IMG/VR virus record: IMGVR_UViG_3300028394_000002
Span: 32,998 to 96,997 of that record
Origin: a virus
Direction: 5' to 3' (one strand)
Length of the DNA: 64,000 bases
Shown: positions 1 to 64,000 of the stretch, in pieces
Position numbering within the stretch: position 1 is the first letter of the stretch
How the letters are laid out: each line of letters starts with the position of its first letter
Made by a program: the position numbers and the translations under genes
The notes under the pieces: generated by a model
Database searches by the model: none
The model's input: only the letters and a program-made list of their open reading frames with translations
Told to the model about the DNA's origin: nothing

Positions 1-300
1 CCATTTATACTTATAGTTATTGCAGCTTTATTTGGTATAAATCCAATAGCTACATTGTTTTTAGGGATTAGCTTGTCTACAATAAACCCATTATTCCATT
101 TAGGCTATATGTTTAAAACTAGAAATAAACTAAATCCTAAGACTTACATAGAAGGATTTAAATCAACTGACATTATTTCAGATGGTAATACAGATAAAAA
201 TAAAAAATTAACAAACAAATTATTTAGTACTTACAAAAAAAGAATTAACTTTGCAATCATAAGTGTTATATTTTTAATACTTGCCTTAATATTTAAATAA
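1..300 (+). CDS. Membrane protein, probably 5'-truncated by the window
   Basis: Frame 1 is open from base 1 (PFILIVIAALFGINPIATLFLG...) to TAA at 300, with hydrophobic N- and C-terminal segments. Confidence 0.6.
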   Translation, partial: PFILIVIAALFGINPIATLFLGISLSTINPLFHLGYMFKTRNKLNPKTYIEGFKSTDIISDGNTDKNKKLTNKLFSTYKKRINFAIISVIFLILALIFK

Positions 301-303
301 ATT

Positions 304-618
304 ATGATACATTATTATCAAGAAGAATTAAACGCATTTGTAGAAAAAGCAGCAGAATTTTTTGGATTAACATCCGTTGGAATTTATGGGCAATTTATAG
401 TAATGCTTGGAACAATTAGTTTCCTAAATTTTGGAGAACATTCTAGTTTGTTTATAATAACACCAATAGAAAATTATCCATTTATGCAAACAGTATCATT
501 TATATTTGGAATAGCGGCTAAATTCTTTACAACCTGTGTAGGTGCTATAGCTACAATAAAATTTGTATGTAGTATAATTAAAGGAGTTAAAAATAAATTT
601 AAAAAGAAAGAAGACTAA
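304..618 (+). CDS. Small membrane protein, holin candidate
   Basis: 104 aa with two hydrophobic segments and a basic C-terminal tail (KNKFKKKED), directly upstream of the putative endolysin. Confidence 0.5.
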   Translation: MIHYYQEELNAFVEKAAEFFGLTSVGIYGQFIVMLGTISFLNFGEHSSLFIITPIENYPFMQTVSFIFGIAAKFFTTCVGAIATIKFVCSIIKGVKNKFKKKED

Positions 619-1004
619 TGAACTTAAAGTTAAAAAGAGAAGATTTTACAGAAGATTCTACTATAGGTAAATTATACATCAATGATGTCTTCCATTGTTT
701 TACATTAGAAGATAAAGTTAGGGACACAAAGATACAAAATATTACAGCTATACCAGCTGGTAAGTATGAGGTCATTATAAGTTATTCCAATAGGTTTAAA
801 CAAATGATGCCACTATTACTTAATGTACCTAATTTCCAAGGAGTTAGAATTCATTGGGGTAATTACTCTAAGGATACAGAAGGTTGTATATTAGTAGGTA
901 ATACTAAAAAGGTTGACTTTATTGGTAATTCTGTAGCTCAATATAAAAAATTATTTAGCCTCTTAAAAGGATGTAAAGAGAAAATATACTTAGAAATTAT
1001 ATGA
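618..1004 (+). CDS. DUF5675-type L,D-transpeptidase-like protein, putative endolysin
   Basis: Motifs STIGKL, CFTLED, IPAGKY, GVRIHWGN and DTEGCILVG (His/Cys dyad), flanked by membrane proteins. Confidence 0.8.
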   Translation: MNLKLKREDFTEDSTIGKLYINDVFHCFTLEDKVRDTKIQNITAIPAGKYEVIISYSNRFKQMMPLLLNVPNFQGVRIHWGNYSKDTEGCILVGNTKKVDFIGNSVAQYKKLFSLLKGCKEKIYLEII

Positions 1005-1231
1005 GATATAAAAACTTAACTACTTACGAAAAATTTAAACTTTTAGGTTTAGTAATTAAAGCTGTATTTGGAACAATAGGAGGAGCTGTAATACTAGAAC
1101 AAAATCATCCTTACTTAGCTTTGATCATACTAGCATTAGGAGCTGGAGCCAATGAATGGGTATCCTTTTTAAAAGACAGAGAAATGACTAACATAACTAA
1201 TAAAATAGAACATGAAACTACCTTCATATAA
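1001..1231 (+). CDS. Small two-TM membrane protein, holin/antiholin candidate
   Basis: 76 aa with two hydrophobic helices, inside the lysis cassette. Confidence 0.5.
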   Translation: MRYKNLTTYEKFKLLGLVIKAVFGTIGGAVILEQNHPYLALIILALGAGANEWVSFLKDREMTNITNKIEHETTFI

Positions 1232-1769
1232 ACGACTTATAATTGTAATATATATATTACTAACACTTGTAGCTTTAGGTGCTTGTAATAGCTCTAAAAG
1301 GGCTACTAGACAGTTTTCTAAAGCTGTTAACAAGTTTGGACAGAAAGAATCTGCTAACTATGTAATAGCTAACTATCCTGAGTACTTTAAAACTGTAGCT
1401 AAAATAGATACTATCTTTAGTGTAGACACTATTTATGTAGCTGAAAAAGATGGTGTTGTTACAGATCCAGTTATTATGCATGACACTATTTACATTAAAA
1501 CTAAAGACTTTAGTGCTAATATAAATAAGACTACTGGTAAGGGTACATATAAGATACCTGCTGACACTGTTGTAAAACATGACACAATATCTTTTATGGT
1601 TAAAGTTCCTTGCCCTGATGCTGATTTAGTAGCTTTAAAATCTAGTAAGGAGTTTGTGTTAGAAGTAGCTAAAGCTAAACAAAACTCTAACTTCTATAAG
1701 TTACTCAGTCTTGTATTAGGCTTATTAGCAGGTTTTTTAGGTTATGCGCATTATAGAAAGGATAAATAG
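1212..1769 (+). CDS. Lipoprotein with C-terminal TM helix, unimolecular spanin candidate
   Basis: Basic N-terminus, hydrophobic core and lipobox LGAC; beta-rich DTI/DTV repeats; C-terminal TM LLSLVLGLLAGFLGYA followed by HYRKDK. Confidence 0.6.
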   Translation: MKLPSYKRLIIVIYILLTLVALGACNSSKRATRQFSKAVNKFGQKESANYVIANYPEYFKTVAKIDTIFSVDTIYVAEKDGVVTDPVIMHDTIYIKTKDFSANINKTTGKGTYKIPADTVVKHDTISFMVKVPCPDADLVALKSSKEFVLEVAKAKQNSNFYKLLSLVLGLLAGFLGYAHYRKDK

Positions 1770-1846
1770 TTATTTAATTAATAACAATTAGATGTATTCA
1801 AATACCTCTCTTATACTATATATTAGATACTTATAACCATATTAAA

Positions 1847-2005
1847 ATGAAAGAAGAAGTAAAACAATCATTAGAATTAATTATAAGAGGTTTAGAATCT
1901 CTTAGACTAACTAGGGAAGAAAGGGCTATTTTTGATAATGCCTTTAAAATCTTAACAACAGAATTAACCACTTCAGTAGAAGTTACAGAAGAACAATCAG
2001 CTTAA
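1847..2005 (+). CDS. Hypothetical 52-aa protein not in the ORF track
   Basis: ATG at 1847 after A-rich attaaa; reads MKEEVKQSLELIIRGLESLRLTREERAIFDNAFKILTTELTTSVEVTEEQSA*; followed by a terminator. Confidence 0.6.
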   Translation: MKEEVKQSLELIIRGLESLRLTREERAIFDNAFKILTTELTTSVEVTEEQSA

Positions 2006-2036
2006 TCGTATTAAGTTTGTTATTAATCAACCTACT

Positions 2037-2070
2037 AGGCTCTTACTAAGGTAGGAGCCTTTTTTTATTT
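2037..2070 (+). terminator. Intrinsic terminator
   Basis: AGGCTCTTAC-TAAG-GTAGGAGCCT stem (one G:U pair) followed by a T-tract. Confidence 0.8.
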
Positions 2071-2076
2071 TATAAA

Positions 2077-2781
2077 ATGGCTACAACAACATCATTAAAT
2101 CATATAACATATCTGATTCTTAATCAGCTTAGAGGTAGGTCTGTAATAACAGATACTATTACTACAGACCAGATAGAGCAGATTATAGTTAATTTAAGAT
2201 CTCAACTTATTAAACAGGATGCTAATAAAGGCTACTCGGCTGACCCTTACATCATACAAGACCTAGGTTGTGTAGAATTGGAGGAAGTAGATGCTGGAGA
2301 ATCTTGTATTATTGAGGCAGGTTGTACATTGCTAAGAAGTGTTAAACCTATTCCTAGTACTATCGAGCTTCACAACTCTCAACTCTTTACTAGAGTAGGG
2401 CCTATAAACAAGGGGTTAGCTGGATATGATTTAGTTCAATATGAAAGAATTCCTTTTGTACTTAATAACAAGTACACTAAAGATAGAATTAGATACTATA
2501 TGCAGAATACTAATGGTTATCTGTATCTTATAGTTCCTACTAATATACTACAAGTACTTAGATTTATCAATGTTCAAGGAGTATTTGAAGACCCTAGAGA
2601 AGCTTATAACTTTGAAGACTGTAGTGGAACACCTTGTTATACAGATGATTCACCATTTCCAGTTAAAAATTGGATGGTTAATACAATAGTTAAAATGACT
2701 GTAGAGCTATTCTTAAATCAAGAATCACAAACACCTTCAGATAATACTAATAACAATAGGAATGATTACAGCCAAAACTAA
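2077..2781 (+). CDS. Tail ring/tubular structural protein (crAss-like)
   Basis: 234 aa; IQDLGCVEL and GVFEDP...C...DSPFP pattern and position match crAss-like ring proteins. Confidence 0.65.
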   Translation: MATTTSLNHITYLILNQLRGRSVITDTITTDQIEQIIVNLRSQLIKQDANKGYSADPYIIQDLGCVELEEVDAGESCIIEAGCTLLRSVKPIPSTIELHNSQLFTRVGPINKGLAGYDLVQYERIPFVLNNKYTKDRIRYYMQNTNGYLYLIVPTNILQVLRFINVQGVFEDPREAYNFEDCSGTPCYTDDSPFPVKNWMVNTIVKMTVELFLNQESQTPSDNTNNNRNDYSQN

Positions 2782-3361
2782 TTTAAGTAATACAGATCTA
2801 GGTATTAAGGAGAGAGGTAAAAGTAAGTATCCTAATGATTATGCTATCGGTGACTACTATAAGTATTACAAAGATAACATAAGTACTAAGGAACTGCCTT
2901 TAGGTACTCCTGTTAGTAACTTATCTTATAATATCTCAGCTAAAAAGTATAGAGCTGTATTACTAGCTATCTTTAGAAAGGCTAGAGAGAAGATGATTTT
3001 AAACAATTTAGAGTATATTTTACCTTGTAAGATGGGTAAAATAACTATATGTAAGTTTAAAAAGAAGATTAAATTAGATGAGGAAGGTAATCTAGTAGCA
3101 AGATTAGCTGTTAATTACAGAGCTACAAGAGAATTATGGGCTACTGATGAGCAATCAAAACTAGCTAAAAAGATTATATTTCATTTAAACGATCACACAG
3201 AAGGTTACACTTTTAAGATTGCTTGGATTAAGAATAACTGTACAATGTACAAAAAGAAATTTTATAAACTAATACCTATTAGAGAGTTTAAGAGAGAGCT
3301 TCCTAAATTAATGGGTCAAAACCCTAATTTAGATTTTTATACTTTTAAAAATTCTGATTAA
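2762..3361 (+). CDS. IHF/HU-like protein of the crAss-like tail module
   Basis: Basic 199 aa; YILPCKMGKITICK, VNYRATRELW and HLNDHTEGY motifs; conserved position between ring genes. Confidence 0.55.
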   Translation: MITAKTNLSNTDLGIKERGKSKYPNDYAIGDYYKYYKDNISTKELPLGTPVSNLSYNISAKKYRAVLLAIFRKAREKMILNNLEYILPCKMGKITICKFKKKIKLDEEGNLVARLAVNYRATRELWATDEQSKLAKKIIFHLNDHTEGYTFKIAWIKNNCTMYKKKFYKLIPIREFKRELPKLMGQNPNLDFYTFKNSD

Positions 3362-3374
3362 TAATATATACTAA

Positions 3375-4226
3375 ATGGCTTTAAACGGTAAACTCATCTC
3401 TGTTAAAGAGGTTGTTAATAATGTACTTAGAGATAATCAATACAAAACTCAAGACTTTGAGGTTGGTAGTATGATTGAATGGTCTGCTGAAGCCTGTGAT
3501 TTAATAGGTGTTCCTTATAATCTTATTAATGATTATGCTATAATCCCTATAGAAGACCATAAAGGGTTTATACCTTGTAATTTACACACACAATTACAAA
3601 CTATGACACTAACAACTAGTGGTGTAGTCTTGCCTATGCGTGAGAGTACTTCAACTACTAACCCTTTTAGTGTTAATAATGTAAATGACTATCCTTTAGT
3701 TAATCCAGTAGACCCAGTAGGATTTGATGTTAATGGCAATCCTATTATGACTTTTAATAATTATGATAGCGCTATCTCAGCTGGATTAATAAACAACTTA
3801 CCTTACTCTTTAAGAGATATTACATATAGCACAAGAGGTAATTATATCTTCACATCTTTTAAAGATGGTGCTAGTGTAGTTATGTTTTATAAAGCCTTTC
3901 CTATAGATGAAGAAGGTTATCCACTTATACCTGATGATACTAGTTACAAAATAGCTGTTCAATCTTACATTAGAATGAAGTTAGACTTCCTTTTATGGAG
4001 AAAGAATATTATAGCTAGAGATGTATTTGAATATGCAGAAAGAGAGTGGATGTGGTATGTAGGCCAAGCTAAAACTAAAGCCTTAACTCCTACTTATGAT
4101 ATGATGGAGTCATGGAAGAATAACTGGTTAACTTTAATGCCTAAGATTAATGAACAAGCTAGAAACTTTGAAGGTGTTGGACAATCTCAATATATTAACT
4201 TTGGTATGAAAAACTATAGATTCTAA
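3375..4226 (+). CDS. Tail tubular/ring protein (crAss-like Ttub)
   Basis: 283 aa; YIFTSFKDG...YKAFPIDEEGYPLIPD and WYVGQA motifs; immediately upstream of the muzzle gene. Confidence 0.7.
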   Translation: MALNGKLISVKEVVNNVLRDNQYKTQDFEVGSMIEWSAEACDLIGVPYNLINDYAIIPIEDHKGFIPCNLHTQLQTMTLTTSGVVLPMRESTSTTNPFSVNNVNDYPLVNPVDPVGFDVNGNPIMTFNNYDSAISAGLINNLPYSLRDITYSTRGNYIFTSFKDGASVVMFYKAFPIDEEGYPLIPDDTSYKIAVQSYIRMKLDFLLWRKNIIARDVFEYAEREWMWYVGQAKTKALTPTYDMMESWKNNWLTLMPKINEQARNFEGVGQSQYINFGMKNYRF

Positions 4227-7200
4227 TGGCAGAAGAAAATCAACAAGGTCGTCAAAACATACAATCAACTGGTGCTAGTATTAACTCCTTTAGTAAAGGG
4301 ATTAACCAAGATCTAGCTAAAACTGTTTATAAAGAAGGGAACTATTTAGATGCTCTAAATATTACCTTACTTACTGATAGCGGTTTAAGTACAGCTGTAA
4401 TACAAAATAAAAAAGGTAATAAACTACAAATTAAGTTTCCTGAAATTATACCAGGTGCTACTTATGAATTTGGTGGAGAATACCCTCAAGTTATACCTGC
4501 TCAAGAAAATCTTAAAGCTCTTGAAGGTATAGCAGTAACTGATGGTAATGGTGTACAAACCTTATTCTTCTTTACAAAGAGTAATGCTGTTGGAAATCTT
4601 AATGACAATGGTTATGGCCAAATATGGAGATGTAATTTCCTAGGAACTACTGATAATATATCAGGTGCTATTAATGGTTATGAACTAACCGTTAATGGTC
4701 ATATGATGTACAATAGAGATTTAAACTTTAGTTCTGTAGAAAGAATTAAAGCTCTTGTAAAGTATGAGAATCAAAACTTTTCTAGGATTTATTGGACTGA
4801 TAGTGGTGTAAATCCAGTAAGATCTATTAATACTATAGGTTCATTGTCATCAGTATTGCAAACACCTGTTAGAACTTTAAATATAGTAGCTTATGTTAAT
4901 TTAGATACTCCTGTTATTAAAAGACTAATCAAAGGAGAATTGCCTGAAGGCAGATACCAATTAGCTTATAGATTATTAAACAAATATGGCTGTTTAACCA
5001 ACTTTAGTACTTGTAGTAACTTAATAGATGTTATTGAAGGTGATGAATTCAATAGTGAGTTTGGCTATCCTATTGCTGATACTGTAGCATATAGCACAGA
5101 TGTAATGGCTGAAACAGATACTAAAGATGTTATTGATTCTAATAAAGGTATTGAGTTTTACATACCTCATATTGATAAGGATTATCAAATGATTCAGTAT
5201 GCTTTAATACACTATAGTCAACCTAACTTACCTGAAATATTTGTATATCCTTATAAGGAAATATCATTATATACTAATCAGAATGAAAGTTTTACTGATT
5301 TATATAGTGACACTACAACTCTTACAGCAGAAGAGTTTAATATAATGTATTCTCCATTTGAGAAAGCTTCAACTATTGAAATTAAAGACAACATTTTATT
5401 TGCAGCTAATACTACAAATGAAATGTTTAAAGTTAATGTAGATTACAGAGCTTATAGATTTAACAATGGAGGTGAAGCTGTTACATATGAATTAGATGGC
5501 ACTACTAATATTTTTAGTACTACTTACCCTAATAACAACTTACTAGATGTTATAAACCCTTATAATGATGAAAGCGGTAAGGTCTTTGGTTTAAATCCTA
5601 GTGGTACTACAATAGATTGGTTTAATACCCAACAATATAAATTTCATCAAGATGGAGTTACTGTAGGAGGTATAGGTCCAAATATTAGTTATACTTTTGG
5701 TACAACTGAAATGATAGTTGATACTAATCAAATAAATATAAATAGAGCTCCTTTAATTCAAACTGACATAGATAATAACAATTTAGTAGCTTCTGCACCT
5801 AATCACACAACTAATAACAATGGTAGCTTTAGCTCACTAAAATCTCCATACAAAGCTAGTTGTCAAGTATCTTGGCAGCGTGGAGAAGTATATAGATTTG
5901 GTATTACCTTCTATAATAAGAAAGGACAAGCTTCTTATGTTAATTGGGTAGCAGATATTAAGATGCCTGATTTTAATGAGGTGTATAACAATCCTATGTC
6001 TTTATTATCAAGACATGGAGATAATGGTAAACTACTAATGTATTCTACTCATATAAATTTTGATGTAACTATACCTCAAGATTTAGCTGAGGATATTACA
6101 GGTTTTAGAATGGTTTATGTTGAAAGACAAGAAAATGATAAAACTAGATTTGGAACTGCTATTACTGGTGGTTTACAATCTTTTGAAAGATTAGATATAA
6201 ATCATGGTTATAGTAGGTCTTTTATTATAACAATATTAGCAACTGTTATTTGCTATAAAGTAGGTAACTATATTGATGAGATAGATGGTGATATGGATTT
6301 ATTTAAAATCAAAGAGAATATCAGGCAAAAAATAATGGCTACTGTAGCTGCAGCTATTGTTAAAAAACTTCTTTATATGCCTTATCCAGCTGCTCAACGT
6401 GTAACTAGTTCTGAAGATTTAGCTGATTTTATAGATAGTGTTTTAGATGGGGCTACTAATAATAAAGGAGGTTTTTTAGACGGGATATTTTCTGGAGGTA
6501 ATTTATTTAAATTAATACCGCCTAAACTTGTTGACAAAATTAGAGAGTCTATTAAAGAAGATTTAAGAAAAACATTAGCTCATAAAGTAGCTGGATTACA
6601 TCCTAATGTATATAGTTTAGGTCAAAGAGGTTTAGCTTATTCACAAATAAACAGCCCTTCAGGTTCAGCTGCAATAGGTTACACTTTGTCACCTATTATT
6701 GATTTTAATAAATATACTTTTAAACAAGGAGATTATTTAAAACCTATTAATATATTTGAGCAAGATAATAAAGTTGTATATCAAGTACATAGAGATTCTA
6801 CAGTTGGATTATACAATGTATTAGATAGCTCAGCTTATTTAAGAAAATGGTACAAAGGGAGTACTATTCCTTGGAATCAAGTAGCTGATAATGATGATAG
6901 AAGAATGTACATCAGAAATCAAAAAGTACTTATTCCTGGTGAATTGTTAGGCGCTGGATTTGATAATGTATTAAGTAGTACTAATAGTAATGGAGGAAAT
7001 CTAGATTACTTAATATCTAATAGTTATATATCAACTATACCTCAAACTAATAAAAGAGGAGATATAATCAGTAATGCTAGTTTAATTATAGATGATGTTA
7101 CTGAGGCTGTAAAAAAGGGATTCGAAAATGCAGAATTTCCATATAATTACGTTCCAAATACAGATTTCTTAAAAAAAATATTAAGACCTCATACAGCATT

Positions 7201-9142
7201 AGGTATTGGAGATAAAAAACACATGATTGTTACTAACCCTATTTGGGGTGGTAATGGAGTACCTCGTGGAGTTGATTTTTCAAATGATGAGGAGGAGTCT
7301 TATTTAGAACAATTAAATACCCCTTATTTCCAATCTGAAGATGCTATTAGGTACAAAGATCATGGAGGAGATTATACTGTTACTTATTGTAGACCTATAA
7401 GTGTTACACAATATGGAGGAGTAGGATACAGTAGTAGAGCTAATAATGAATATATACCTGCAAGTGGTTTTTATTCACTAATTACTAGATTAGGTAATAA
7501 ATCATTTAGTATTAAAGCTAATCTAGGTGATACTTATTTAGGAGTGTATGATGCAGTTAACTATTGTTATTATTACAACCAAGTAAGACCTCTTGGTTAT
7601 CAAGATCCTATTAGAAGTAAGAAAGGGATGTATGAAATATTTCCTTGTGAGTCTAGTTTTAACTTTGCTTTAAGAGAAGGTAATCATCCAATTGTTAGTT
7701 TATCTCCAGATGATTTAAAAGAAAATTCTGATTTTAAAACTGAAAGCATTAGCAATCCTGATCAAAGTAAGTTTTTTAATTTTATAAAGAAACCTAAAAC
7801 AGCTAAAGTTGCGGGAGTTATAGCAGGAACAATGGTATATGGAGCTGTTCTTCCTTTAGCATTACTTAGAGGTGGAATTCATAATAGGTTTAGAAAGCGT
7901 GTACAAAAAGATGGTCCTGATACTGCTAATCTAGTATTAAGAAATGAAAGGTTTTTATTATCTGAATTTAAATACAATGATGTATTCCATCAAAAATATA
8001 ATATTCAAAAGTATTTTCCACCTAGTATGTTTTTTGCTAATGAGGTGGATCAATATACTAATAGAATATGGCATTCTAAACCTAAGATAGATGGTGAAGT
8101 AATTGATAGTTGGAGAGATTTTCAATTTGTAGATTATCTAGATGTTGAAGGTACACAAGGCCCTATTGTAGAATTAGTTGTTAATAAGAATAAAATATTC
8201 TTTTATCAAACTAATGGAATAGGTATTGCTAGTAGTAATGAAAGAGGTGCTGTCCAAGGAGCTGATGGTAGTATAGTTTTAAGTAATAATAAAGTATTAT
8301 TAAGATATGACTACATTACTAAGGAAACTGGTACATCACATCAGTATAGTGTTATTAATACTAATATGGCAATATATCATTATGATGATAGTCTTAAAAA
8401 GATATTTCAAGTAGCTGATTCTAATCCTTACCAAAATAAATCTGGATTAGAATGTATATCTGATAACTCAGGTTTATTTAGTAAATTACAAAGTGTTAAC
8501 AATAACATTAATAAATTATTTAATGGTGTTCACGGTGTATATGATACAGAATATCAAACAATATATTATACATTCTTAGATAGAGTTAATCCTGAGAATA
8601 GTTTTACATTAGGTTACAATGAAAAGATGCAAGCATTTGAAAGCTTCTATAGTTTTAAACCTAAAATATACTTTAAATTAAATACTAGAGTGTTTAGTAG
8701 TTTAGGAGATGATAAATGTTACTGGCATAATAAAGGTAACTATGGAGAGTTTTATGATGATTACTTCCCAAGTAAATTAAAGTTCTTAACTAATGAAAAT
8801 CCATTACAAACTAAAGTTTGGGATAATCAACAATATCAAACTGAAGTATATGATACTAATGGGGTATTACAAAATCTAGTTACTATTGATTTAATACAAC
8901 ATAAAACTGAGAATCAATCTACTTTGTTACAACCTTTGTATCCGCAAAGTAATATTAATAAAGTAGAAAGAGATTGGAAATTACAAATACAAAGAGATAT
9001 TACTAATGCTACTTATTCTACTTTATCTAAACCTAGATTAAGAGATATGTATTTGCAAACAGAAATAAGCTTTACTAATAGAGAGAACCAAAGATTAGTT
9101 TTGCATCCAATTATAACATTTTATAGACAATCAATACATTAA
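4226..9142 (+). CDS. Tail stabilisation/muzzle protein (crAss-like Tstab)
   Basis: 1638 aa; NSFSKGINQD, IYWTD, RGEVYRFGI, RIWHSKPKIDGEVIDSWRDF, FTLGYNE..FESFYSFKP and PRLRD motifs. Confidence 0.8.
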   Translation: MAEENQQGRQNIQSTGASINSFSKGINQDLAKTVYKEGNYLDALNITLLTDSGLSTAVIQNKKGNKLQIKFPEIIPGATYEFGGEYPQVIPAQENLKALEGIAVTDGNGVQTLFFFTKSNAVGNLNDNGYGQIWRCNFLGTTDNISGAINGYELTVNGHMMYNRDLNFSSVERIKALVKYENQNFSRIYWTDSGVNPVRSINTIGSLSSVLQTPVRTLNIVAYVNLDTPVIKRLIKGELPEGRYQLAYRLLNKYGCLTNFSTCSNLIDVIEGDEFNSEFGYPIADTVAYSTDVMAETDTKDVIDSNKGIEFYIPHIDKDYQMIQYALIHYSQPNLPEIFVYPYKEISLYTNQNESFTDLYSDTTTLTAEEFNIMYSPFEKASTIEIKDNILFAANTTNEMFKVNVDYRAYRFNNGGEAVTYELDGTTNIFSTTYPNNNLLDVINPYNDESGKVFGLNPSGTTIDWFNTQQYKFHQDGVTVGGIGPNISYTFGTTEMIVDTNQININRAPLIQTDIDNNNLVASAPNHTTNNNGSFSSLKSPYKASCQVSWQRGEVYRFGITFYNKKGQASYVNWVADIKMPDFNEVYNNPMSLLSRHGDNGKLLMYSTHINFDVTIPQDLAEDITGFRMVYVERQENDKTRFGTAITGGLQSFERLDINHGYSRSFIITILATVICYKVGNYIDEIDGDMDLFKIKENIRQKIMATVAAAIVKKLLYMPYPAAQRVTSSEDLADFIDSVLDGATNNKGGFLDGIFSGGNLFKLIPPKLVDKIRESIKEDLRKTLAHKVAGLHPNVYSLGQRGLAYSQINSPSGSAAIGYTLSPIIDFNKYTFKQGDYLKPINIFEQDNKVVYQVHRDSTVGLYNVLDSSAYLRKWYKGSTIPWNQVADNDDRRMYIRNQKVLIPGELLGAGFDNVLSSTNSNGGNLDYLISNSYISTIPQTNKRGDIISNASLIIDDVTEAVKKGFENAEFPYNYVPNTDFLKKILRPHTALGIGDKKHMIVTNPIWGGNGVPRGVDFSNDEEESYLEQLNTPYFQSEDAIRYKDHGGDYTVTYCRPISVTQYGGVGYSSRANNEYIPASGFYSLITRLGNKSFSIKANLGDTYLGVYDAVNYCYYYNQVRPLGYQDPIRSKKGMYEIFPCESSFNFALREGNHPIVSLSPDDLKENSDFKTESISNPDQSKFFNFIKKPKTAKVAGVIAGTMVYGAVLPLALLRGGIHNRFRKRVQKDGPDTANLVLRNERFLLSEFKYNDVFHQKYNIQKYFPPSMFFANEVDQYTNRIWHSKPKIDGEVIDSWRDFQFVDYLDVEGTQGPIVELVVNKNKIFFYQTNGIGIASSNERGAVQGADGSIVLSNNKVLLRYDYITKETGTSHQYSVINTNMAIYHYDDSLKKIFQVADSNPYQNKSGLECISDNSGLFSKLQSVNNNINKLFNGVHGVYDTEYQTIYYTFLDRVNPENSFTLGYNEKMQAFESFYSFKPKIYFKLNTRVFSSLGDDKCYWHNKGNYGEFYDDYFPSKLKFLTNENPLQTKVWDNQQYQTEVYDTNGVLQNLVTIDLIQHKTENQSTLLQPLYPQSNINKVERDWKLQIQRDITNATYSTLSKPRLRDMYLQTEISFTNRENQRLVLHPIITFYRQSIH

Positions 9143-9145
9143 GAT

Positions 9146-12100
9146 ATGCCTGATAAAAATAAAAAACAAAGAACTAAAGTATATAGAGATAAATTAGAAT
9201 TTGATAAAGCTAATCAAGCATATGAAGATAGTACTGCTTTAGCTAAACAAAATTTTAGTTTTTTTACTGATGAAGTAAATAAACTTAATATAGGTGATAC
9301 ACTTAAAGAATATAATGAATCTTATAATAATTATTTTACTTGGAAAAAAGATTTAAAAAAAAATGAAAAAATAAGTCCAGGAAGTCTTAATACAGAAATT
9401 AAACCTGAAAAATATTTATATGATTGGGGTGAAAATTGGGGCGTAAATCCATTGTATCATATTAAAGATAAAACTAATCGTAAAGTTATACCGACTGTAG
9501 GTGAAACAGTGGATCCATCTATTAATAAAATTAATGAAGTAAAAAAAATATTTCCTAAAGCATCTCAAGCTTTTATTGATAAAAAAATTAGTGCGAGTAA
9601 ACAAGATTCTATAGGTGTAGGATATATTATTAATAGTGGGGACTATGATGAAAACTTTAAAAAGAAAACAAATCCAGCTTCTTTAGATATAAGTATTAGT
9701 AATAATGGGCCGTATATATATCCTTATTATACTGAACCAACAACTAAGCCTGTATATAAGGACCCAAAAACTTTATATACAGGAAGCAAAGCATTAAAAA
9801 TACAAGGTAAGCCAAGTGGGTATATTAATAAAGGTAATAATACTGGAAGACAAGAGTTTAGAAAAGGTGGATGGTTAGATGGATTAGATGAGGATAATCC
9901 AATACAAGATAATACAAAAGTAAAGGCTGCTGTAATTCCAAATCAAGCATTAATTCAAAGAGCTAAGTTTCTTGAAGGTGATAATTTAGAAAAAAAAATA
10001 AATAAATCTTCTAGTTATTCAAAAGATAAAGATAAAACTGCTTTAAAAAATAAGGATAAAAGAGAAAATACTGTAACCAATGTTAAAAATTCTCAAGTAG
10101 AAAAATATACAAATAAAAATGTTGCTAATAAATTTCATACAGGTTTTAAATATAATGAAATTCAAATTTCAGATAATACAAGAGTAAGCAATCCTGTAAT
10201 TCCAAATCAAACTTTAATACAAAAAAGTAATTTAAATAAAAATAAGGGAACTTTAAAAAGTATAGATAAAATGCCTGTACAACCTCTTACAAAAGAAGAA
10301 GTTAGAAAAGGGGTAAAATTTACAACTGATGTAGCAGGTATGTTTAATCCAATAATGGCTGTTGCAGGCTCTGCTATGGACATGCACCAAGGAGATAAAA
10401 CTGGAGCAGCAATTGGATTAGTTCCTGGACTTAAAAGTTTTATAGCTAGTAAAAATATGGCTACTAAATTAGCTACAAAAATGTTTAATGCAGGAATACC
10501 TAATAAAATAGTAACTCCTATTAAAAAAGGAATTAGAGAAGCTGGTAACTATATATCAGGAACTGCTGAAGTAATTGAGGCTAAAGATGATATAGGTAAA
10601 CCTATAGTAGAAACAGTAAAATCTAAATTAAGAAACGGAGGACAGTTAGATGGTTTAGATAATAATAAGACTGAACAAGCTCCAGATGTTACTAATGCTA
10701 CAGAGTATGTAAAAGGTTGGTATAACTCACCTATGTATGACAACATATTAAGAAATCAAAATATAGATTTAGGTATAACAAATCCTAATAGATTAGAAAG
10801 ACGTGTTAAACAACATAAGAAATATTACAATGAATCAAATTATAATGTTACTCCTAGTGTAGTAGAGAACTTAAAAAACTATGGAGAAGGTTACATTGAT
10901 AATAAAGGTAATAAACAAATAAACTTAAACAAGAATTTTGTACAAAACAATCCTAAATTAGTTAATAGTTTATTTGCCCATGAATTAACTCATGATAATT
11001 TAATGACTGTTAAAGATAGAGAGTATATAAATAAAAATACTCCAGAATATAATCCCGCATTACATAAAGAAGACACATATAATAAGCTTACAGATCCTGA
11101 AGAAGTAAGATCTCAGATACATTCTATTAGACAGCTAAGTGGAGAAAATAAAATTTATGACCCACTTACCCAACCTTTTAAAAAGGAATACTTAGATAAA
11201 GTAAATGAGTCTTATAATCAAGGTACTAAAGAATCTGAAGATTACAATCAATTACAAAGATTAAGACAGTATTATTCAGATGATCAGATTACTGAGATGA
11301 TGAATACTATATCTAAATCTAATTCTAATGATGGAAAGGTTTATGCAAAGAATGGTGGACTGTTAAATAGTTTATCTAAGAAGAGGTTTGACATGGGAGG
11401 CCCTGTAAATGATGAAGAAAATAGTGATATATTACCAAGTTGGGATGCAGTAAAAGCTACTTTAAATCCTTACAATTGGGGAGTAGATGATTACACTAAA
11501 AGTGGAACAAGAGGACAAGCTTTTAATGCTGCAAGAAAAGCAGGAGAAGAAGAATTTATGTGGAATAATCAAAGATATAACACAAGAAAAGATACTGATT
11601 ATATACCATATATAGGTAGCAATCCTAATCAAAAAGAATACGATAATTTTTTAAGAAAAGAATATCCTGAATTTTTTAAAACTCTTAATAGAGGTAAAAA
11701 TGTAGGTAGTATAACTTGGAAAGGAGCTTCTGACAAAGAGCCTAATAGAGCCTCTATAAAGCCAGAACAAACAAATTCTAATATTAATGTTGGAGAAAAT
11801 CCTGAAAGTGGGCATGAGTTTATAGATAATATAATTGCAGAATCTAGTCATTTAAAAGATCCTAAATTATTTGAGAATATATTTAATCCTTATGAGTACA
11901 AAACTGCATATGAATACATACGACATGGTGAAGAAAGATACAAAATACCAGGGACTGCTGAATATGATGCCCATAGATTAAGAGAGCCAGGTATGGCAAT
12001 GATAGCTTATGGAAATTTATCTCCTAATAATATAAAACAAATACAAAAAAATTTAGGAGTAAAAGATGATGGTTATTTTGGACCAGATACATATAAAGCA

Positions 12101-14077
12101 ATGCAATCTAAATATGCAAGTAATCTTAATGTTAAAGCTGCTTTATTAGAACATAAACTAAGATATAGAGATAATGATAAAAATCCTAGCAATTTTGGAG
12201 ATGATATAAACTTAGTTAGAGCATATTTACGGGAAATAGAATCAGAAGTGCCATTTAAAAATAGTGGGCAACTTTCTAATAACTTAACAGCAAATAAAGA
12301 TTATACTGATAATGCGTTAAATAATATTATTCCTGGAAGTGGAGATTATAATGTAAAAAAATTACAAACCACTTTAGTAAATAAAGGTTATAAACTACCT
12401 AAATCTACTACTAAATATAGAACCTTAGATGGAACCTTTGATGGTATATATGGGCCTGAAACTAATAAAGCATTATTAGATTATCAATCTAAAAATGCAA
12501 AATCTAAATTAAGAAACGGTGGTTGGTTAGATGGTTTAAGTAATCCTAATAATGTTATAGAAGATAATAGAGGTCAGTGGGCTCATCCTGGTAAAGTAAC
12601 AAAAATTAACTCTAATCAAATAACAATGAAAGGAGTAAACTACCCTGTTCTTGGTGTATCAGATAGTGGCGACACTCAGATGATGAAGCCAGGTGGAGAG
12701 TATAACTTTAAAGGTAAAACAGTAACTGAGTATCCTCAAAAATTTCAATTAGGAGGGTTTAAAGGATTATCTTCTAATATACCTAAAAATAGACTTGATG
12801 CTGAAGCTAAAGAAGAAGCAAAAAGAATGAATCCAGTTTGGACTCCAGTCAATAATCCTCAAACTCAAGAGGTATATCAACAAGGTCCTAAAAAAGGAAC
12901 TGCTACTGGCAAAGGTGCTTTAGAACCATCTTATCCTGAGTTAATGTTAATGCCTGGTAGTTTACCTATTAAAGCTGCTAGTAAATTAGGTAAAGCTGCT
13001 GTAGTAGCTGCAGAGGCTTTAAATCCTATTGGAGGAATGAGAAATTTGAAAAATAATGTAATTAGTAAATCTGCAGCCGCAAGTTCTACTGTAGGTAATG
13101 TACTTAATGAAACTGCAAGACCTATTAATGGCCATATGCCAGGCACTCCAGAATGGATTAGACTTAATGATATTATAACAAGCAGTAGAGCCGCAGTAAC
13201 AGCAGCTACACCTAAAAATTCAAAACTAATTCACAAAGCTAAAGAGTTAGAAAGAAATATAACAATACCTATTTTAAATTCTAAACCAGCATTAAAAGTA
13301 AGAGAAGCAATCTTAAATAAAATTAATGAAAATTCTGTTGTTTCTAATTCAGCATTTACACCTGAAAATTTAGAAGCTTTTAAAAAATCAGGGTTAATAC
13401 ATGGGGAAGAAGGTACTTTAGTATCAAAAGAAGTTGCCTCCTTATATAGTAATGCGCCAGCAGGTCAAGGTAAATTAAGAGCTTATTTAAGAGGGTATTT
13501 AAATAATAAACAGGCTGATATTGCAGAAACAACATTTCATTCACCTAATAGATCATTTAGCAGTCATGTTAGCTTACCTTCTGATACTAATCCTGTAGGA
13601 GAATTTAAAAATTTTGGTTTTTTTAGTAAAAATCCTATTAGTGCTGGTAAAACAGCAGTAAATCTAAATAAATTAATTTCTAATATACCTGGTAAATGGG
13701 ACTTTAATCCTGGTAGTTTAAGCGGGGACTCTTATCCAATATGGGCAAAAATTGTTAATGATAAAGCTAACCCTCAATTTGAACTTATTAATAAAGGCCT
13801 TACTGGAATGAATACTTTAGGTAAACATACAAAAATATCTAAATTGCTAGAAACAAATATGAAAAATGGATATAATGATCCAGTCAAGGTAGATGAATTT
13901 CTTAAAGAGTTAGAAAAAATAGCAGGAAAAACAGCTGATAAATGGAATGTACCAAAAGAGTCATTAATGCCTGATGACACTAAAGGATTTATACCTGATT
14001 TAAGTATAAAGAAAAAATATAAAAACGGTGGTAAATTAAATAATAATAAGAGCAATTGGTTAGACAATTTAAAATAA
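9146..14077 (+). CDS. Modular virion cargo protein with a zincin-like HExxH domain and peptidoglycan-binding domains
   Basis: 1643 aa; AHELTH...PEE motif; two PG-binding-like segments (DGYFGPDT, DGIYGPET); repeated xxGG(WLDGL) linkers. Confidence 0.6.
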   Translation: MPDKNKKQRTKVYRDKLEFDKANQAYEDSTALAKQNFSFFTDEVNKLNIGDTLKEYNESYNNYFTWKKDLKKNEKISPGSLNTEIKPEKYLYDWGENWGVNPLYHIKDKTNRKVIPTVGETVDPSINKINEVKKIFPKASQAFIDKKISASKQDSIGVGYIINSGDYDENFKKKTNPASLDISISNNGPYIYPYYTEPTTKPVYKDPKTLYTGSKALKIQGKPSGYINKGNNTGRQEFRKGGWLDGLDEDNPIQDNTKVKAAVIPNQALIQRAKFLEGDNLEKKINKSSSYSKDKDKTALKNKDKRENTVTNVKNSQVEKYTNKNVANKFHTGFKYNEIQISDNTRVSNPVIPNQTLIQKSNLNKNKGTLKSIDKMPVQPLTKEEVRKGVKFTTDVAGMFNPIMAVAGSAMDMHQGDKTGAAIGLVPGLKSFIASKNMATKLATKMFNAGIPNKIVTPIKKGIREAGNYISGTAEVIEAKDDIGKPIVETVKSKLRNGGQLDGLDNNKTEQAPDVTNATEYVKGWYNSPMYDNILRNQNIDLGITNPNRLERRVKQHKKYYNESNYNVTPSVVENLKNYGEGYIDNKGNKQINLNKNFVQNNPKLVNSLFAHELTHDNLMTVKDREYINKNTPEYNPALHKEDTYNKLTDPEEVRSQIHSIRQLSGENKIYDPLTQPFKKEYLDKVNESYNQGTKESEDYNQLQRLRQYYSDDQITEMMNTISKSNSNDGKVYAKNGGLLNSLSKKRFDMGGPVNDEENSDILPSWDAVKATLNPYNWGVDDYTKSGTRGQAFNAARKAGEEEFMWNNQRYNTRKDTDYIPYIGSNPNQKEYDNFLRKEYPEFFKTLNRGKNVGSITWKGASDKEPNRASIKPEQTNSNINVGENPESGHEFIDNIIAESSHLKDPKLFENIFNPYEYKTAYEYIRHGEERYKIPGTAEYDAHRLREPGMAMIAYGNLSPNNIKQIQKNLGVKDDGYFGPDTYKAMQSKYASNLNVKAALLEHKLRYRDNDKNPSNFGDDINLVRAYLREIESEVPFKNSGQLSNNLTANKDYTDNALNNIIPGSGDYNVKKLQTTLVNKGYKLPKSTTKYRTLDGTFDGIYGPETNKALLDYQSKNAKSKLRNGGWLDGLSNPNNVIEDNRGQWAHPGKVTKINSNQITMKGVNYPVLGVSDSGDTQMMKPGGEYNFKGKTVTEYPQKFQLGGFKGLSSNIPKNRLDAEAKEEAKRMNPVWTPVNNPQTQEVYQQGPKKGTATGKGALEPSYPELMLMPGSLPIKAASKLGKAAVVAAEALNPIGGMRNLKNNVISKSAAASSTVGNVLNETARPINGHMPGTPEWIRLNDIITSSRAAVTAATPKNSKLIHKAKELERNITIPILNSKPALKVREAILNKINENSVVSNSAFTPENLEAFKKSGLIHGEEGTLVSKEVASLYSNAPAGQGKLRAYLRGYLNNKQADIAETTFHSPNRSFSSHVSLPSDTNPVGEFKNFGFFSKNPISAGKTAVNLNKLISNIPGKWDFNPGSLSGDSYPIWAKIVNDKANPQFELINKGLTGMNTLGKHTKISKLLETNMKNGYNDPVKVDEFLKELEKIAGKTADKWNVPKESLMPDDTKGFIPDLSIKKKYKNGGKLNNNKSNWLDNLK

Positions 14078-14083
14078 TTAATT

Positions 14084-15916
14084 ATGACAAAGCAAGAAAT
14101 ACTTAAAACACACAAGATGACCGAGAAGGAGTTCTACGAGAAGTTTCCTACTCAAGAAGCATATAATCAATTTCAAATGGGAGGTTCTTTATCTCCTAAT
14201 CAGAAGTATCAAGGTGGTGGAAGTTTACCTCCGCTTTTACCTGCTTCTGCTGTACCTACTAGTTTAACAGATCCTGTTAAACATTTTACACCGCCTACTA
14301 CAGCACCAGCTGCTGCAGCTCCTGCTGCTGCTCCAGGAGGTTTTAAACTTCCTAATCTATCTGGACTTGGTGGAGGTCAACAAGCTCCTCAACAAGCTGG
14401 AGCGGATCCTAATGCCCCTGTTCAAAAGAATATAGGTAAAACTATAGGTAGTGTAGCAGGCGGTATTGCTGGTTCATTTATACCAATTCCTGGAGTAGGT
14501 ACTATGATAGGCGGGGCTGTAGGAGGTGCTATTGGTGGAGCTATAGATAAGAAAACTTATGAAAATAAAATGGAAGACTATAGTGCTGTTAAATCTAGCC
14601 AGCAGAATGCAATGACTTCTAACATAGCTGGTAACTTTAATCCTAGCGCACAAGGTAAGCAGTTTAAGATGGGTGGTAATTTTACAGAGTACCACGGTAA
14701 TACACATGAGAATGGCGGTATACCTATTGGTAAATCAGAAGTAGAAGGAGGAGAAACTAATCATAATGGTTATATATTTAGTGATACATTACAATTAGGT
14801 AAAAGAACTTTTGCTGATGTAAGTAAAAAGATTAATAACAAGTATTCCAGAAGACCAGATGATAAGATATCTATGGAGTCTAAAGAAAGGGAGTTAGGTA
14901 ATCTTATGAAAGTACAAGAAAGTACTGGTATGACTAATAACTCACAAAGTAAGTTTCAAATGGGCGGGCCTAATTGGATGAACAACATTAATAAGTTAAC
15001 TAATCAAGCTAATGATTTTTCTAATTATAAACCTAATGCAGCAACTGGCCCTCTTGAAATTCCAAGCCAGCAAAGTAGTGGATTCTATACTACTGATGAT
15101 ATAAATTCTAATAAAGAGGCTGTAGGTAATATAGCAAATACATTAGTAACTCAACCAACTGACAGAGGGGCTATTCAAGAAGCAATAGAAAATGAAAGAT
15201 CTAGAGTAGGTTTACAAACTACATCTCCTACATTATCTAAATCTTCTGTATCACCAACACCTGCTACTATAACAAATACTAATAAGCCATTACAAACAAA
15301 AGTTAATCCATTAGGTTACCTAGCTAGTACTATAGGCCCTGCTTATGATGTTGCACGAGGTTTAAAAGGTGGTGATCCTGTTAATTTTGATAGGATGAAT
15401 AGTAAGTATCAATATGCTGATCCTAGAGGAGCTATGGCTGCTGCTAATAAAGGATTGACATCTGCTTACAACTCAACTAAAAACGCTGCTAGAAATACTA
15501 CTACTAGTGCTGGTGAGTACCTTGCTAATATGGGTATTCTGACTAGTAAAGAAGGTATGGATAGAGCTGCTACTATGGCTGGTATTAAAAGTCAATATGA
15601 TATAGCTAATACACAAGGTTTAAATCAAACTAACTTAACTAAAGATCAGTATAATGCTCAAATTCAAATGAGAGAATCTGAAGCTAGACAGCAAGAACAA
15701 GATGCAGCTAGAAGTGCTGTAAGTCAAGGTCTACATAACTTTGGGCAAAACTCTTTAGGATATGGTCAAGATAGAGCTATGAATAAAACACAAAACACAA
15801 TGCTACCGCTACTTGCAGATGGTTATGAGTATGTTATGGATGCTGATGGTAAGGTGAGTAGTAGAAAGAAAATAAGCGCTAATGATTCTAAAACTCCAGT
15901 TACACCAATAGAATAA
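14084..15916 (+). CDS. Virion cargo/ejection protein with a glycine-zipper TM segment
   Basis: 610 aa; GSVAGGIAGSFIPIPGVGTMIGGAVGGAIGG; GNTHENGGI..EVEGGE..IFSD motif typical of crAss-like cargo proteins; FQMGG repeats. Confidence 0.65.
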   Translation: MTKQEILKTHKMTEKEFYEKFPTQEAYNQFQMGGSLSPNQKYQGGGSLPPLLPASAVPTSLTDPVKHFTPPTTAPAAAAPAAAPGGFKLPNLSGLGGGQQAPQQAGADPNAPVQKNIGKTIGSVAGGIAGSFIPIPGVGTMIGGAVGGAIGGAIDKKTYENKMEDYSAVKSSQQNAMTSNIAGNFNPSAQGKQFKMGGNFTEYHGNTHENGGIPIGKSEVEGGETNHNGYIFSDTLQLGKRTFADVSKKINNKYSRRPDDKISMESKERELGNLMKVQESTGMTNNSQSKFQMGGPNWMNNINKLTNQANDFSNYKPNAATGPLEIPSQQSSGFYTTDDINSNKEAVGNIANTLVTQPTDRGAIQEAIENERSRVGLQTTSPTLSKSSVSPTPATITNTNKPLQTKVNPLGYLASTIGPAYDVARGLKGGDPVNFDRMNSKYQYADPRGAMAAANKGLTSAYNSTKNAARNTTTSAGEYLANMGILTSKEGMDRAATMAGIKSQYDIANTQGLNQTNLTKDQYNAQIQMRESEARQQEQDAARSAVSQGLHNFGQNSLGYGQDRAMNKTQNTMLPLLADGYEYVMDADGKVSSRKKISANDSKTPVTPIE

Positions 15917-15953
15917 TCAAATTAATTGATTATATTAATATAAAAACAAAAAT

Positions 15954-17987
15954 ATGAGATTTTTTAAACCAAGTACTACAGAGTATCAATCCCAGTTTTC
16001 TCCTTTAAACCTAGATTTTATGCAAAAGAATCTAGTTCAAAAGGAAGCTAATGATGACGCTGTTGATGACTTATTAGATAAAACAAGCCAACTTCGAGTT
16101 AAAGGCGGAAATTACACAACAACTGAAGAAGAACAAAAGTATAATAACTGGCTAAAAAAAAATACTGATAATGTTAGAAATGGCTTATTAAATAATACTA
16201 TGGATTATAAAGAAGCTTCTAAAAATTTAACTAAAATTATTGAAGTTTATAATACTAATGATACTATTAAAAGAATAAATAATGATGCTGTTTATTCAAA
16301 ATTTCAAAATAAAAACTTAGTAGAGGGTAAATTAAATAGAGCTGTTGGTACTAACTTTAATTATTTAGGACAAACTCCAACTTGGAATAAAGTTAATATG
16401 TCTGAAATTACAGATGATCAGCATGCTGCTTTATATAATACTATAGCACCTACTGGTATATATGATAAAGAAAACTATCAGCATCAAATGGATAAGTTTG
16501 TTGGCGATGCTGTTAGTAATCAATTTGATTTAGCTCCTAAAAAGTATGATACACTTACTGGTGTACCTATGGTTGAAATAGGAGATCATAAATACACTAG
16601 AGAAGAACTAAAAGAAGAAAAAGTGAGAGAGTGGGCTAGAAATGTTTGGGAACAAGAAAATAGAAATAGTAACACTCCTTTTATGCAATATCAAAAACAA
16701 CTATACGGATTAAGTGGAGGAGAGTACACTCAACAACAATTTATAGAAGATGCTGCTAATGGTTTTCCTGGTTATTATAAAAGAGAAATAACTCAAGATA
16801 ATAAATCTTATCAGCAATTACCAAAAGAAGAAACTAAGAAAGTAGAAGCTACACCTTTAGCTAATAGAGCTTTAACAAAAGGGGCTCAAGTTAATGTTGC
16901 AGGTATTAAAAATATTGATAGCTTTAAAAAGCAAATGAATGAAACTTTAAAGGGTATTACTGTTAGAGAAGTACCTAATGCTTTAGGAAATACTTCACAA
17001 GGTTACACAGGCGGCCCTAGAGAAGAAGGTATATCGTTAGCAGATTGGGATGATAAAAAGTTAGATTTGTTAGAAAAATATTATAGAGCTATAAATCAAG
17101 ATGCTGTTGTTGATAATATTATAGCCCCAGCAAGAAAAGGTGGTAAAGATTATTTAAAAGCAATAACTCCTAAATTAATGCAAAAAGCTTTAGACAAGAT
17201 GGAAGGTGGTAAATCTATAACTTCACTAGAAAAAGCTTTTAAAGAAATGGTTGAAAGTGGTTATGTAGATGCAAATGCAGCTGTTACAGATTTTAATACT
17301 GAGGGTGTTACAAGTATCATAGATCCTTCAATATTAGGTATACAAGGAAAAGCGGATAAAAATATAACTTTAGAAGATATATCTGCCAGTTTCTTATCGC
17401 AAAATATATCTATTATAGATGGTAGTACTATGAAAGAATTAACTAAAGGAAATTCTTCAGCTGAATTTTTCAAAAGTTTAGGGTATACATTAGGTACCGA
17501 TAAATTAGCAGATGTTCCTGCTTCAATATATTCGGTAGATCCAGATAATAGTCTAAGAGTAGCTTCAGCAGATAAGACTTCTTGGGGTAATGCAGTAAAA
17601 ATTACTGTCCTTGCTAAAGATGGTACGTTTAAAAATTTCTTTATAAAGGATTTAAAACAAACTTCTAAGAACCCTGATCCAAATATAAGAGAGCAAGAAA
17701 ATACTCAAATAGCTTTCAAAGAAAATGTTAATAATTTAATTAATGATATTCATAGTTTACAATTTGAACCAAATGGTGAAAAAGTTTATTTAGATCCAAA
17801 CGATCCATCTAAATATGTTTATGCTATAAGAGAGAAAGATAAGCAGGGTAGATTTAAAGCTTATTGGTACCATTCAGATAATCCTAATAGAAAATATACT
17901 AACTCAGAAGCTGTTACTAGATATAGTTTAAAATTAGATGTAGATAAAGGCGATTATCTAGATAAACCTGCTGCTGGAAAAAAGTAG
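15954..17987 (+). CDS. Virion cargo protein (short product of the frameshifting gene)
   Basis: 677 aa; YQSQFSPL N-terminus; ends GGA AAA AAG TAG. Confidence 0.7.
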   Translation: MRFFKPSTTEYQSQFSPLNLDFMQKNLVQKEANDDAVDDLLDKTSQLRVKGGNYTTTEEEQKYNNWLKKNTDNVRNGLLNNTMDYKEASKNLTKIIEVYNTNDTIKRINNDAVYSKFQNKNLVEGKLNRAVGTNFNYLGQTPTWNKVNMSEITDDQHAALYNTIAPTGIYDKENYQHQMDKFVGDAVSNQFDLAPKKYDTLTGVPMVEIGDHKYTREELKEEKVREWARNVWEQENRNSNTPFMQYQKQLYGLSGGEYTQQQFIEDAANGFPGYYKREITQDNKSYQQLPKEETKKVEATPLANRALTKGAQVNVAGIKNIDSFKKQMNETLKGITVREVPNALGNTSQGYTGGPREEGISLADWDDKKLDLLEKYYRAINQDAVVDNIIAPARKGGKDYLKAITPKLMQKALDKMEGGKSITSLEKAFKEMVESGYVDANAAVTDFNTEGVTSIIDPSILGIQGKADKNITLEDISASFLSQNISIIDGSTMKELTKGNSSAEFFKSLGYTLGTDKLADVPASIYSVDPDNSLRVASADKTSWGNAVKITVLAKDGTFKNFFIKDLKQTSKNPDPNIREQENTQIAFKENVNNLINDIHSLQFEPNGEKVYLDPNDPSKYVYAIREKDKQGRFKAYWYHSDNPNRKYTNSEAVTRYSLKLDVDKGDYLDKPAAGKK

Positions 17988-18033
17988 AAACTTCAGTAGA
18001 AACTAAAGCTCGCCCTACTGGAGTTACGAGAGC
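17978..18033 (+). promoter_or_regulatory. -1 programmed ribosomal frameshift signal
   Basis: Slippery heptamer A_AAA_AAG (17978-17984); stem AACTTCAGTAG (17989-17999) pairing with CTACTGGAGTT (18015-18025); loop GCTCG could pair with downstream CGAG or GAGC. Confidence 0.8.
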
Positions 18034-19615
18034 AGAATTTAATAACAACCCTGGGAATTTAAAAGGGTGGGACCCTAAATTACCTAAAGATAAGGGAGGG
18101 TTTGATCAATTTACAACATTAGAAAATGGTTGGAGTGCTTTAAATAGGCAAGTTAAAAAAGATGCGCTACCTGAAAGAAAGCATACTGTTGATACATTTC
18201 TTGAAAAATATGCACCAGCTTCAGATAACAATAATCATGAAGGGTATGTAAATTACTTTACAGAGAGTGTAAATCAAGCTGCTAAACAATTAGGTAAAGT
18301 TATAAATGTTAATTCAACTACACCTTTAAAAACTATAGTAGATACTATAGGAGAGAAAGAAGTAGCTAAAATTATATCTAAAAAAGAAGATGGTAAAACT
18401 TATAAAAAGTTAGAGCAAGCTAATTTCTTTGAAACTAAACCTGTAGTTAAACCGACAGTGGCTGCTAAAAGAGATTTAAGTTTTATACCAACTAAAAAAC
18501 CTACTAAAGTACCAGTAGCTAAAACACCTGTTAAAGAAGAATCAACATTACAGGCATTTGAAAAAAGTGTGATAAGCACATCTACTGCTATAGGAAATGC
18601 TGCAGAAGATGTTACACAATGGGCTAAAAGAGCAATGGTTAAACAAGGATTAGCAAATCCTGATGTAGATATAATAAAAGCTAAAAAAGTAACTTTTACT
18701 AAACCTACTACAAAAGCAACTGATGAAGTTGAAGCTCGTTTTGAATTATTAGGTGATGTTCCTGCTCAAAAAAATTCTAAAGAAGATAAATATTTTTCAT
18801 ATTATAATAAGTTTGATAGGAACAAAGGATTTAATTATGTACCTGTAAAAAATGTAGGCGCTAGTGATGTTAATACATCATATAAAAATGTTGCAGGTAT
18901 AGCTCATTTTATTTTAGATACAGATTTAGCAAGTAATACACAACATAAATATGGTAAAGGTTATGTAGATGAAAATTTAAAAGGAAATCCAATAGCAAAG
19001 GGTTCTACAGTTACAGATCCATTTGTTGTAGAAGTAACTAAAAATGAAGATAAAGTTAATATAAAGTACAAACGATTATCTGAAGTTACAGATAAATCTA
19101 AAGTTAAAACACCTTTAAGACAATTAAGATACACAGATTTAGATTGGGATGGGAAAACCGAAGTTGTATTTACTTATGATGATAAAGGAAAAAGACATAG
19201 TTCTTTTAAAAGTTCAATTAAAAGTATACCTGTAAAAGTTCCTTATGATGTTTATAATCCTATCACAAAGAAAAATGAAAAATCTACTTCTACAGATTTT
19301 ATATTTCCTAATGTAGCTAATGGTAAAGATAGTTATAATAAATTTGGTGGAGGTTCTGTAGTATTTTTAGCTAACAATAAAAAATTTGCAATAGATTTTG
19401 CAGGATCTATTAATCAAATTAAACAAACTGCTGAACAAATTATAAAACAAGAAAATATTAAACCTGAAGATTTAATTATTGCTTATCATGATTTAGGAAG
19501 TTTTTCAGCTAAACCTAAAGCCAGAAAAAATAATACTCTAAGTTTTTATCAATGGTCTGATTTTAATAACCAAGGTTATACAGGAGGAGCATTAGCAATA
19601 CCTATTAATAAATAA
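17984..19615 (+). CDS. -1 frame extension (543 aa) containing an NNNPGNL lysozyme-like virion domain; includes track ORF 18458..19615
   Basis: The -1 frame is open from 17966 to 19615 with no ATG before the track ORF; translates ...TRAEFNNNPGNLKG...FDQFTTLENGWSAL...FLEKYAPASDNNNHEGYV... Confidence 0.75.
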   Translation, partial: VETSVETKARPTGVTRAEFNNNPGNLKGWDPKLPKDKGGFDQFTTLENGWSALNRQVKKDALPERKHTVDTFLEKYAPASDNNNHEGYVNYFTESVNQAAKQLGKVINVNSTTPLKTIVDTIGEKEVAKIISKKEDGKTYKKLEQANFFETKPVVKPTVAAKRDLSFIPTKKPTKVPVAKTPVKEESTLQAFEKSVISTSTAIGNAAEDVTQWAKRAMVKQGLANPDVDIIKAKKVTFTKPTTKATDEVEARFELLGDVPAQKNSKEDKYFSYYNKFDRNKGFNYVPVKNVGASDVNTSYKNVAGIAHFILDTDLASNTQHKYGKGYVDENLKGNPIAKGSTVTDPFVVEVTKNEDKVNIKYKRLSEVTDKSKVKTPLRQLRYTDLDWDGKTEVVFTYDDKGKRHSSFKSSIKSIPVKVPYDVYNPITKKNEKSTSTDFIFPNVANGKDSYNKFGGGSVVFLANNKKFAIDFAGSINQIKQTAEQIIKQENIKPEDLIIAYHDLGSFSAKPKARKNNTLSFYQWSDFNNQGYTGGALAIPINK

Positions 19616-19620
19616 ACAAT

Positions 19621-22600
19621 ATGCCAGAAAATAATAACCCCTCATTTGATATAAATTTTTTACTAGCAAATGCGCAGAGTCAAGGAATAATAGGCTCTCC
19701 TTATAAAAATAGACAGTCGTTAATATTACCTACTGAAGAAGTTAGTCAGTATGATCAAGGGTATATGGTACCATTTGAAGGTGATCCTATGGATTCTTTT
19801 TATGAGCATAGAGCTATTAATCAGCCAGGTATTGATCAACTTGCTAATGGTGTAGTTAAAGGAGCTGGACTAGCTGTTACTACATTTGCAGATACTTTTG
19901 GAGGGACTGTATATGGAATAGGTAATATGATTGCTAAAGGTGCAGCTGGAGATATAGAATCAGGTGGAGATTTATTAAATGCTTTTGTTGACAATCCTTT
20001 TAGTAATGCTATGCAGGATTTTAATGAAGGGATGGAAAGTGCTTTTGCAAACTACAGAACTAAAGCTGAACAAGAAGGCGGATTATTAGATCAAATGTTT
20101 GATGCTGATAAAGCAGCTAACTTTTGGGGTGATATGTTTATTAAGAATCTAGGGTTTGCTGGAGGAGCTATGGCTGCTGGTATGGTTAGCGGTAATTTAT
20201 TTAGTAATTTAGGCAAAGCTTTTACTCAAAAGAAAGAAGTAGAGTTATTTAATAAAATGACTAAATCTATTGCTACTGGAGAGGCTAAAAATATAGATGA
20301 AGCTATTGCATTATTACAGCAAGCTCCTGAGTTAACTAATACAACAGCTGCTACTGTTAAAGGTATGCTTGAATCAGGCGCTAAGACTTACAGAAATTGG
20401 AATAGGGCTAATCAAATAACTTCCTCTGCTATAGCTGCAACTGGTGAAGCTAGGATAGAAGCTTTAGGTAATGGCAGACAATTCTATGATACCAACAAAA
20501 AAGCTTTAGATGAAGAATACTTTGACCCTACAACTAATAGAATTAAAGCTGGTAAGGAGCAAGAGTACGAAGAGAAGTTAAAAAGTCTTGATGAGAATGT
20601 TAAAGGATTTCAGAATGCTGAATTTCTTTGGAACTCTGTATTATTAACAGCTAGTAACTTTGCTGGGTATAGAGATATGTTTGCAAAAAACTATGCTTTA
20701 AATGCTAAGAGATTTGAAAACAGTATTAAGATGACTGCTTTAAATGAGTTAAAAGCTGGAGAGAACATAGCTACTGCTATTAAACCTAAATGGTATAGCA
20801 CTTTAGGTAAAGCTGCTATATCTTCTAATAGAGAAGGTATGGAAGAGTTTTTCCAAGGTGTAGTACAAAAGTCTGCTGAAGATTACTATTCAGGTAAATT
20901 TACAGGAGCTAAGCAAGGAGGTATTACAGATATTATTAGTAGTGTTGGCCAAGGTCTATCTAATTCTACTAATCAAGAAGGTCTTACTAATTATTTTTTA
21001 GGGGCCCTTACTGGATTAATAATGCCTGGTGCAGGACTTTACCAATCTTTTAAAGATGCTAACACTGAAAATGTAGAAGCACAAGAAAGAGCTGGTGAAA
21101 TTAATAAAGCTTTTAATGAGTACTCAGCAGAGTTAAAACAAGATCCTACTAGAACTATTATTAACTTCCAAGAGATGTTAAATAGAAGTGCTAATTTAGA
21201 TCAAGCACAACAACAAGCCTTACTAAGTAGTGATAAATATAACTATGAATCTTTAAAACATGAGAAGTTTTATAATTTAGCTAATGCTTATATCAAAGCT
21301 GGTAAATATGAAGAGCTTTCTGATATGTTAAAAGATGAAACTAAATTGTCTGCTGATGATATTAGGAATAAGTATACTATACCAGTAGACCCTAAAGATG
21401 AAACTAAAGGTAAAAAAAGTTTTTTTGATGCTAAATGGAGTGATGATGAGGTAATGACTTACATTAGAAAACAATCTAGCACTAATTTAAAAGCTGTTGA
21501 AGATTTAAAAAATGTTACTGAAGATTTAGAAGCTATGTTTGGTGAACAAATAGCTTTAGTTTCTGATGGAGATAAAACTAAACAAGTAGCTATTAAAGAT
21601 ATTTTAAATAGAAGTTTATATTTAGGTGAAACTCAGGATAAACGAATTATAGATGTTTATAATGAAGTTACTGCTACTATTATGAAGGTAACTAATAATG
21701 CTTATGTATTAGCAGATTTTAGTCAACTAAATCCAACTACTATTAAAAATTTAACCACTGAAGATTTAGATAAATTAGATGGGGCTATTGATTCTATTGC
21801 TAAATTAAATATTTCAAAAATAGAACAATTAGACTTAATAGAAAAGCTAAATGATTTAACCCAATTAATAGGGGAAAGAAAAGCAATGAACTCTGCTTGG
21901 ATTAGATTAACTAATAATAACTTTACTCAAACTTTAAATATTATAGCTAAGGCTGATAAAGAAGCTGTTGATACTAAAGCAGCTGAAGAGGCTAAACAAC
22001 TATCTGATAAAGAAAAGATTAACATAGTTAGAGAAAATTCTAAAAGAGCTGGTTGGGTAGATAAAGGAGGTAATGGAATTATTGGTAATCAATTTGTTAT
22101 GAAGGTTGCTGGTAAAAATACTGCATTTGAATTAGTGCCTATTAATATAACAGAGCTAAGAAAAGAGTTTGAAGATGAAAAAAATAAAGCGTTAGAAGGT
22201 TTAGATCCTATTACTGATAAAGAAAAGATAGCTGATATTATACAAAAGTATAATGATAAGCTACAAAGTATTATAGAGGATAGAAAGACTAAAGGATTAC
22301 TATTAAAAAATATTAAAACTGGAGAATACGTTAAAAATAAAAAAGGTGTACTACAGTTATTTAATGAGGAGTTTATAGTTAAATACTTTGATAAAATAAA
22401 TTTTGTTAATAAACAACAAACTTTAATTAATAAAGTAAAGTCTACAGCTATTAAAACTAATGCTGCTAAAATTAAAGCATTAGAAGCAGTTGCTAACACT
22501 TTAAATAAAGAGATTATAACTACTATAGAGGAAGCTAAAAAAGTATTACTTGAGCAAAATGCTTTAAAAGAAGAGTTAGCTTTTCAAAAAGAGTATTATA

Positions 22601-25600
22601 AACTTGTTGGTAATATTAAAGAGAAAGGAGCTATTAACAAATCTATAAAAGCTCTAGAACAAAGAATAGCTGAATTAGAAAAAGTTAAAGAGGATATATC
22701 TAGAGTATTTAATCAACTAGCTTCTCAAAAGAATGATTTATTATTAGTCGTTGAAGAAATGAAAGACTCTTTTAAAAAGGGCCTAGATTTTTCTTTAAAT
22801 GAGTTTTTAGAAAAGTTAGATCAAATGAACTTAGAGTCTATTGATAAGATATGGGCTAAAAAACTTTCTAAAGATTTAGAAGAGTTAGCTAATACTGATG
22901 ATATAGATTATGCTTTAAATCAACTTAGTATATTAAAAGATAATGTTACTGAACAAATTGCAGCATTAAGAAAACAAGTTGAACTATTACAAACTGCTAT
23001 AAATGAATCTGATGATTTTAAAAATTGGGTATTTGCTACTAAAATAGATGACTTACCTCAATGGTTTAAAGTTAAGTGGAAAGTTGCTGATAAATATAAT
23101 TTAACAACAGCTGAATTATTAGAAGATCCTAAAATTAGAGCTTTAGCAGATTATATATTTAAAAAGTTTGCTACTACTTATAATCTTACAATTGAAGAAG
23201 CTAGAGCTGAATTTAATAAAGATTTAGAAGAGATAAATTTAAATTTAAATTATGTAAATAGACAATCATTAGAAAATGAAGCTGTAGTTACTAAACAACA
23301 ATTAGCTGAATTAGAACAAAATTTAATTGATATTAATAATCTAATTAGATTTAATAATAATAGAAAGTTATTTGAAAATTTAAATAACGCACTACAATCT
23401 ATAAAAATAGAATATTCTACTATTCTTAATAGAGATAGAAAAGATGAAATTAGTAATTTACCTGATTCACAAAAAGCAGGTGATGAAGAATTTAATCCTA
23501 AACCTATTCATACAGAAATTGCTAGTAGAGTTTTAAATAGTAATGCTCTATCTGACCATTTATTTTATACTACTAATATGACTGTAGAGTATGAAACTAA
23601 TGCTGAAGGTAAGTTAGAAACAGTTTATGATGCAGATGGTTATCCAGTTATTAATAAAAATGAAGATTCTATAAGATGGAATAACTTCTTAGAACAAAAT
23701 ACTCCTGATATAACTAATTCTAAATATGTTTTAAGAACATATCTTTTATCTGGTGCTAAGATACCTGCTGATTTAAAAATAGATGCTTTAAAACGTATTT
23801 CTAATGGTGGAGGAATTCATGATCCAGCAAATGATATAGTTACTGTATTAGTAAATACTGCTGATGGAGAGTTTGTTAAGTCAGATGATCAAGGTGAAGT
23901 ATCTAAAACTGGTAAGTATGTGTATACATTTTTACCTAAAGCAGATACTTTAATAGATAATAAAGGTAAAAGTAAAGTTAACTTAAATGCATTAGTAAAT
24001 TTCTTTATGCGTAATGCTAGTATGGAAGTTAAAGACCCTACTAACATTCATTTAACAGATCCTACTAAGTATATTACTGTTGGAGAAAAGAAATTAACTC
24101 CTTCACAATTTAAAGAGTTAGTAACAAATTTTGCTAAAGCTAACTATAACGAGTTTATAGCAGAGTTAAAAGCTAATATGGAAGCTAATGAAACTACTTA
24201 TTTAAAAGCTCCTGGAGTTACTAATGGTATTCTTTTAACTAGAGAATCTAATAAAGATGTTGCTAAATCTCCTATGAGTTCAGTAGCTGAAGTATTAAAA
24301 AACAAAAGAGGTCTTGATTCTCAAAAACCAGAAGACTTAGAGAATATAGGTGTTTATGTAATTGATAATAGTGAGGTTTGGGAAATACCAGGTTCTGGAA
24401 TTAAAATTAAAAATGGAAAGAAAGGAGCTGTTATAGTTTATAATAAAAAAACTAAAGAGTATTTCTATGCTAACCAAAGAAAGATATCTACAGAAGATAA
24501 GAAACTTATTATATACTACTTACAACAATCTAGGACACAAACAGAAAGTAGTCTTAGTGAGAAAAAGTTAAATATTGGTAATGATGGTAAGAGTTACTAT
24601 ATAGCTGATAATATGGGTAATAATGAGAAAGTTACAGATGTACCTATATTTGGTAAAACTGGTACTTTATCATTAATGAATAATATTATATTTTGGGGAG
24701 GTTCTAAAAATCCAGGTAGTAAGAACACTATTTACTTAAAGAGTAATAAAGTATATTTCTCAAACCCTAATCAAGGTTGGGCTATTACTGCTATTGATTT
24801 AGCTAATTTAGATAACCCTAAGTATAATTTAGATTTTATGGCTTTCTTAGATACTAAAAGACATAACATATCTAAGAATATGTTTGCTACAAATAAATTT
24901 TACAAGCACCCTTATATAAATGGTAAAGGAGAATTAGCTTGGAAAACTTATCCAAATGGCTATAAAGAGTTCTTATTAAACTCTAAAGATCCAATTTTAA
25001 TTACAAATGCTGTTAGTTCTAATAGTAAATATAATGGTAATAAGATGCTATTTGCTTCTAAAAATGTTATATTAGATAGTTCTAATAATGGTAAACCTAA
25101 AATATTAAATAAACTACAAACTCAACCTGAACCTGAACCTGCTCCTAAACCAGCTTCAACTCCTGGCGCTAAACCTTCATCAGGCCCAGCTGCTGGAAAA
25201 GATGCTCCTACTGAGGTGGAATTTGATGAAAACAAAATAGTATTTGGAGGAAATCTTCCAGCAGGTTTAAGAGGTGCTAGTGCTTCTGCAACTCCTGTGC
25301 CAACAGCTAAAAATTTATTTGAAGAAGTAGTAGAAGCTCATTATGGTAGTTTTATATATCAAAGTAGTAAATTTACAGAACAAGCTGGATTAAGAGCACC
25401 TGAAATTTATGGTACTAATTTTGAAAAAGTTTTTAGAAGTATAATTAAAAACAAAGGTTTAGATTCAATTATTAGAGCTGCATTATTTAGTAGAATAGGA
25501 TTTATTTTTGAAAATAGACTTACAAATAAAACGACAGGTATTCAAGAACTAGTTGAATATATTAACAAAAGCTTTAATTTAAATATTAAAATTGATAGCA

Positions 25601-26595
25601 AAAATTACGAATCGTTAAGTAATGAGCTTGATAAATTAGATTTTAATATGATAATTAATGTAATGAGTAATGAGTCATTATCTAATGATCAAAAATTACA
25701 AAAAAGTAAAGATCTCACTTTAGATAGAAATAAGTGGCTTCAAGAAACTGTTAATATTTTAAATTCTTTACTATCTAAAATAGATTCTACTATTCCTAAA
25801 TTAGAGCCTATAAAAGCTACAAAAGAAAATACAGCAAGTATATCTAACTATAGTAATAAAGAAGTATTAGATAATTTAGTAGTTAATTTAAAAGCTAAAA
25901 ATAAAAGTAGTCATGAAAGAGTTATGACTATTCTTAATAAGTATGGCATCTCATTTGATGCTTTTATACAAAATATAGAAGATTATTATAAAGGTACTGC
26001 TGTAGTTACTACTCCTTCTAATACTATGAATGGAGAGTCTTTATTTCCTACTACATCAGAACCCGTAGTAGTACCTAGTAAAAGAGTTGAAGCAGAAAAA
26101 AAAGCTTTGCGAATTTTAAATATGTTTGCAACACCTGGTAATAAAGAAGTTGAATATCAAGGTGACGAGGGGGTGCCTGGAACTTCAGAAGATGAGGATA
26201 TTACAGGTCAAAATAATAGTACAATAGGTAAAATTATTGCTACTATAAAAAAATTACCTCCTATACCATACAATATTACATCTAGTAGTGTAGAAGAGTT
26301 TAAAGATAAGCTAACAGATGAATTAGTAGATGCTGGATTATTAAATGATATTGTTGATGTAATTTCTAATATTGATAAGTTAGTTAATGAGCAACTATCT
26401 GGTTTAAGTGAGGAAGCTCCTGAATCAGTTAAAGAAGTATCTTCTAATCAAAAAGTTAATGAAGATAAAACAGTAGATCAAGTAGCAGAAGAAATAAAAA
26501 AATGTACTGGAGTAGCATCTACTAAGAAACCAAGTGGTACTGAAACAGGTGACCTAAATAAGTTTAATGGTCAAAATAGAACTAAAAAAAAATAA
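19621..26595 (+). CDS. Giant virion cargo/ejection protein next to the virion RNAP
   Basis: 2324 aa; Gly/Ala-rich hydrophobic N-terminal helices, REGMEEFFQ motif and long coiled coil; position before the RNAP as in crAss-like phages. Confidence 0.7.
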   Translation: MPENNNPSFDINFLLANAQSQGIIGSPYKNRQSLILPTEEVSQYDQGYMVPFEGDPMDSFYEHRAINQPGIDQLANGVVKGAGLAVTTFADTFGGTVYGIGNMIAKGAAGDIESGGDLLNAFVDNPFSNAMQDFNEGMESAFANYRTKAEQEGGLLDQMFDADKAANFWGDMFIKNLGFAGGAMAAGMVSGNLFSNLGKAFTQKKEVELFNKMTKSIATGEAKNIDEAIALLQQAPELTNTTAATVKGMLESGAKTYRNWNRANQITSSAIAATGEARIEALGNGRQFYDTNKKALDEEYFDPTTNRIKAGKEQEYEEKLKSLDENVKGFQNAEFLWNSVLLTASNFAGYRDMFAKNYALNAKRFENSIKMTALNELKAGENIATAIKPKWYSTLGKAAISSNREGMEEFFQGVVQKSAEDYYSGKFTGAKQGGITDIISSVGQGLSNSTNQEGLTNYFLGALTGLIMPGAGLYQSFKDANTENVEAQERAGEINKAFNEYSAELKQDPTRTIINFQEMLNRSANLDQAQQQALLSSDKYNYESLKHEKFYNLANAYIKAGKYEELSDMLKDETKLSADDIRNKYTIPVDPKDETKGKKSFFDAKWSDDEVMTYIRKQSSTNLKAVEDLKNVTEDLEAMFGEQIALVSDGDKTKQVAIKDILNRSLYLGETQDKRIIDVYNEVTATIMKVTNNAYVLADFSQLNPTTIKNLTTEDLDKLDGAIDSIAKLNISKIEQLDLIEKLNDLTQLIGERKAMNSAWIRLTNNNFTQTLNIIAKADKEAVDTKAAEEAKQLSDKEKINIVRENSKRAGWVDKGGNGIIGNQFVMKVAGKNTAFELVPINITELRKEFEDEKNKALEGLDPITDKEKIADIIQKYNDKLQSIIEDRKTKGLLLKNIKTGEYVKNKKGVLQLFNEEFIVKYFDKINFVNKQQTLINKVKSTAIKTNAAKIKALEAVANTLNKEIITTIEEAKKVLLEQNALKEELAFQKEYYKLVGNIKEKGAINKSIKALEQRIAELEKVKEDISRVFNQLASQKNDLLLVVEEMKDSFKKGLDFSLNEFLEKLDQMNLESIDKIWAKKLSKDLEELANTDDIDYALNQLSILKDNVTEQIAALRKQVELLQTAINESDDFKNWVFATKIDDLPQWFKVKWKVADKYNLTTAELLEDPKIRALADYIFKKFATTYNLTIEEARAEFNKDLEEINLNLNYVNRQSLENEAVVTKQQLAELEQNLIDINNLIRFNNNRKLFENLNNALQSIKIEYSTILNRDRKDEISNLPDSQKAGDEEFNPKPIHTEIASRVLNSNALSDHLFYTTNMTVEYETNAEGKLETVYDADGYPVINKNEDSIRWNNFLEQNTPDITNSKYVLRTYLLSGAKIPADLKIDALKRISNGGGIHDPANDIVTVLVNTADGEFVKSDDQGEVSKTGKYVYTFLPKADTLIDNKGKSKVNLNALVNFFMRNASMEVKDPTNIHLTDPTKYITVGEKKLTPSQFKELVTNFAKANYNEFIAELKANMEANETTYLKAPGVTNGILLTRESNKDVAKSPMSSVAEVLKNKRGLDSQKPEDLENIGVYVIDNSEVWEIPGSGIKIKNGKKGAVIVYNKKTKEYFYANQRKISTEDKKLIIYYLQQSRTQTESSLSEKKLNIGNDGKSYYIADNMGNNEKVTDVPIFGKTGTLSLMNNIIFWGGSKNPGSKNTIYLKSNKVYFSNPNQGWAITAIDLANLDNPKYNLDFMAFLDTKRHNISKNMFATNKFYKHPYINGKGELAWKTYPNGYKEFLLNSKDPILITNAVSSNSKYNGNKMLFASKNVILDSSNNGKPKILNKLQTQPEPEPAPKPASTPGAKPSSGPAAGKDAPTEVEFDENKIVFGGNLPAGLRGASASATPVPTAKNLFEEVVEAHYGSFIYQSSKFTEQAGLRAPEIYGTNFEKVFRSIIKNKGLDSIIRAALFSRIGFIFENRLTNKTTGIQELVEYINKSFNLNIKIDSKNYESLSNELDKLDFNMIINVMSNESLSNDQKLQKSKDLTLDRNKWLQETVNILNSLLSKIDSTIPKLEPIKATKENTASISNYSNKEVLDNLVVNLKAKNKSSHERVMTILNKYGISFDAFIQNIEDYYKGTAVVTTPSNTMNGESLFPTTSEPVVVPSKRVEAEKKALRILNMFATPGNKEVEYQGDEGVPGTSEDEDITGQNNSTIGKIIATIKKLPPIPYNITSSSVEEFKDKLTDELVDAGLLNDIVDVISNIDKLVNEQLSGLSEEAPESVKEVSSNQKVNEDKTVDQVAEEIKKCTGVASTKKPSGTETGDLNKFNGQNRTKKK

Positions 26596-26598
26596 CGA

Positions 26599-29500
26599 AT
26601 GGCTAAAAGTTGTCCTAATCCAAAACACCCAGATTTTAAAGCATTAGTAAGTCAATATGGCGAACTTAATGCTTATAAACTTTACTATAAGAATAATAGT
26701 AAAATACCAACTACTCAAGAAGTTAAAGAGATAAAACGTCTAGACCCTAAGGTTATGACTAAGTTTATCTTTGAAGGTGTTGAGTTATCTACAAATGAAC
26801 AGTCTGAATTATTTGAAGGTTTAAAGTATTACTTTATAAAGAATTTAGTAAATAATTTAAGTAGTCTAGATGATTTTAGTAATCTATTAGATGATACTTT
26901 ATCTACTTCTAAATTCCAACAAGTTTATCAAGAAGCTTTATTAGATATGGTTAGTATGTTTGATGGTACTAATCCTAGACATATGGAAATAGCTTCTGCT
27001 ATCTCTCGTGACTTTCCTACTAGTTTTCTAGCAGACTACTTTAAATTTACCTATCCTGAAGATAGTGATCATGCTAATCTTATTTTAAATACATTTAAAG
27101 TAAAGATAGCTAACCTATTTAAATTTAAAGAAGGTGATGAAGATACTTCATTTGAATTGCAAAGTTCTATTGAAGAAGTTAGAGATAATTGGAATACTGA
27201 ATCTTTAGAGCAGAATAGAAAAGATAGTTTTTCTAGGGCCATTAAGTTACTTATATCAGGTATACCTAAGTTAAGTAAGCAAAATTTAGTAGACAATCCT
27301 ACAGGATACTCTGTAGATGATTATAATAATGCTATTTTAAGTGATAACTTAAATTTAGAATCTCCTATTGCCCAAAGTGAAGCTAATGACTTACTAATGA
27401 ATGTATTTGTTAATCAGCCTGCTGATATAAATGCTTTTATGAGAGTTATTAAAAATGAGAGAAAAACTAATCCTACTATTGAATGGTTACATCAAAAAGT
27501 ATTTTATCCTGAACAATTTATATTTGATGATAAAGGTAATGTACTATCTTTAAAAGATAATAATGAATCTAATTTACCAAGAATATCTTTAATAAATAAA
27601 TTTATATCTTCTTTTTCTAACACTAAATACGAATTTATTAACCAAGTTATTAATGGCGATGAGATAAAATCTCAAAATGCTGATACTAATAACATGCAAA
27701 ATAGAATGTTAAAAGAGTGGAGTGGGCAATTAGATATTGCTTTTACTGAAAATAAATCTAAAATAATTAACACTCTTAATGATAAGTATTCTAGCGAAGA
27801 AGAGATTTTAAAAGCTATAGGCTTTCCTTTAGCTTCTAAAGGTGTTATAACATCTAAAAAGAAAATAAAGGTCTTAGCAGGCTCTAAAACATTCTTTGAA
27901 GTTTATGCTGCTTTTCTAGGAGAATTTAAAACCTTTATAAAGAATGGTGGAAATCCTATAGATATATTCCAACAAGTAGGTAAAGAGCCTTCTACAATTA
28001 ATGTTCTAGCTACGGCTATGATAGAATTTAATGCTCCTTATAGAAATGATTATGATAATCAGCTTGCTAATGTTAGTGGTAATAACGTATCTAGTATTAA
28101 TTTAAATACTTATCAAACTTTAGTAATTAATAACTTAAATAGAGTTGTTGACTTAGTTAGAGATGAGTTAGGATATGATGGAGTAGATGCAGATACATTT
28201 AAAGATGTATATTTAAAACGATTAAATGAAATATACCCTGAGATACTTAATAGTTGGAGTTATGATAGTATTTGGTTAAATAAATATCTAGCTAAAGGTA
28301 CTAAAATAACAATGAGTTTAATTGCTGGTACTACTGCAGATAATGATGGGTTACCTACAAGTAAACTAGTAGAAAGTGATTTATGGAGTAGTTTTTTAAA
28401 TAATACTTTAGAGAATAACTTTCCTGCTATTAAACACGCTGATAGAAGTATGTTTCCTTCTTATAGTTTTGGGTATGGGGTAACTGATATATTTAGTGAT
28501 ATTGCTAGTAATTATACACCTACAAGCAATTGGAGAAGTATATTTAAAGGTTACTTACATGATTACTTTGTAAGTGAGTTAAAACGTGTTAGAAAAACTA
28601 GAGGTGATTATAAAGCTTATATAGAAAACTACGATACATTAGGACAAGAGTTTTTAGTATTTAATGGTATACTTGACACCTTTAAAAAAGATGCTAGCCA
28701 TCAAGCTAGATTAGAAGCTTTAATTAATTCAGATGAATTAGATTTTACTGGGAATAATTTTGTAAATAAACAAATGGATTCTTGGATAAATGATTACTTC
28801 GCTAAAACTAAAGCTGAATCTAGATTAGCTGGTATAAATGAATTAACTCCTGGAGCAGGCTTAAATAAAAATGTAATTAGTAATTTAACAGAATCTTTTA
28901 AATCTAAACCTGATACCTTTGAATTTTATGATGAAGCTATTGAGTTAGCCGCTGCTAAATTCTTTGTAGGAGCTGTAGAACAATCTAAGTTATTTTTAGG
29001 TGACCCTGCTTTTTATAAAATTAAAGGGTTTACTAATAACTTAAATAATGCTAGACAAGTAACTGCTGAAGAATCTATTTTAATATATGACTTTGTTAAG
29101 AGGGCTAATATGCAATCATCTACTAAGCAAGTTATGATAGTAGATAATGTAACTAATAGTTACTTAGAGAGCCTATTTAACAGTCCTAACTATAAGATAA
29201 AATTAAAAGATGGTGAAGAGTTTTTTTACAGAAAAAAATTTGATGGTACTTTAACTGAATTAGTTATTGACGATCCTAGAGTTGTAGCTCACATTAGAGA
29301 AGAACTAGCAAAGATATATCAAAATGATTTAGAATCTTTTGAAGCTTACTTTCCTAAAGGAGGGTTTGAAGAAACAGATGGTTATTCTTTAGGTAATATA
29401 TTCTTTGCTGCTGAAAGTATTTTTAGAACTGAAGGTATTAGCAGTAGTAGACTAGAAGTAGTTAAAAAAGAGTTAAAAGCTTTATCTGCTAATTCTCAAG

Positions 29501-32500
29501 AAGAGTTATATGGATTATATGAAATACCAGAGTCTTTTGATACTCCTGAGAAAATAAATAATTATATGAAGAATGTAATTAGACCTTTTACTCAGCAGAA
29601 GTATCAATATGTTGGGCCTAACTATATGATGAGTAAAGAAAACTATGCTCAACAAGATCCTGAAACTAGAACAGGTGTAATATCTAATCGTAAGAATTCT
29701 TATGGTATGCTTATACCTTCTTTAATTAGAGGTACTATTCTTGAAGATTTAAATATCTTTATGTTAAAGAATGGTATTGATACAATACATTTTGCTTCTG
29801 CTTCTAAAGTAGGAGCTCCTATTAGAGCTTCTAACACTCGTAGATTATTTTATACGCCTACAATAGTAGATGGTCAAATAGTAGGATTTGAAGGTTTTAA
29901 TAATGAACCTTTGCAACCTGGAGATATGGGTACATTAGATTATAGATATCTAGGTAAACAAAATGAAATAGCTTTTGAAATTAAACCTAAGGTAACTGAT
30001 TCTACACAAGGTAGAAAGACTATCCTTAGTGGTATTATGGAAGATGGTGAAAGACCTATTGATTTTAATGGTTCTCCTGAGCAGTGGGCTTCTTTAAGTG
30101 ACTTAGATAAATTAAACCAATCTAAACTTTGGAATAATGCTGTTGAATATGAAAATATTTATTCTGAATTAGTTGAGCAATTAACAGTAGAGTTATTAAA
30201 TGAATATAATACTACAGAAGGAACTAATTCATTAACTATTAATAATGGAGCTAAGTTTGCTAATTTAATTAGAAAAGCTGCTGTAGAAAGAGGAAGTCCT
30301 GATAATATACTAGAAGCTATTACTGATTGGGTTAACGATGAAGGAGGATTAAAGTATATTGAAAGTTTATCTAACTACCCTAAGATACAATATATCTTAA
30401 CTAGTTTAGTTACTAATAACTTACTTATCTTAAAAAGAAATGGTACTATGCTAGCTCAAGCTCCTAGTACTGGATGGGAATCTGGTAATAGAGAAGCGAG
30501 TAATGGTAAAGCTGTAGGCGGAGCTTTTTTAAAATTTTATGAATTTAGTTATGATAAAGATGGTAATATAATTGAAGTACACCCAGCTGAATGTGCACTA
30601 CCTTTTCCAATAGAAAAGCTACCTGGCCTATTTAAAAAGTACAGAACTAAAGATATTATTAAGGCTATTGATTTACTTAATGCTGATATAGAAGCTGGTT
30701 TTGTACCTCCAATTATAGTTAAAGGTTTAAGGATACCTAATCAACAGTTTAGCTCTAATGATGTACTACAAGTTAAGAAGTTTTTATATCCAATGTATAC
30801 TCAAACTATTATAGTACCTAATGAGATTATTGTAAAGACTGGAGGTGATTTTGATATAGATAAGGAAAGTTTATTCTTACCTTTCTTAGATGATAACTTT
30901 AATACTATATCTTCAGATAAGTTAGAAGGTACTAAAAAATTACAAGCTAGATTACTAGAAGTTGAAATAGAGATGTTATTAAACCCTGCTAGGATAGCTA
31001 GATTTTTAAAGCCTATTACTGGAGGAGATATACAAAAATTAGCTCAAATAGAGCAGAAGAAAACTTTAGGTACTGATAACTCTGTTAATAAACCTTTTAC
31101 TGATATATTTAAAATAGGCTCTTTAGTTAAATCAACTTTAGAATATGTAGGAGGTAAACAAGGTGTAGGTATTGTAGCTACTTGGATTACATTCCATAAG
31201 ATTATGGAAATGTATAATAAATCTTTAAAAGATGGTACTAAGTTTTCTATAACTAGTATACAAATTGGAAATTATGTACAAGAAGTAGAAGATGTATTGT
31301 CTGCTCTTATTACAAGTCAGGTAGATATTGTTAAAGATAGCTATTCAGCTGTTGTTAACATTGTACTAGATACCTTAAATCCTGTTTGTTATATGGTATT
31401 ACAAGGGTACTCTGTGTCAGATATTATCTCTGTAGTTAATTCCCCTGTTATAAGAGAATACTATAGATTAAGAAATAAAAGTAATGCTAAGTCAATTAGT
31501 GTAAAAAGAGGTCTAAATAAAAAAGAAGATATTATTAAGTATCTAAGTAAAGAGTTTCCTAATGAACAAAATGAGTTATATACATGGATAGCTATAGAAG
31601 ATTCTGCTAATAAGATAACAGATGTTAAAACTGAACTATCAGCTGATACTAAATATCAAAAAAGTCCTAGTGACGTACAAGCTCTAGAAACTCTTTATAA
31701 AGAGATTACTGGTGAAAATGGTATATTTAGTAAAGAAACTATAGATGACTTAATGAACAATAGTTTATTAACTCCTTTTATTAAATCTAGAGAGTTAATA
31801 TCTAAATGGTTTGATCAACTTTATCTTACTAAGAGTACTGAAAGAATGAGAGATCTAACAGAAGATTTAAGAGCTAAAGCTTTTGACCATATTAAAAATA
31901 AAGAAATTAATAGTAAAGCTAGACAAAGATTTGATGAAAACCTTATTAACTACTTAATTCAAAATACTAAAAATAATACACAGTTTAAAGGTAAGTTTGA
32001 TACTTTATTTAAAGGTGATAATAGTATAGCTAGAAGAATACTTAAAGCTAAAAAGAATCCAGCTTTTGAAAATAACTATTTAATTAATCAATTAGTAGCT
32101 CAATTAGATAATAAGCTAGGTATTAATGAGAATGAAAAGATAGATAACTTAAAGTTATATGCAGGTAAATTAACAGATAGCGAAGCTAATAGTTTAGCTC
32201 AAGCATTTGCAGATATTAAAAAGATAGATGAAAATTTATATGATGATTTAATAGTATTTAATATATTCCAATCTGGTATAAGTAATAGTACTTACCAACT
32301 TAATAAGGTTTTACCTTACGAAGCTCAAAAGAAAGTATTAGACTTTATAGCTACTATGGATGTTAAAGGTATTACTAATAAAGTACTCGCTGATTTCTAT
32401 GTTAAATTCTTCTTAGCTAATCCTAATCAAATTAATAAAAAACCTAAAGTAGGTAATATATTTTCTCCGTTTAAAAAGGATTTTTCTACTGGTAAGTTAG

Positions 32501-33414
32501 TTATTTTAATTAATGGTGTTAATAGTGAGAGTATCGGCCCTATAGGAGGGTTTAATGCTATTGATTATACTAGACCTTTAACTGGGGAAGTTGCTAATAA
32601 AGCTGCTGAAATTGAAGAGTACTTAAATGGTTATGAAGTTAGAAATATTATGGAAAGAATAACTGGTAAAGTTGCTGAAGTAAGTTCTAGCGGGTCTACT
32701 ACATCTACTCAACCATCTACTAGTGTTAAAGTAATTCCTCTAAATGAATCACAAAGATTTACTAGAGAATCAGCTGAAAAAGATACAGAGTATATGTATT
32801 TATTTACAGATAATGCTGGTAGAACGTCAGGCTCAGGAGTTATTGATCCTAACAGTTGGTATGCTAAAAAATATGGTGTAGATAAAAAATATGCAAGTAA
32901 AACACAAGCTGTAGCAAGAGGTCTTAAAAATGTTTATCCTATTACTACAATGGTAGATGATAAGAGAACTCAATGGACAGATGACCAATTTAATGAATAC
33001 AAGAAAATTATTGATGATGAAATAGAAACTATTAAACAGGCATCTAAGAAGTATAATGGTATTAAGTTTGGTGCAGAAATGCCTTTTGGTAAAGGTGCTA
33101 TTTCTAATATGAAAGACAGTGCTCCTAAAATATGGAATTATCTTAATACAAAACTTGCTGAAATAGGTATTGATAATACGGGAGATATACCTGTATCTAC
33201 TCAATCACAAGCTACTACTTCTACTGAAGATAAAAAAGCTGATACTTTTTATAACCTTGAAGATTTCACAAATGAGCAAAAAGTTATTATATTAGATAAT
33301 ATGATAGCTAAAAAAATGTCTGCTGATAAAAATAATGCTTTAATTCAAATAGAAGCTCAATTACTAAAAGATAGAAAATCAACTATTGAGTTTTTAAAAT
33401 CTTGTTTAACTTAA
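26599..33414 (+). CDS. Virion-packaged two-barrel DNA-dependent RNA polymerase (phi14:2 gp66-like)
   Basis: 2271 aa; LRIPNQ followed by catalytic GGDFDIDK (30841-30864); ETDG and GKQGVGIVA motifs. Confidence 0.9.
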   Translation: MAKSCPNPKHPDFKALVSQYGELNAYKLYYKNNSKIPTTQEVKEIKRLDPKVMTKFIFEGVELSTNEQSELFEGLKYYFIKNLVNNLSSLDDFSNLLDDTLSTSKFQQVYQEALLDMVSMFDGTNPRHMEIASAISRDFPTSFLADYFKFTYPEDSDHANLILNTFKVKIANLFKFKEGDEDTSFELQSSIEEVRDNWNTESLEQNRKDSFSRAIKLLISGIPKLSKQNLVDNPTGYSVDDYNNAILSDNLNLESPIAQSEANDLLMNVFVNQPADINAFMRVIKNERKTNPTIEWLHQKVFYPEQFIFDDKGNVLSLKDNNESNLPRISLINKFISSFSNTKYEFINQVINGDEIKSQNADTNNMQNRMLKEWSGQLDIAFTENKSKIINTLNDKYSSEEEILKAIGFPLASKGVITSKKKIKVLAGSKTFFEVYAAFLGEFKTFIKNGGNPIDIFQQVGKEPSTINVLATAMIEFNAPYRNDYDNQLANVSGNNVSSINLNTYQTLVINNLNRVVDLVRDELGYDGVDADTFKDVYLKRLNEIYPEILNSWSYDSIWLNKYLAKGTKITMSLIAGTTADNDGLPTSKLVESDLWSSFLNNTLENNFPAIKHADRSMFPSYSFGYGVTDIFSDIASNYTPTSNWRSIFKGYLHDYFVSELKRVRKTRGDYKAYIENYDTLGQEFLVFNGILDTFKKDASHQARLEALINSDELDFTGNNFVNKQMDSWINDYFAKTKAESRLAGINELTPGAGLNKNVISNLTESFKSKPDTFEFYDEAIELAAAKFFVGAVEQSKLFLGDPAFYKIKGFTNNLNNARQVTAEESILIYDFVKRANMQSSTKQVMIVDNVTNSYLESLFNSPNYKIKLKDGEEFFYRKKFDGTLTELVIDDPRVVAHIREELAKIYQNDLESFEAYFPKGGFEETDGYSLGNIFFAAESIFRTEGISSSRLEVVKKELKALSANSQEELYGLYEIPESFDTPEKINNYMKNVIRPFTQQKYQYVGPNYMMSKENYAQQDPETRTGVISNRKNSYGMLIPSLIRGTILEDLNIFMLKNGIDTIHFASASKVGAPIRASNTRRLFYTPTIVDGQIVGFEGFNNEPLQPGDMGTLDYRYLGKQNEIAFEIKPKVTDSTQGRKTILSGIMEDGERPIDFNGSPEQWASLSDLDKLNQSKLWNNAVEYENIYSELVEQLTVELLNEYNTTEGTNSLTINNGAKFANLIRKAAVERGSPDNILEAITDWVNDEGGLKYIESLSNYPKIQYILTSLVTNNLLILKRNGTMLAQAPSTGWESGNREASNGKAVGGAFLKFYEFSYDKDGNIIEVHPAECALPFPIEKLPGLFKKYRTKDIIKAIDLLNADIEAGFVPPIIVKGLRIPNQQFSSNDVLQVKKFLYPMYTQTIIVPNEIIVKTGGDFDIDKESLFLPFLDDNFNTISSDKLEGTKKLQARLLEVEIEMLLNPARIARFLKPITGGDIQKLAQIEQKKTLGTDNSVNKPFTDIFKIGSLVKSTLEYVGGKQGVGIVATWITFHKIMEMYNKSLKDGTKFSITSIQIGNYVQEVEDVLSALITSQVDIVKDSYSAVVNIVLDTLNPVCYMVLQGYSVSDIISVVNSPVIREYYRLRNKSNAKSISVKRGLNKKEDIIKYLSKEFPNEQNELYTWIAIEDSANKITDVKTELSADTKYQKSPSDVQALETLYKEITGENGIFSKETIDDLMNNSLLTPFIKSRELISKWFDQLYLTKSTERMRDLTEDLRAKAFDHIKNKEINSKARQRFDENLINYLIQNTKNNTQFKGKFDTLFKGDNSIARRILKAKKNPAFENNYLINQLVAQLDNKLGINENEKIDNLKLYAGKLTDSEANSLAQAFADIKKIDENLYDDLIVFNIFQSGISNSTYQLNKVLPYEAQKKVLDFIATMDVKGITNKVLADFYVKFFLANPNQINKKPKVGNIFSPFKKDFSTGKLVILINGVNSESIGPIGGFNAIDYTRPLTGEVANKAAEIEEYLNGYEVRNIMERITGKVAEVSSSGSTTSTQPSTSVKVIPLNESQRFTRESAEKDTEYMYLFTDNAGRTSGSGVIDPNSWYAKKYGVDKKYASKTQAVARGLKNVYPITTMVDDKRTQWTDDQFNEYKKIIDDEIETIKQASKKYNGIKFGAEMPFGKGAISNMKDSAPKIWNYLNTKLAEIGIDNTGDIPVSTQSQATTSTEDKKADTFYNLEDFTNEQKVIILDNMIAKKMSADKNNALIQIEAQLLKDRKSTIEFLKSCLT

Positions 33415-33425
33415 AATAAAATAAA

Positions 33426-33836
33426 ATGTTACCTAAATTAAAAGGAAGTCAAATGGAACCTAGCGGATCAACTAAAATGGCTGTACAAGCTATATCACAA
33501 TGCTTATTTGAAGCTGAAATTCAAATGCATATAGTACATCTACAAGCAAGAGATAAATCATTTGCAATGCATGAGGCACTTGGTGCATTCTACTCATCAT
33601 TAGCTGATTTAAATGATGATTTAGTAGAGAAAAGTTTTGTTAAAACTGGTCTTATGTTAAACTATTCATCAATGATGATTACTAATAATGTAGAGCCTAT
33701 CTCTTATATTAAGAAAGAGATGGCTAAGATTGAGGCTATGAGAGCTAGAGTTACTGAAGGATATATAGAGCAAATGATTGATAATATATTAGAACAATTT
33801 GCTCACGTAATTTATAAATTAGAAAACTTACACTAA
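33426..33836 (+). CDS. Ferritin/Dps-like four-helix protein (DUF5856-like)
   Basis: 136 aa; HLQ..SFAMHEALG.FY..L.D.LVE and terminal IYKL.NL pattern. Confidence 0.65.
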   Translation: MLPKLKGSQMEPSGSTKMAVQAISQCLFEAEIQMHIVHLQARDKSFAMHEALGAFYSSLADLNDDLVEKSFVKTGLMLNYSSMMITNNVEPISYIKKEMAKIEAMRARVTEGYIEQMIDNILEQFAHVIYKLENLH

Positions 33837-35326
33837 TGGCTACATTCTGTATAACTTCTAGTAACCCAGAATTCCAAAAGTTATTAGCTGAAAGTAAAAA
33901 GCAGCCATTAGAATTTGAAATGATGGTTTCTAAATGGATGACTGAATCTGGAATACACAATAGATACCCGACTTTACAAGAGTTGGGTATTACTACTATG
34001 GAGAGTGTTAAACCAGAAGTAGATAATAATTCTTTTTTTCAACTTGATAAATCAAAACTTCCTGCGGCTGAAAAAAAACTTGATGACCAGCTTCTTTTAT
34101 TTCTTAATGAATTTGGGGTAACAACTAAAGAATTAAATGACTTTAAAAAAAGATTTGGTGTAGATGCTTTAGGGGCTACAGATGTTATACAAAAGCTTAT
34201 ATATTTATCATCTAAAAGAAACATAACTACAGTACCTGAAGAAGCTGCTCATATGATAGTTATGCTTATGGGTAAAAACCATCCATTAATTAAAGAGGCT
34301 TTTACAAATATAGAAAGTTGGTCAGGATATAATAGTGTTAAAAAACAATATATGCCAATTTATAAAGATGAAAATAAAGTTAAAATAGAAGCTTTAGGAC
34401 ATCTTATAAGAGATGCAATTGTTAATCAATACACATCTAAAAATCCTGTTGAAAAAACATTATTACAAAAAATTAAAGCTTTAATTGATGAGTTCTTTAA
34501 ATCTATCCGTAGTAAATTTAATATTAAAAAAAATAATCGTATAGTCTATGATAAACAAGCTGTTGTAAAAATAGCTGAAGGAATGCTAGCTGGAGATAAA
34601 TCATTAGTAACATCTCAAAAATCATTTGCTTACTCAAATGTAGATTATAATAAGGCTTTAGATCAAGACCTTCTTTCAAAACAAATAGTTAATGAGTACA
34701 CAGAAAATCTTCCATTTAAACTTGCTGGCAGTCTAGCTATTGCTAAACAAACAAATATAGAAAGATGGAGAGGTGAGCAGATTCATGATCTTGATTTTAA
34801 AGTATCTCAAAAATGGTTAGATGAAAATGGGCAAGAAGCTTTTGATAAGTTAATGGATAAACCAAATATTGTTAAATTAAGAGAAATAAAAAATGAGTCT
34901 AATAATTATATTACAAAAAGTTATTTACAAGCTTCAAAAGGATATAGAATAGAAACTAAAAGAAAAATTAATCCTAGTGCTCCAATGTTTGATATAAATG
35001 TTTATGGTCCAAATAATAATTTATTGCCTATATTAGAAGGAGCTAAAAAAATTAAAACTTTAGATTTTTTTATTGGTGGTAATGAGGAAGAATCTTTTGA
35101 AAATGTAGCATCATGGCAAGATATTTTTGAAGGTAAACTTAGTTTATCCCCATTAGGACAAAAAGAGTTAATGTTTGATAGACCTAAAGATCAGACTGAC
35201 TACATAAATGTATTACCTGTTAATTTACAAGAAAGTAAATACAAAAATTTATATTACCAAACTAGTAACGAAGATATTATAGAAGAATTAGTACAAGAAA
35301 ATAAATTAGAAAGAAAATGCCAGTAA
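33836..35326 (+). CDS. Cargo protein with a degenerate zincin domain and a Pol-beta-fold nucleotidyltransferase domain
   Basis: 496 aa; PEEAAH...EALG (HExxH-derived); LAGSLA...HDLDF...LDFF...RPKDQTD. Confidence 0.55.
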   Translation: MATFCITSSNPEFQKLLAESKKQPLEFEMMVSKWMTESGIHNRYPTLQELGITTMESVKPEVDNNSFFQLDKSKLPAAEKKLDDQLLLFLNEFGVTTKELNDFKKRFGVDALGATDVIQKLIYLSSKRNITTVPEEAAHMIVMLMGKNHPLIKEAFTNIESWSGYNSVKKQYMPIYKDENKVKIEALGHLIRDAIVNQYTSKNPVEKTLLQKIKALIDEFFKSIRSKFNIKKNNRIVYDKQAVVKIAEGMLAGDKSLVTSQKSFAYSNVDYNKALDQDLLSKQIVNEYTENLPFKLAGSLAIAKQTNIERWRGEQIHDLDFKVSQKWLDENGQEAFDKLMDKPNIVKLREIKNESNNYITKSYLQASKGYRIETKRKINPSAPMFDINVYGPNNNLLPILEGAKKIKTLDFFIGGNEEESFENVASWQDIFEGKLSLSPLGQKELMFDRPKDQTDYINVLPVNLQESKYKNLYYQTSNEDIIEELVQENKLERKCQ

Positions 35327-38300
35327 ATTGTCCAATAGACCCAAGTAAGTTTGATATTCAAACTGTTAGAGATTTAGTTAACCAAAAGAAATTTGAATTC
35401 TTAAAAGGAAATCCTAATGATACAGTTGAAGATGTTATAGCTAGAAGAAAGATACTACAAGGATTATTTACAACTGAGCTTGTAGACAATAGTAAACTTA
35501 CTAAAGGCTTACATTTAGATGGCTCAGGTAAGACTTCTAGATATGTTTGGATAGATACTAAAGAGTTAGCTGTTCAAGGTCGTGTAACAGATAAAAACAA
35601 AGCTGCTTTTGTTAAAAGACGAGGTAAAGAAGCTTCTGATGAGCTATCTAACTTACCTGATAATGAAGTAAAAAGAAATGGAGGTACTAAGTTTCATAAA
35701 GCTGCTCAAGATTTAACTAATATTTTTAAGAATAAGTATGCTAAATTTATAGAAAACCCTCCTAGTAAGGAAGAATTAAAAACTGTTCAAGAAATTAGTG
35801 ATGAGTTAGGATTAAATCCTCAAGACTTTGAAGCTTTGTTTTTTGAGATAGAAAAGTTAGTTAAATTAGGTATTGATATACAAAAAGATATAGACCCTAC
35901 TAAAAAGGTATTTATTCAAGCTGAAGATTTTAATTTAGATACTGATGGTTCTAAAGGGGGTACAGCTGACTTATTTTTTCTTTTTAGTGATAAATCTGGT
36001 GGGGTACTTGATTATAAAACTATGACTCCTCATTATAGTAAGCTAGATGCTAATGGTAATATAGTTAAAGATGATTGGATTCCTGGTTACAAGATAGAAG
36101 AATTTAATGTGCAATTACCTACTCTTATGGATATGTATAAGAAGACAGGAGTTAAAAATTTTAGGTTTGCTAGAATTATGCCTGTTCAAATAGGATTTGT
36201 TGAGAAGAAAAAAGCTGATCCTACTAAAAAAGAAGGTGCTAGGCTAACTGATGTTATTACTACTATTAAAATGGGAGAGGATTCTGATAAAAAGAAATTT
36301 CTTACTCCTATTCCTATTACTTTAGAAAGTACTGGGGTAGCTGGATTAGATGAAGCTTTATCAAAAGCTAATAAATTAAAGCATAACTTAACTAAAAGGT
36401 TAGAAAGATTAGCTGATGAAACAGCTGAAGCTTTTAAACTTAGAGGTAGAATTAAGAAGTTAAATTCTTTGATTAACTCTATTATGTTAAAGAAAGATAT
36501 TAAAGGGTTTACTGAACTTTATAATGGTCTTATACAAGGCTATTTAGATATTAATAGAACGCTTAAATCCGATTACCTAGAAGAAGGTAACACTTTGTAC
36601 TTAAACCTATCTAAGATTGATGATTTAATGTCGGATTTACAACTCTTTAAAGCTATTGCTAATAGTACCCCTGACTTTATTAAAAGTATTCCTGAGGATA
36701 AAGCTAATGCTTTAGATAGAGCTGCATATTTTGCTAACTTAGATACTATTGCAGGTGTTGCTAATAATCTAGAAGAGGCTTTAAAACAAAGAACAATAGA
36801 TTTAACTTTAAATTTAGATGACAGAGCTGCTATGCTCGGAGATAAAAACTTAACTTGGTTTGATAAATTGCTCCGTAGATTTAGTAATATTAACAATACT
36901 ATATTTAAAAAAGCTAGAACTATTATTGAAGGTGCTAACACTAAAACAAGATTAGATTTAATAAAGTTTACTGATAAATTAGATAAACTTAATAAAGAAC
37001 TTCAAGTTTGGGGTGCTGCTAATGGATTAGGTGGTTTTAAAGTTTATGATTTACTTATTAACAAGAAGTCAGGTAATTTACATACTAAGTTTAAAAGTGA
37101 GTTATATGATGAATTAGAAGAAGCTAGAAGAGAGAAAGATGACAAAACTTTAGATAGTATGGTAAAACTTAAAGAAGACTATAAAGAGCTTTATCAAGCA
37201 GCTTTACAAAAACACATGATTATAAATTCTTATACTATGGGTGATATACAAACTAATAAGGATTTAATTGAATGGATTAATGAGAACAATCCAGATTTAA
37301 AATCTTCTACTAGTAAATATAGTGATTATTGGTATAAGTATTATGAAATAGATCCTTCTAAAGTAAGTGAAAATTTACTTAATCCTGAATATGCTAAGAT
37401 TAGAAGTACTCCAGCTTTGTTAAATTACTATAATTTCTGGGAAGAAAGTATGGAGCAATTTAGAAGCTTGCTTGATATACAGTATACTAAAGTACCTAAT
37501 AACTTTATACCTTGGATAAAAGGTAATACTATGGAGCAGTTTATGAATGGCTCTACTGTATTTTCTAAAGAAAACTTTATGAACATAATGAGTGTTCAAG
37601 AAAACAATACTATTCTTTATAAAGAAGGTTATATAACATTAAGAGGAGAAATAGACCCAGCTACTGGATTACAAAAAAGAGAGATACCTAAATACTTTAT
37701 TAATCCTTTAGTTAATAACCAAGGTGATATAGATAATACTTTAAAGTCTTTTGATTTGTCTTCTAGCTTAGCTGTATTTGCTCAAATGGCTTTTAGTTAT
37801 AATAACTTAAAACATACTGAGAGTACTATTGAAGCTTTAAAAGATATACTTGCTGAAAAAGGTGTTAACCAAACTACAGCCGATGGTAAAGAAGTTAGAA
37901 TTAACAATGATCAAAAAGCTCAAACAGAAGAAGGTCCTCAAACTGAGGAGTCTAGGTTATTTGAAGATATGGTTAACTATCACTTATACGGAGTATTCTA
38001 TAAAGATAAACCTAGTAAGCTTAAACAAGGCCTTTTAAAAATTAAGCAGTATCAACAAATAAAAGAACTTGCTATTTCTCCTATATCTAATCTAGTTAAC
38101 TTAATGGGGGCTAGAACTAATGCTTTCTTTGAGGGTGATAAAGGATATTTCTATACTAAAACTATGTGGGGTAAGTCTTTAAAAGATAGATACTCTAATG
38201 AAAAAAAGCCTTTATACTTTGCTCTAGCTAATTTTATACAGCCTTATGCAGGTAAACCTGAAGATCGTAAATCTATGCCTTGGCTAGATAAGGTAGCTAA

Positions 38301-39486
38301 AATGGGGAAAAATAATTTAGCTCAAAATATAAATTATAATACTTTATTTGCTGGATTTAGAGTAGGTGATGAACATATAGATGAGCAAGTAATGTATTCT
38401 ATGTTACAAAACTATGGGCTAGATAAAAATAATAATTTAGTTAGACTTAATGCTAAGCGTTTAGAAGAGGGTTTAAAGTCTTTACTAGATAATAGTAAGA
38501 TAGAAGGAGAAGCTCTTATTGTGGAGGGTTTAATTGATAAAGAAGGTAATGTTAATGCTGAGTTATATTCTCAATTAAGAAACCTTGTATTAAATACTAC
38601 TACAACTATTAAAGGAGGTCTGAACTCTGAAGATATGAATGCCGCTAACATGACTGTTATGGGTAAGCTATTTATGAGTTTTAGAAACTGGTTACCTGCT
38701 TTAGCTGAAGAGAGATTTAGAGGAGTAGATAATATACTATCACAACAATCTTTAAGATACAATCCACAAACTAATACAGTTACTGAAGCTAGATATACTG
38801 CTTTATTAAGTGACGTAGTAGATCCTGAAGCTGTTGGAATATTAAATTTAGTTAAATATGTAGGATTAGCTAGTGCTAAATTAGCTGCTAATATGCTACC
38901 TTTTGTTAAAAATAGTAAGTTTGCTCAAGTTAATGAAAATAGAGCTAGAGTTTTATATGATAATTTTTTAAAAGAGAATGAACATCTACCTGCTGTTAAA
39001 AATGGTAGCCTTACATTTGAAGATTTTTTAGAATATAAGCAAGGTCAGATTAGAGCTTTAGCAACTGAAATAACTTATATTTTAACTTTATTAGTATTAC
39101 TTGGAATACTTGGCGGAGGGTTTGATGATGACGATAAGTTCGCTAAAAAAAATTGGGCAACGCGCCAGTCTTATAGAATTCTTAATAGGTATCGTAGAGA
39201 GCTTATGGGAATAGTTAATCCTGGAGATTGGATAACATTACTTAATAATCCTTTACCTATACTAGGACTAGTAATTAATGCTACTAAAACTATACAAAAT
39301 ACTTTTGATGAGGGGTTTGATGAAATTTTTGGAGAGGCCGAAGGTAGAAGTCTAGTTAACATTATGGGTAACAAGAAGATAAAAGATAAAAAAGAAAAAC
39401 TCTATTATCTTTATAAATGGATACCAGGTTATAAGTTTATAAACTTATTTGAGCCTACAAAAACAACTCAATCTAGTAAATACTAA
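35317..39486 (+). CDS. Large cargo protein with an N-terminal PD-(D/E)XK (RecB/Cas4-like) nuclease domain and a C-terminal hydrophobic helix
   Basis: 1389 aa; GTKFH...AE...GTADL...VLDYKT...QL; MSFRNW motif; hydrophobic YILTLLVLLGILGG. Confidence 0.65.
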   Translation: MPVNCPIDPSKFDIQTVRDLVNQKKFEFLKGNPNDTVEDVIARRKILQGLFTTELVDNSKLTKGLHLDGSGKTSRYVWIDTKELAVQGRVTDKNKAAFVKRRGKEASDELSNLPDNEVKRNGGTKFHKAAQDLTNIFKNKYAKFIENPPSKEELKTVQEISDELGLNPQDFEALFFEIEKLVKLGIDIQKDIDPTKKVFIQAEDFNLDTDGSKGGTADLFFLFSDKSGGVLDYKTMTPHYSKLDANGNIVKDDWIPGYKIEEFNVQLPTLMDMYKKTGVKNFRFARIMPVQIGFVEKKKADPTKKEGARLTDVITTIKMGEDSDKKKFLTPIPITLESTGVAGLDEALSKANKLKHNLTKRLERLADETAEAFKLRGRIKKLNSLINSIMLKKDIKGFTELYNGLIQGYLDINRTLKSDYLEEGNTLYLNLSKIDDLMSDLQLFKAIANSTPDFIKSIPEDKANALDRAAYFANLDTIAGVANNLEEALKQRTIDLTLNLDDRAAMLGDKNLTWFDKLLRRFSNINNTIFKKARTIIEGANTKTRLDLIKFTDKLDKLNKELQVWGAANGLGGFKVYDLLINKKSGNLHTKFKSELYDELEEARREKDDKTLDSMVKLKEDYKELYQAALQKHMIINSYTMGDIQTNKDLIEWINENNPDLKSSTSKYSDYWYKYYEIDPSKVSENLLNPEYAKIRSTPALLNYYNFWEESMEQFRSLLDIQYTKVPNNFIPWIKGNTMEQFMNGSTVFSKENFMNIMSVQENNTILYKEGYITLRGEIDPATGLQKREIPKYFINPLVNNQGDIDNTLKSFDLSSSLAVFAQMAFSYNNLKHTESTIEALKDILAEKGVNQTTADGKEVRINNDQKAQTEEGPQTEESRLFEDMVNYHLYGVFYKDKPSKLKQGLLKIKQYQQIKELAISPISNLVNLMGARTNAFFEGDKGYFYTKTMWGKSLKDRYSNEKKPLYFALANFIQPYAGKPEDRKSMPWLDKVAKMGKNNLAQNINYNTLFAGFRVGDEHIDEQVMYSMLQNYGLDKNNNLVRLNAKRLEEGLKSLLDNSKIEGEALIVEGLIDKEGNVNAELYSQLRNLVLNTTTTIKGGLNSEDMNAANMTVMGKLFMSFRNWLPALAEERFRGVDNILSQQSLRYNPQTNTVTEARYTALLSDVVDPEAVGILNLVKYVGLASAKLAANMLPFVKNSKFAQVNENRARVLYDNFLKENEHLPAVKNGSLTFEDFLEYKQGQIRALATEITYILTLLVLLGILGGGFDDDDKFAKKNWATRQSYRILNRYRRELMGIVNPGDWITLLNNPLPILGLVINATKTIQNTFDEGFDEIFGEAEGRSLVNIMGNKKIKDKKEKLYYLYKWIPGYKFINLFEPTKTTQSSKY

Positions 39487-39494
39487 ATAAAAAT

Positions 39495-39530
39495 AAAAAG
39501 GAGAGGCTGTTAAACCTCTCCTTTTTTTAT
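39495..39530. terminator. Bidirectional intrinsic terminator between convergent gene blocks
   Basis: AAAAAGGAGAGG-ctgttaaa-CCTCTCCTTTTTTT: perfect inverted repeat with A- and T-tracts on either side. Confidence 0.9.
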
Positions 39531-39770
39531 TTACTTAATAGCTTCTTTAATAGCTTTCTTAGCTTTGTTAATACTTGCAAAACTACCTAAATAAACTCTC
39601 TCACCGTTTAAAGTAGGACGAGCCATATAAGTAGGATTAGCAATATTCTTATTACTTACATATACTCCTTTAGGTAATACATCTCCTGTACTAGTAACTC
39701 GTTTACCTTTAATAGTTTTAGTAGTTACACATTTAACTTTACCTTTTGTTGTTTTAGTCTTTCCTTTCAT
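39531..39770 (-). CDS. Small basic AP2-like DNA-binding protein
   Basis: LPKGVY...YMAR..LNGERVYLGSF.....A..A pattern. Confidence 0.55.
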   Translation of the reverse strand: MKGKTKTTKGKVKCVTTKTIKGKRVTSTGDVLPKGVYVSNKNIANPTYMARPTLNGERVYLGSFASINKAKKAIKEAIK

Positions 39771-39772
39771 TC

Positions 39773-40003
39773 TTACCCTTTTAAAATTTTATTAATATTA
39801 TCTTTAATTACTACATTCTTGTAATATACTTTACTTTGATCTCGTATAGTATCTTGAATAGCCTTAATTTGCTCTTCTTTTAATCTATTACTCGCAGAAA
39901 TTTCCTCATTCATCTTATCTAATTGTATTACTGTGTTAGTAAATACCGCTAAGATTTTATTAGTACGAGATTCAAAATTACCTTTTTTAAATATAGTTAC
40001 CAT
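39773..40003 (-). CDS. Hypothetical coiled-coil protein
   Basis: 76-aa ORF packed in the operon. Confidence 0.6.
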   Translation of the reverse strand: MVTIFKKGNFESRTNKILAVFTNTVIQLDKMNEEISASNRLKEEQIKAIQDTIRDQSKVYYKNVVIKDNINKILKG

Positions 40004-40693
40004 CTAAATTGTTATTAAATTACCATTATTACTAGGCCCTTTATCAAACTCTCCATCTGTTACTACACTACCATTACTAAAAATAGTAGGTAAAGTTCCT
40101 AGTTGTCTAATACCTGAATTTAAGTTATCTTCATTATCATGAATATGTCCAAAACAAACTAACTTAGGTTTAATTTGAAATACTTTTTTTAATAAAGCAC
40201 CGCATCCACAATACTCTAATAACCACTTATTATCTATTTTATGATAAGCTAAGTCCATAATCCCTTTAGGAGGACCATGAGTTATTATAATATCAGTATC
40301 ATCAGGTATAGTAGCCCACAAATCATGTAATTTTTCACGCTTCTTATTGTAAGCCCAACCTATTCCAAAACTAGGAGTATATGGACTACCCCATATCTTT
40401 AAACCTTCTATTTCAATTGAGCTGTTTTCTAAGTAAGTAATTCCTACTGATTCAAAATTATCTTTTGTTAAATACCCAGCTTCAATAGAAGTGTCATGAT
40501 TACCTGCTACAAATATTTTATATTTCATAGGAAGATTTACAAACCAAGTTATAAAATCTCTTACTTGCACTTTATTAATAGAAGGCTCTCTAGGGTTACT
40601 ACAATCACCGCTAAATATTACAATATCACAATCTTTAGGAGGATTAAGATATTCATGTTTAGTATGTGTATCGCTAATGTGCCAAATCTTCAT
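40004..40693 (-). CDS. Calcineurin-like metallophosphoesterase
   Basis: SDTH, GD, AGNHD, THGPP and FGHIH motifs. Confidence 0.9.
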   Translation of the reverse strand: MKIWHISDTHTKHEYLNPPKDCDIVIFSGDCSNPREPSINKVQVRDFITWFVNLPMKYKIFVAGNHDTSIEAGYLTKDNFESVGITYLENSSIEIEGLKIWGSPYTPSFGIGWAYNKKREKLHDLWATIPDDTDIIITHGPPKGIMDLAYHKIDNKWLLEYCGCGALLKKVFQIKPKLVCFGHIHDNEDNLNSGIRQLGTLPTIFSNGSVVTDGEFDKGPSNNGNLITI

Positions 40694-40862
40694 CTTGTTT
40701 TATTTTATGTTGTTTAAGAGCCTCTTCTAGTAATATGATAGGTAATACAACTATACCATATTCACCATCAGAAGTATCAAAAGTAACATTATCATCTACT
40801 AGTTTTAGTAGTCCAAATCTACCATAATTTACTTCTTGTTCATATACTATTGTTTTTATCAT
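40674..40862 (-). CDS. Hypothetical protein
   Basis: 62-aa ORF filling the gap in the operon. Confidence 0.55.
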   Translation of the reverse strand: MIKTIVYEQEVNYGRFGLLKLVDDNVTFDTSDGEYGIVVLPIILLEEALKQHKIKQDEDLAH

Positions 40863-40870
40863 ACCTTTAA

Positions 40871-41530
40871 TTATTTATCATACTCATATTCTAGAATTTT
40901 ACCTACTAAGTCACTTCGATGGTTAGCTTTTAATTTAATCCATTTAATACCAGGTATTTGTTTTGATAATTCAATAACATAGCTCAGACCATTATAATCA
41001 TCTTTAATGTCTTTTTGCTCGTTATCCCCATTAATAATAATCTTACCTGTTTTACCTAATCTAGTTAGAATAGCAAGCATTTCAGCTTTAGTAGTATTTT
41101 GACTCTCTTCTAAAATTAGAATATCATCAATAGTTTTACCTCTAATAAATTGAATAGGCAGAGCTTTAATTTTACCTGATTCTATTAGATTTTCTACCTC
41201 AGCCTTATTAGTACAGCATTTATTTAAGTTCTCTATAAAAGCTTCCATATAAGGGTCAAACTTTTCATCTAAAGCACCAGGAAGAAATCCTAGTGATTTA
41301 CCTACTTCAATAGCTGCTCTTGTATTCCAAATACAATTTACCTGCTTCTTCTTAAGGAAGTCTAAAGCTGCTTGAGCGCAGACTAAACTTTTACCACTAC
41401 CAGCCCTACCTGTAACCACTACAATTTGATTTGCGATGATAAGACTTTTAGCATGTTTCTGCTCATCATTTAATTGGATAGCATTGATCACCTTAATATC
41501 TCCTTTTCTCTGTCTATTAGGTTCTTTCAT
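40871..41530 (-). CDS. phoH: PhoH-family ATPase
   Basis: GRAGSGKS, LGFLPG, FIRGKT, EESQN, LTRLG and GD..Q.D motifs. Confidence 0.92.
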   Translation of the reverse strand: MKEPNRQRKGDIKVINAIQLNDEQKHAKSLIIANQIVVVTGRAGSGKSLVCAQAALDFLKKKQVNCIWNTRAAIEVGKSLGFLPGALDEKFDPYMEAFIENLNKCCTNKAEVENLIESGKIKALPIQFIRGKTIDDILILEESQNTTKAEMLAILTRLGKTGKIIINGDNEQKDIKDDYNGLSYVIELSKQIPGIKWIKLKANHRSDLVGKILEYEYDK

Positions 41531-41537
41531 ATTATAA

Positions 41538-43406
41538 TTATTTTATTTCACAACCAGATGCTCCACAAGCTATTTCATCAACTAGTGTAGTATTATCATC
41601 TTCTTCGATAACTTTAGTAAGATCAATAGAATGAATATGTTTAACTAATTCTTCATACTTCTCTTTAGTTATATCTTCAAAAGGAGCTTGAATATAGCTA
41701 CCGCCATCATAAGGTAAAACACTTAACCCATTAAAAGAGGTTCTGTTATCCCACATCCAATTACCAATAGACTCCCATTCATCATCTTTTACAGATATAG
41801 TAGCAGATATGTTATGAGTATTTTCACCAGCATTATGACCTGGTTTAATCCAAGTTTCATTTAGAAATTTAACTTTTTGAAGTAACTCTAATGCTGTTTC
41901 CTTGTTTCTAATAGTAGCTCCTTCAGGTGCTTTAATAGGTATTTCTACTACAGCGCTATTAGCAATCATCTTATAGTCTTGTATAATCTCAGGATGATTA
42001 GCACTTAGATACTCATAGATAGCCTCAGATTTATTCATCTGCATTCTTCTAATATAGTAATCATTATGCCAAGCATGAATACCTGAACTTACACCTAACA
42101 CTAAACTAGTAGTACCAGATGGTTTAATACAAGTTGTTCTAGCTGCAGGATTAATACCTAAGTAATTAGCTAAGCGTTTATTAGTATCAATAACAACTTC
42201 TGTAGCTTCTTTAGGGTCATACTTAAATATCTCATTAGAAGCAATACCTGTCATTCCTATACCTATTAGAGCGTCTTTCTCAGTAGTCTTCTTCCAAATA
42301 GGTCTTAGATAATGGAAGTCAGTAAATCCTGCTTGTAATGTACCAAAGAATGAAGCAGCTTTTGCTCTTTGATTATAGTCTTCTTGTGACTCTAAATTTG
42401 ATACATTAATCTCAGATAAGTTACAGAACTGATAAGGTCTTAGAGCTATTTCACAACAAGGGTTAGTACCCCAATCTGGATTGTTAGTAAAGTAAATACC
42501 TGGTTCCCCACTATTAGATAGCTCAATCTTCTTCCACAAATCTAAGAAAAACTCTTTAGATATCTTATGTCTTACTAAGACAGCAGAGTTATTAGCCCTA
42601 CCTCTTTGAGGGTTTTCTTCCCACCAATTACCAAACTTACAAGTAAGCATAGCTTCATCATCTGCATTGAATAAGCAAATTAATGCTGCTCTACGAATGC
42701 CTCCTGCTAGTACTGAATCAGCTAAGTGACATACAATATCATGTACTTCTAGTGAGGTTAACTTCTCACCATTACTCTTTCTATCAAGAATCCTCTCTAT
42801 TTCAAATAAACACCTCATAAGTGGTTCAGGTCCTGGAGCTTTACCACCAGCTGTAATAAGTCTTTGTCCTTTAGGTCTAATATCACTAAAATCAAATTTA
42901 GGTTTAGTAGTTCTAAGTCCAAAATAACTAGCCATAAGATGTCTTACAGCATCAGCCCAACCTTCAATACTATCGCCTACAAGATACTTTTGTTCCTTAG
43001 TAGGTTTATGTATTTCAGGTAACCTATCAACATGGTTATTCTGAACAGAATAGCCTACACCTGTACCTCCTAATAGTAGAAACATAATTTCACTAAAACT
43101 TCTATAGTCATCTATAGGTAAATAACAGCAGTTATAAATTCTAGCTTCATTCTTTTCAATAGCAGCGCCAGAGAATTGCATAGCTCTCATACTAGGCAAT
43201 ACCTTTTTATCATATATAAACTTTGATTGGTAAATAATATCTTCTTTTAAAGTAGGATATTTTTTAATCATCATATTTATATACCTATCTACTACTTCAC
43301 TATAGGCTTCTCTTCTTTTTAAGATTGGGTTATACTTTGCGTACTTGTTAAAAACTACTAAGTCGCTTAACACTTGAATTGATGTTTCTGTTTTGTTTTC
43401 TATCAT
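41538..43406 (-). CDS. nrdJ: Class II (adenosylcobalamin-dependent) ribonucleotide reductase, monomeric RTPR type
   Basis: YNC, GGIRRAA, TNPCCEI, CNLSE, KPSGT and C-terminal CxxxxC; no beta-subunit gene nearby. Confidence 0.88.
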   Translation of the reverse strand: MIENKTETSIQVLSDLVVFNKYAKYNPILKRREAYSEVVDRYINMMIKKYPTLKEDIIYQSKFIYDKKVLPSMRAMQFSGAAIEKNEARIYNCCYLPIDDYRSFSEIMFLLLGGTGVGYSVQNNHVDRLPEIHKPTKEQKYLVGDSIEGWADAVRHLMASYFGLRTTKPKFDFSDIRPKGQRLITAGGKAPGPEPLMRCLFEIERILDRKSNGEKLTSLEVHDIVCHLADSVLAGGIRRAALICLFNADDEAMLTCKFGNWWEENPQRGRANNSAVLVRHKISKEFFLDLWKKIELSNSGEPGIYFTNNPDWGTNPCCEIALRPYQFCNLSEINVSNLESQEDYNQRAKAASFFGTLQAGFTDFHYLRPIWKKTTEKDALIGIGMTGIASNEIFKYDPKEATEVVIDTNKRLANYLGINPAARTTCIKPSGTTSLVLGVSSGIHAWHNDYYIRRMQMNKSEAIYEYLSANHPEIIQDYKMIANSAVVEIPIKAPEGATIRNKETALELLQKVKFLNETWIKPGHNAGENTHNISATISVKDDEWESIGNWMWDNRTSFNGLSVLPYDGGSYIQAPFEDITKEKYEELVKHIHSIDLTKVIEEDDNTTLVDEIACGASGCEIK

Positions 43407-43507
43407 ATATATTATTTATCTACCACACATTATTGAATGGGAGGACATACAATATATCCTCCCTAATCAATTTTTACAACTTTCTCTTATAATACATAAG
43501 ATACTAC

Positions 43508-44281
43508 CTAGTTATTTTTACTATCTTTCTTAATAGCTACAGAATGATACTTACCACAAGTTTTGCATTGATATTGTTGGGTTTGTCTTCCAGCAATACT
43601 AATTCTTATCTTATGTTTAACTATATTTGGAGAGCCACACTCCACACAGTTAATACCATTACCTTCTACTCTAATAGTTTTAGTAACTTTATTCTTTAAA
43701 TAAGGATTTAGTTTATTGAAAACTTCTTCTAAGACTTCAACATCTTGCTTACAATATGCTACCATTTTGTTTAAAGCTTGTTTGTTGTGTCTTAAAACAA
43801 CGTCATCCCATAATTCTAATCCCCCAGTTTCCATCTTACCTTCAGAACCTAAGAATTTACTAATATAATCTAACTTGTTAGAGTTAAATAAGAATAGTTT
43901 CTTAGCTTCTTTTAAAGTATCAATAGATTGAATAAAAGGAGTTAATGCTACTCCGTGATATAAGCATCTAGTTCTCAACCACTTGGTATCGAATCTATCT
44001 GAATTATGCCCTATCACTTCATCAGCTGAATTTAAAATCTCAGCAAACTTTGTTACTAACTCACTATCATCACCCTTATTCCAAGCTAAATACTTAACTT
44101 GGCTATCTCCATCCCACTTGTAAGCTACACAAATAATTGCTCTTTCTTGGATAATATCCTTATCAGTTAACCTAACTTCATAACCTATTCTCCAAGATTT
44201 AACTATATTATAAGATGTTTCAATATCATAAAATAGTCTTTTAAACTTTTTAACTGCCTCTTTCTTTCCTTTACTATTCAT
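43508..44281 (-). CDS. RNase H-like (DEDD) 3'-5' exonuclease with a C-terminal Zn ribbon
   Basis: YDIET, GHNSDRFD, IDTL and YCKQDV motifs; CVECGS...CKTCG. Confidence 0.85.
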   Translation of the reverse strand: MNSKGKKEAVKKFKRLFYDIETSYNIVKSWRIGYEVRLTDKDIIQERAIICVAYKWDGDSQVKYLAWNKGDDSELVTKFAEILNSADEVIGHNSDRFDTKWLRTRCLYHGVALTPFIQSIDTLKEAKKLFLFNSNKLDYISKFLGSEGKMETGGLELWDDVVLRHNKQALNKMVAYCKQDVEVLEEVFNKLNPYLKNKVTKTIRVEGNGINCVECGSPNIVKHKIRISIAGRQTQQYQCKTCGKYHSVAIKKDSKNN

Positions 44282-44510
44282 TCTTTAGGTATTTGTTTAT
44301 AACCAGTTTAGCTTCTTTTTCTGATTCTGAATCTTCTGATATCAAAAACTGTCTAACTGTATTAAATTCTTCTTCTGATAATTGAGGTACTAAAACATCT
44401 AACTGATCTACAGTTATTCCTAACCCATTAGCAGTTAAATGTTTCATAGTAAACTCAAAATTATTATCATCAGAACTAGGCTCCGCTGCTTCCAAATCCG
44501 CCATTTCCAC
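44274..44510 (-). CDS. Acidic hypothetical protein
   Basis: 78 aa; N-terminus overlaps the end of the dUTPase gene. Confidence 0.55.
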   Translation of the reverse strand: MEMADLEAAEPSSDDNNFEFTMKHLTANGLGITVDQLDVLVPQLSEEEFNTVRQFLISEDSESEKEAKLVINKYLKNE

Positions 44511-44964
44511 GTTGTGTTATAGGAAGTTCTGAAACTTCACTAAAATTAATAGTTGGTATTGGTAATATAACAAGCTGGCCAATTCTTTCGCCTGCATCAT
44601 ACAACTTAGGTAAAGTTTTGTATTTAAAGCGTAGTTTAATTTCGCCTGTATAACTAGGGTCAATTACTCCTACCGCATTAGCAAGAAATAAATCTTTTTT
44701 AGATATACTGCTTCTAGGAAATATAAAACCTCCATAACCTTCAGGTATCTTAATAGCTAACCCAGTACCATACTCATAGTAAGCAGCTTCTTCAATAGTA
44801 GCTGGTACATGATTAACTGAAGTAGCAGTTAAGTCTGCTCCTACATCTCCTATGTTAGCGTAAGTTGGAATTACAGCCTTTTCATCTAACTTCTTAAATT
44901 GTACAAATACATTTGGTTTAACCATGTCTTCTGCGTAAACTACTTGTTCTGCTTCTTTATTCAT
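44476..44964 (-). CDS. dut: Trimeric dUTPase
   Basis: GADL, PRSS, GVIDPSYTGEI, RIGQL and RGNGGFGSSG motifs. Confidence 0.95.
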   Translation of the reverse strand: MNKEAEQVVYAEDMVKPNVFVQFKKLDEKAVIPTYANIGDVGADLTATSVNHVPATIEEAAYYEYGTGLAIKIPEGYGGFIFPRSSISKKDLFLANAVGVIDPSYTGEIKLRFKYKTLPKLYDAGERIGQLVILPIPTINFSEVSELPITQRGNGGFGSSGA

Positions 44965-45328
44965 TGAATTCTAATTTTAATTGTTGTTTTTTGTAAATAT
45001 CATTTCTATCATCATCTCCTCTTTCAAGATGTATGTTCTCTCTAAGCATCATTAGACTAGCTATTGCATGATCTATATGATTATGGGTAGACTCATCAAT
45101 ATCTTCTCCAGTCATCCAAGAACTCATATGTCTTTGAGCTGCGTCATAATAACGTAACCAATTAGTACCGTGTGAGTAGTTAAATTTGGAGTATTTATTA
45201 GCTCCATAATTAAATACTTTAGCCACACTCATTAAAGCTAATTGAGGCACATCACTTAGACAAGGTTTACCTTCATCGTATTTAATAGTTTCCTTTGCTT
45301 TCATTGTCTTCTTTTCTAAAATACTCAT
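44957..45328 (-). CDS. dATP/dGTP diphosphohydrolase-like protein (DUF5664 type)
   Basis: KYDEGK, YGANKY, YYDAAQRH, GEDIDES and HIDHA motifs; true start may be the second Met. Confidence 0.8.
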   Translation of the reverse strand: MSILEKKTMKAKETIKYDEGKPCLSDVPQLALMSVAKVFNYGANKYSKFNYSHGTNWLRYYDAAQRHMSSWMTGEDIDESTHNHIDHAIASLMMLRENIHLERGDDDRNDIYKKQQLKLEFNE

Positions 45329-45875
45329 CTCTATACCTTTCTATGTCCATATTAGGAACTGAAGCCACTTCAGCATCCTTATCTATTGTAACCCCTAAAG
45401 CTTCACTTAAATGTTTTCTTGCTTCCTTTGTAGGATATAAACAAGCTTTAGTTCTACTAAAAAGAGTTTTAGTTTTATCATATCTTAATAAGATACTCAA
45501 TAAATTCTCTTTAAAGTCTTCACTCATTTGTGAATACTTACCGTTAACAAACTTATTAAAATCATTTAGGTATTGCATAGGTACATACATTTTAACAATA
45601 CACCAATCTTCAGATGTTTTGTATCCAATATAGTACTCATCTATACTTAAAGTTTCTAATATTTTATTAAATTTGGTTTGGTCTAAAATAGGTTTTTTAA
45701 ATGTTAAGTATAAAACATCTTTTTGAGTATCTCCTCCAATATAACAATTATGGAAATTCTCACCATAAAAATCAAATGAATACCCTAACATACTTCTTAC
45801 AAAAATATTTGATTTAGTAACTTTATTTACATCAAAATTACCTTTCTCACTAGTTTTCTCTATCTCCTCTATCAT
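45282..45875 (-). CDS. Hypothetical protein
   Basis: 197-aa ORF in the replication operon. Confidence 0.7.
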   Translation of the reverse strand: MIEEIEKTSEKGNFDVNKVTKSNIFVRSMLGYSFDFYGENFHNCYIGGDTQKDVLYLTFKKPILDQTKFNKILETLSIDEYYIGYKTSEDWCIVKMYVPMQYLNDFNKFVNGKYSQMSEDFKENLLSILLRYDKTKTLFSRTKACLYPTKEARKHLSEALGVTIDKDAEVASVPNMDIERYRDEYFRKEDNESKGNY

Positions 45876-45904
45876 CTATCTCCTCTTACTAGTTATTATT
45901 ATTA

Positions 45905-46765
45905 TTATTGTAGATTTAAATTAGCTTCTAAATCTAACTTATCTTCTACTAAACTTGTTTGAAAAAATAGCCCTGAATTACCTAATCCTAATAACTTAAT
46001 AAGCTTATAGTTTTTAGTAAACTCTTCTATACCTTGGTATTCTCCGAATTTAGTTACATATTCATGTAATACTAAACTATGAAAAGGTGTTCCTTCTTCA
46101 TCTTCTTCAAATAGAGTTTCAGCAAACTTACTACCTTTACCTGGAATTCCTTTAATATTATCTATAGAATCACCTGTTATTACTTGTGTCCACAAGTTTA
46201 ACTGAGCGGCATCTTCACTAATATCATAAAATTCTGGTTTCTTGTAGTTATAATGATTACCTGGAATTTGATCTAAGTCTTTATCTGTATGAACAATTAA
46301 GACATTCTGCCCCAATTGTTCTTTACACATATTAACTAAATCATCTGCCTCATAACCATCTACTCTACAGAAACCTAAGGTTTCAATAGCATAAGCTGTT
46401 AATTCTTTCAAAAATCTAGGTTTTTCTAACTTCTTTCGATTAGCTTTGTATTCTGGGTAAAAACTATAACGATGAGAACCAGCTGTTAAGAAAGCTACAT
46501 ATTGAAGACAACCTGAGTCCATTAGAATCTTTAAAAAATATGTGTTAAATTCTTCAATCACATTATTTAAAGTTCTTTCAGTTTGAGCTCCAAATTGAGC
46601 TATTTGATAATCATCTTGTTTCTTATCTACACAAATAGCAAATAAAATACTATCTGCATCAATTATAGCTGTTTTAAGCCCTTCATCTTGTATTATCTTA
46701 GTATTACTTATAAAGTCTACTAAAGTTCCTCTAATCGAAGGATTAGGCACTATTTTAATCTGCAT
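45905..46765 (-). CDS. 5'-3' exonuclease/flap endonuclease (T7 gp6/PolA N-terminal type)
   Basis: IDAD, YKANR, EADD, DKDLDQIPG and GDSIDNIKGIPGKG motifs. Confidence 0.92.
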   Translation of the reverse strand: MQIKIVPNPSIRGTLVDFISNTKIIQDEGLKTAIIDADSILFAICVDKKQDDYQIAQFGAQTERTLNNVIEEFNTYFLKILMDSGCLQYVAFLTAGSHRYSFYPEYKANRKKLEKPRFLKELTAYAIETLGFCRVDGYEADDLVNMCKEQLGQNVLIVHTDKDLDQIPGNHYNYKKPEFYDISEDAAQLNLWTQVITGDSIDNIKGIPGKGSKFAETLFEEDEEGTPFHSLVLHEYVTKFGEYQGIEEFTKNYKLIKLLGLGNSGLFFQTSLVEDKLDLEANLNLQ

Positions 46766-47111
46766 AGTCCTCCTCTAACAATTCAACCTCTTCGTTATGC
46801 ATTACTGCTAACCATTGGTCATATAAAACTTTGTAGGGCTCATTTAAAGTAAACATTTGATAATATCTCCAAAGTTCTTCATCCCCTTGTTCATAAGCTA
46901 TTATAAACTCATCACTAGAAATAGTATCATTAGTTAGATACTCTTCTATCATAGGCCCTAAAGTATACCTACCATTAATAGCCGCATCATACTCATCAGA
47001 TTTAGGTCCAAATTGAGCTAAAATACCTTCTATTAATTCAGTAGGATACATATAAATAGAACCTTTATACTCCCTTTCTATTACTGAGTTAGCTTTTAAT
47101 TCCGCTTCCAT
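46755..47111 (-). CDS. Acidic hypothetical protein
   Basis: 118-aa ORF overlapping its neighbours. Confidence 0.6.
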   Translation of the reverse strand: MEAELKANSVIEREYKGSIYMYPTELIEGILAQFGPKSDEYDAAINGRYTLGPMIEEYLTNDTISSDEFIIAYEQGDEELWRYYQMFTLNEPYKVLYDQWLAVMHNEEVELLEEDYAD

Positions 47112-47361
47112 ATATATTTAAATTACTGTATTGGTTAATTAAATAATCGTTTAGATTATCAACCATTTCTTCATATTCTGCAGCTATACTTTCTTTATAG
47201 ATATAACAATCATTAACCTCATCATAATCAAAGATTAATTCAGGGTCTTTATATTTATCTTTAATAAGTACATCAGCTAAATCTGAAGCTAAAGTAAAAC
47301 TATCTAAACTAATTGTTGTATTTTTAATTTGTTTTTCAGTGGCTTTACTCATTTGTATCAT
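47089..47361 (-). CDS. Acidic hypothetical protein
   Basis: 90-aa ORF overlapping its neighbours. Confidence 0.55.
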   Translation of the reverse strand: MIQMSKATEKQIKNTTISLDSFTLASDLADVLIKDKYKDPELIFDYDEVNDCYIYKESIAAEYEEMVDNLNDYLINQYSNLNIYGSGIKS

Positions 47362-47941
47362 TTATAGTATATATTGTAATAATTAATTGTCTTCTACCAT
47401 CTTCAGTAGGTATAAATCTTGTTGGTATTTCTTGAATAAATTCAGATGAGTCATCTGCACCTACAACTAGTTTTAAACAGTCTAATAATACCTTACGGTA
47501 TATTAAAGCTAGATTATCTATATCCCAGTTATTTCTATCAATACTTTTAACAAAAGTCATATCTACCCCAATTGGAAACAATTTAGGGTCTATTTTTTGT
47601 AAATCATTTAATTCATTAAGAAAGTATAATTTAACTTCTCTAGCAATTTTGGTTCTTAGATGAAAAGGTAATCCAACCCAAATATCTTGTCCAGATATCT
47701 TCTTCAACTTAGGAGTTCCAACACTTCTAACATTTTTAATTATTTTTTCACTACTTTCTTTATTAATTAATATACCTTCTTTGTTAAAACCATAGTCTTC
47801 TTTCTTATACTTCTTAGGTATAGGGACTCCGCGTTTATAAAAAGTAGGTCTTCTTTTGTTGCTAAGTGTAACATATTCTATATAGTTGTCTAAAACTTTT
47901 TGATATATTATACTTTTATCATCTATTTGGTAACCTCTCAT
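47345..47941 (-). CDS. RusA-like Holliday junction resolvase
   Basis: WDIDNL....K.LLD.L.....DD catalytic pattern. Confidence 0.65.
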   Translation of the reverse strand: MRGYQIDDKSIIYQKVLDNYIEYVTLSNKRRPTFYKRGVPIPKKYKKEDYGFNKEGILINKESSEKIIKNVRSVGTPKLKKISGQDIWVGLPFHLRTKIAREVKLYFLNELNDLQKIDPKLFPIGVDMTFVKSIDRNNWDIDNLALIYRKVLLDCLKLVVGADDSSEFIQEIPTRFIPTEDGRRQLIITIYTINDTNE

Positions 47942-47976
47942 ATACTTTCCTCATACTTTAATTAAGTATTATTGTA

Positions 47977-49026
47977 TTAGAGTAGGCTATCAATCAACAC
48001 TTTTGCTTCTCTTAATCCGAACTTTGCAGTATAATCACTAATATCTTTAGCTCCATATTCATCTGGTATGTATAAAGGTATAAAATCAGGAAAAGCTGAT
48101 ACTATTTCATTAGTACCAGCAATTCCAGCTTTATCATTATCATAAAAAGAATAGAAGTTTTTTAATCCAAGATTTTTTAGTTTCAAATATAACTCAAAAG
48201 TAAAAGGATTAGTTTCACCTTGTAAACTTATAGCTTGATAACCCAATTTGTATAGACACATAACATCTTTTAGACTCTTGGTTACTATAATAGTATCAAA
48301 TGTAGATTTCTCATAATTTGATATTTCTTGACTGAACACGTTGGTCACTAGAACATTATATCCTTCTATATCATTTTGATTACCAGAAAACAGCCATTTA
48401 GTTTTCTTGTTTTTAGTTAAAGGGCAATAGATTTTATAAGTTTTATCAAATTGATAAGCATACACAGGGTTTTTATTGTTATAAATTCTGCATAAACTAC
48501 CATTTAACCAAACATATTTACAACTCTTTACATTAAATAATTTTAAAGTATTTTCATCTATACCATATAGACTCCAATAATCTAAATCTACTTTAGTAAA
48601 AGGTTGCTCTTCTATTGTAATGACATTCTTCTTAGGTTTGATCAGATGTGTTATTTCTGTTACAGGTTGACTTTGATGTAAAGTATTGCTGGTAGTAATA
48701 GGTTTTTCTGACTTACTAATAAGATTAAAATCATTAGAAATTATCCTTAAAGCTTCTTGGAAGTTACAATTATATAATTTTTCTACTATATTGAAACAAT
48801 CAAATATTTCTTTAGTACCAAAATCTTTAGCTGTAAATTTACTTCCATTATATTTTATTCCAAAACTTGGATTTTTATCCTCTCTAAAAGGACTAGATAT
48901 TAAGTTACTATACGCTAATTTAATATTAAGATAGTACTCAATAATTTGTTGATCTGATAGCCTACTTAATACAAAATCTTTAGTTATGTAGGAGTCTTCA
49001 GAATTTATCATTGAAAAATCGAACAT
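47977..49026 (-). CDS. DnaG-like primase (crAss-type)
   Basis: SPFREDKNPSF/KDFG N-terminal domain; TOPRIM-like TKSLKDVM...YDNDKAG...KDISD. Confidence 0.85.
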   Translation of the reverse strand: MFDFSMINSEDSYITKDFVLSRLSDQQIIEYYLNIKLAYSNLISSPFREDKNPSFGIKYNGSKFTAKDFGTKEIFDCFNIVEKLYNCNFQEALRIISNDFNLISKSEKPITTSNTLHQSQPVTEITHLIKPKKNVITIEEQPFTKVDLDYWSLYGIDENTLKLFNVKSCKYVWLNGSLCRIYNNKNPVYAYQFDKTYKIYCPLTKNKKTKWLFSGNQNDIEGYNVLVTNVFSQEISNYEKSTFDTIIVTKSLKDVMCLYKLGYQAISLQGETNPFTFELYLKLKNLGLKNFYSFYDNDKAGIAGTNEIVSAFPDFIPLYIPDEYGAKDISDYTAKFGLREAKVLIDSLL

Positions 49027-49060
49027 AACTAAGATTTTATTTGTTATTAATTAATTAAAT

Positions 49061-49606
49061 TTAGAATGGTAAGTCATCTGTTTTAGCTAATTGAGGTGCA
49101 TTACCATCAATAGTTGCTTGGTTAACTTTCTTTAGGTCATACTGATTATTAGTATCATAAACTAAAGCACTCATTTCTTTAGAGGTAGTCATTGCTTCTG
49201 CAAAGTTAGGTAAACCTAGTACAGTTTTTACGTATACTTTACCATCTCTACTAGAAACAAATTCTTCACCTGTAAATTTAATTCTTAAAGTTTGACCTTT
49301 AAGTATTTTGTTAACATCGTCAATTGAAGTTGCTGCATTAACTACATCTTCTGATGCAGATTTAGTCATTAAATGCTTTAGTTTTCGCATTGTATACTGA
49401 GGTGCCCCTCCTTCCATTGACATGTCAATTGTTAACTCTGCACCATCAGCACTAGTAAAAGGTACTCGAATTACCTTCTTACCTTTATCTGTAGTAGTTT
49501 CAGTTACTGACCCAATAGTAACATTTTCATTTACTCCTGGACGGATTACTGGTTTTACTTCTTTTGATGATTGTACTTCTGCAAAGTTAAATGTTGTTTC
49601 GCTCAT
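49061..49606 (-). CDS. Single-stranded DNA-binding protein
   Basis: OB-like beta pattern; acidic tail DDLPF; lies between the primase and annealing-protein genes. Confidence 0.7.
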   Translation of the reverse strand: MSETTFNFAEVQSSKEVKPVIRPGVNENVTIGSVTETTTDKGKKVIRVPFTSADGAELTIDMSMEGGAPQYTMRKLKHLMTKSASEDVVNAATSIDDVNKILKGQTLRIKFTGEEFVSSRDGKVYVKTVLGLPNFAEAMTTSKEMSALVYDTNNQYDLKKVNQATIDGNAPQLAKTDDLPF

Positions 49607-49677
49607 ATATTTATCGTATTATGTTTGTTGTGGTTAAAGGAATATGTTTATTATTTGTAATCTTGTATATAGTAAAG

Positions 49678-50289
49678 TTATTGTATAACAATAGCATCAC
49701 CATCTTCTGTAATTTCTATCTGAGGGGAATTAGGAGTAAAACTCGCTAATTCTTCAGTTGTATAAAGGCCATTAATTAAATCAGGGGCAACTCTATTAGC
49801 ACCTTTAGAATAACACCTCCAATACTGCATAACAGCAGGCTGCTTTTTCCAATTGTCCTTATTAGTTAATCCTAATCTCTCAGCATCTCTATAGGTATAA
49901 GATACATCTTCTTCTATCCCATCTCGATAGAATCTAATAGTTGTAATATAATCAACTTTAGCTCCTTTCTCGTCTAAGATAGGTTCAAAATCTTTTATAG
50001 TTTTGGTTCTTACACCTCCCTTTCTGATAAGGCTAGCCATACCTTTTGGTTTTAATGCTGGCTTACCCATTATCACATCTATGAGCTCAAAAGAAGCCAT
50101 AGTTTCAAGTCCTAATTCCTTACCTTTCAAAGCTATAACAACAGCTTGTTCTGGCTTCTTAATTGAACTTGGTAATAACCCGCTTGCAATCCATGTTTCA
50201 GCTTTTACTAATAAGTCAGCTTGTGCTGATTCATCATACTTTTGTAAACTTGCTGTAACCCCATTTTTTTCTTTTTCTTCTTCTTGCAT
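49678..50289 (-). CDS. RecT/Red-beta-like ssDNA annealing protein
   Basis: GKELGL, I.GKP, AERLGL..KDNWKKQP..M and PD...GLYT.EE motifs. Confidence 0.75.
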   Translation of the reverse strand: MQEEEKEKNGVTASLQKYDESAQADLLVKAETWIASGLLPSSIKKPEQAVVIALKGKELGLETMASFELIDVIMGKPALKPKGMASLIRKGGVRTKTIKDFEPILDEKGAKVDYITTIRFYRDGIEEDVSYTYRDAERLGLTNKDNWKKQPAVMQYWRCYSKGANRVAPDLINGLYTTEELASFTPNSPQIEITEDGDAIVIQ

Positions 50290-50293
50290 CTAG

Positions 50294-51346
50294 TTATTTT
50301 AATTTGTTTAAATACTCTTTGTATAGGTCTTCGGTCATTTCAGCAGCTTTAGGTAATTCTATAAATGTGCCAGCTTTAGGATTAAAAAGAGTTCCTATTG
50401 CTATATTATCAACAGATAATCTGTTTTTAATAATCTTTAACATCACAAAATTACTTTTAAAGTCATTTAGTTTGTAATTAAGACTCTCTCTCATATCAAG
50501 TTTCCAAGGATTTAGAAGTCCTATAACAACATCACTATCGTCATAAGGATTCCTAGTATTTTTGAAATCTGATTGTTGCGGAGATAAATCTACACCTTTA
50601 AACTTACTCCTTTCTACACTAGATAGTGAGTCATTAAACTGACTAATGTTAAAGAAACTAATACCAAATTGGTTACTTAGTTGTACGCAGTACTCAGACC
50701 ACTTATCAATATTTTCTTTTACAGAGAAACCCCTTTCAAGACTTAATAAAGATATATGATCTACTATTACTAAACATTGCCAATCTGGGTTAGTTGGTTT
50801 AAAACTAACTATTTTTTTCTTAACATTTCCTTCAGAATCTGTGTAATTTTCATAAGTAAATTTACCATGATCTGCGCCAAATTTCCATAAAGTATGATAC
50901 ATACCTGTTGGATTCTCTGGTTTAAAATAGAAATTTATCTTACTAAACATTTCTTCCATATAAGGAATTTCAGCATTAACTAGTCCTAACTCATAAGAAT
51001 TTAACCTATTTTGACCTAAACCTTTTATCCTCTCAGGAGGAATAGTAACACCATACTTATTAAATATAATAGTACTTAACCAGTTACACTGCTTAGTTAC
51101 TTTGTCTATTTCATAAGAATAGTAAAATACATCTAGTTCTATATTTTTAGCTTTTGCATCTTGTATTGCATTACTAACCATATAATCACATAATGTTGTT
51201 TTACCTGTACCACTATTCCCTCCTATAAGAGTTTTACACTTTCTTTGTACACCAAAGATGTAGTTATTTAGCCTATTAAAGCCATTAGATAACCCTTCAT
51301 ACTTCCCATCTAAACCCTCGTCTATCCGTAACTTTAAATCGCTCAT
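50294..51346 (-). CDS. DnaB-like (SF4) replicative helicase
   Basis: Walker A GNSGTGKT; SYE, IVDH, ISQFN, DSDVVIGL and IIKNR motifs. Confidence 0.85.
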   Translation of the reverse strand: MSDLKLRIDEGLDGKYEGLSNGFNRLNNYIFGVQRKCKTLIGGNSGTGKTTLCDYMVSNAIQDAKAKNIELDVFYYSYEIDKVTKQCNWLSTIIFNKYGVTIPPERIKGLGQNRLNSYELGLVNAEIPYMEEMFSKINFYFKPENPTGMYHTLWKFGADHGKFTYENYTDSEGNVKKKIVSFKPTNPDWQCLVIVDHISLLSLERGFSVKENIDKWSEYCVQLSNQFGISFFNISQFNDSLSSVERSKFKGVDLSPQQSDFKNTRNPYDDSDVVIGLLNPWKLDMRESLNYKLNDFKSNFVMLKIIKNRLSVDNIAIGTLFNPKAGTFIELPKAAEMTEDLYKEYLNKLK

Positions 51347-51350
51347 CTAA

Positions 51351-51989
51351 CTATATTCCAGTTAATTCATTAGTTGAATAAGTATCTTGATTATTGTTTA
51401 CACCTTGGACATAGGCTTCACAAGCTCCGCTCAACATACTTATTCCATCTTTATAGATAAAATTAGGCGCAAGTTTCATCATTGAATAATTCTTACTTTT
51501 CATATCCTCAATATAGTTCTTGGTGGCTTCAAGAATTATATCTTTGGTAAATTCAGAATTATCTACTAAAAACTTGTACATCTTTTTATCACAATCTTTT
51601 ATAGAGGTTCTAACATAGTAGCCTCCTGATTTAATACCTTTAGGAAATAAATCATACCAATCTTCTATCCAAAGTATTTTGTACTTAGGTAAAATAGATT
51701 CATTACTAGGAGTACTAGTAGACTCTTTAAAGAATCTTTCAATACCTAATTTAGTAATAAATAAATTATCATTAGTAAAATCTGTATATCTACTAGTACC
51801 TTCAAGTAGCTCAACTCTAGCTAAAAACCCTAGATGAATTAATTTTTGAATACCTTGATGACTATCATAAATTTCTACTTTATTATATTCTTCAGCATAT
51901 TGTTTATCTCCATGAAATAAACTATATAGAAGAATATATTGAGAGAAATCTATATCATTATCTCTTAGTTTTTTTAAAAGTTCTTTCAT
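51351..51989 (-). CDS. Replication initiator/helicase-loader-like protein
   Basis: wHTH-like N-terminus; WYDLFPK...ILEATKNY...NFI C-terminal domain; upstream of the helicase. Confidence 0.45.
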   Translation of the reverse strand: MKELLKKLRDNDIDFSQYILLYSLFHGDKQYAEEYNKVEIYDSHQGIQKLIHLGFLARVELLEGTSRYTDFTNDNLFITKLGIERFFKESTSTPSNESILPKYKILWIEDWYDLFPKGIKSGGYYVRTSIKDCDKKMYKFLVDNSEFTKDIILEATKNYIEDMKSKNYSMMKLAPNFIYKDGISMLSGACEAYVQGVNNNQDTYSTNELTGI

Positions 51990-51993
51990 TTAA

Positions 51994-53148
51994 TTAAAGA
52001 CCTCTAAACATTACTATTTGATCAGAACTCTCTTCACTCATTAAATCTTGGCCTAATAGACTATCTAACTTTTCTAAAGTAATAGTATCTAAATCATAAG
52101 AATCCCCATTAAAATCAAAATATACCCCATTGTCATAGTCTATATAATCTTCATATGTAGTAGATTCAAGTGAACTTATATTAAAATCATCATCGTTTAA
52201 GAAAAACTCAGGAAGAGGAGGTGTTGTATAATTTCCATAAAGATTACTTCCAATTGTTCTATAATTTTCTGTAGTAACTTTAGGCTTACTAGTATTTTCT
52301 AAGAATGTATTAAATAACCTAACACGCTGCCATTTAAACTTATCTCTATTCTTTTCTATTAAGTCATCAGGTAATACCCCACTTTCAAGTTTATAGATTT
52401 TATCATTTAAATCTATAATCTTACTTTTAATTAGATCCAAATTAATAATAGCCTTGTTTCTATCATACACCATTTTATGATATTCTGGATTAGTTTTAAC
52501 TAGATTATCTAAAGTGTCACTAACCTGCTCTATCTCCATATCCAGGTCTTTAAAACTATCTAAAATCTCTTTTCTAGCAGCTTTGTAATTCTGAGTACTA
52601 CTATTTAATTCTAAATAGATATGATCTTTATCATAGTACATATTTGTTTGATCTGAATCTAAACTAGGTAGGAAAAATGATACATACATCCTAAATCCTA
52701 ACTTTGCTCTAATAGCACTATCAATAGCATGGCCACTATGATTATATGCCATTAGATTTAAATTAGTTATATTAACTATTTTAATAGGTACTATAATAAC
52801 ATTGTTATTTAAAGCTTTTATAAATGAGTTTATAAAATCTTCATTAAAAATAGATTTTTTATATAACTCTATATTAGTTAAAACTTCAAAGGGTAAGCCA
52901 CTAGTATTAGTAACATACCAAACTAATTTAAATAATTCACCTAATAAACTACCATCTGATTTATTTTTAATAGAGCCTTTTGTTGGTTTTTTTTCAGGCT
53001 CCTCTTTTATAGAAAATCTTTCTGCTATACCTAGACTAGTAGCAGCACTTGTCCATTTATGAAGTCGCTCCATATTACCAGCTAATATCTGATCAGCCAT
53101 TTGATCTACGTTATTTGACACATATTTTTTTACTTTTTCTTCGCTCAT
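51994..53148 (-). CDS. Hypothetical protein
   Basis: 384-aa ORF with an acidic C-terminus. Confidence 0.7.
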   Translation of the reverse strand: MSEEKVKKYVSNNVDQMADQILAGNMERLHKWTSAATSLGIAERFSIKEEPEKKPTKGSIKNKSDGSLLGELFKLVWYVTNTSGLPFEVLTNIELYKKSIFNEDFINSFIKALNNNVIIVPIKIVNITNLNLMAYNHSGHAIDSAIRAKLGFRMYVSFFLPSLDSDQTNMYYDKDHIYLELNSSTQNYKAARKEILDSFKDLDMEIEQVSDTLDNLVKTNPEYHKMVYDRNKAIINLDLIKSKIIDLNDKIYKLESGVLPDDLIEKNRDKFKWQRVRLFNTFLENTSKPKVTTENYRTIGSNLYGNYTTPPLPEFFLNDDDFNISSLESTTYEDYIDYDNGVYFDFNGDSYDLDTITLEKLDSLLGQDLMSEESSDQIVMFRGL

Positions 53149-53152
53149 ATTA

Positions 53153-53566
53153 TTATCCCTCCATTAATTCAAGATCCCTTGTATTTATAATATTTAAATA
53201 TTCTTCTAACTCAGTATTAGTTTCATAAACCCCTATAAAATAATCATCTTCAATTATAGTAATTAATTTATGTGTATCATAATATAAACTTGGAGTTTTA
53301 ATTAAAACACTACTAATTATAAGTAACAACTCTTTTTTAGTTAGAGCCTCATAATTTCTACCCATGTGATAGGAATTAGATAACTCTTGGTCAAGCTTTT
53401 CTAATGTATTATAATAACTTATAGGCATGTAAGTTACTGTAGGTTTATATTCATCATCTGTAGAAGTTAAAACTTCTTCAATTGTAAAATCAAAAGAAGT
53501 TTTAACTATCTTAGAAACGTCTATACTACCTTTTAAAGCATCTTTTTTTGTTGTATTTATTACCAT
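53153..53566 (-). CDS. Hypothetical protein
   Basis: 137-aa ORF in the operon. Confidence 0.65.
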   Translation of the reverse strand: MVINTTKKDALKGSIDVSKIVKTSFDFTIEEVLTSTDDEYKPTVTYMPISYYNTLEKLDQELSNSYHMGRNYEALTKKELLLIISSVLIKTPSLYYDTHKLITIIEDDYFIGVYETNTELEEYLNIINTRDLELMEG

Positions 53567-53568
53567 AA

Positions 53569-55311
53569 TTAGTCCATTATTCTAGCTAAATGATTATCAA
53601 TAAGAGTGTAAGGTTCATCAAATAAAGATTCTTTAGGACCTGCTAAGTTTAATTTTTTATTAGCTTTAGCATCTAAAATATCTTTTACAAAGTTATTATA
53701 AAATTCAACTAGAGCTATACCATTATAATGATTCTTAACAAAATTATAAGCTTTATCTGTTGCATAACCTTTTAAAGATTTTTCTTTATTTACTTGTGTT
53801 TGAATGCTAAATGTAAGATTTTTAAGAGTCTTACTTTTATTTAAAGAAATCTCAATTCCAAATCTTTCAACTAGCTTCATATAATCTCTGTAAACAGGAA
53901 TCATAGAATGTTTAGGCCTAATTTTAAAATTATTACCAATTTGATCATGAGTTCTAATTACATACTCAGTATAATCATCATCACTAATGTTAGACTCTCC
54001 ATAAATAGTACCTCTTATATATACATTATCTAAAGTTACTGTACCTACAGTAAATTGAGTATCAGGAGGAAATATTAAATTATTTCTAGCCTCTTCCTGT
54101 ATATTAACAAGTGTAAAATGCTTACAGTTTTCATTAGTTAACTTAATAGGTAAACTAAAATCAGCTGCAATAGCATACTTACTATTTAAAGCTACATCAT
54201 CTTTAGAGGTTACTTTAATAACCTTATCTAACGGGCCTAAATTTAAGTTGTGACGCTTATTATACTTAGTATTAAAGTACTCAGCTTTATTAGAATGTCT
54301 ACCAATAGGTATAACTTTAACTTCTATTTTAGGTAGCTTTAATTCGTACTCAAAACTAGAGTTAACTAATTTCCTAACTACAGCTACTTGTGCTTTAGAG
54401 ATAATTTCTAATTCTTCAACAACAGGTTCAGAATCTGTATTAATACTAGTTCTTTCTAGCCAATCATTAAAAAGTTTTTCATCATCAGTTTCAGAACCAA
54501 GATTAAAATTCGTTTGTTGATCGCTTAAATTAAACCCTGTGTTAATACCGCAAAAACTAGGAAAATTTTCTTCTTCCTCATCTTCAATATCAACAAGATT
54601 ATGAAATTTATTACGAAGTAAGTTTGATTCAGAGCCTCTATTAGAGCTACCTCCTCTATCTTCAGTATAACTTTTATACCCACTATTAGAGAATAGATAA
54701 CCTTCATCATTTATAAAGGTACCTAAAATAATCATCTCTCTATCAGGAAACATAAAACAAACTTTCTCACCTTTTAATGAGTTAGCTAATGTTAAATTAG
54801 TAGCTATAAGTGCATGAGGAGCATTTTTTAGAGCTTCAATTTGTTTATCTGATCTAAAATAACTTAATCCCCAATTATAAGTATCACTTAAACCCTCATC
54901 AAAACATTCATACTCATATCCAGAAAATATACCATTATGAGCAAATATACCTGTTTTTACATCATCATCTTCTGTAGTTAATTCAGAAACTATGCCTATT
55001 CTACTCATAGTACTCTTTTCTCCTAGTATATATGGATGTTGATTATATATGGTTCTAGAACCGTTTGTACCCCATCTTAAATGAACTAATACTTCATCTT
55101 CAGCTTGTATGTCTTGACTCTTTAACCATCTGTAAAAATCCTGTTTACTGTGGTTATAATGCCCTTTACTCATTCTAAGTATATGAGAGGAGCTTTTTCT
55201 TACAGCTCCTCCTATACCATCTCTGTTAGTAACAATACCAGATTCAATTGCACTAAGCATGAATTTATGGTCATAAGCTACTCCAGAGGGTTTCATCATT
55301 AATAAACACAT
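53569..55311 (-). CDS. Class II (Ntn) glutamine amidotransferase with a long C-terminal extension
   Basis: Cys2 nucleophile (MCLL); NRDGIG, HLRWGT.G, HPY, HNG and SDT motifs. Confidence 0.85.
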   Translation of the reverse strand: MCLLMMKPSGVAYDHKFMLSAIESGIVTNRDGIGGAVRKSSSHILRMSKGHYNHSKQDFYRWLKSQDIQAEDEVLVHLRWGTNGSRTIYNQHPYILGEKSTMSRIGIVSELTTEDDDVKTGIFAHNGIFSGYEYECFDEGLSDTYNWGLSYFRSDKQIEALKNAPHALIATNLTLANSLKGEKVCFMFPDREMIILGTFINDEGYLFSNSGYKSYTEDRGGSSNRGSESNLLRNKFHNLVDIEDEEEENFPSFCGINTGFNLSDQQTNFNLGSETDDEKLFNDWLERTSINTDSEPVVEELEIISKAQVAVVRKLVNSSFEYELKLPKIEVKVIPIGRHSNKAEYFNTKYNKRHNLNLGPLDKVIKVTSKDDVALNSKYAIAADFSLPIKLTNENCKHFTLVNIQEEARNNLIFPPDTQFTVGTVTLDNVYIRGTIYGESNISDDDYTEYVIRTHDQIGNNFKIRPKHSMIPVYRDYMKLVERFGIEISLNKSKTLKNLTFSIQTQVNKEKSLKGYATDKAYNFVKNHYNGIALVEFYNNFVKDILDAKANKKLNLAGPKESLFDEPYTLIDNHLARIMD

Positions 55312-57134
55312 TATATTAGTTGTTTAAGTTTTAGATTAACATTAACTTCATTTTCATTTTTAATATCCTCTAAATCTACATCTTTGAATAATTCTGTCCT
55401 AATATCAATAAATTCATTAATAATTCTATATGATTTAGGATATACCTTATTCATAATATTTTTTAATGTTAGAGGCAATACTTCACCTTTTAAAGTTACT
55501 GTATTACTCATTATATCACTATGACAGTTTTCAGCAAAGCTTACTAACGCCATACAAATCTTTAACCAATTTTTAATTTTGATAAAGTTAGTACTAGCAT
55601 TGAAGCATCTAAATTCAATTGTGTTAGATGGAGGATTAGTCAATCTTGTATTAAATAGTGCAGGTATAAAATTAGCCCAGCAATATCTAATATTAGTTTG
55701 ATCGTAATTTACTTTAGCCCCTTTAGGATGATTTTTGGTTTTATTCAATTTATCACTTGGAGGGGAATCAGCAGCTTTAGTAAAAAGTTCAGTATAATAG
55801 TTATCTACTCTAATTTTCATATCCATAATGGTGTTACAACCATCAAAATTAAAATCTAGATTAGGTAATCTTCTACAATACTTGTTTTCTCTTCTACTTT
55901 TAGGTAACATATTGAAGATATCCTCTTCTAAATGTTTTAGCAGCTTAAATAATAGCACTATATTTGTACTATTGAAATCAGCGGAACCTATGTGAGTGTG
56001 TATACCACATGTGTGATTTACTTCACCCTTATTAGCTAACTCATTACAAAGAGCTTGTAAATGAGCAAATCCATGATCACCTTTTAATACCCCAGTTATA
56101 ATTTCAGGACCGTATTTCTCACCTCTAGAGTTTGTAATACTACCATCTTTCTCAACCATAATATTATAATCTTGCATCATAGTAGGAGTAAAGGTACAAT
56201 CAGCCATCTCAATTTCCACACCAAAAGTATATTTCAAGCCTTCAGTTATTAAATTAGTTGGAGAATCTAATCCAAATTTGTAATTAAAATCTTTATTAAA
56301 AGGGTTATGTCTTTTAAAGTTTTTAAACTCAGGAAAGTAATAACCATTATCATATTGACGATATCCATCACTCTTTAGCTTAGATTTAAGAATTAATTGC
56401 CCAGATCTAGGACCAATAATAAATTTATCAGAATGATCTTTTAATATTTCATCACCATTTAATAAATAAACTATTTCAGAACTATAAGCACTGCTAAGAA
56501 CTTTAAGATTACAACTAATAAGCTTTTCTTTAGCGCCTCTATTAACTGGAACATTCTCTGCTGAAAATTGTGTTTCTGATATTTGAGTTACTTTAAAAGC
56601 ATACATTTTATACTCACTAACATAAAGTTGATTATCATAAAAGCACTTAAAATGATTTGTATGGGCTAATTCAGTATTTAAAACCCATTTAAAAGAATTT
56701 TCTTGGTTATTAATTAGAATTTTAGTACATAAAGATTTAATTACAAGTTTCTTATCAGCTAAAATCATATCTTGAATATAACCTTTATTACCGAAATGAT
56801 CTGTTACTAACTGATCTTCTTTAGCTTCAAATACTCTAGGACAACCTCTATGAACATATTTTTTTATATCTTTTTTATAATAAAAAGATTTAATAGATTC
56901 AACTCTAAATAATCCTATCCCCTCTTTACGATTAAAACATGTAATTGCTATGTCACCTCCCAAACCATGCATAAAACTAACTATTTCATACTTTTTAGGT
57001 TTATTATTTGACTCTTCTAAATCACCAACTAATTCTACAAAATCTCCGATAAAGTATTTTTCCTTACCTCTTTTTAGATATTTAAATCCATTAATTTGTT
57101 CTAAGCTAGCAAGGACTCTTTCTTTTTCTTCCAT
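55311..57134 (-). CDS. Putative amidoligase (Amidoligase_2, glutamine synthetase-like COOH-NH2 ligase fold)
   Basis: TFGVEIE, DGS, PEIIT, TCGIHTHIG, SRR...YC, RY...N and TIEFR motifs. Confidence 0.88.
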   Translation of the reverse strand: MEEKERVLASLEQINGFKYLKRGKEKYFIGDFVELVGDLEESNNKPKKYEIVSFMHGLGGDIAITCFNRKEGIGLFRVESIKSFYYKKDIKKYVHRGCPRVFEAKEDQLVTDHFGNKGYIQDMILADKKLVIKSLCTKILINNQENSFKWVLNTELAHTNHFKCFYDNQLYVSEYKMYAFKVTQISETQFSAENVPVNRGAKEKLISCNLKVLSSAYSSEIVYLLNGDEILKDHSDKFIIGPRSGQLILKSKLKSDGYRQYDNGYYFPEFKNFKRHNPFNKDFNYKFGLDSPTNLITEGLKYTFGVEIEMADCTFTPTMMQDYNIMVEKDGSITNSRGEKYGPEIITGVLKGDHGFAHLQALCNELANKGEVNHTCGIHTHIGSADFNSTNIVLLFKLLKHLEEDIFNMLPKSRRENKYCRRLPNLDFNFDGCNTIMDMKIRVDNYYTELFTKAADSPPSDKLNKTKNHPKGAKVNYDQTNIRYCWANFIPALFNTRLTNPPSNTIEFRCFNASTNFIKIKNWLKICMALVSFAENCHSDIMSNTVTLKGEVLPLTLKNIMNKVYPKSYRIINEFIDIRTELFKDVDLEDIKNENEVNVNLKLKQLI

Positions 57135-58678
57135 AATTCAACAGTTTTAATATAAGTTTCACACACTTTTTCTTTCATTGTATCAAATTCATCTTTAAAA
57201 CATCTTAATGTCATTAAATCTAAATCACTTTCATGTTCTTCTATTACTCCATATAAGTCATCAAAAGAAATCATATTATCTTCACATAAATCAAAGATTT
57301 CAGATACTATTTTACTATCATCAGTAGCTTTAATAATATCATCAACACTTAAATTTTTAAGTAAGTTATTTTCTACCATAAATTGAGCTAAATAAGATTC
57401 TTCTATTTTACTAGTACTTAAAATTTCTGACTCAATAACAGGAGGATCTGTTTTTGGAGGTAATAAAGCAATATGTTTAGCATTATTAATTATATTTGAA
57501 AGATGGCGCTCATTAATCATGCAAGCTCTAACAAACTCTTTCTTTAATTCATAAACTACACCATCTACTAAACTAGTAGCACTAATACAAGAAGCTCCTT
57601 TAATAGTAGTTTCTTTTTGTTGAATATCCACTACATCTCCTTTAAAGAATACAAATTCAGAAGGTTTATCAGTTTTATGAATATTAGTCATTACAACAAC
57701 TTTAGTATTAGGCGCTAAAGGATTAATAGGTAGAAGTTTTTGATTGTAATAAAACTGAGCAAAGCCTAAAGTTAACTTGTTACCATCAATATTTTCAACA
57801 ACTAATTTACAATCAGCAACTTTAATTTCCCTTAATAAAAACCAATCATCTATTTCATACTTAATAGGATCTGTTGCTAAACTTGCTCTATCTGTTTGTA
57901 TCCAACCATTTAAATATTTAGCCCAATAAGCAGGAGCAGAGCCGCTACCAGCATACACATTACTACCGTAATTTGAGTGGTTAATAACTTTATTTTTAAG
58001 GGCTCTACTGGGTATAGCCACATCATTAATTATCCCTCCTTCAAATATAGTATATAAAATATTAGTACTAAACTCTGTAATTTCTGTACATCCAATAGCT
58101 TCTAAGCCTTCTTTTAAGCTGCTAATATACATACCTTCATTACTCATACCAAAATATAAAGGCCTTTGATTATTTAATCTAAAAGCTAATAAAAAGCTAT
58201 TTTCCTGACCTTTTTTTAATTTAATATTTTTATCAGCTACTAATAAACTAGCTGTACCATCAATCTGACTAAATATTTTAGCCCCAAAGTTACTATCCAT
58301 AATTTTATGCAGTAACTCTGTGTCAGTACCTGGATTAGTAGTATTATATTCTGTAGTTAAAGCCTCTGTATTATCTAATGTACCATTATGAGCTAACACA
58401 CAATTATCACCTTCAAAAGGATGTGCTGCAGATACAAAAGTTTTATAAGTTGAACCTGCTCTAACATGTCCTATTAAAGAACAATCAGGTATTATCTTAT
58501 TAAAATCTTTAGTAAGAAATTTAGAAGCCGCGTCTACTGATTTAACTACACCTGTTTGAGGAGTCCAGAAACCAGAAGCATCTTTACCCCTTTCTTGATT
58601 ATACATAAATAAGATCTTGACCTTATTAACATCAAATTTTTGTCCCTTATGACCACTAAAACCTATTAGTCCACACAT
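57101..58678 (-). CDS. Class II (Ntn) glutamine amidotransferase, GlmS-N-like, with a C-terminal extension
   Basis: MCGLIG, RGKDASG, GHVR, AHPF, AHNGTL, DTE and RPL motifs. Confidence 0.88.
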   Translation of the reverse strand: MCGLIGFSGHKGQKFDVNKVKILFMYNQERGKDASGFWTPQTGVVKSVDAASKFLTKDFNKIIPDCSLIGHVRAGSTYKTFVSAAHPFEGDNCVLAHNGTLDNTEALTTEYNTTNPGTDTELLHKIMDSNFGAKIFSQIDGTASLLVADKNIKLKKGQENSFLLAFRLNNQRPLYFGMSNEGMYISSLKEGLEAIGCTEITEFSTNILYTIFEGGIINDVAIPSRALKNKVINHSNYGSNVYAGSGSAPAYWAKYLNGWIQTDRASLATDPIKYEIDDWFLLREIKVADCKLVVENIDGNKLTLGFAQFYYNQKLLPINPLAPNTKVVVMTNIHKTDKPSEFVFFKGDVVDIQQKETTIKGASCISATSLVDGVVYELKKEFVRACMINERHLSNIINNAKHIALLPPKTDPPVIESEILSTSKIEESYLAQFMVENNLLKNLSVDDIIKATDDSKIVSEIFDLCEDNMISFDDLYGVIEEHESDLDLMTLRCFKDEFDTMKEKVCETYIKTVELWKKKKESLLA

Positions 58679-58689
58679 ATATTATTATT

Positions 58690-59601
58690 TTAGATAGCTT
58701 CTTCAACAGAAGCTGATTTTTTAATAGATTTATTTTCTTGCTTTTCAATAGTATAGTTGATATTATACTTATCACATAGGTATTTAGCTACATCAGAGTC
58801 ATTGTTATTAACACAATTAATGATAGCTAAGCAGTCATCCATATGCTCATCCATAACAAACTTCTCGTTATTAATTTTATCAATAGCTGCAAAAGTATTA
58901 TCAAATACAAATTTAGTATGTTCTTTACTTTGAAACCAATTAATACCTAAAGTACGTAATTCAGCTGTAACACTACCAATACGATGCTCACCCGCTTTAC
59001 CATAAAGTTTTCTACGTAAAGCCCCATTAGGATTCATTATAATACTAGGTACAGTTAGATACAAGTCTAGTACACGAAGTAAATTAATATCTGTTTCATA
59101 ACCTCTTTCTTTATAAGAAACATGAAGATGCTTACCAATTGATCTTAAATTACCATCAGTAGCTTTAGGAGATTCATTCATTTCTAAATTCCAGAAATTA
59201 AAGCTTGCTGAACATCCAAACAATCTAGCAGCATCAGTATCTAGCTCTTTATCAGAAAAGCTAATAGCATCAGCACTATCGTCATTTAAAACTATTAACC
59301 CTTTGCTTTCTATCTCTTTATTTATTTTATCTAGTATCCACTGACAATCATTATACATTTTAATATATGAATTTGTAGGTGGTAAAGTAAGCTCTAAGGC
59401 GACATTATCTTCTTGTACTCCATAACCAAGCTTTAGGAATCTAGGAAGGTCTTTCGACCCTCCTATTAATCCTACAGCACTTACATGTTCTCCAGTATTT
59501 ATATCAACTATGAAAAACTCTGGATCACTCCCTAATCTAACATTAGTAATTGGATTTAAATTATCTGGATTTAGTTTTTCTACTGTTATTTTATTATTCA
59601 T
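58690..59601 (-). CDS. phiEco32-like COOH-NH2 ligase type 2
   Basis: LGSDPEFF, IGGSK, QEDNVALE, FGC, LRSIG.HLH, RRKLYGKAG and ELRTL motifs. Confidence 0.9.
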   Translation of the reverse strand: MNNKITVEKLNPDNLNPITNVRLGSDPEFFIVDINTGEHVSAVGLIGGSKDLPRFLKLGYGVQEDNVALELTLPPTNSYIKMYNDCQWILDKINKEIESKGLIVLNDDSADAISFSDKELDTDAARLFGCSASFNFWNLEMNESPKATDGNLRSIGKHLHVSYKERGYETDINLLRVLDLYLTVPSIIMNPNGALRRKLYGKAGEHRIGSVTAELRTLGINWFQSKEHTKFVFDNTFAAIDKINNEKFVMDEHMDDCLAIINCVNNNDSDVAKYLCDKYNINYTIEKQENKSIKKSASVEEAI

Positions 59602-59602
59602 T

Positions 59603-60364
59603 TTAAGCTAATATTGATTTTTCTATTTTAATTAATTTTTGTAATCTAGGGCTTCTAGCTATTAGACTATCCACTAAAATGTCAGACAAATCGCAAGAAC
59701 TAGCTTTCTCAGGATGAAACTGAACACCAATAATAGGTAATTTTGCATGTGCAAAACCTTCTAAAATATTGTGAGCTCCGTTTTGTCTATCCCAAGAAAC
59801 AGCTTTTTCCCATAATAAAGGTATTAACTCAGTATTATGTTCTAAAGCTTGTTTACTAATTCCTTGATGATGGAAAGTATTTACAGTTGTAGTAGCATAT
59901 GTCCAAGAAGGATGAATATTTTCTTGCATATATTTTGCATTAACTACACATTTGTTAATTTCTTTATCACCATCTTCAGAATAACCATGATATGGTGTTA
60001 TGTTTTGAATAAGAGGTATACCAAAATATATTGCTAATTGTTGATATCCTAAACAAATACCAAATACAGGAGTTCCCACTTCAATATATTTAGGTAAATT
60101 ATTCTTAAAAAAGTAATCCTTAAAAGGGTCACTTGAGCCATTCATAAAGCCTGGTACAGCATTATAATGAGTGGTTTGAACATCTTGTCCACCTGGCAAT
60201 ACAACTAAATCTAAATCTTCTCTAATGTCTTCGTTTGGTGTAAGCATTTCTACTTGACCAAACTTAGCAAAATATTCAAGATAAGTTTTTTGTATTCCAA
60301 ATGAATTCTCACCTAGGCTCCAAGCTGGAATACCTATTACTGGTTTCTTAGTTTTATTTGACAT
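59603..60364 (-). CDS. Class I amidotransferase/peptidase C26 (PuuD-like gamma-glutamyl hydrolase)
   Basis: PVIGI, LPGGQDV, GICLGYQ (Cys nucleophile), VNTFHHQ and VQFHPE motifs. Confidence 0.9.
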   Translation of the reverse strand: MSNKTKKPVIGIPAWSLGENSFGIQKTYLEYFAKFGQVEMLTPNEDIREDLDLVVLPGGQDVQTTHYNAVPGFMNGSSDPFKDYFFKNNLPKYIEVGTPVFGICLGYQQLAIYFGIPLIQNITPYHGYSEDGDKEINKCVVNAKYMQENIHPSWTYATTTVNTFHHQGISKQALEHNTELIPLLWEKAVSWDRQNGAHNILEGFAHAKLPIIGVQFHPEKASSCDLSDILVDSLIARSPRLQKLIKIEKSILA

Positions 60365-60369
60365 TTTAA

Positions 60370-61179
60370 TTATTGTAAATAAGTTTTTAATTTTTCTATT
60401 TTATTACCATACTCATCAATAGAATTTAAATCTTTTTGAGCTGATTCTTTTGTAGCATCATAATACCAAACTCTTTTATTAATTGTAGAACAATAAGAAG
60501 TTCTAAAACCACTTGGCATAATTGTAGGTAAGTAATTTAATAAAATATTATATACTTGACTTAAAGTACAAGTTGGATAATAGTATCTACAAATCATAAA
60601 GATATCTCCAACACTACGTCTTTTACCTGCGGCTGTTTGAACATCTCTATTATCTACAAAGATAGTATCTTTATTTGTATTATAATCAGTAAAGAAAGCC
60701 CTCAAGAAACCTGATAAGCTTTGAGTTTTTCTATTTCTTAACAAACCTGGTAATCTAATTGAACTAGGGTTAGCTTCAATAATTTGATATTGAATATCTA
60801 AAAATAAATCGGCTTTTACTTCATCACTTAAAGCTGGTTCAACAACAGGTTCTACATATATTTGCGCGTCATTTAAAGTAATTGGTGTAGTTTGTGTATT
60901 AAGATATATAAGTACATTACCATTATCTATTATTATATACACAATTTTTCCTGTATTTCCATTTGAAGTAACTAAAATATCACCGTCTTTAAATTCTTTA
61001 TTATCAGATAACCTTTTAACACCGCCAATACTGAAATTTGCATTACATATAAAATCTGCTAAAGGTTTAGAAATAACTATATCATTAACAGTATTTACAT
61101 AATTATTTTTAGATTTTAAAATGTACTCTAAATTTGTTGATCTTGACTTAAATTTTGTAATTAAATAGTTTGTAGGCAT
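60370..61179 (-). CDS. Hypothetical protein in the amidoligase cluster
   Basis: 269 aa; KRLSD..EF..GD N-terminal segment; RRSVGD and YCSTINKRVW C-terminal domain. Confidence 0.7.
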   Translation of the reverse strand: MPTNYLITKFKSRSTNLEYILKSKNNYVNTVNDIVISKPLADFICNANFSIGGVKRLSDNKEFKDGDILVTSNGNTGKIVYIIIDNGNVLIYLNTQTTPITLNDAQIYVEPVVEPALSDEVKADLFLDIQYQIIEANPSSIRLPGLLRNRKTQSLSGFLRAFFTDYNTNKDTIFVDNRDVQTAAGKRRSVGDIFMICRYYYPTCTLSQVYNILLNYLPTIMPSGFRTSYCSTINKRVWYYDATKESAQKDLNSIDEYGNKIEKLKTYLQ

Positions 61180-62117
61180 GGGGTTTGTTTTTTAGTTAAT
61201 TGTTTATTTTTTAAAATTGATTTTTCTATATTAGTCCAAAGTTCTGTTTTAGTAGTACTTTCAACTAATCTATTGTATTGATTTTCATATTCTTCTCTAG
61301 TAAAAGTTATACCTAAAGTAAGAGGAGTTAATTGTAAAGCTTTAGTTAATTCTAGCTGATTCTTTAAATGCTCTCTAAAATTAGTAACATTTAAATCTGG
61401 ATTTAAAGTTTGTACTAAAATATTCCAAGCACTAGGACTTCCTGAAGGTATATAGTTAAATACTGGATTACCATTACTTACTGCATAATTAGTAGTTGAT
61501 GTAGTAATAGCTTCATAAGGAGTTAATCTATAAGCTACTTGTAATAATACTAGTAAATCTTTATCTGGATACAATTCAACTAGTTCTATAAATCTAGCTG
61601 GAACATGTGAACAAAAATCAACATGGAGATTTCTAATTGTTTGCCAACTAAGTTTTAAAAGAGCTTCTTCATTCCAATCTATTTTAGAGTAATCTATAAC
61701 TATACATAATTTAGTAGCAGTTATTGAAGATATTTCACAAATAAGGCCTATTTTTTGTAATAATCTAACATATAATTCTATATATTCTAGTTTAGAATAT
61801 TTATCTTTTAAAGGATTTACAAAATCAGTTAGGCTAATAGTCATTTCAGCGTAACAATTTTTAAATTGTACATTTTCTCCTGAAATACATTTATAGAATA
61901 ACCCGACTTTTTTTTGAAATTTACCTTCAAATAATACATCTCCAGATTTTTGGAAATCTACAAATATAGCTTGGCAACAGCCTTTTATTACTTTAATAAT
62001 CTCTTCTTTAGGCTCTCTTGTATCTAAACGATGGTAAACTTTAACTTTACCTCTTTCATAATCAAATAAGCCTTTTTTTATTAATTGTCTTAATACAGGT
62101 TTAGTTTTATCTTCCAT
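61161..62117 (-). CDS. Hypothetical protein in the amidoligase cluster
   Basis: 318-aa ORF overlapping both neighbours. Confidence 0.7.
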   Translation of the reverse strand: MEDKTKPVLRQLIKKGLFDYERGKVKVYHRLDTREPKEEIIKVIKGCCQAIFVDFQKSGDVLFEGKFQKKVGLFYKCISGENVQFKNCYAEMTISLTDFVNPLKDKYSKLEYIELYVRLLQKIGLICEISSITATKLCIVIDYSKIDWNEEALLKLSWQTIRNLHVDFCSHVPARFIELVELYPDKDLLVLLQVAYRLTPYEAITTSTTNYAVSNGNPVFNYIPSGSPSAWNILVQTLNPDLNVTNFREHLKNQLELTKALQLTPLTLGITFTREEYENQYNRLVESTTKTELWTNIEKSILKNKQLTKKQTPCLQTI

Positions 62118-62961
62118 TTTTACTATTAATTATTTTAGGTATTTCTATTAAATATTTTTGCAATGTGATATCACCAAAACTTGGAGCACTAGCTGATTCT
62201 ACAATTAACCAATCTGAGTTATTCTCTTTATTAGGTAAAGATACTATAACATCAAATGCGCAAATATCTAATCCTAGTGATTTTTGAGCTTTTACACAAT
62301 CTGCTACAATATCATTCCAATTGTTAGGCTTCTTAAAGCTTGGATTACTCTCTAAAGCCCAAGTAACTACATCATCATGATACTGCCAAGTATTTTCTGG
62401 GGCATCACTCTTTAGTAACTTTCTACAAGCATAGAAACAACCAAACTTACTTATATGTAATCTATACTCTCTACCAAGTGGTTGAAATTTCTCAAAGATA
62501 TAATTACTTAAATTTTTACCCACCATCCATTGTTCTAATGCTTGTTGATTATCTAGTTTATAATTACCTGTACCTCTACTACCAAATTGATGTTTAGCAA
62601 TAATAGGATAAGGTAAATTATCATAATCAATAAGATCTTCATGAATATTTATAAATGCTTGTACACCTTCTGCTTTTGTAAACCAATTAGCTGTTTTAAC
62701 ACCAGCTCTAGTAAAACATTGTTTCATCAATAACTTACTAGCACTATTCTTAATACCTTGTACACTATTAACCTCTGTTCTAACTTTACCATCATTTAGC
62801 GAGGTTGTACTACCTAACCTTACAACGCTCCTACCTTTACATAACTGTAATTGTTTTCTGAGTGGTTTATGGCTAGGATGCCTAGTTAGTACAAGAGTCC
62901 TAAAAAATGTAATAATCTTTTTAGCTTGTTTTAAGCTACTTTTTTTCTTCTTTAATATCAT
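62107..62961 (-). CDS. ATP-grasp ligase (RimK/phiEco32-like)
   Basis: NSASKL, YPIIAK..FGSRGTG, FEKF, EYRLH, LGLDICAFDV and VES.SAPS motifs. Confidence 0.85.
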   Translation of the reverse strand: MILKKKKSSLKQAKKIITFFRTLVLTRHPSHKPLRKQLQLCKGRSVVRLGSTTSLNDGKVRTEVNSVQGIKNSASKLLMKQCFTRAGVKTANWFTKAEGVQAFINIHEDLIDYDNLPYPIIAKHQFGSRGTGNYKLDNQQALEQWMVGKNLSNYIFEKFQPLGREYRLHISKFGCFYACRKLLKSDAPENTWQYHDDVVTWALESNPSFKKPNNWNDIVADCVKAQKSLGLDICAFDVIVSLPNKENNSDWLIVESASAPSFGDITLQKYLIEIPKIINSKNGR

Positions 62962-63692
62962 ATAGCTTTTTCTACTTTAAATTGTTTGTAATCTAATTTA
63001 TAAGACACTATACCTAAATTATGAGTACTTGTATCACCTTTTAAAGTACTAAAATCTTGAGGTATTGGTCCATATTTAAGTATTTCTTCTATTTTAGTAA
63101 TACTTGATCTAACTAGACTTACATCAGGTTGATAAATTTTATCACTTTTTAAGAATTTTATAGGATTAATACTTGTATCATCATAAGTTTGTCCAGCTCT
63201 TAATAACAAACTGTATAGACTTATCATATAAGTACTTTCTGCCCATATTTTAGGTAGCTCAACTAAATATAAATTATCAGATACTTCACTAATTATTGTA
63301 TTAGACTTAATATCTATATCAAGTAATTCCTCAAAATAATTAATAAAGTATTCTAAATGTTTATGATATTTAGCTAATCTATCTTTTTCAACAATAAAGT
63401 CTTTCTCATTGTAAGTATGATTATACTTGTAAGGACATATAGAGATAGCCATATATACTAGTTCACTTTCAAGTATCCCTTGTTTGCCTTTTAAATGTAA
63501 TCCATGAGCATAAATAGATTTATCAGTATTTTCAGCAAATATTACATCATTTAAATAATCTTTACAGGGACTAATAGGTTGAATAGTTTCATACTCATTT
63601 TCATTAACTATTTTACAGAAAGCGAATCCCATATTATTAGACCTACCTTCTGATAAAATGTTTCTGTTTTGGGTGTTTGTAATTTTTATCAT
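62958..63692 (-). CDS. Hypothetical protein in the amidoligase cluster (CKDYLND motif)
   Basis: 244 aa; CKDYLND, W...YMISLYSLLLR and HNLGI segments; overlaps the ATP-grasp gene start. Confidence 0.65.
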   Translation of the reverse strand: MIKITNTQNRNILSEGRSNNMGFAFCKIVNENEYETIQPISPCKDYLNDVIFAENTDKSIYAHGLHLKGKQGILESELVYMAISICPYKYNHTYNEKDFIVEKDRLAKYHKHLEYFINYFEELLDIDIKSNTIISEVSDNLYLVELPKIWAESTYMISLYSLLLRAGQTYDDTSINPIKFLKSDKIYQPDVSLVRSSITKIEEILKYGPIPQDFSTLKGDTSTHNLGIVSYKLDYKQFKVEKAI

Positions 63693-63998
63693 TTAAATAG
63701 TAATTTTTTTAACATTTTTCATATAAGTAGGCTCTATTCTACCTGTTCTTAAATTCTTCAAATAGACTACATCAAGAGGGCTATTTTTAGTATTCTTAAT
63801 GGTATACTTGTTGTTAATACTAGCAGTTATTTTAATAACTTGACATTTAGCATTTCTTTCAAAAGGTAACTTTTTGTTATTAATTAATCTAACTGTGTCA
63901 TCAACTTTAACTGTTAAATCTTTACCAAACTTTTGTAGAAAAATAACTGGTAATACTATTGTTAATGTAACATCACTATAAAGCCAACAACCTGAGCT
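63693..63998 (-). CDS. Partial hypothetical protein, 5' end outside the window
   Basis: Open from the window edge (SSGCWLYSDV...MKNVKKITI*); its TAA abuts the next ATG. Confidence 0.6.
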   Translation of the reverse strand, partial: SSGCWLYSDVTLTIVLPVIFLQKFGKDLTVKVDDTVRLINNKKLPFERNAKCQVIKITASINNKYTIKNTKNSPLDVVYLKNLRTGRIEPTYMKNVKKITI

Positions 63999-64000
63999 TC

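Follow-up and report, generated by a model that had tools for sequence, protein, structure and literature searches.

We found that the large cargo proteins of a crAss-like phage carry cysteines mainly at the ends by which they adjoin each other, that these terminal cysteines are conserved across Crassvirales, and that the cysteine pair strictly tracks the split or fused state of the genes. The pattern seen in the relatives points to end-to-end links between the cargo proteins, probably of disulfide type. On the strength of this sequence evidence we consider it likely that separately translated cargo proteins are joined head-to-tail by disulfides between terminal cysteines into one chain, which would be threaded out of the particle and released by reduction.

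Cysteine distribution in the cargo block

The window, a stretch of 64,000 nucleotides from a complete 97-kb crAss-like phage genome (IMG/VR record IMGVR_UViG_3300028394_000002), carries the RNA polymerase (RNAP) cargo block of this phage, which is predicted to be packaged in the virion (Table 1). Downstream of muzzle and cargo C1 genes, homologues of gp47 and gp49/gp65 flank the RNAP gene. The muzzle-like ORF (4226-9142) matched PHROG 28748 (E 3e-91). Among the upstream cargo ORFs, a Pfam crAss_CARG1 domain and a glycine zipper were found in the 610-aa ORF (14084-15916), and a peptidoglycan-binding domain as well as weak endolysin-like PHROG matches (E about 3e-4) in the 1643-aa ORF. The 2324-aa protein also aligned to the N-terminal part of fused giant ORFs in relatives. 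The RNAP, with its catalytic DFDID motif at residues 1417-1421 (positions 30847-30861), matched phi14:2 g066 ('Catalytic RNA polymerase subunit') and crAssphage RNAPs in tblastn searches; further BLASTP/tblastn matches included crAss001 gp50 and p-crAssphage gp44.

Table 1. Features of the cargo block and their positions in the window
Feature	Position	Strand	Remarks
Upstream cargo ORFs (1643, 610, 677, 385 aa)	9146..19615	+	Context of the putative chain, non-members
Cargo protein similar to gp47, 2324 aa; putative first chain member	19621..26595	+	crAss001 gp47 match, E 1e-39 (BLASTP)
Predicted virion RNA polymerase, 2271 aa; putative second chain member	26599..33414	+	DFDID motif; homology to phi14:2 g066
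RNAP N-terminal head module, about 43 aa	26599..26727	+	C-P-N...F-x2-L...G...A...I-P-T
DUF5856/Dps-like ORF, 136 aa	33426..33836	+	Pfam DUF5856 E 5e-11; PHROG 858 E 2e-15
Putative third chain member, 496-aa protein	33836..35326	+	N-terminal piece of ancestral gp49/gp65-like protein
Putative fourth chain member, 1389-aa protein	35317..39486	+	Remainder of ancestral gp49/gp65-like protein

Only 8 cysteines occur among the 6,480 residues encoded by the four plus-strand ORFs at 19621-39486. Six of the 8 are located at the three adjoining ends of these ORFs, whereas both outer ends are free of cysteines. The 2324-aa protein lacks an N-terminal cysteine and has C2295 (codon 26503-26505), 29 residues before the C-terminal end, as its sole cysteine. 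The RNAP contains C5 (codon 26611-26613), C1332, C1597, and C2269 (codon 33403-33405), the latter 2 residues before the end; the internal C1332 and C1597 are also kept in the closest relative, L001. Only C5 (codon 33848-33850) and C495 (codon 35318-35320) are present in the 496-aa protein, and only C5 (codon 35329-35331) in the 1389-aa protein, which lacks a C-terminal cysteine. The junction pairs are C2295 of the 2324-aa protein and C5 of the RNAP, C2269 of the RNAP and C5 of the 496-aa protein, and C495 of the latter and C5 of the 1389-aa protein. The upstream cargo ORFs are free of cysteines over 3,315 aa. Upon recounting, all cysteine counts given for the four proteins in the preliminary description of this DNA, including the absence of cysteines upstream, proved to be right.

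Cysteine depletion is frequent in ejected phage proteins, and the cysteine content of the cargo proteins is 0.06-0.07% compared to 1.2-1.3% in other ORFs. The other ORFs of the window contain 1.3% cysteine, and only 2 out of 33 have one within residues 2-7 or among their final 6 residues. If the 8 cysteines are placed randomly, the probability of at least 6 falling into the six junction-facing end zones, which were chosen post hoc, is 6e-10. The DUF5856 ORF between the RNAP and 496-aa genes, which the preliminary description overlooked, has one cysteine, C26. Its homologue in L001 occupies another junction, and the protein is probably not a member of the chain. Since this gene intervenes, a link in cis during translation is ruled out between RNAP and the 496-aa protein.

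Conservation of terminal cysteines in Crassvirales

All three cysteine pairs were found in the relatives L001 and L005, in which the orthologues of the 2324-aa protein have a single cysteine 17 and 24 residues before the end, respectively. At the first junction in this clade the cysteine is thus located 17-29 residues before the C-terminal end, and the stub is not always tiny. In the metagenomic IMG/VR data, 63 out of 65 U/D gene pairs possess a cysteine pair (the 65 reduce to 44 clusters at 90% and 11 at 50% identity), the C-side cysteine being situated 0-5 residues before the end and the N-side cysteine at residue 3-6. The family of the last protein comprised 126 representatives after clustering at 50% identity. 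A cysteine within the first 8 residues is present in 117 of these, 97 of which have exactly one cysteine. Each of the 7 homologues of the 1389-aa protein, the most distant of which shares 21% identity, contains a single cysteine in total, located at residue 3-6.

The alignments of the RNAP C-terminal end and of the 496-aa protein, each with 21 homologues, have a mean column identity of 16-18%. In the last 350 residues of diverse RNAP homologues G243 and the terminal cysteine are the only near-invariant columns, and the 496-aa alignment has no invariant columns other than M1 and C5. The pattern of terminal cysteines persists at 20% identity. In crAss001, with the order gp47-gp50-gp49, the corresponding residues are C2339 of gp47 (2 before the end), C5 and C2404 of gp50, and C5 of gp49. 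In phi14:2, g067 terminates with a cysteine, g066 has only C3 and C2179, and g065 only C3. The rule is also obeyed by p-crAssphage, cr271_1, cr118_1, cr6_1, cr130_1, and Suoliviridae genomes. Across 24 extended loci, cysteines occupy 47 out of 48 junction-facing ends versus 0 out of 48 outer ends (Fisher p 1.5e-26, relatedness ignored). Orphan terminal cysteines without a facing partner were C856 of p-crAssphage gp47 and that of a 1242-aa protein of L012.

Split and fused gene states

In most relatives the junction between the gp47-like protein and the RNAP is fused and has no cysteine. The all-fused ORFs of 5,485 and 5,544 aa are entirely devoid of cysteines, as are the forms of 3,056, 2,699, and 3,006 aa, in which the family match begins only past residue 1,100. 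Splits associated with homing endonuclease genes (HEG) show a cysteine pair at the new ends in 2 out of 3 cases, namely L068 (in comparison to the unsplit L074) and L007. No N-terminal cysteine was seen in the third case, L016, but the contig begins at that very spot. In cr108_1 a group I intron (80 bits) breaks the RNAP gene, and no cysteine pair is found there. The preliminary description had asked of its chain that the terminal cysteines be conserved and co-occur in homologues and that they be lost at junctions where the genes are fused. The former was borne out across Crassvirales, and the latter was observed as well.

The 496-aa protein aligned to residues 139-454 of cr108_1 gp052, 173-391 of crAss001 gp49, and 3938-4080 of the fused L058 ORF, and the 1389-aa protein to residues 515-1702 of the same gp052 and 4280-5258 of the same L058 ORF. 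By these alignments, both are pieces of one ancestral gp49/gp65-like protein with a cysteine pair at the new junction, a relationship that the preliminary description had missed. It is preferable to regard the putative chain as made of three ancestral proteins, a gp47-like protein, the RNAP, and a gp49/65-like protein that has undergone a split in this clade. The N-terminal motif previously noticed in two of the proteins corresponds to a shared head module, since residues 1-43 of the RNAP and 1-49 of the 496-aa protein were related in a profile-profile comparison (probability 88%, E 3e-6).

Comparison with known systems

In the cryo-EM structure of cyanopodophage A4 (Anabaena phage A-4L), a disulfide between Cys1715 of gp27 and Cys5 of gp26 locks the C-terminal helix of gp27, which is inserted into gp26, and both proteins reside inside the capsid until they are ejected (PMC12002296). 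In the A-4L genome (NC_024358), C1715 of the 1717 residues of gp27 (2 before the end) and C5 of gp26 (MSKHC) are the only cysteines of both proteins. As in the window, the upstream protein has a lone cysteine at the C-terminal end, the downstream protein a cysteine near residue 5, and cysteines are otherwise excluded. In contrast, A4 is a 42-kb Saffermanviridae phage without RNA polymerase cargo in which one bond connects two proteins, whereas the window is distinguished by three putative bonds in series, a common head module, and an order-wide covariation with fusion and splitting, on which the A4 paper is silent. BLASTP revealed no homology of the window proteins to A4 gp26 or gp27 (E > 0.1), and profile searches against PDB sequences gave no phage match. 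Foldseek found no match for the AF2 model of the 496-aa protein, but this model is too poor (pLDDT 54, with C5 within a low-confidence tail) for the fold comparison to carry weight by itself. The earlier remark that no description of such a linkage was known requires qualification, as one head-to-tail disulfide between two ejection proteins has been seen in A4 gp27-gp26 (PMC12002296); for crassviruses, or for a chain of multiple links, nothing was found. A description of the terminal cysteine rule in Crassvirales was not found in the searchable literature.

The crAss001 proteins gp47, gp49, and gp50 and the phi14:2 proteins g065-g067 were detected in virions by mass spectrometry; this cargo is expected to leave the particle partly unfolded and forms one fused polyprotein in some phages (PMC10172136; bioRxiv 10.1101/2020.03.07.982082). 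Both sets (gp47/gp50/gp49 and g067/g066/g065) are homologous to the window proteins and share their functional order, a DFDxD RNAP, and the cysteine rule. The window differs in the further division of the gp49/65-like protein into 496 and 1389 aa, with an extra cysteine pair. Neither terminal cysteines nor a covalent link of cargo proteins are mentioned in the crAss001 and phi14:2 papers (PMC10172136; bioRxiv 10.1101/2020.03.07.982082). In crAss001, inter-subunit disulfides are contained in the particles, and the cryo-EM study, in which the RNAP cargo was not resolved, lists disulfides only in the tail and gp57 (PMC10172136).

The fused giant ORFs of other crassviruses (3,700-5,500 aa) contain the same domains in the same order, connected by peptide bonds without junction cysteines, and it was proposed in the literature that they are cut after synthesis, perhaps by a zincin-like protease domain. 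The link proposed for the window, in contrast, would be formed post-translationally and undone by reduction rather than proteolysis. In N4-like phages (Schitoviridae gp50/gp71 family), giant ejected proteins including the virion RNAP are nearly free of cysteines, and the few found were attributed to annotation errors (PMC11445570). Against essentially none in these phages, one cysteine is strictly kept per adjoining end in the cargo block considered here, with a cysteine content of 0.06-0.07%.

A putative disulfide-linked chain

We propose that each cargo protein uses its C-terminal tail to dock on its successor, at the short head module of the N-terminus, and that inside the particle both thiols of a junction close into an inter-protein disulfide. 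Separately translated proteins would thereby form a single head-to-tail chain of about 6,500 residues, functionally equivalent to the giant polyprotein encoded by related phages. Such a chain could be packaged in a 1:1 ratio and exit the tail from N to C. Because most junctions have their cysteines within 0-5 residues of the ends, the joint there would add only a tiny stub, so that exit as one polypeptide would be possible. The reducing cytoplasm of the host would then part the chain members. As three similar heads and tails are present, the specificity of pairing must come from docking. Gut crassviruses inhabit anoxic habitats, which counts to some extent against the proposal, as the timing of thiol oxidation is harder to account for.

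More tentatively, and with somewhat more doubt than confidence, the pattern may be generalized to a modular 'cysteine clasp', in which a short C-terminal tail and an N-terminal head of roughly 45 aa, each with one cysteine, would repair any break in the giant ejected polyprotein after translation, be it due to gene fission, homing endonuclease insertion, or domain shuffling. As many as four or more proteins, with a combined mass of at least about 0.7 MDa, would then enter the particle in a fixed ratio and be injected as a single covalent thread that is cut by reduction in the host cytoplasm. Such a redox-reversible polyprotein would explain the tolerance of frequent splits in essential cargo genes.

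No phages of the human gut are more abundant than crassviruses, and our observations bear on the question of how these package a megadalton protein cargo at the correct stoichiometry and deliver it in sequence, together with the RNA polymerase on which the first transcripts depend. Head-to-tail linkage into a covalent, redox-reversible chain would be a concrete and cheaply testable mechanism for this. If it exists, it would explain why the number of genes making up this block varies from one to four among lineages, and it would extend the single structural observation in A4 to a widespread principle of phage protein ejection.

Alternative explanations

The disulfides may form a static clasp rather than a thread, stabilizing a symmetric pre-ejectosome or inner body of alternating subunits with a role in assembly and as a trigger of disassembly instead of drawing the following protein through the tail. 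This is possible but rather unlikely in our view. The only solved example, A4 gp27/gp26, is an alternating pentameric ring of 'mortise-and-tenon' type (PMC12002296), and the crAss001 capsid has a large cargo zone, the contents of which were not resolved in its cryo-EM structure. A linear chain, however, is suited at least equally by the strict polarity from head to tail and by the equivalence to polyproteins that occur naturally, the position of the cysteines 0-5 residues from the ends suits it as well, and both functions are not mutually exclusive.

It is improbable that the paired thiols are bridged by a metal (Zn, Fe, or Cu) or engage in other sulfur chemistry, which could occur already during cytoplasmic assembly; shared metal sites had also been allowed for in the preliminary description. 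The reducing state of the cytoplasm as assembly site and the anaerobic hosts of gut crassviruses would fit such a bridge, and a search of this genome for PF00085 was negative, so that an obvious redox helper of the thioredoxin-fold family is lacking. Yet each end offers a single cysteine as the only conserved ligand-type residue, neither His nor Asp nor another Cys being conserved in its vicinity, the bond in the A4 structure is a plain disulfide, and disulfides do form in crAss001 particles.

Binding of the terminal cysteines to a third partner, such as the portal, the inner capsid surface, or a DNA-end protein, or to their own kind in tail-tail or head-head homodimers, appears slightly less probable still. 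It fails to explain the joint gain and loss of both junction cysteines with splitting and fusion, the absence of cysteines from the outer ends in the 24 loci (the head of the first and the tail of the last protein), and the A4 precedent, which is heterotypic, from C-terminal to N-terminal end. The orphan C-terminal cysteines of p-crAssphage gp47 and the L012 protein are in favor of this explanation, as is the crAss001 gp57 homodimer held by disulfides (PMC10172136).

Chance, base composition, or a nucleic acid signal at the junctions (translational coupling or ribosome hopping between cysteine codons), to which the tight junctions, mostly with overlaps of 1-4 nt, and the overlap of the C495 codon with the ATG of the 1389-aa gene might hint, are refuted as far as sequence data allow by the random-placement probability in the window alone and the persistence at low identity, by the exclusion of cysteines elsewhere in the cargo proteins, and by the survival of the pattern despite the gene inversion in crAss001 and the other genes interposed in the window, L001, L068, and L007. 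Since gp47 and gp50 of crAss001 are encoded on opposite strands and genes intervene elsewhere, the link is not a DNA or mRNA signal.

Two further mechanisms were considered and rejected. A split intein needs an N-terminal fragment of about 100 aa starting with a cysteine and a C-terminal fragment of about 35 aa before the +1 cysteine. Trans-splicing of this kind finds no room for the fragments, as the cysteines mostly lie 0-5 residues from the C-terminal end (no further away than 29 residues at this clade's first junction) on one side and within residues 2-6 of the following protein on the other. Programmed translational bypassing of the T4 gene 60 type is precluded by the opposite strands in crAss001 and by the whole genes situated between chain members in the window (33426-33836), L001, and L068.

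Cysteine positions in the late gene block

The virus record containing the window is complete (96,997 bp, direct terminal repeats), and the window itself has a G+C content of 29%. Judged by its sequence, the 2271-aa protein is a virion RNA polymerase (RNAP), with DFDID at residues 1417-1421 and matches to g066 of phi14:2 and the crAssphage RNAPs. PHROGs and Pfam searches returned nothing for the 2324-, 496-, and 1389-aa proteins. The preliminary description had missed the 136-aa ORF, which is DUF5856/Dps-like. Its junction differs in close relatives: the gene lies 3' of the RNAP gene in the window and 3' of the gene for a 901-aa protein in the related locus L001.

Our recount found 8 Cys in the 6,480 residues of the 2324-aa protein, the RNAP, and the 496- and 1389-aa proteins, all at the positions reported in the preliminary description. 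Six of these lie at the three junctions (C2295|C5, C2269|C5, and C495|C5). No Cys is present at the start of the 2324-aa protein, at the end of the 1389-aa protein, or anywhere in the upstream cargo ORFs, also as described before. In the remaining window ORFs the Cys content is 1.3%, and only 2 out of 33 carry a Cys among either residues 2-7 or the final 6. Chance was ruled out as cause of the pattern, random placement giving such a concentration at the ends with a probability of about 6e-10 for zones picked after the data had been seen.

The frame of the 3'-most cargo ORF is open for 157 codons further upstream and contains no ATG, GTG, or TTG codon there. The 677-aa cargo ORF before it terminates in ..GGA AAA AAG TAG and thus has an in-phase -1 slippery heptamer just before its stop. 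A -1 shift at this site would join both ORFs to about 1,220 aa. An 11-bp hairpin begins 4 nt 3' of the heptamer, its fold not being significant (z -1.2). The 3'-most ORF is absent from L001 and L005, the nearest relatives.

Features of the window and of related crass-like loci
Genome or locus	Feature	Coordinates	Strand	Remarks
Window	Muzzle-like ORF	4226-9142	+	PHROG 28748, E 3e-91
Window	Four cargo ORFs	9146-19615	+	Pfam crAss_CARG1 domain in one
Window	Open frame of 3'-most cargo ORF	17963-19615	+
Window	Slippery heptamer A_AAA_AAG	17978-17984
Window	3'-most cargo ORF	18458-19615	+
Window	ORFs of 2324, 2271, 136, 496, and 1389 aa, in order	3' of cargo ORFs	+	Crassvirus late block, together with the muzzle-like and cargo ORFs
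Window	DUF5856/Dps-like ORF	33426-33836	+	136 aa
L001	DUF5856/Dps-like gene	18117-18470
L007	GIY-YIG gene	568-1281		Within gp49/65-like cargo gene
L016	GIY-YIG gene	158-1027		Within gp49/65-like cargo gene
L068 (joined with L109)	GIY-YIG gene	~26590-27060		Within gp49/65-like cargo gene
L011 (joined)	ORF with CWSC	25724-28024		766 aa
L012 (joined)	Orphan C-terminal Cys	9121-12849		1242 aa
p-crAssphage (L113, BK010471.1)	gp47, orphan C-terminal Cys	5600-8173		857 aa
cr108_1 (L083, NC_055878.1)	Group I intron	33375-33693		RF00028, 80 bits, E 1e-20
L021	Gene with Cys-rich start	13959-15644
L024	Gene with Cys-rich start	13784-17560
L029	Gene with Cys-rich start	14058-20918
L044	Gene with Cys-rich start	13690-15477

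Conservation in Crassvirales

The terminal Cys are kept in homologues across Crassvirales, following the rule of one Cys at each end facing the next cargo protein and none at the outer ends. L001 and L005 retain every pair despite differing flanking residues. In L001 these are a single Cys 17 residues from the end of a 1789-aa protein, C5 and a last-residue Cys in the RNAP, C2 and a last-residue Cys in the 901-aa protein, and C6 in a 1389-aa protein; L005 has an equivalent arrangement. At the first junction a stub of 17-29 residues separates Cys and C-end in this clade.

The 1389-aa protein has 7 homologues in the databases, the most distant at 21% identity, and each of them contains exactly one Cys, at residue 3-6. 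An IMG/VR scan driven by the alignment of this family resulted in 80 loci, the RNAP as sole query in one relative only. From the 65 complete pairs (44, 32, and 11 clusters at 90%, 70%, and 50% identity, respectively), 63 had a Cys 0-5 residues from the end of the large upstream ORF and another at residue 3-6 of the next. An exhaustive profile search over 1.84 billion representatives yielded 126 full-length family members, 117 with a Cys within the first 8 residues (at residue 3 in 73 of those) and 97 with exactly one Cys. Alignments covering the last 350 or the first 500 residues had a mean column identity of 16-18%, their only (near-)invariant columns being those of the N- and C-terminal Cys, the initiator Met, and one Gly.

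The cultured and reference phages follow the same pattern. In crAss001, the only Cys of gp47 lies 2 residues from its end, gp50 carries C5 plus C2404 (8 residues before its end), and C5 is the sole Cys of gp49. The phi14:2 counterparts are g067 with a single Cys as last residue, g066 with C3 and C2179 only, and g065 with C3 only. In p-crAssphage, gp45 ends with ..SCM and gp44 begins with MSC. The rule is also obeyed by cr271_1, cr118_1, cr6_1, and cr130_1. Since crAss001 encodes gp47 on one strand and both gp50 and gp49 on the other, the pattern is not a DNA- or mRNA-junction signal, and ribosome hopping between the Cys codons is ruled out. Stop-codon recoding is known in some crassviruses; the 57-74 in-frame stops under table 11 in the late cargo genes of cr6_1 and cr130_1, which keep the rule, agree with it.

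Several apparent exceptions were accounted for: L011 by a 131-aa linker ORF (MSC...DKCY), L006 by a 201-aa ORF ending with ..DPSCPF, and L007 by a GTG start giving MSNC. A small linker protein with Cys at both ends was also found in L068 (229 aa). L016, with a GIY-YIG-split gene, is the one candidate exception. Orphan C-terminal Cys, the next gene having no facing N-terminal Cys, occur in p-crAssphage gp47, whose only Cys is the penultimate residue, and in an L012 protein, whose only Cys is the final one. In L011, the giant RNAP fusion and the linker flank an ORF with a CxxC motif (CWSC) at residues 40-43, which could be a redox-active insert in the cargo chain.

Split and fused genes

By homology, the 2324-aa protein corresponds to crAss001 gp47. 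Most relatives have giant ORFs, of which this protein matches the N-terminal portion and the RNAP the middle. The 496- and 1389-aa proteins together represent the single gp49/gp65-like protein of other crassviruses, and this clade-specific split carries a new Cys pair. In 24 out of 27 loci extended upstream, the gp47-like protein and RNAP are fused in one ORF of 3,660-5,320 aa. All 24 lack an N-terminal Cys and 23 have a C-terminal one, that of L011 lying 64 residues in. In the protein that follows, Cys is invariably present at the N-terminus and absent from the C-terminus. Hence, terminal Cys occupy 47 of 48 junction-facing ends versus 0 of 48 outer ends.

The loss of Cys at fused junctions, proposed earlier as a check, was borne out by two ORFs of 5,485 (L058) and 5,544 aa (family member P0021), in which everything is fused and Cys is absent. 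Forms of 3,056, 2,699, and 3,006 aa, whose family match begins only past residue 1,100, have no Cys either.

Conversely, in L068 a free-standing GIY-YIG homing endonuclease interrupts a gene found undivided, as one ORF of 2,306 aa, in its close relative L074, and the new ends read ..KKAPCE and MAC.. L007 has a similar split, again with a Cys pair at the new ends. A P-loop kinase-like domain of about 230 aa present in unsplit L074 is missing from L068. Only one gene break, gp054|gp053 of cr108_1, has no Cys pair. It is a group I intron in the RNAP gene beside the catalytic DFDxD region, and therefore the RNAP protein is continuous. The record lists both exons as separate hypothetical proteins.

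Proposed linkage of adjoining ends

The N-terminal motif noted in the preliminary description is real: the first ~45 residues of RNAP and gp49/65-like proteins match in a profile-profile comparison (probability 88%, E 3e-6), with the recurring pattern C-P-N...[WF]-x2-L...G...A...[IV]-P-[TS]. An AF2 model of the 496-aa protein (pLDDT 54), confident at residues ~80-230 only, places the Cys in a tail of low confidence that precedes two short helices. This model had no Foldseek match in the PDB at E <= 0.001, and profile searches of PDB sequences with two family alignments identified no phage protein.

The adjoining ends are probably linked, most likely by disulfide, as supported by the following precedents. 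Cryo-EM of cyanopodophage A4 revealed that the C-terminal helix of gp27 is inserted in gp26, where a C1715-C5 disulfide locks it (PMC12002296). In the A-4L genome, C1715 (2 from the end) and C5 are the only Cys of these proteins. Inter-subunit disulfides are present in crAss001 particles, both in the tail and in gp57, which is at the portal vertex (PMC10172136), and ejected proteins of N4-like phages are depleted of Cys (PMC11445570). The preliminary description knew of no published account of such a pattern. For Crassvirales, full-text searches found no paper setting out the rule, and these Cys go unmentioned in the papers on crAss001 and phi14:2. One bond of this kind has been published, for A4.

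Such a chain would imitate the natural polyprotein forms of the cargo block noted by Drobysheva et al. The proteins would pass through the tail as a single thread, N-end first, reduction in the cytoplasm would free the members, and the clasp may fix their packing ratio. Thioredoxin (PF00085) was not found in the window's genome. Alternatively, the ends might form an A4-style static clasp in a pre-ejectosome instead of a thread. The A4 proteins are the closest experimental case, yet genome, PDB profile, and fold comparisons (the latter with a poor model) detected no homology to the window proteins; the likeness may thus be convergent. Split inteins, for whose fragments there is no space, and lipidation signals, a signal peptide being absent, were ruled out.

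Another N-terminal motif, rich in Cys (residues 5, 10, and 18, for example MNVTCSATPCPV), is often encoded at the start of the gene 3' of the cargo block. It was found in L021, L024, L029, L044, and many other loci. These genes encode large proteins (26-64 Cys in some), probably tail fibres or spikes whose anchor is stabilised by metal or disulfides.

Follow-up and report, generated by a model that had tools for sequence, protein, structure and literature searches.

A predicted phiEco32/LUZ24-type amidoligase cassette, in enlarged form, among the replication genes of a crAss-like phage

A ten-gene run between the polymerase and helicase genes

The window analyzed here is a 64,000-nucleotide stretch (positions 32,998 to 96,997) of the virus record IMGVR_UViG_3300028394_000002. 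Between positions 53569 and 63998 its minus strand carries ten ORFs in one run, separated by gaps of 0-11 nt or overlapping by 1-34 nt, so that the tightly packed cluster of ligases and amidotransferases described in an earlier note on this DNA is real. The genes are listed below with their best family matches (E-values).

g1: 63693..63998, minus strand; C-terminal 101 aa of a 293-aa ORF
g2: 62958..63692, minus strand; 'CKDYLND' protein, 244 aa, of a widespread family without a characterised member
g3: 62107..62961, minus strand; RimK-like ATP-grasp ligase, 284 aa (phrog_2599 6.7e-25; TIGR00768 6.6e-9)
g4: 61161..62117, minus strand; orphan protein, 318 aa, clade-limited
g5: 60370..61179, minus strand; orphan protein, 269 aa, conserved in its C-terminal half, which contains a GKRRSxGD motif
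g6: 59603..60364, minus strand; class I glutamine amidotransferase (GATase) / peptidase C26, 253 aa (Peptidase_C26 5.1e-19; GATase 2.7e-16)
g7: 58690..59601, minus strand; phiEco32-type COOH-NH2 ligase, 303 aa (PF14395 2.4e-8; phrog_3815 2.4e-51)
g8: 57101..58678, minus strand; Ntn (class II) GATase domain at residues 1-222 (GATase_6 1.1e-10)
g9: 55311..57134, minus strand; Amidoligase_2 (GS-like) at residues ~300-585 (PF12224 9.4e-19; phrog_2443 1.5e-29)
g10: 53569..55311, minus strand; second, divergent Ntn GATase-like domain at residues 1-~210 (profile-profile match to the g8 family)

HMM and profile searches support all the enzyme-family calls of the earlier note, including that of the second Ntn GATase, which was recovered through the profile of the g8 family.

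The source genome is complete, with 96,997 bp and a 127-bp terminal repeat, and its record is circularly permuted. The linearisation of this permuted record cuts g1, which for that reason looks partial; the ORF extends over the terminal repeat to the record start and measures 293 aa at full length. No Pfam or PHROG match was obtained for g1, a homologue was seen only in the closest relative (L005), and the gene probably lies outside the cassette.

To place the phage we applied the Crassvirales criteria of a giant virion RNAP-type protein and a genome of ~95-105 kb in two opposed blocks. A 2271-aa ORF matches crAss-like phage records only, among them the phi14:2 'catalytic RNA polymerase subunit', and the coding strand flips near window position 40000, leaving two opposed blocks. 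By these sequence features the source phage is classed as crAss-like, in agreement with the earlier proposal. The predicted location among replication genes was also recovered: family searches of the flanking genes identified PolA upstream of the cassette and a DnaB-like helicase, a RecT-like protein, a primase, RusA, an exonuclease and RNR downstream, so that the cassette is flanked by the DNA polymerase gene on one side and by helicase and primase genes on the other. Because the gene run is gap-free and no terminator-like site was found on its coding strand, the cassette and the replication genes most likely form a single translationally coupled operon and are transcribed together.

Ligases, glutamine-cleaving enzymes and orphan proteins

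The ligases of the run are g3, g7 and g9. The match of g3 to the RimK family model lies under the family cut-off (35.5 versus 143.4 bits), and members of the g3 family are present in 76 of the 82 phage loci carrying a COOH-NH2 ligase that made up our comparison set. The Mg-binding motif of g3 reads E255-S-A257; E-S-A is also found in L005, and E-x-N in 68 other family members. As g3 lacks the Asn of this Mg-binding motif, its activity may be weakened. The earlier statement that the catalytic motifs look intact therefore holds for Cys2 of the Ntn enzymes and for Cys104, His217 and Glu219 of the C26 enzyme, but not for the ATP-grasp protein. With a score of 34 bits against a PF14395 cut-off of 25, g7 keeps all the family-invariant Glu, His and Arg residues. 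Across 185,579 prokaryotic species its family was found at 26 loci, nearly all on MAG contigs and with a phage-type gene content wherever the contig was long enough to judge, and the COOH-NH2 ligase family is essentially confined to phages. Conserved residues of g9 are E307, E309, D330, E344, H379, H381, E507 and R509; the protein has a clade-specific N-terminal extension of ~300 aa, and its gene overlaps that of g8 by 34 nt.

Three of the proteins belong to glutamine-cleaving families. The Cys104, His217 and Glu219 triad of g6 is conserved, and its family adjoins the COOH-NH2 ligase, or sits one gene off, in 57 of 69 loci. In the g8 family C2, R30, H71, R73, N98, G99 and D119 are invariant, and g8 itself retains the complete set of glutamine-binding residues. 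The family profile hits PurF in the PDB (7e-18), and the best structural matches of the g8 model are the GlmS glutaminase domain (Z 26), PurF (Z 25.4) and EgtC (Z 22.8), the glutaminase domain, which is modelled with confidence, superposing on GlmS, PurF, EgtC and AsnB at Z 20-26. Past this domain the AF2 model shows a beta region of poor quality followed by a helical hairpin, with pLDDT below 50 at residues 225-323 and 384-430. No synthase (acceptor) domain was recognised in this remainder, which is poorly modelled and could therefore still hold a small acceptor domain.

The second Ntn protein, g10, aligns with the g8 family over residues 15-209 (hhalign probability 93.3%, E 2.6e-7). Cys2 is present in six of the seven family members of a first alignment, and in a second alignment of nine sequences C2, H77, R79, H125-N126-G127 and D143 are all invariant and pair with the corresponding g8 residues in the profile-profile comparison. 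Curated models gave no Pfam match and a weak NCBIfam hit (GlmS, E 0.073), and the best PDB match of the profile was weak (1te5, E 0.052). The C-terminal half of g10 is variable, and the family is found 3' of Amidoligase_2 in about 10 loci. We take g10 to be a probable divergent Ntn GATase paralogue, the match to the g8 family being its sole family-level support. For the C26 and Ntn enzymes alike, the residues present would be compatible with an amidotransferase or with a gamma-glutamyl hydrolase role.

Nothing in Pfam, PHROG or NCBIfam matched g2, g4 or g5. Not one of the 146 homologues collected for g2 contains a Pfam domain; C43, K44, D45, Y46, E54, W150, S158, R165 and H224 are invariant, and in many loci the family adjoins the COOH-NH2 ligase. 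The AF2 model of g2 (pLDDT 95, pTM 0.92) had no match in the PDB with Foldseek. In the VIA wide search the best 15 matches were all GS, gamma-GCS or PafA/Dop, at weak scores (Z 6.3-4.0, rmsd 4.3-5.9 A) and headed by Dop (Z 6.3) and PafA (Z 5.8), and a second structure search again ranked GS at the top (Z 5.5). Compared by hhalign with the GS-fold ligases of the cassette itself, g2 gave no match (probability 0.7% for the g7 family and 0.1% for the g9 family); in the same comparison the g7 and g9 families reached only 20.8% with each other. From its model, g2 is possibly a miniature ligase-like protein of GS/GCS/PafA fold. Homologues of g4 are confined to L005 and L114-L116 (38% identity, E 2e-48), and an Atlas search with g4 was without result. 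The 40 homologues of g5 likewise contain no Pfam domain, and g5 had no match in the PDB or Pfam; invariant residues of its family include R187, R188, S189, G191, D192, Y199, Y200, R226, S228, C230 and K235, and the family occurs in 13 of the 82 COOH-NH2 ligase loci.

The cassette in other phages

The earlier note had proposed that two types of module are merged in this phage and that their distribution in relatives should be mapped. In our comparison set the COOH-NH2 ligase is accompanied by an Ntn GATase in 80/82 loci, by Amidoligase_2 in 76/82 and by an ATP-grasp ligase in 76/82. The genes do co-occur in relatives, but as a widespread cassette and not as a merger; a fusion special to this phage is not supported, these four enzymes being the standard cassette content. 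In 74 of 76 loci the Amidoligase_2 gene directly neighbours that of the Ntn GATase, a class I GATase is present in 69/82 and a GGACT-type cyclotransferase in 41/82. This set of genes appears together in the annotations of PhiCHU, IME267, UFV-P2, TC6 and crAssphage cr108_1, and also in those of LUZ24-, phiEco32- and PA11-type phages. Genome analysis had brought the cassette to light by 2009, a description attributed to Iyer, Abhiman, Burroughs and Aravind (2009, Mol Biosyst).

By its gene content, then, the ten-gene run is classed as an enlarged phiEco32/LUZ24-type amidoligase cassette. As in the phiEco32, LUZ24-PaP3-tf and PA11-TC6 cassettes, an ATP-grasp ligase, a COOH-NH2 ligase, Amidoligase_2, an Ntn GATase and a class I GATase are present, the genes are co-directional and beside replication genes, the Ntn GATase adjoins Amidoligase_2, and the distribution is phage-only. 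Unlike those loci, the present one has a second Ntn paralogue (g10) after Amidoligase_2, a ~300-aa N-terminal extension on Amidoligase_2 (g9) and E-S-A in place of the ATP-grasp E-x-N, and it has g2, g4 and g5 where the podovirus-type loci have other small proteins. It also differs from many of them in lacking the optional gamma-glutamyl cyclotransferase: a search upstream for this gene had been suggested, and AIG2/GGACT (PF06094) had no match at E <= 1 in the complete 96,997-bp genome, while control genomes did match. The extended architecture is also found in L005/L113 and L114-L116, and on this gene-content evidence the enlarged form is assigned to a small clade of ~97-kb crAss-like phages.

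Among annotated proteins, the nearest relative of g7 (36% identity) is encoded by crAssphage cr108_1 (NC_055878, Steigviridae, Pipoluvirus), where gp028-gp034 follow the order seen here: ATP-grasp, two unknowns, class I GATase, COOH-NH2 ligase, Ntn GATase and Amidoligase_2, the last being a 487-aa protein that we assigned with a profile made here. Both cassettes sit inside the replication module, that of cr108_1 after the primase and before UDG and the present one between polymerase and helicase. The two cr108_1 unknowns belong to another family (f0) without profile similarity to g4 or g5, and cr108_1 has neither g2 nor a second Ntn protein.

Possible functions of the cassette

Several outputs can be considered. 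We regard it as unlikely that the enzymes act on the envelope, amidating or extending peptidoglycan precursors or another envelope component so as to alter the wall and exclude superinfecting phages. Known peptidoglycan amidations do couple a GATase with an ATP-dependent ligase (MurT/GatD; AsnB-type LtsA), and the presence of the cassette in phages of many bacterial phyla is consistent with a universal target. According to a secondary source (PMC10580990), a cell-wall modification that would block superinfection was suggested for the amidoligase and GATase of phiEco32, a reading it credits to Iyer et al. 2009. No signal peptides and no Mur-ligase, transpeptidase or lipid-carrier genes were found in or beside the cassette, however, nothing was found that ties the enzymes to UDP-MurNAc-peptides, and slow wall remodelling would be of little benefit to a strictly lytic phage. 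Protein tagging appears quite unlikely. Here the ligases would place a glutamate or short peptide on a protein of the host or the phage, as RimK does with ribosomal protein S6 or as happens in PafA/Dop pupylation, and the amidotransferase-like enzymes would be deamidases or de-tagging peptidases. The top ATP-grasp matches do belong to the RimK/LysX family, which acts on protein C-termini, the g2 model finds its best matches in Dop and PafA, and protein-modifying peptide ligases in phages have been predicted in papers of the Aravind group. But the g2 match is weak and equally good for GS and gamma-GCS, the RimK-family score is far under its cut-off, the ATP-grasp Mg site is altered, and the operon, which leaves no gaps, does not contain a small ORF for a carrier or tag ending in an acidic residue or Gln.

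A role in auxiliary nitrogen or glutamine metabolism, or in making or destroying a small signalling molecule against host defence, by which host glutamine/glutamate pools would be re-routed or infection otherwise favoured, seems distinctly improbable. Papers on marine and deep-sea phages count the genes for amidoligase and GATase among the auxiliary metabolic genes, and one cyanophage copy adjoins the NAD-salvage genes PncB and PrsA; yet a phage-only family without cellular orthologues is unlike a borrowed metabolic gene, five to ten co-evolving genes are many for simple pool manipulation, and none of the ten proteins matches a PADLOC model. Nucleotide or DNA hypermodification, with the cassette attaching an amino acid or amide to a base, would account for its location in the replication region, where its neighbours are the DNA polymerase and the helicase/primase genes here and primase, UDG and RNR in relatives, and glutamyl- and putrescinyl-thymine do occur in other phages. 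We nevertheless consider it very improbable: the complete genome has neither a thymidylate-synthase-like hydroxymethylase gene nor a TGT/DpdA homologue, and family searches of the cassette revealed neither a kinase nor a glycosylase-like transferase.

The explanation that we favor, while holding it at somewhat less than even odds, is that the cassette uses glutamate or glutamine to assemble an amide or short non-ribosomal peptide on a small molecule of the cytoplasm and then amidates or trims it, as an enlarged copy of the phiEco32/LUZ24-type system. In line with the earlier note, the literature that we found reports no product, substrate or phenotype for any copy of the cassette; starting from the observed families, catalytic residues, synteny and phage-only distribution, we therefore infer every biochemical step, with the enzyme pairings, step order and type of substrate, from family membership. 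The COOH-NH2 ligase g7 (GCS2/YbdK-like) and the ATP-grasp protein g3 (RimK/GshB-like) would form successive ATP-dependent amide bonds in the style of glutathione synthesis, and g2 may join g7 as a fourth ligase-like protein, with a minimal GS fold. Amidoligase_2 (g9) would activate a carboxylate and its constant neighbour g8 would provide glutamine-derived ammonia, the two amounting to an asparagine-synthetase-like amidation unit split over two proteins. The C26-type g6 and the extra Ntn protein g10 may supply ammonia to the other ligases or remove gamma-glutamyl groups, a step that could be served by the gamma-glutamyl cyclotransferase in many relatives.

Cellular gamma-glutamyl pathways offer a comparison, namely GshA/GshB glutathione synthesis, the PuuA/PuuD gamma-glutamyl-putrescine cycle and AsnB-type glutamine-dependent amidation. 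As in these, a GS/GCS-fold ligase, an ATP-grasp ligase, a C26 gamma-glutamyl hydrolase fold and an Ntn glutaminase fold are combined; unlike them, the phage ligase and glutaminase are separate polypeptides, and the phage proteins are not orthologous and score far under the cellular family cut-offs. In all, hundreds of phages carry an amide-ligase cassette of this kind beside their replication genes.

Gene content, layout and genomic setting of the cassette

The tightly packed cluster described in the earlier note proved to be real: ten ORFs, named g1 (at the window end) to g10, fill 53569-63998 on the - strand with gaps of 0-11 nt and overlaps of 1-34 nt. No terminator-like site was found on this strand over 53569-63998, and promoter-like matches on the region were fewer than the shuffled expectation. 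Together with the tight spacing, this fits a single translationally coupled operon. The enzymes of the cassette, with the evidence for each family, are the following.

Enzymes encoded by the cassette (window coordinates)
62107-62961, - strand: g3, RimK-like ATP-grasp (phrog_2599, 6.7e-25; TIGR00768, 6.6e-9, under the cut-off)
59603-60364, - strand: g6, class I GATase (Peptidase_C26, 5.1e-19; GATase, 2.7e-16; Cys104-His217-Glu219 triad)
58690-59601, - strand: g7, phiEco32-type COOH-NH2 ligase (PF14395, 2.4e-8; phrog_3815, 2.4e-51)
57101-58678, - strand: g8, Ntn glutaminase domain of PurF/GlmS type (profile, conserved residues and AF2 model)
55311-57134, - strand: g9, Amidoligase_2 in the C-terminal half (9.4e-19; family-invariant Glu, His and Arg present)
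53569-55311, - strand: g10, second, divergent Ntn GATase (profile-profile comparison; without library match)

By these checks, all the enzyme calls made beforehand from sequence were right, including that of the second Ntn enzyme. The g8 family profile matched PurF at 7e-18, C2, R30, H71, R73, N98, G99 and D119 are invariant in this family, and of the AF2 models made for g8 and g2, that of g8 matched GlmS at Z 26. The COOH-NH2 ligase profile found no match among PDB sequences, BLASTP revealed no domains in common between cassette proteins, and PADLOC returned zero matches for any of ten query proteins (g2-g10 plus d1). The catalytic motifs had also been described as intact, which holds for the g6 triad and for Cys2 of g8 and g10 but not for g3, in which the Mg-binding E-x-N motif reads E-S-A (residues 255-257, window 62193-62201). 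The closest relative, L005, has the same change, while the Asn is kept in 68/68 other aligned ATP-grasp family members and in the homologue of the related phage L114. The ATP-grasp enzyme may, judging from this motif, be weakened in the sub-lineage formed by this phage and L005.

The virus record is 96,997 bp long with a 127-bp direct terminal repeat, whose copies (window 63872-63998 and genome 1-127) both lie inside ORF g1. The ends of the record thus mark where the assembly opened a circular or permuted genome; they are not physical termini placed between genes. The window, bases 32998-96997 of the record, ends at this cut point. Once the junction is closed, g1, which is partial at the window end, becomes an ORF of 293 aa. 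A search of the phage collection for near-identical DNA gave no match. A 2271-aa protein of this phage matches exclusively records of crAss-like phages, among them the RNAP subunit of Cellulophaga phi14:2; on this sequence criterion the phage is crAss-like, as had been claimed, though distantly so. A family-A DNA polymerase and an ORF for an HNH endonuclease are located upstream of the cassette, over the junction, and downstream are genes for a DnaB-like helicase, a RecT-like protein, a primase, RusA, exonucleases, RNR and PhoH. With the polymerase on one side and helicase, primase and RNR on the other, the cassette lies within the replication module, in agreement with its earlier placement upstream of the replication genes.

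The polymerase gene itself, at the genome start and outside the window (L002, this genome, 724-3468), is in two pieces: an N-part of 553 aa (genome 1807-3468, Pfam positions 31-304) and a C-part in a 96-aa frame (genome 724-972, Pfam positions 304-380), with the HNH endonuclease ORF between them (genome 1033-1596). The arrangement suggests that an intron or a homing endonuclease has inserted here. We considered g1 as the lost C-terminus of the split polymerase and rejected it, the C-part being located upstream of g1. At the same site L005 (1501-3459) and L114 (7033-8949) encode an unrelated protein of 652 and 638 aa, respectively, starting ...VWVYDIETL, which we take to be a PolB-like exonuclease motif. 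This suggests a polymerase-type swap between this phage and its close crAss-like relatives.

Distribution of the cassette

We searched IMG/VR with the COOH-NH2 ligase alignment, which gave 80 loci, added two annotated phage loci, and labelled the ORFs of these 82 loci by profiles that started from the proteins of the window and were iterated.

Gene families found in the loci with a COOH-NH2 ligase
Ntn GATase: 80/82
Amidoligase_2: 76/82
ATP-grasp: 76/82
class I GATase: 69/82
GGACT-type gamma-glutamyl cyclotransferase (PF06094, 5.7e-15): 41/82

The Ntn GATase adjoins Amidoligase_2 in 74 of 76 loci. The gene set of this phage's cassette core is likewise annotated in crAssphage cr108_1, in the LUZ24-like phages PhiCHU and UFV-P2, in the phiEco32-like phage IME267 and in the PA11-type phage TC6. 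Among 185,579 prokaryote species genomes the COOH-NH2 ligase family occurs in only 26 loci, nearly all of them MAG contigs with phage-type gene content where they are long enough to judge. Taken together, the co-occurrence in the 82 loci, the annotated phages and these phage-like prokaryote loci indicate, at the level of gene content, that the cassette is a single conserved, phage-only unit. The interpretation of the earlier note was thus right in part only, and its headline, that two module types are merged in this phage, has to be abandoned because the same set is standard in the 82 loci and in annotated phages. Papers citing the prediction of the cassette attribute it to Iyer et al. 2009, and the locus studied here is an enlarged variant of this already known cassette. 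Its gene order, g2-g3-g4-(g5)-g6-g7-g8-g9-g10, is common to a small clade (L005/L113 and L114-L116, contigs up to 97.8 kb).

Two loci arrangements were observed in passing. The COOH-NH2 ligase gene is cut in two, for example into 150 aa and 108 aa, by a 190-295-aa ORF of family f14 around positions 10000-11900 in each of L074, L076, L079-L081, L083 and L084; a further mobile intron or homing endonuclease has probably inserted there. In the cyanophage Lbo-JY46 of Leptolyngbya (L004:3748-7957) the NAD-salvage genes PncB and PrsA are followed immediately by the cassette, made up of GATase, GGCT, ligase, ATP-grasp, Ntn GATase, amidoligase and a g2-like gene.

Accessory proteins and the second Ntn enzyme

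The family of the 'CKDYLND' protein g2 numbers 146 proteins or more, all of them lacking a Pfam domain; C43, K44, D45, Y46, E54, W150, S158, R165 and H224 are invariant. According to the genomic surroundings of its homologues, taken from the search for related loci, the family adjoins the COOH-NH2 ligase in many loci. The AF2 model of g2 is very confident (pLDDT 95, pTM 0.92). Foldseek found no solved relative of this model; in an exhaustive structural scan the top 15 rows were 15 GS, gamma-GCS or PafA/Dop chains, all weak (Z 6.3-4.0), and a second structural look again placed GS at the top. Comparison of the g2 profile with those of g7 and g9 gave nothing. On balance we lean slightly towards g2 being a miniature GS-fold, ligase-like partner, as its model suggests. 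A second cassette type was seen in L063, L091, L096-L098, L103 and L104, with the order g2-g2, COOH-NH2 ligase, class I GATase, x, GGACT, class I GATase; it is without Ntn GATase, Amidoligase_2 and ATP-grasp, and its two g2 genes are sometimes one fused double g2 of 528-553 aa.

The orphan protein g4 is confined to this clade, while the g5 family has 40 members with a conserved C-terminal half containing GKRRSxGD. Profiles of g1, g2, g4 and g5 all gave less than 2% probability against the recurrent accessory families f0, f1 (GGACT), f13, f16, f18, f19 and f33, which rules out g4 and g5 as divergent copies of the cr108_1-type unknowns. A Protein Atlas search with g4 returned nothing and one with g5 a faint Tudor-like hint only, too weak to rely on (TM 0.35); the g5 profile had no match in PDB or Pfam.

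The kinship of g10 with g8 is visible only by profile-profile comparison with the g8 family (93.3% probability, E 2.6e-7), BLASTP between the two and phmmer of g10 against PDB giving no match. Across nine g10 relatives Cys2, His77/Arg79, His125-Asn126-Gly127 and Asp143 are invariant. The g10 gene directly follows Amidoligase_2, g10-like proteins occur in about ten loci, and in L119 a g10-type protein is the sole Ntn partner. The gamma-glutamyl cyclotransferase that the earlier note proposed to look for upstream of the window is missing: the whole 96,997-bp genome has no GGACT gene. As to whether the second Ntn enzyme takes the cyclotransferase's place, GGACT was present in the first locus set in 2/6 loci with a g10-type protein versus 39/76 without, small numbers from closely related loci. 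Separately, the Ntn GATase ORFs of L008, L024, L042, L045, L069 and L072 carry a hydrophobic leader of about 25 residues ahead of the catalytic Cys; either the start is mis-called or the leader is a membrane anchor or a propeptide removed by cleavage.

Possible chemistry and significance

Retention of the entire glutamine-binding residue set in g8, the lack of a recognised synthase domain past residue 222 (where a beta region, modelled poorly, and a helical hairpin make up the rest) and the near-constant adjacency to Amidoligase_2 make a split glutamine-dependent amidation unit the most economical reading of g8 and g9. In such a unit Amidoligase_2 would use ATP to activate a carboxylate, and g8 would deliver the ammonia. 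Further amide bonds would come from the COOH-NH2 ligase and the ATP-grasp enzyme, and the C26-type enzyme, the extra Ntn enzyme and the cyclotransferase of relatives could supply ammonia or remove gamma-glutamyl groups. By analogy, we infer that the cassette would at all these steps apply glutathione- or Puu-like logic to a cytoplasmic small molecule. The alternative that it modifies DNA is weakened, as the complete genome has neither a thymidylate-synthase-like gene nor a TGT/DpdA gene. A more elaborate version of the small-molecule reading, which we consider unlikely, takes g2 and its 146 or more homologues as a hitherto unrecognised, widespread miniature GS-fold ligase family that partners the COOH-NH2 ligase. 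In this clade four ligase-type proteins, namely the ATP-grasp, the COOH-NH2 ligase, Amidoligase_2 and g2, and three Cys-nucleophile amidotransferases/hydrolases could then form a ribosome-independent assembly line for a defined tri- or tetrapeptide-like amide, the second Ntn enzyme performing the deprotection step in the cyclotransferase's stead.

The literature found on phages carrying the cassette reports no product, which makes the cassette a real question for phage biochemistry. Hundreds of lytic phages that are unrelated to one another devote 6-10 kb to it, which in 45-kb podoviruses is more than a tenth of the genome. Its core is constant, with the Ntn GATase and Amidoligase_2 behaving as a constant pair, while accessory genes change, the cyclotransferase being found in half of the loci and the second Ntn enzyme in few. 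The 'CKDYLND' family, which folds well and recurs as a partner of the COOH-NH2 ligase, merits a name and an assay. For study of the cassette, phages of E. coli and Pseudomonas that are in culture and share its core are much better suited than the copy described here.
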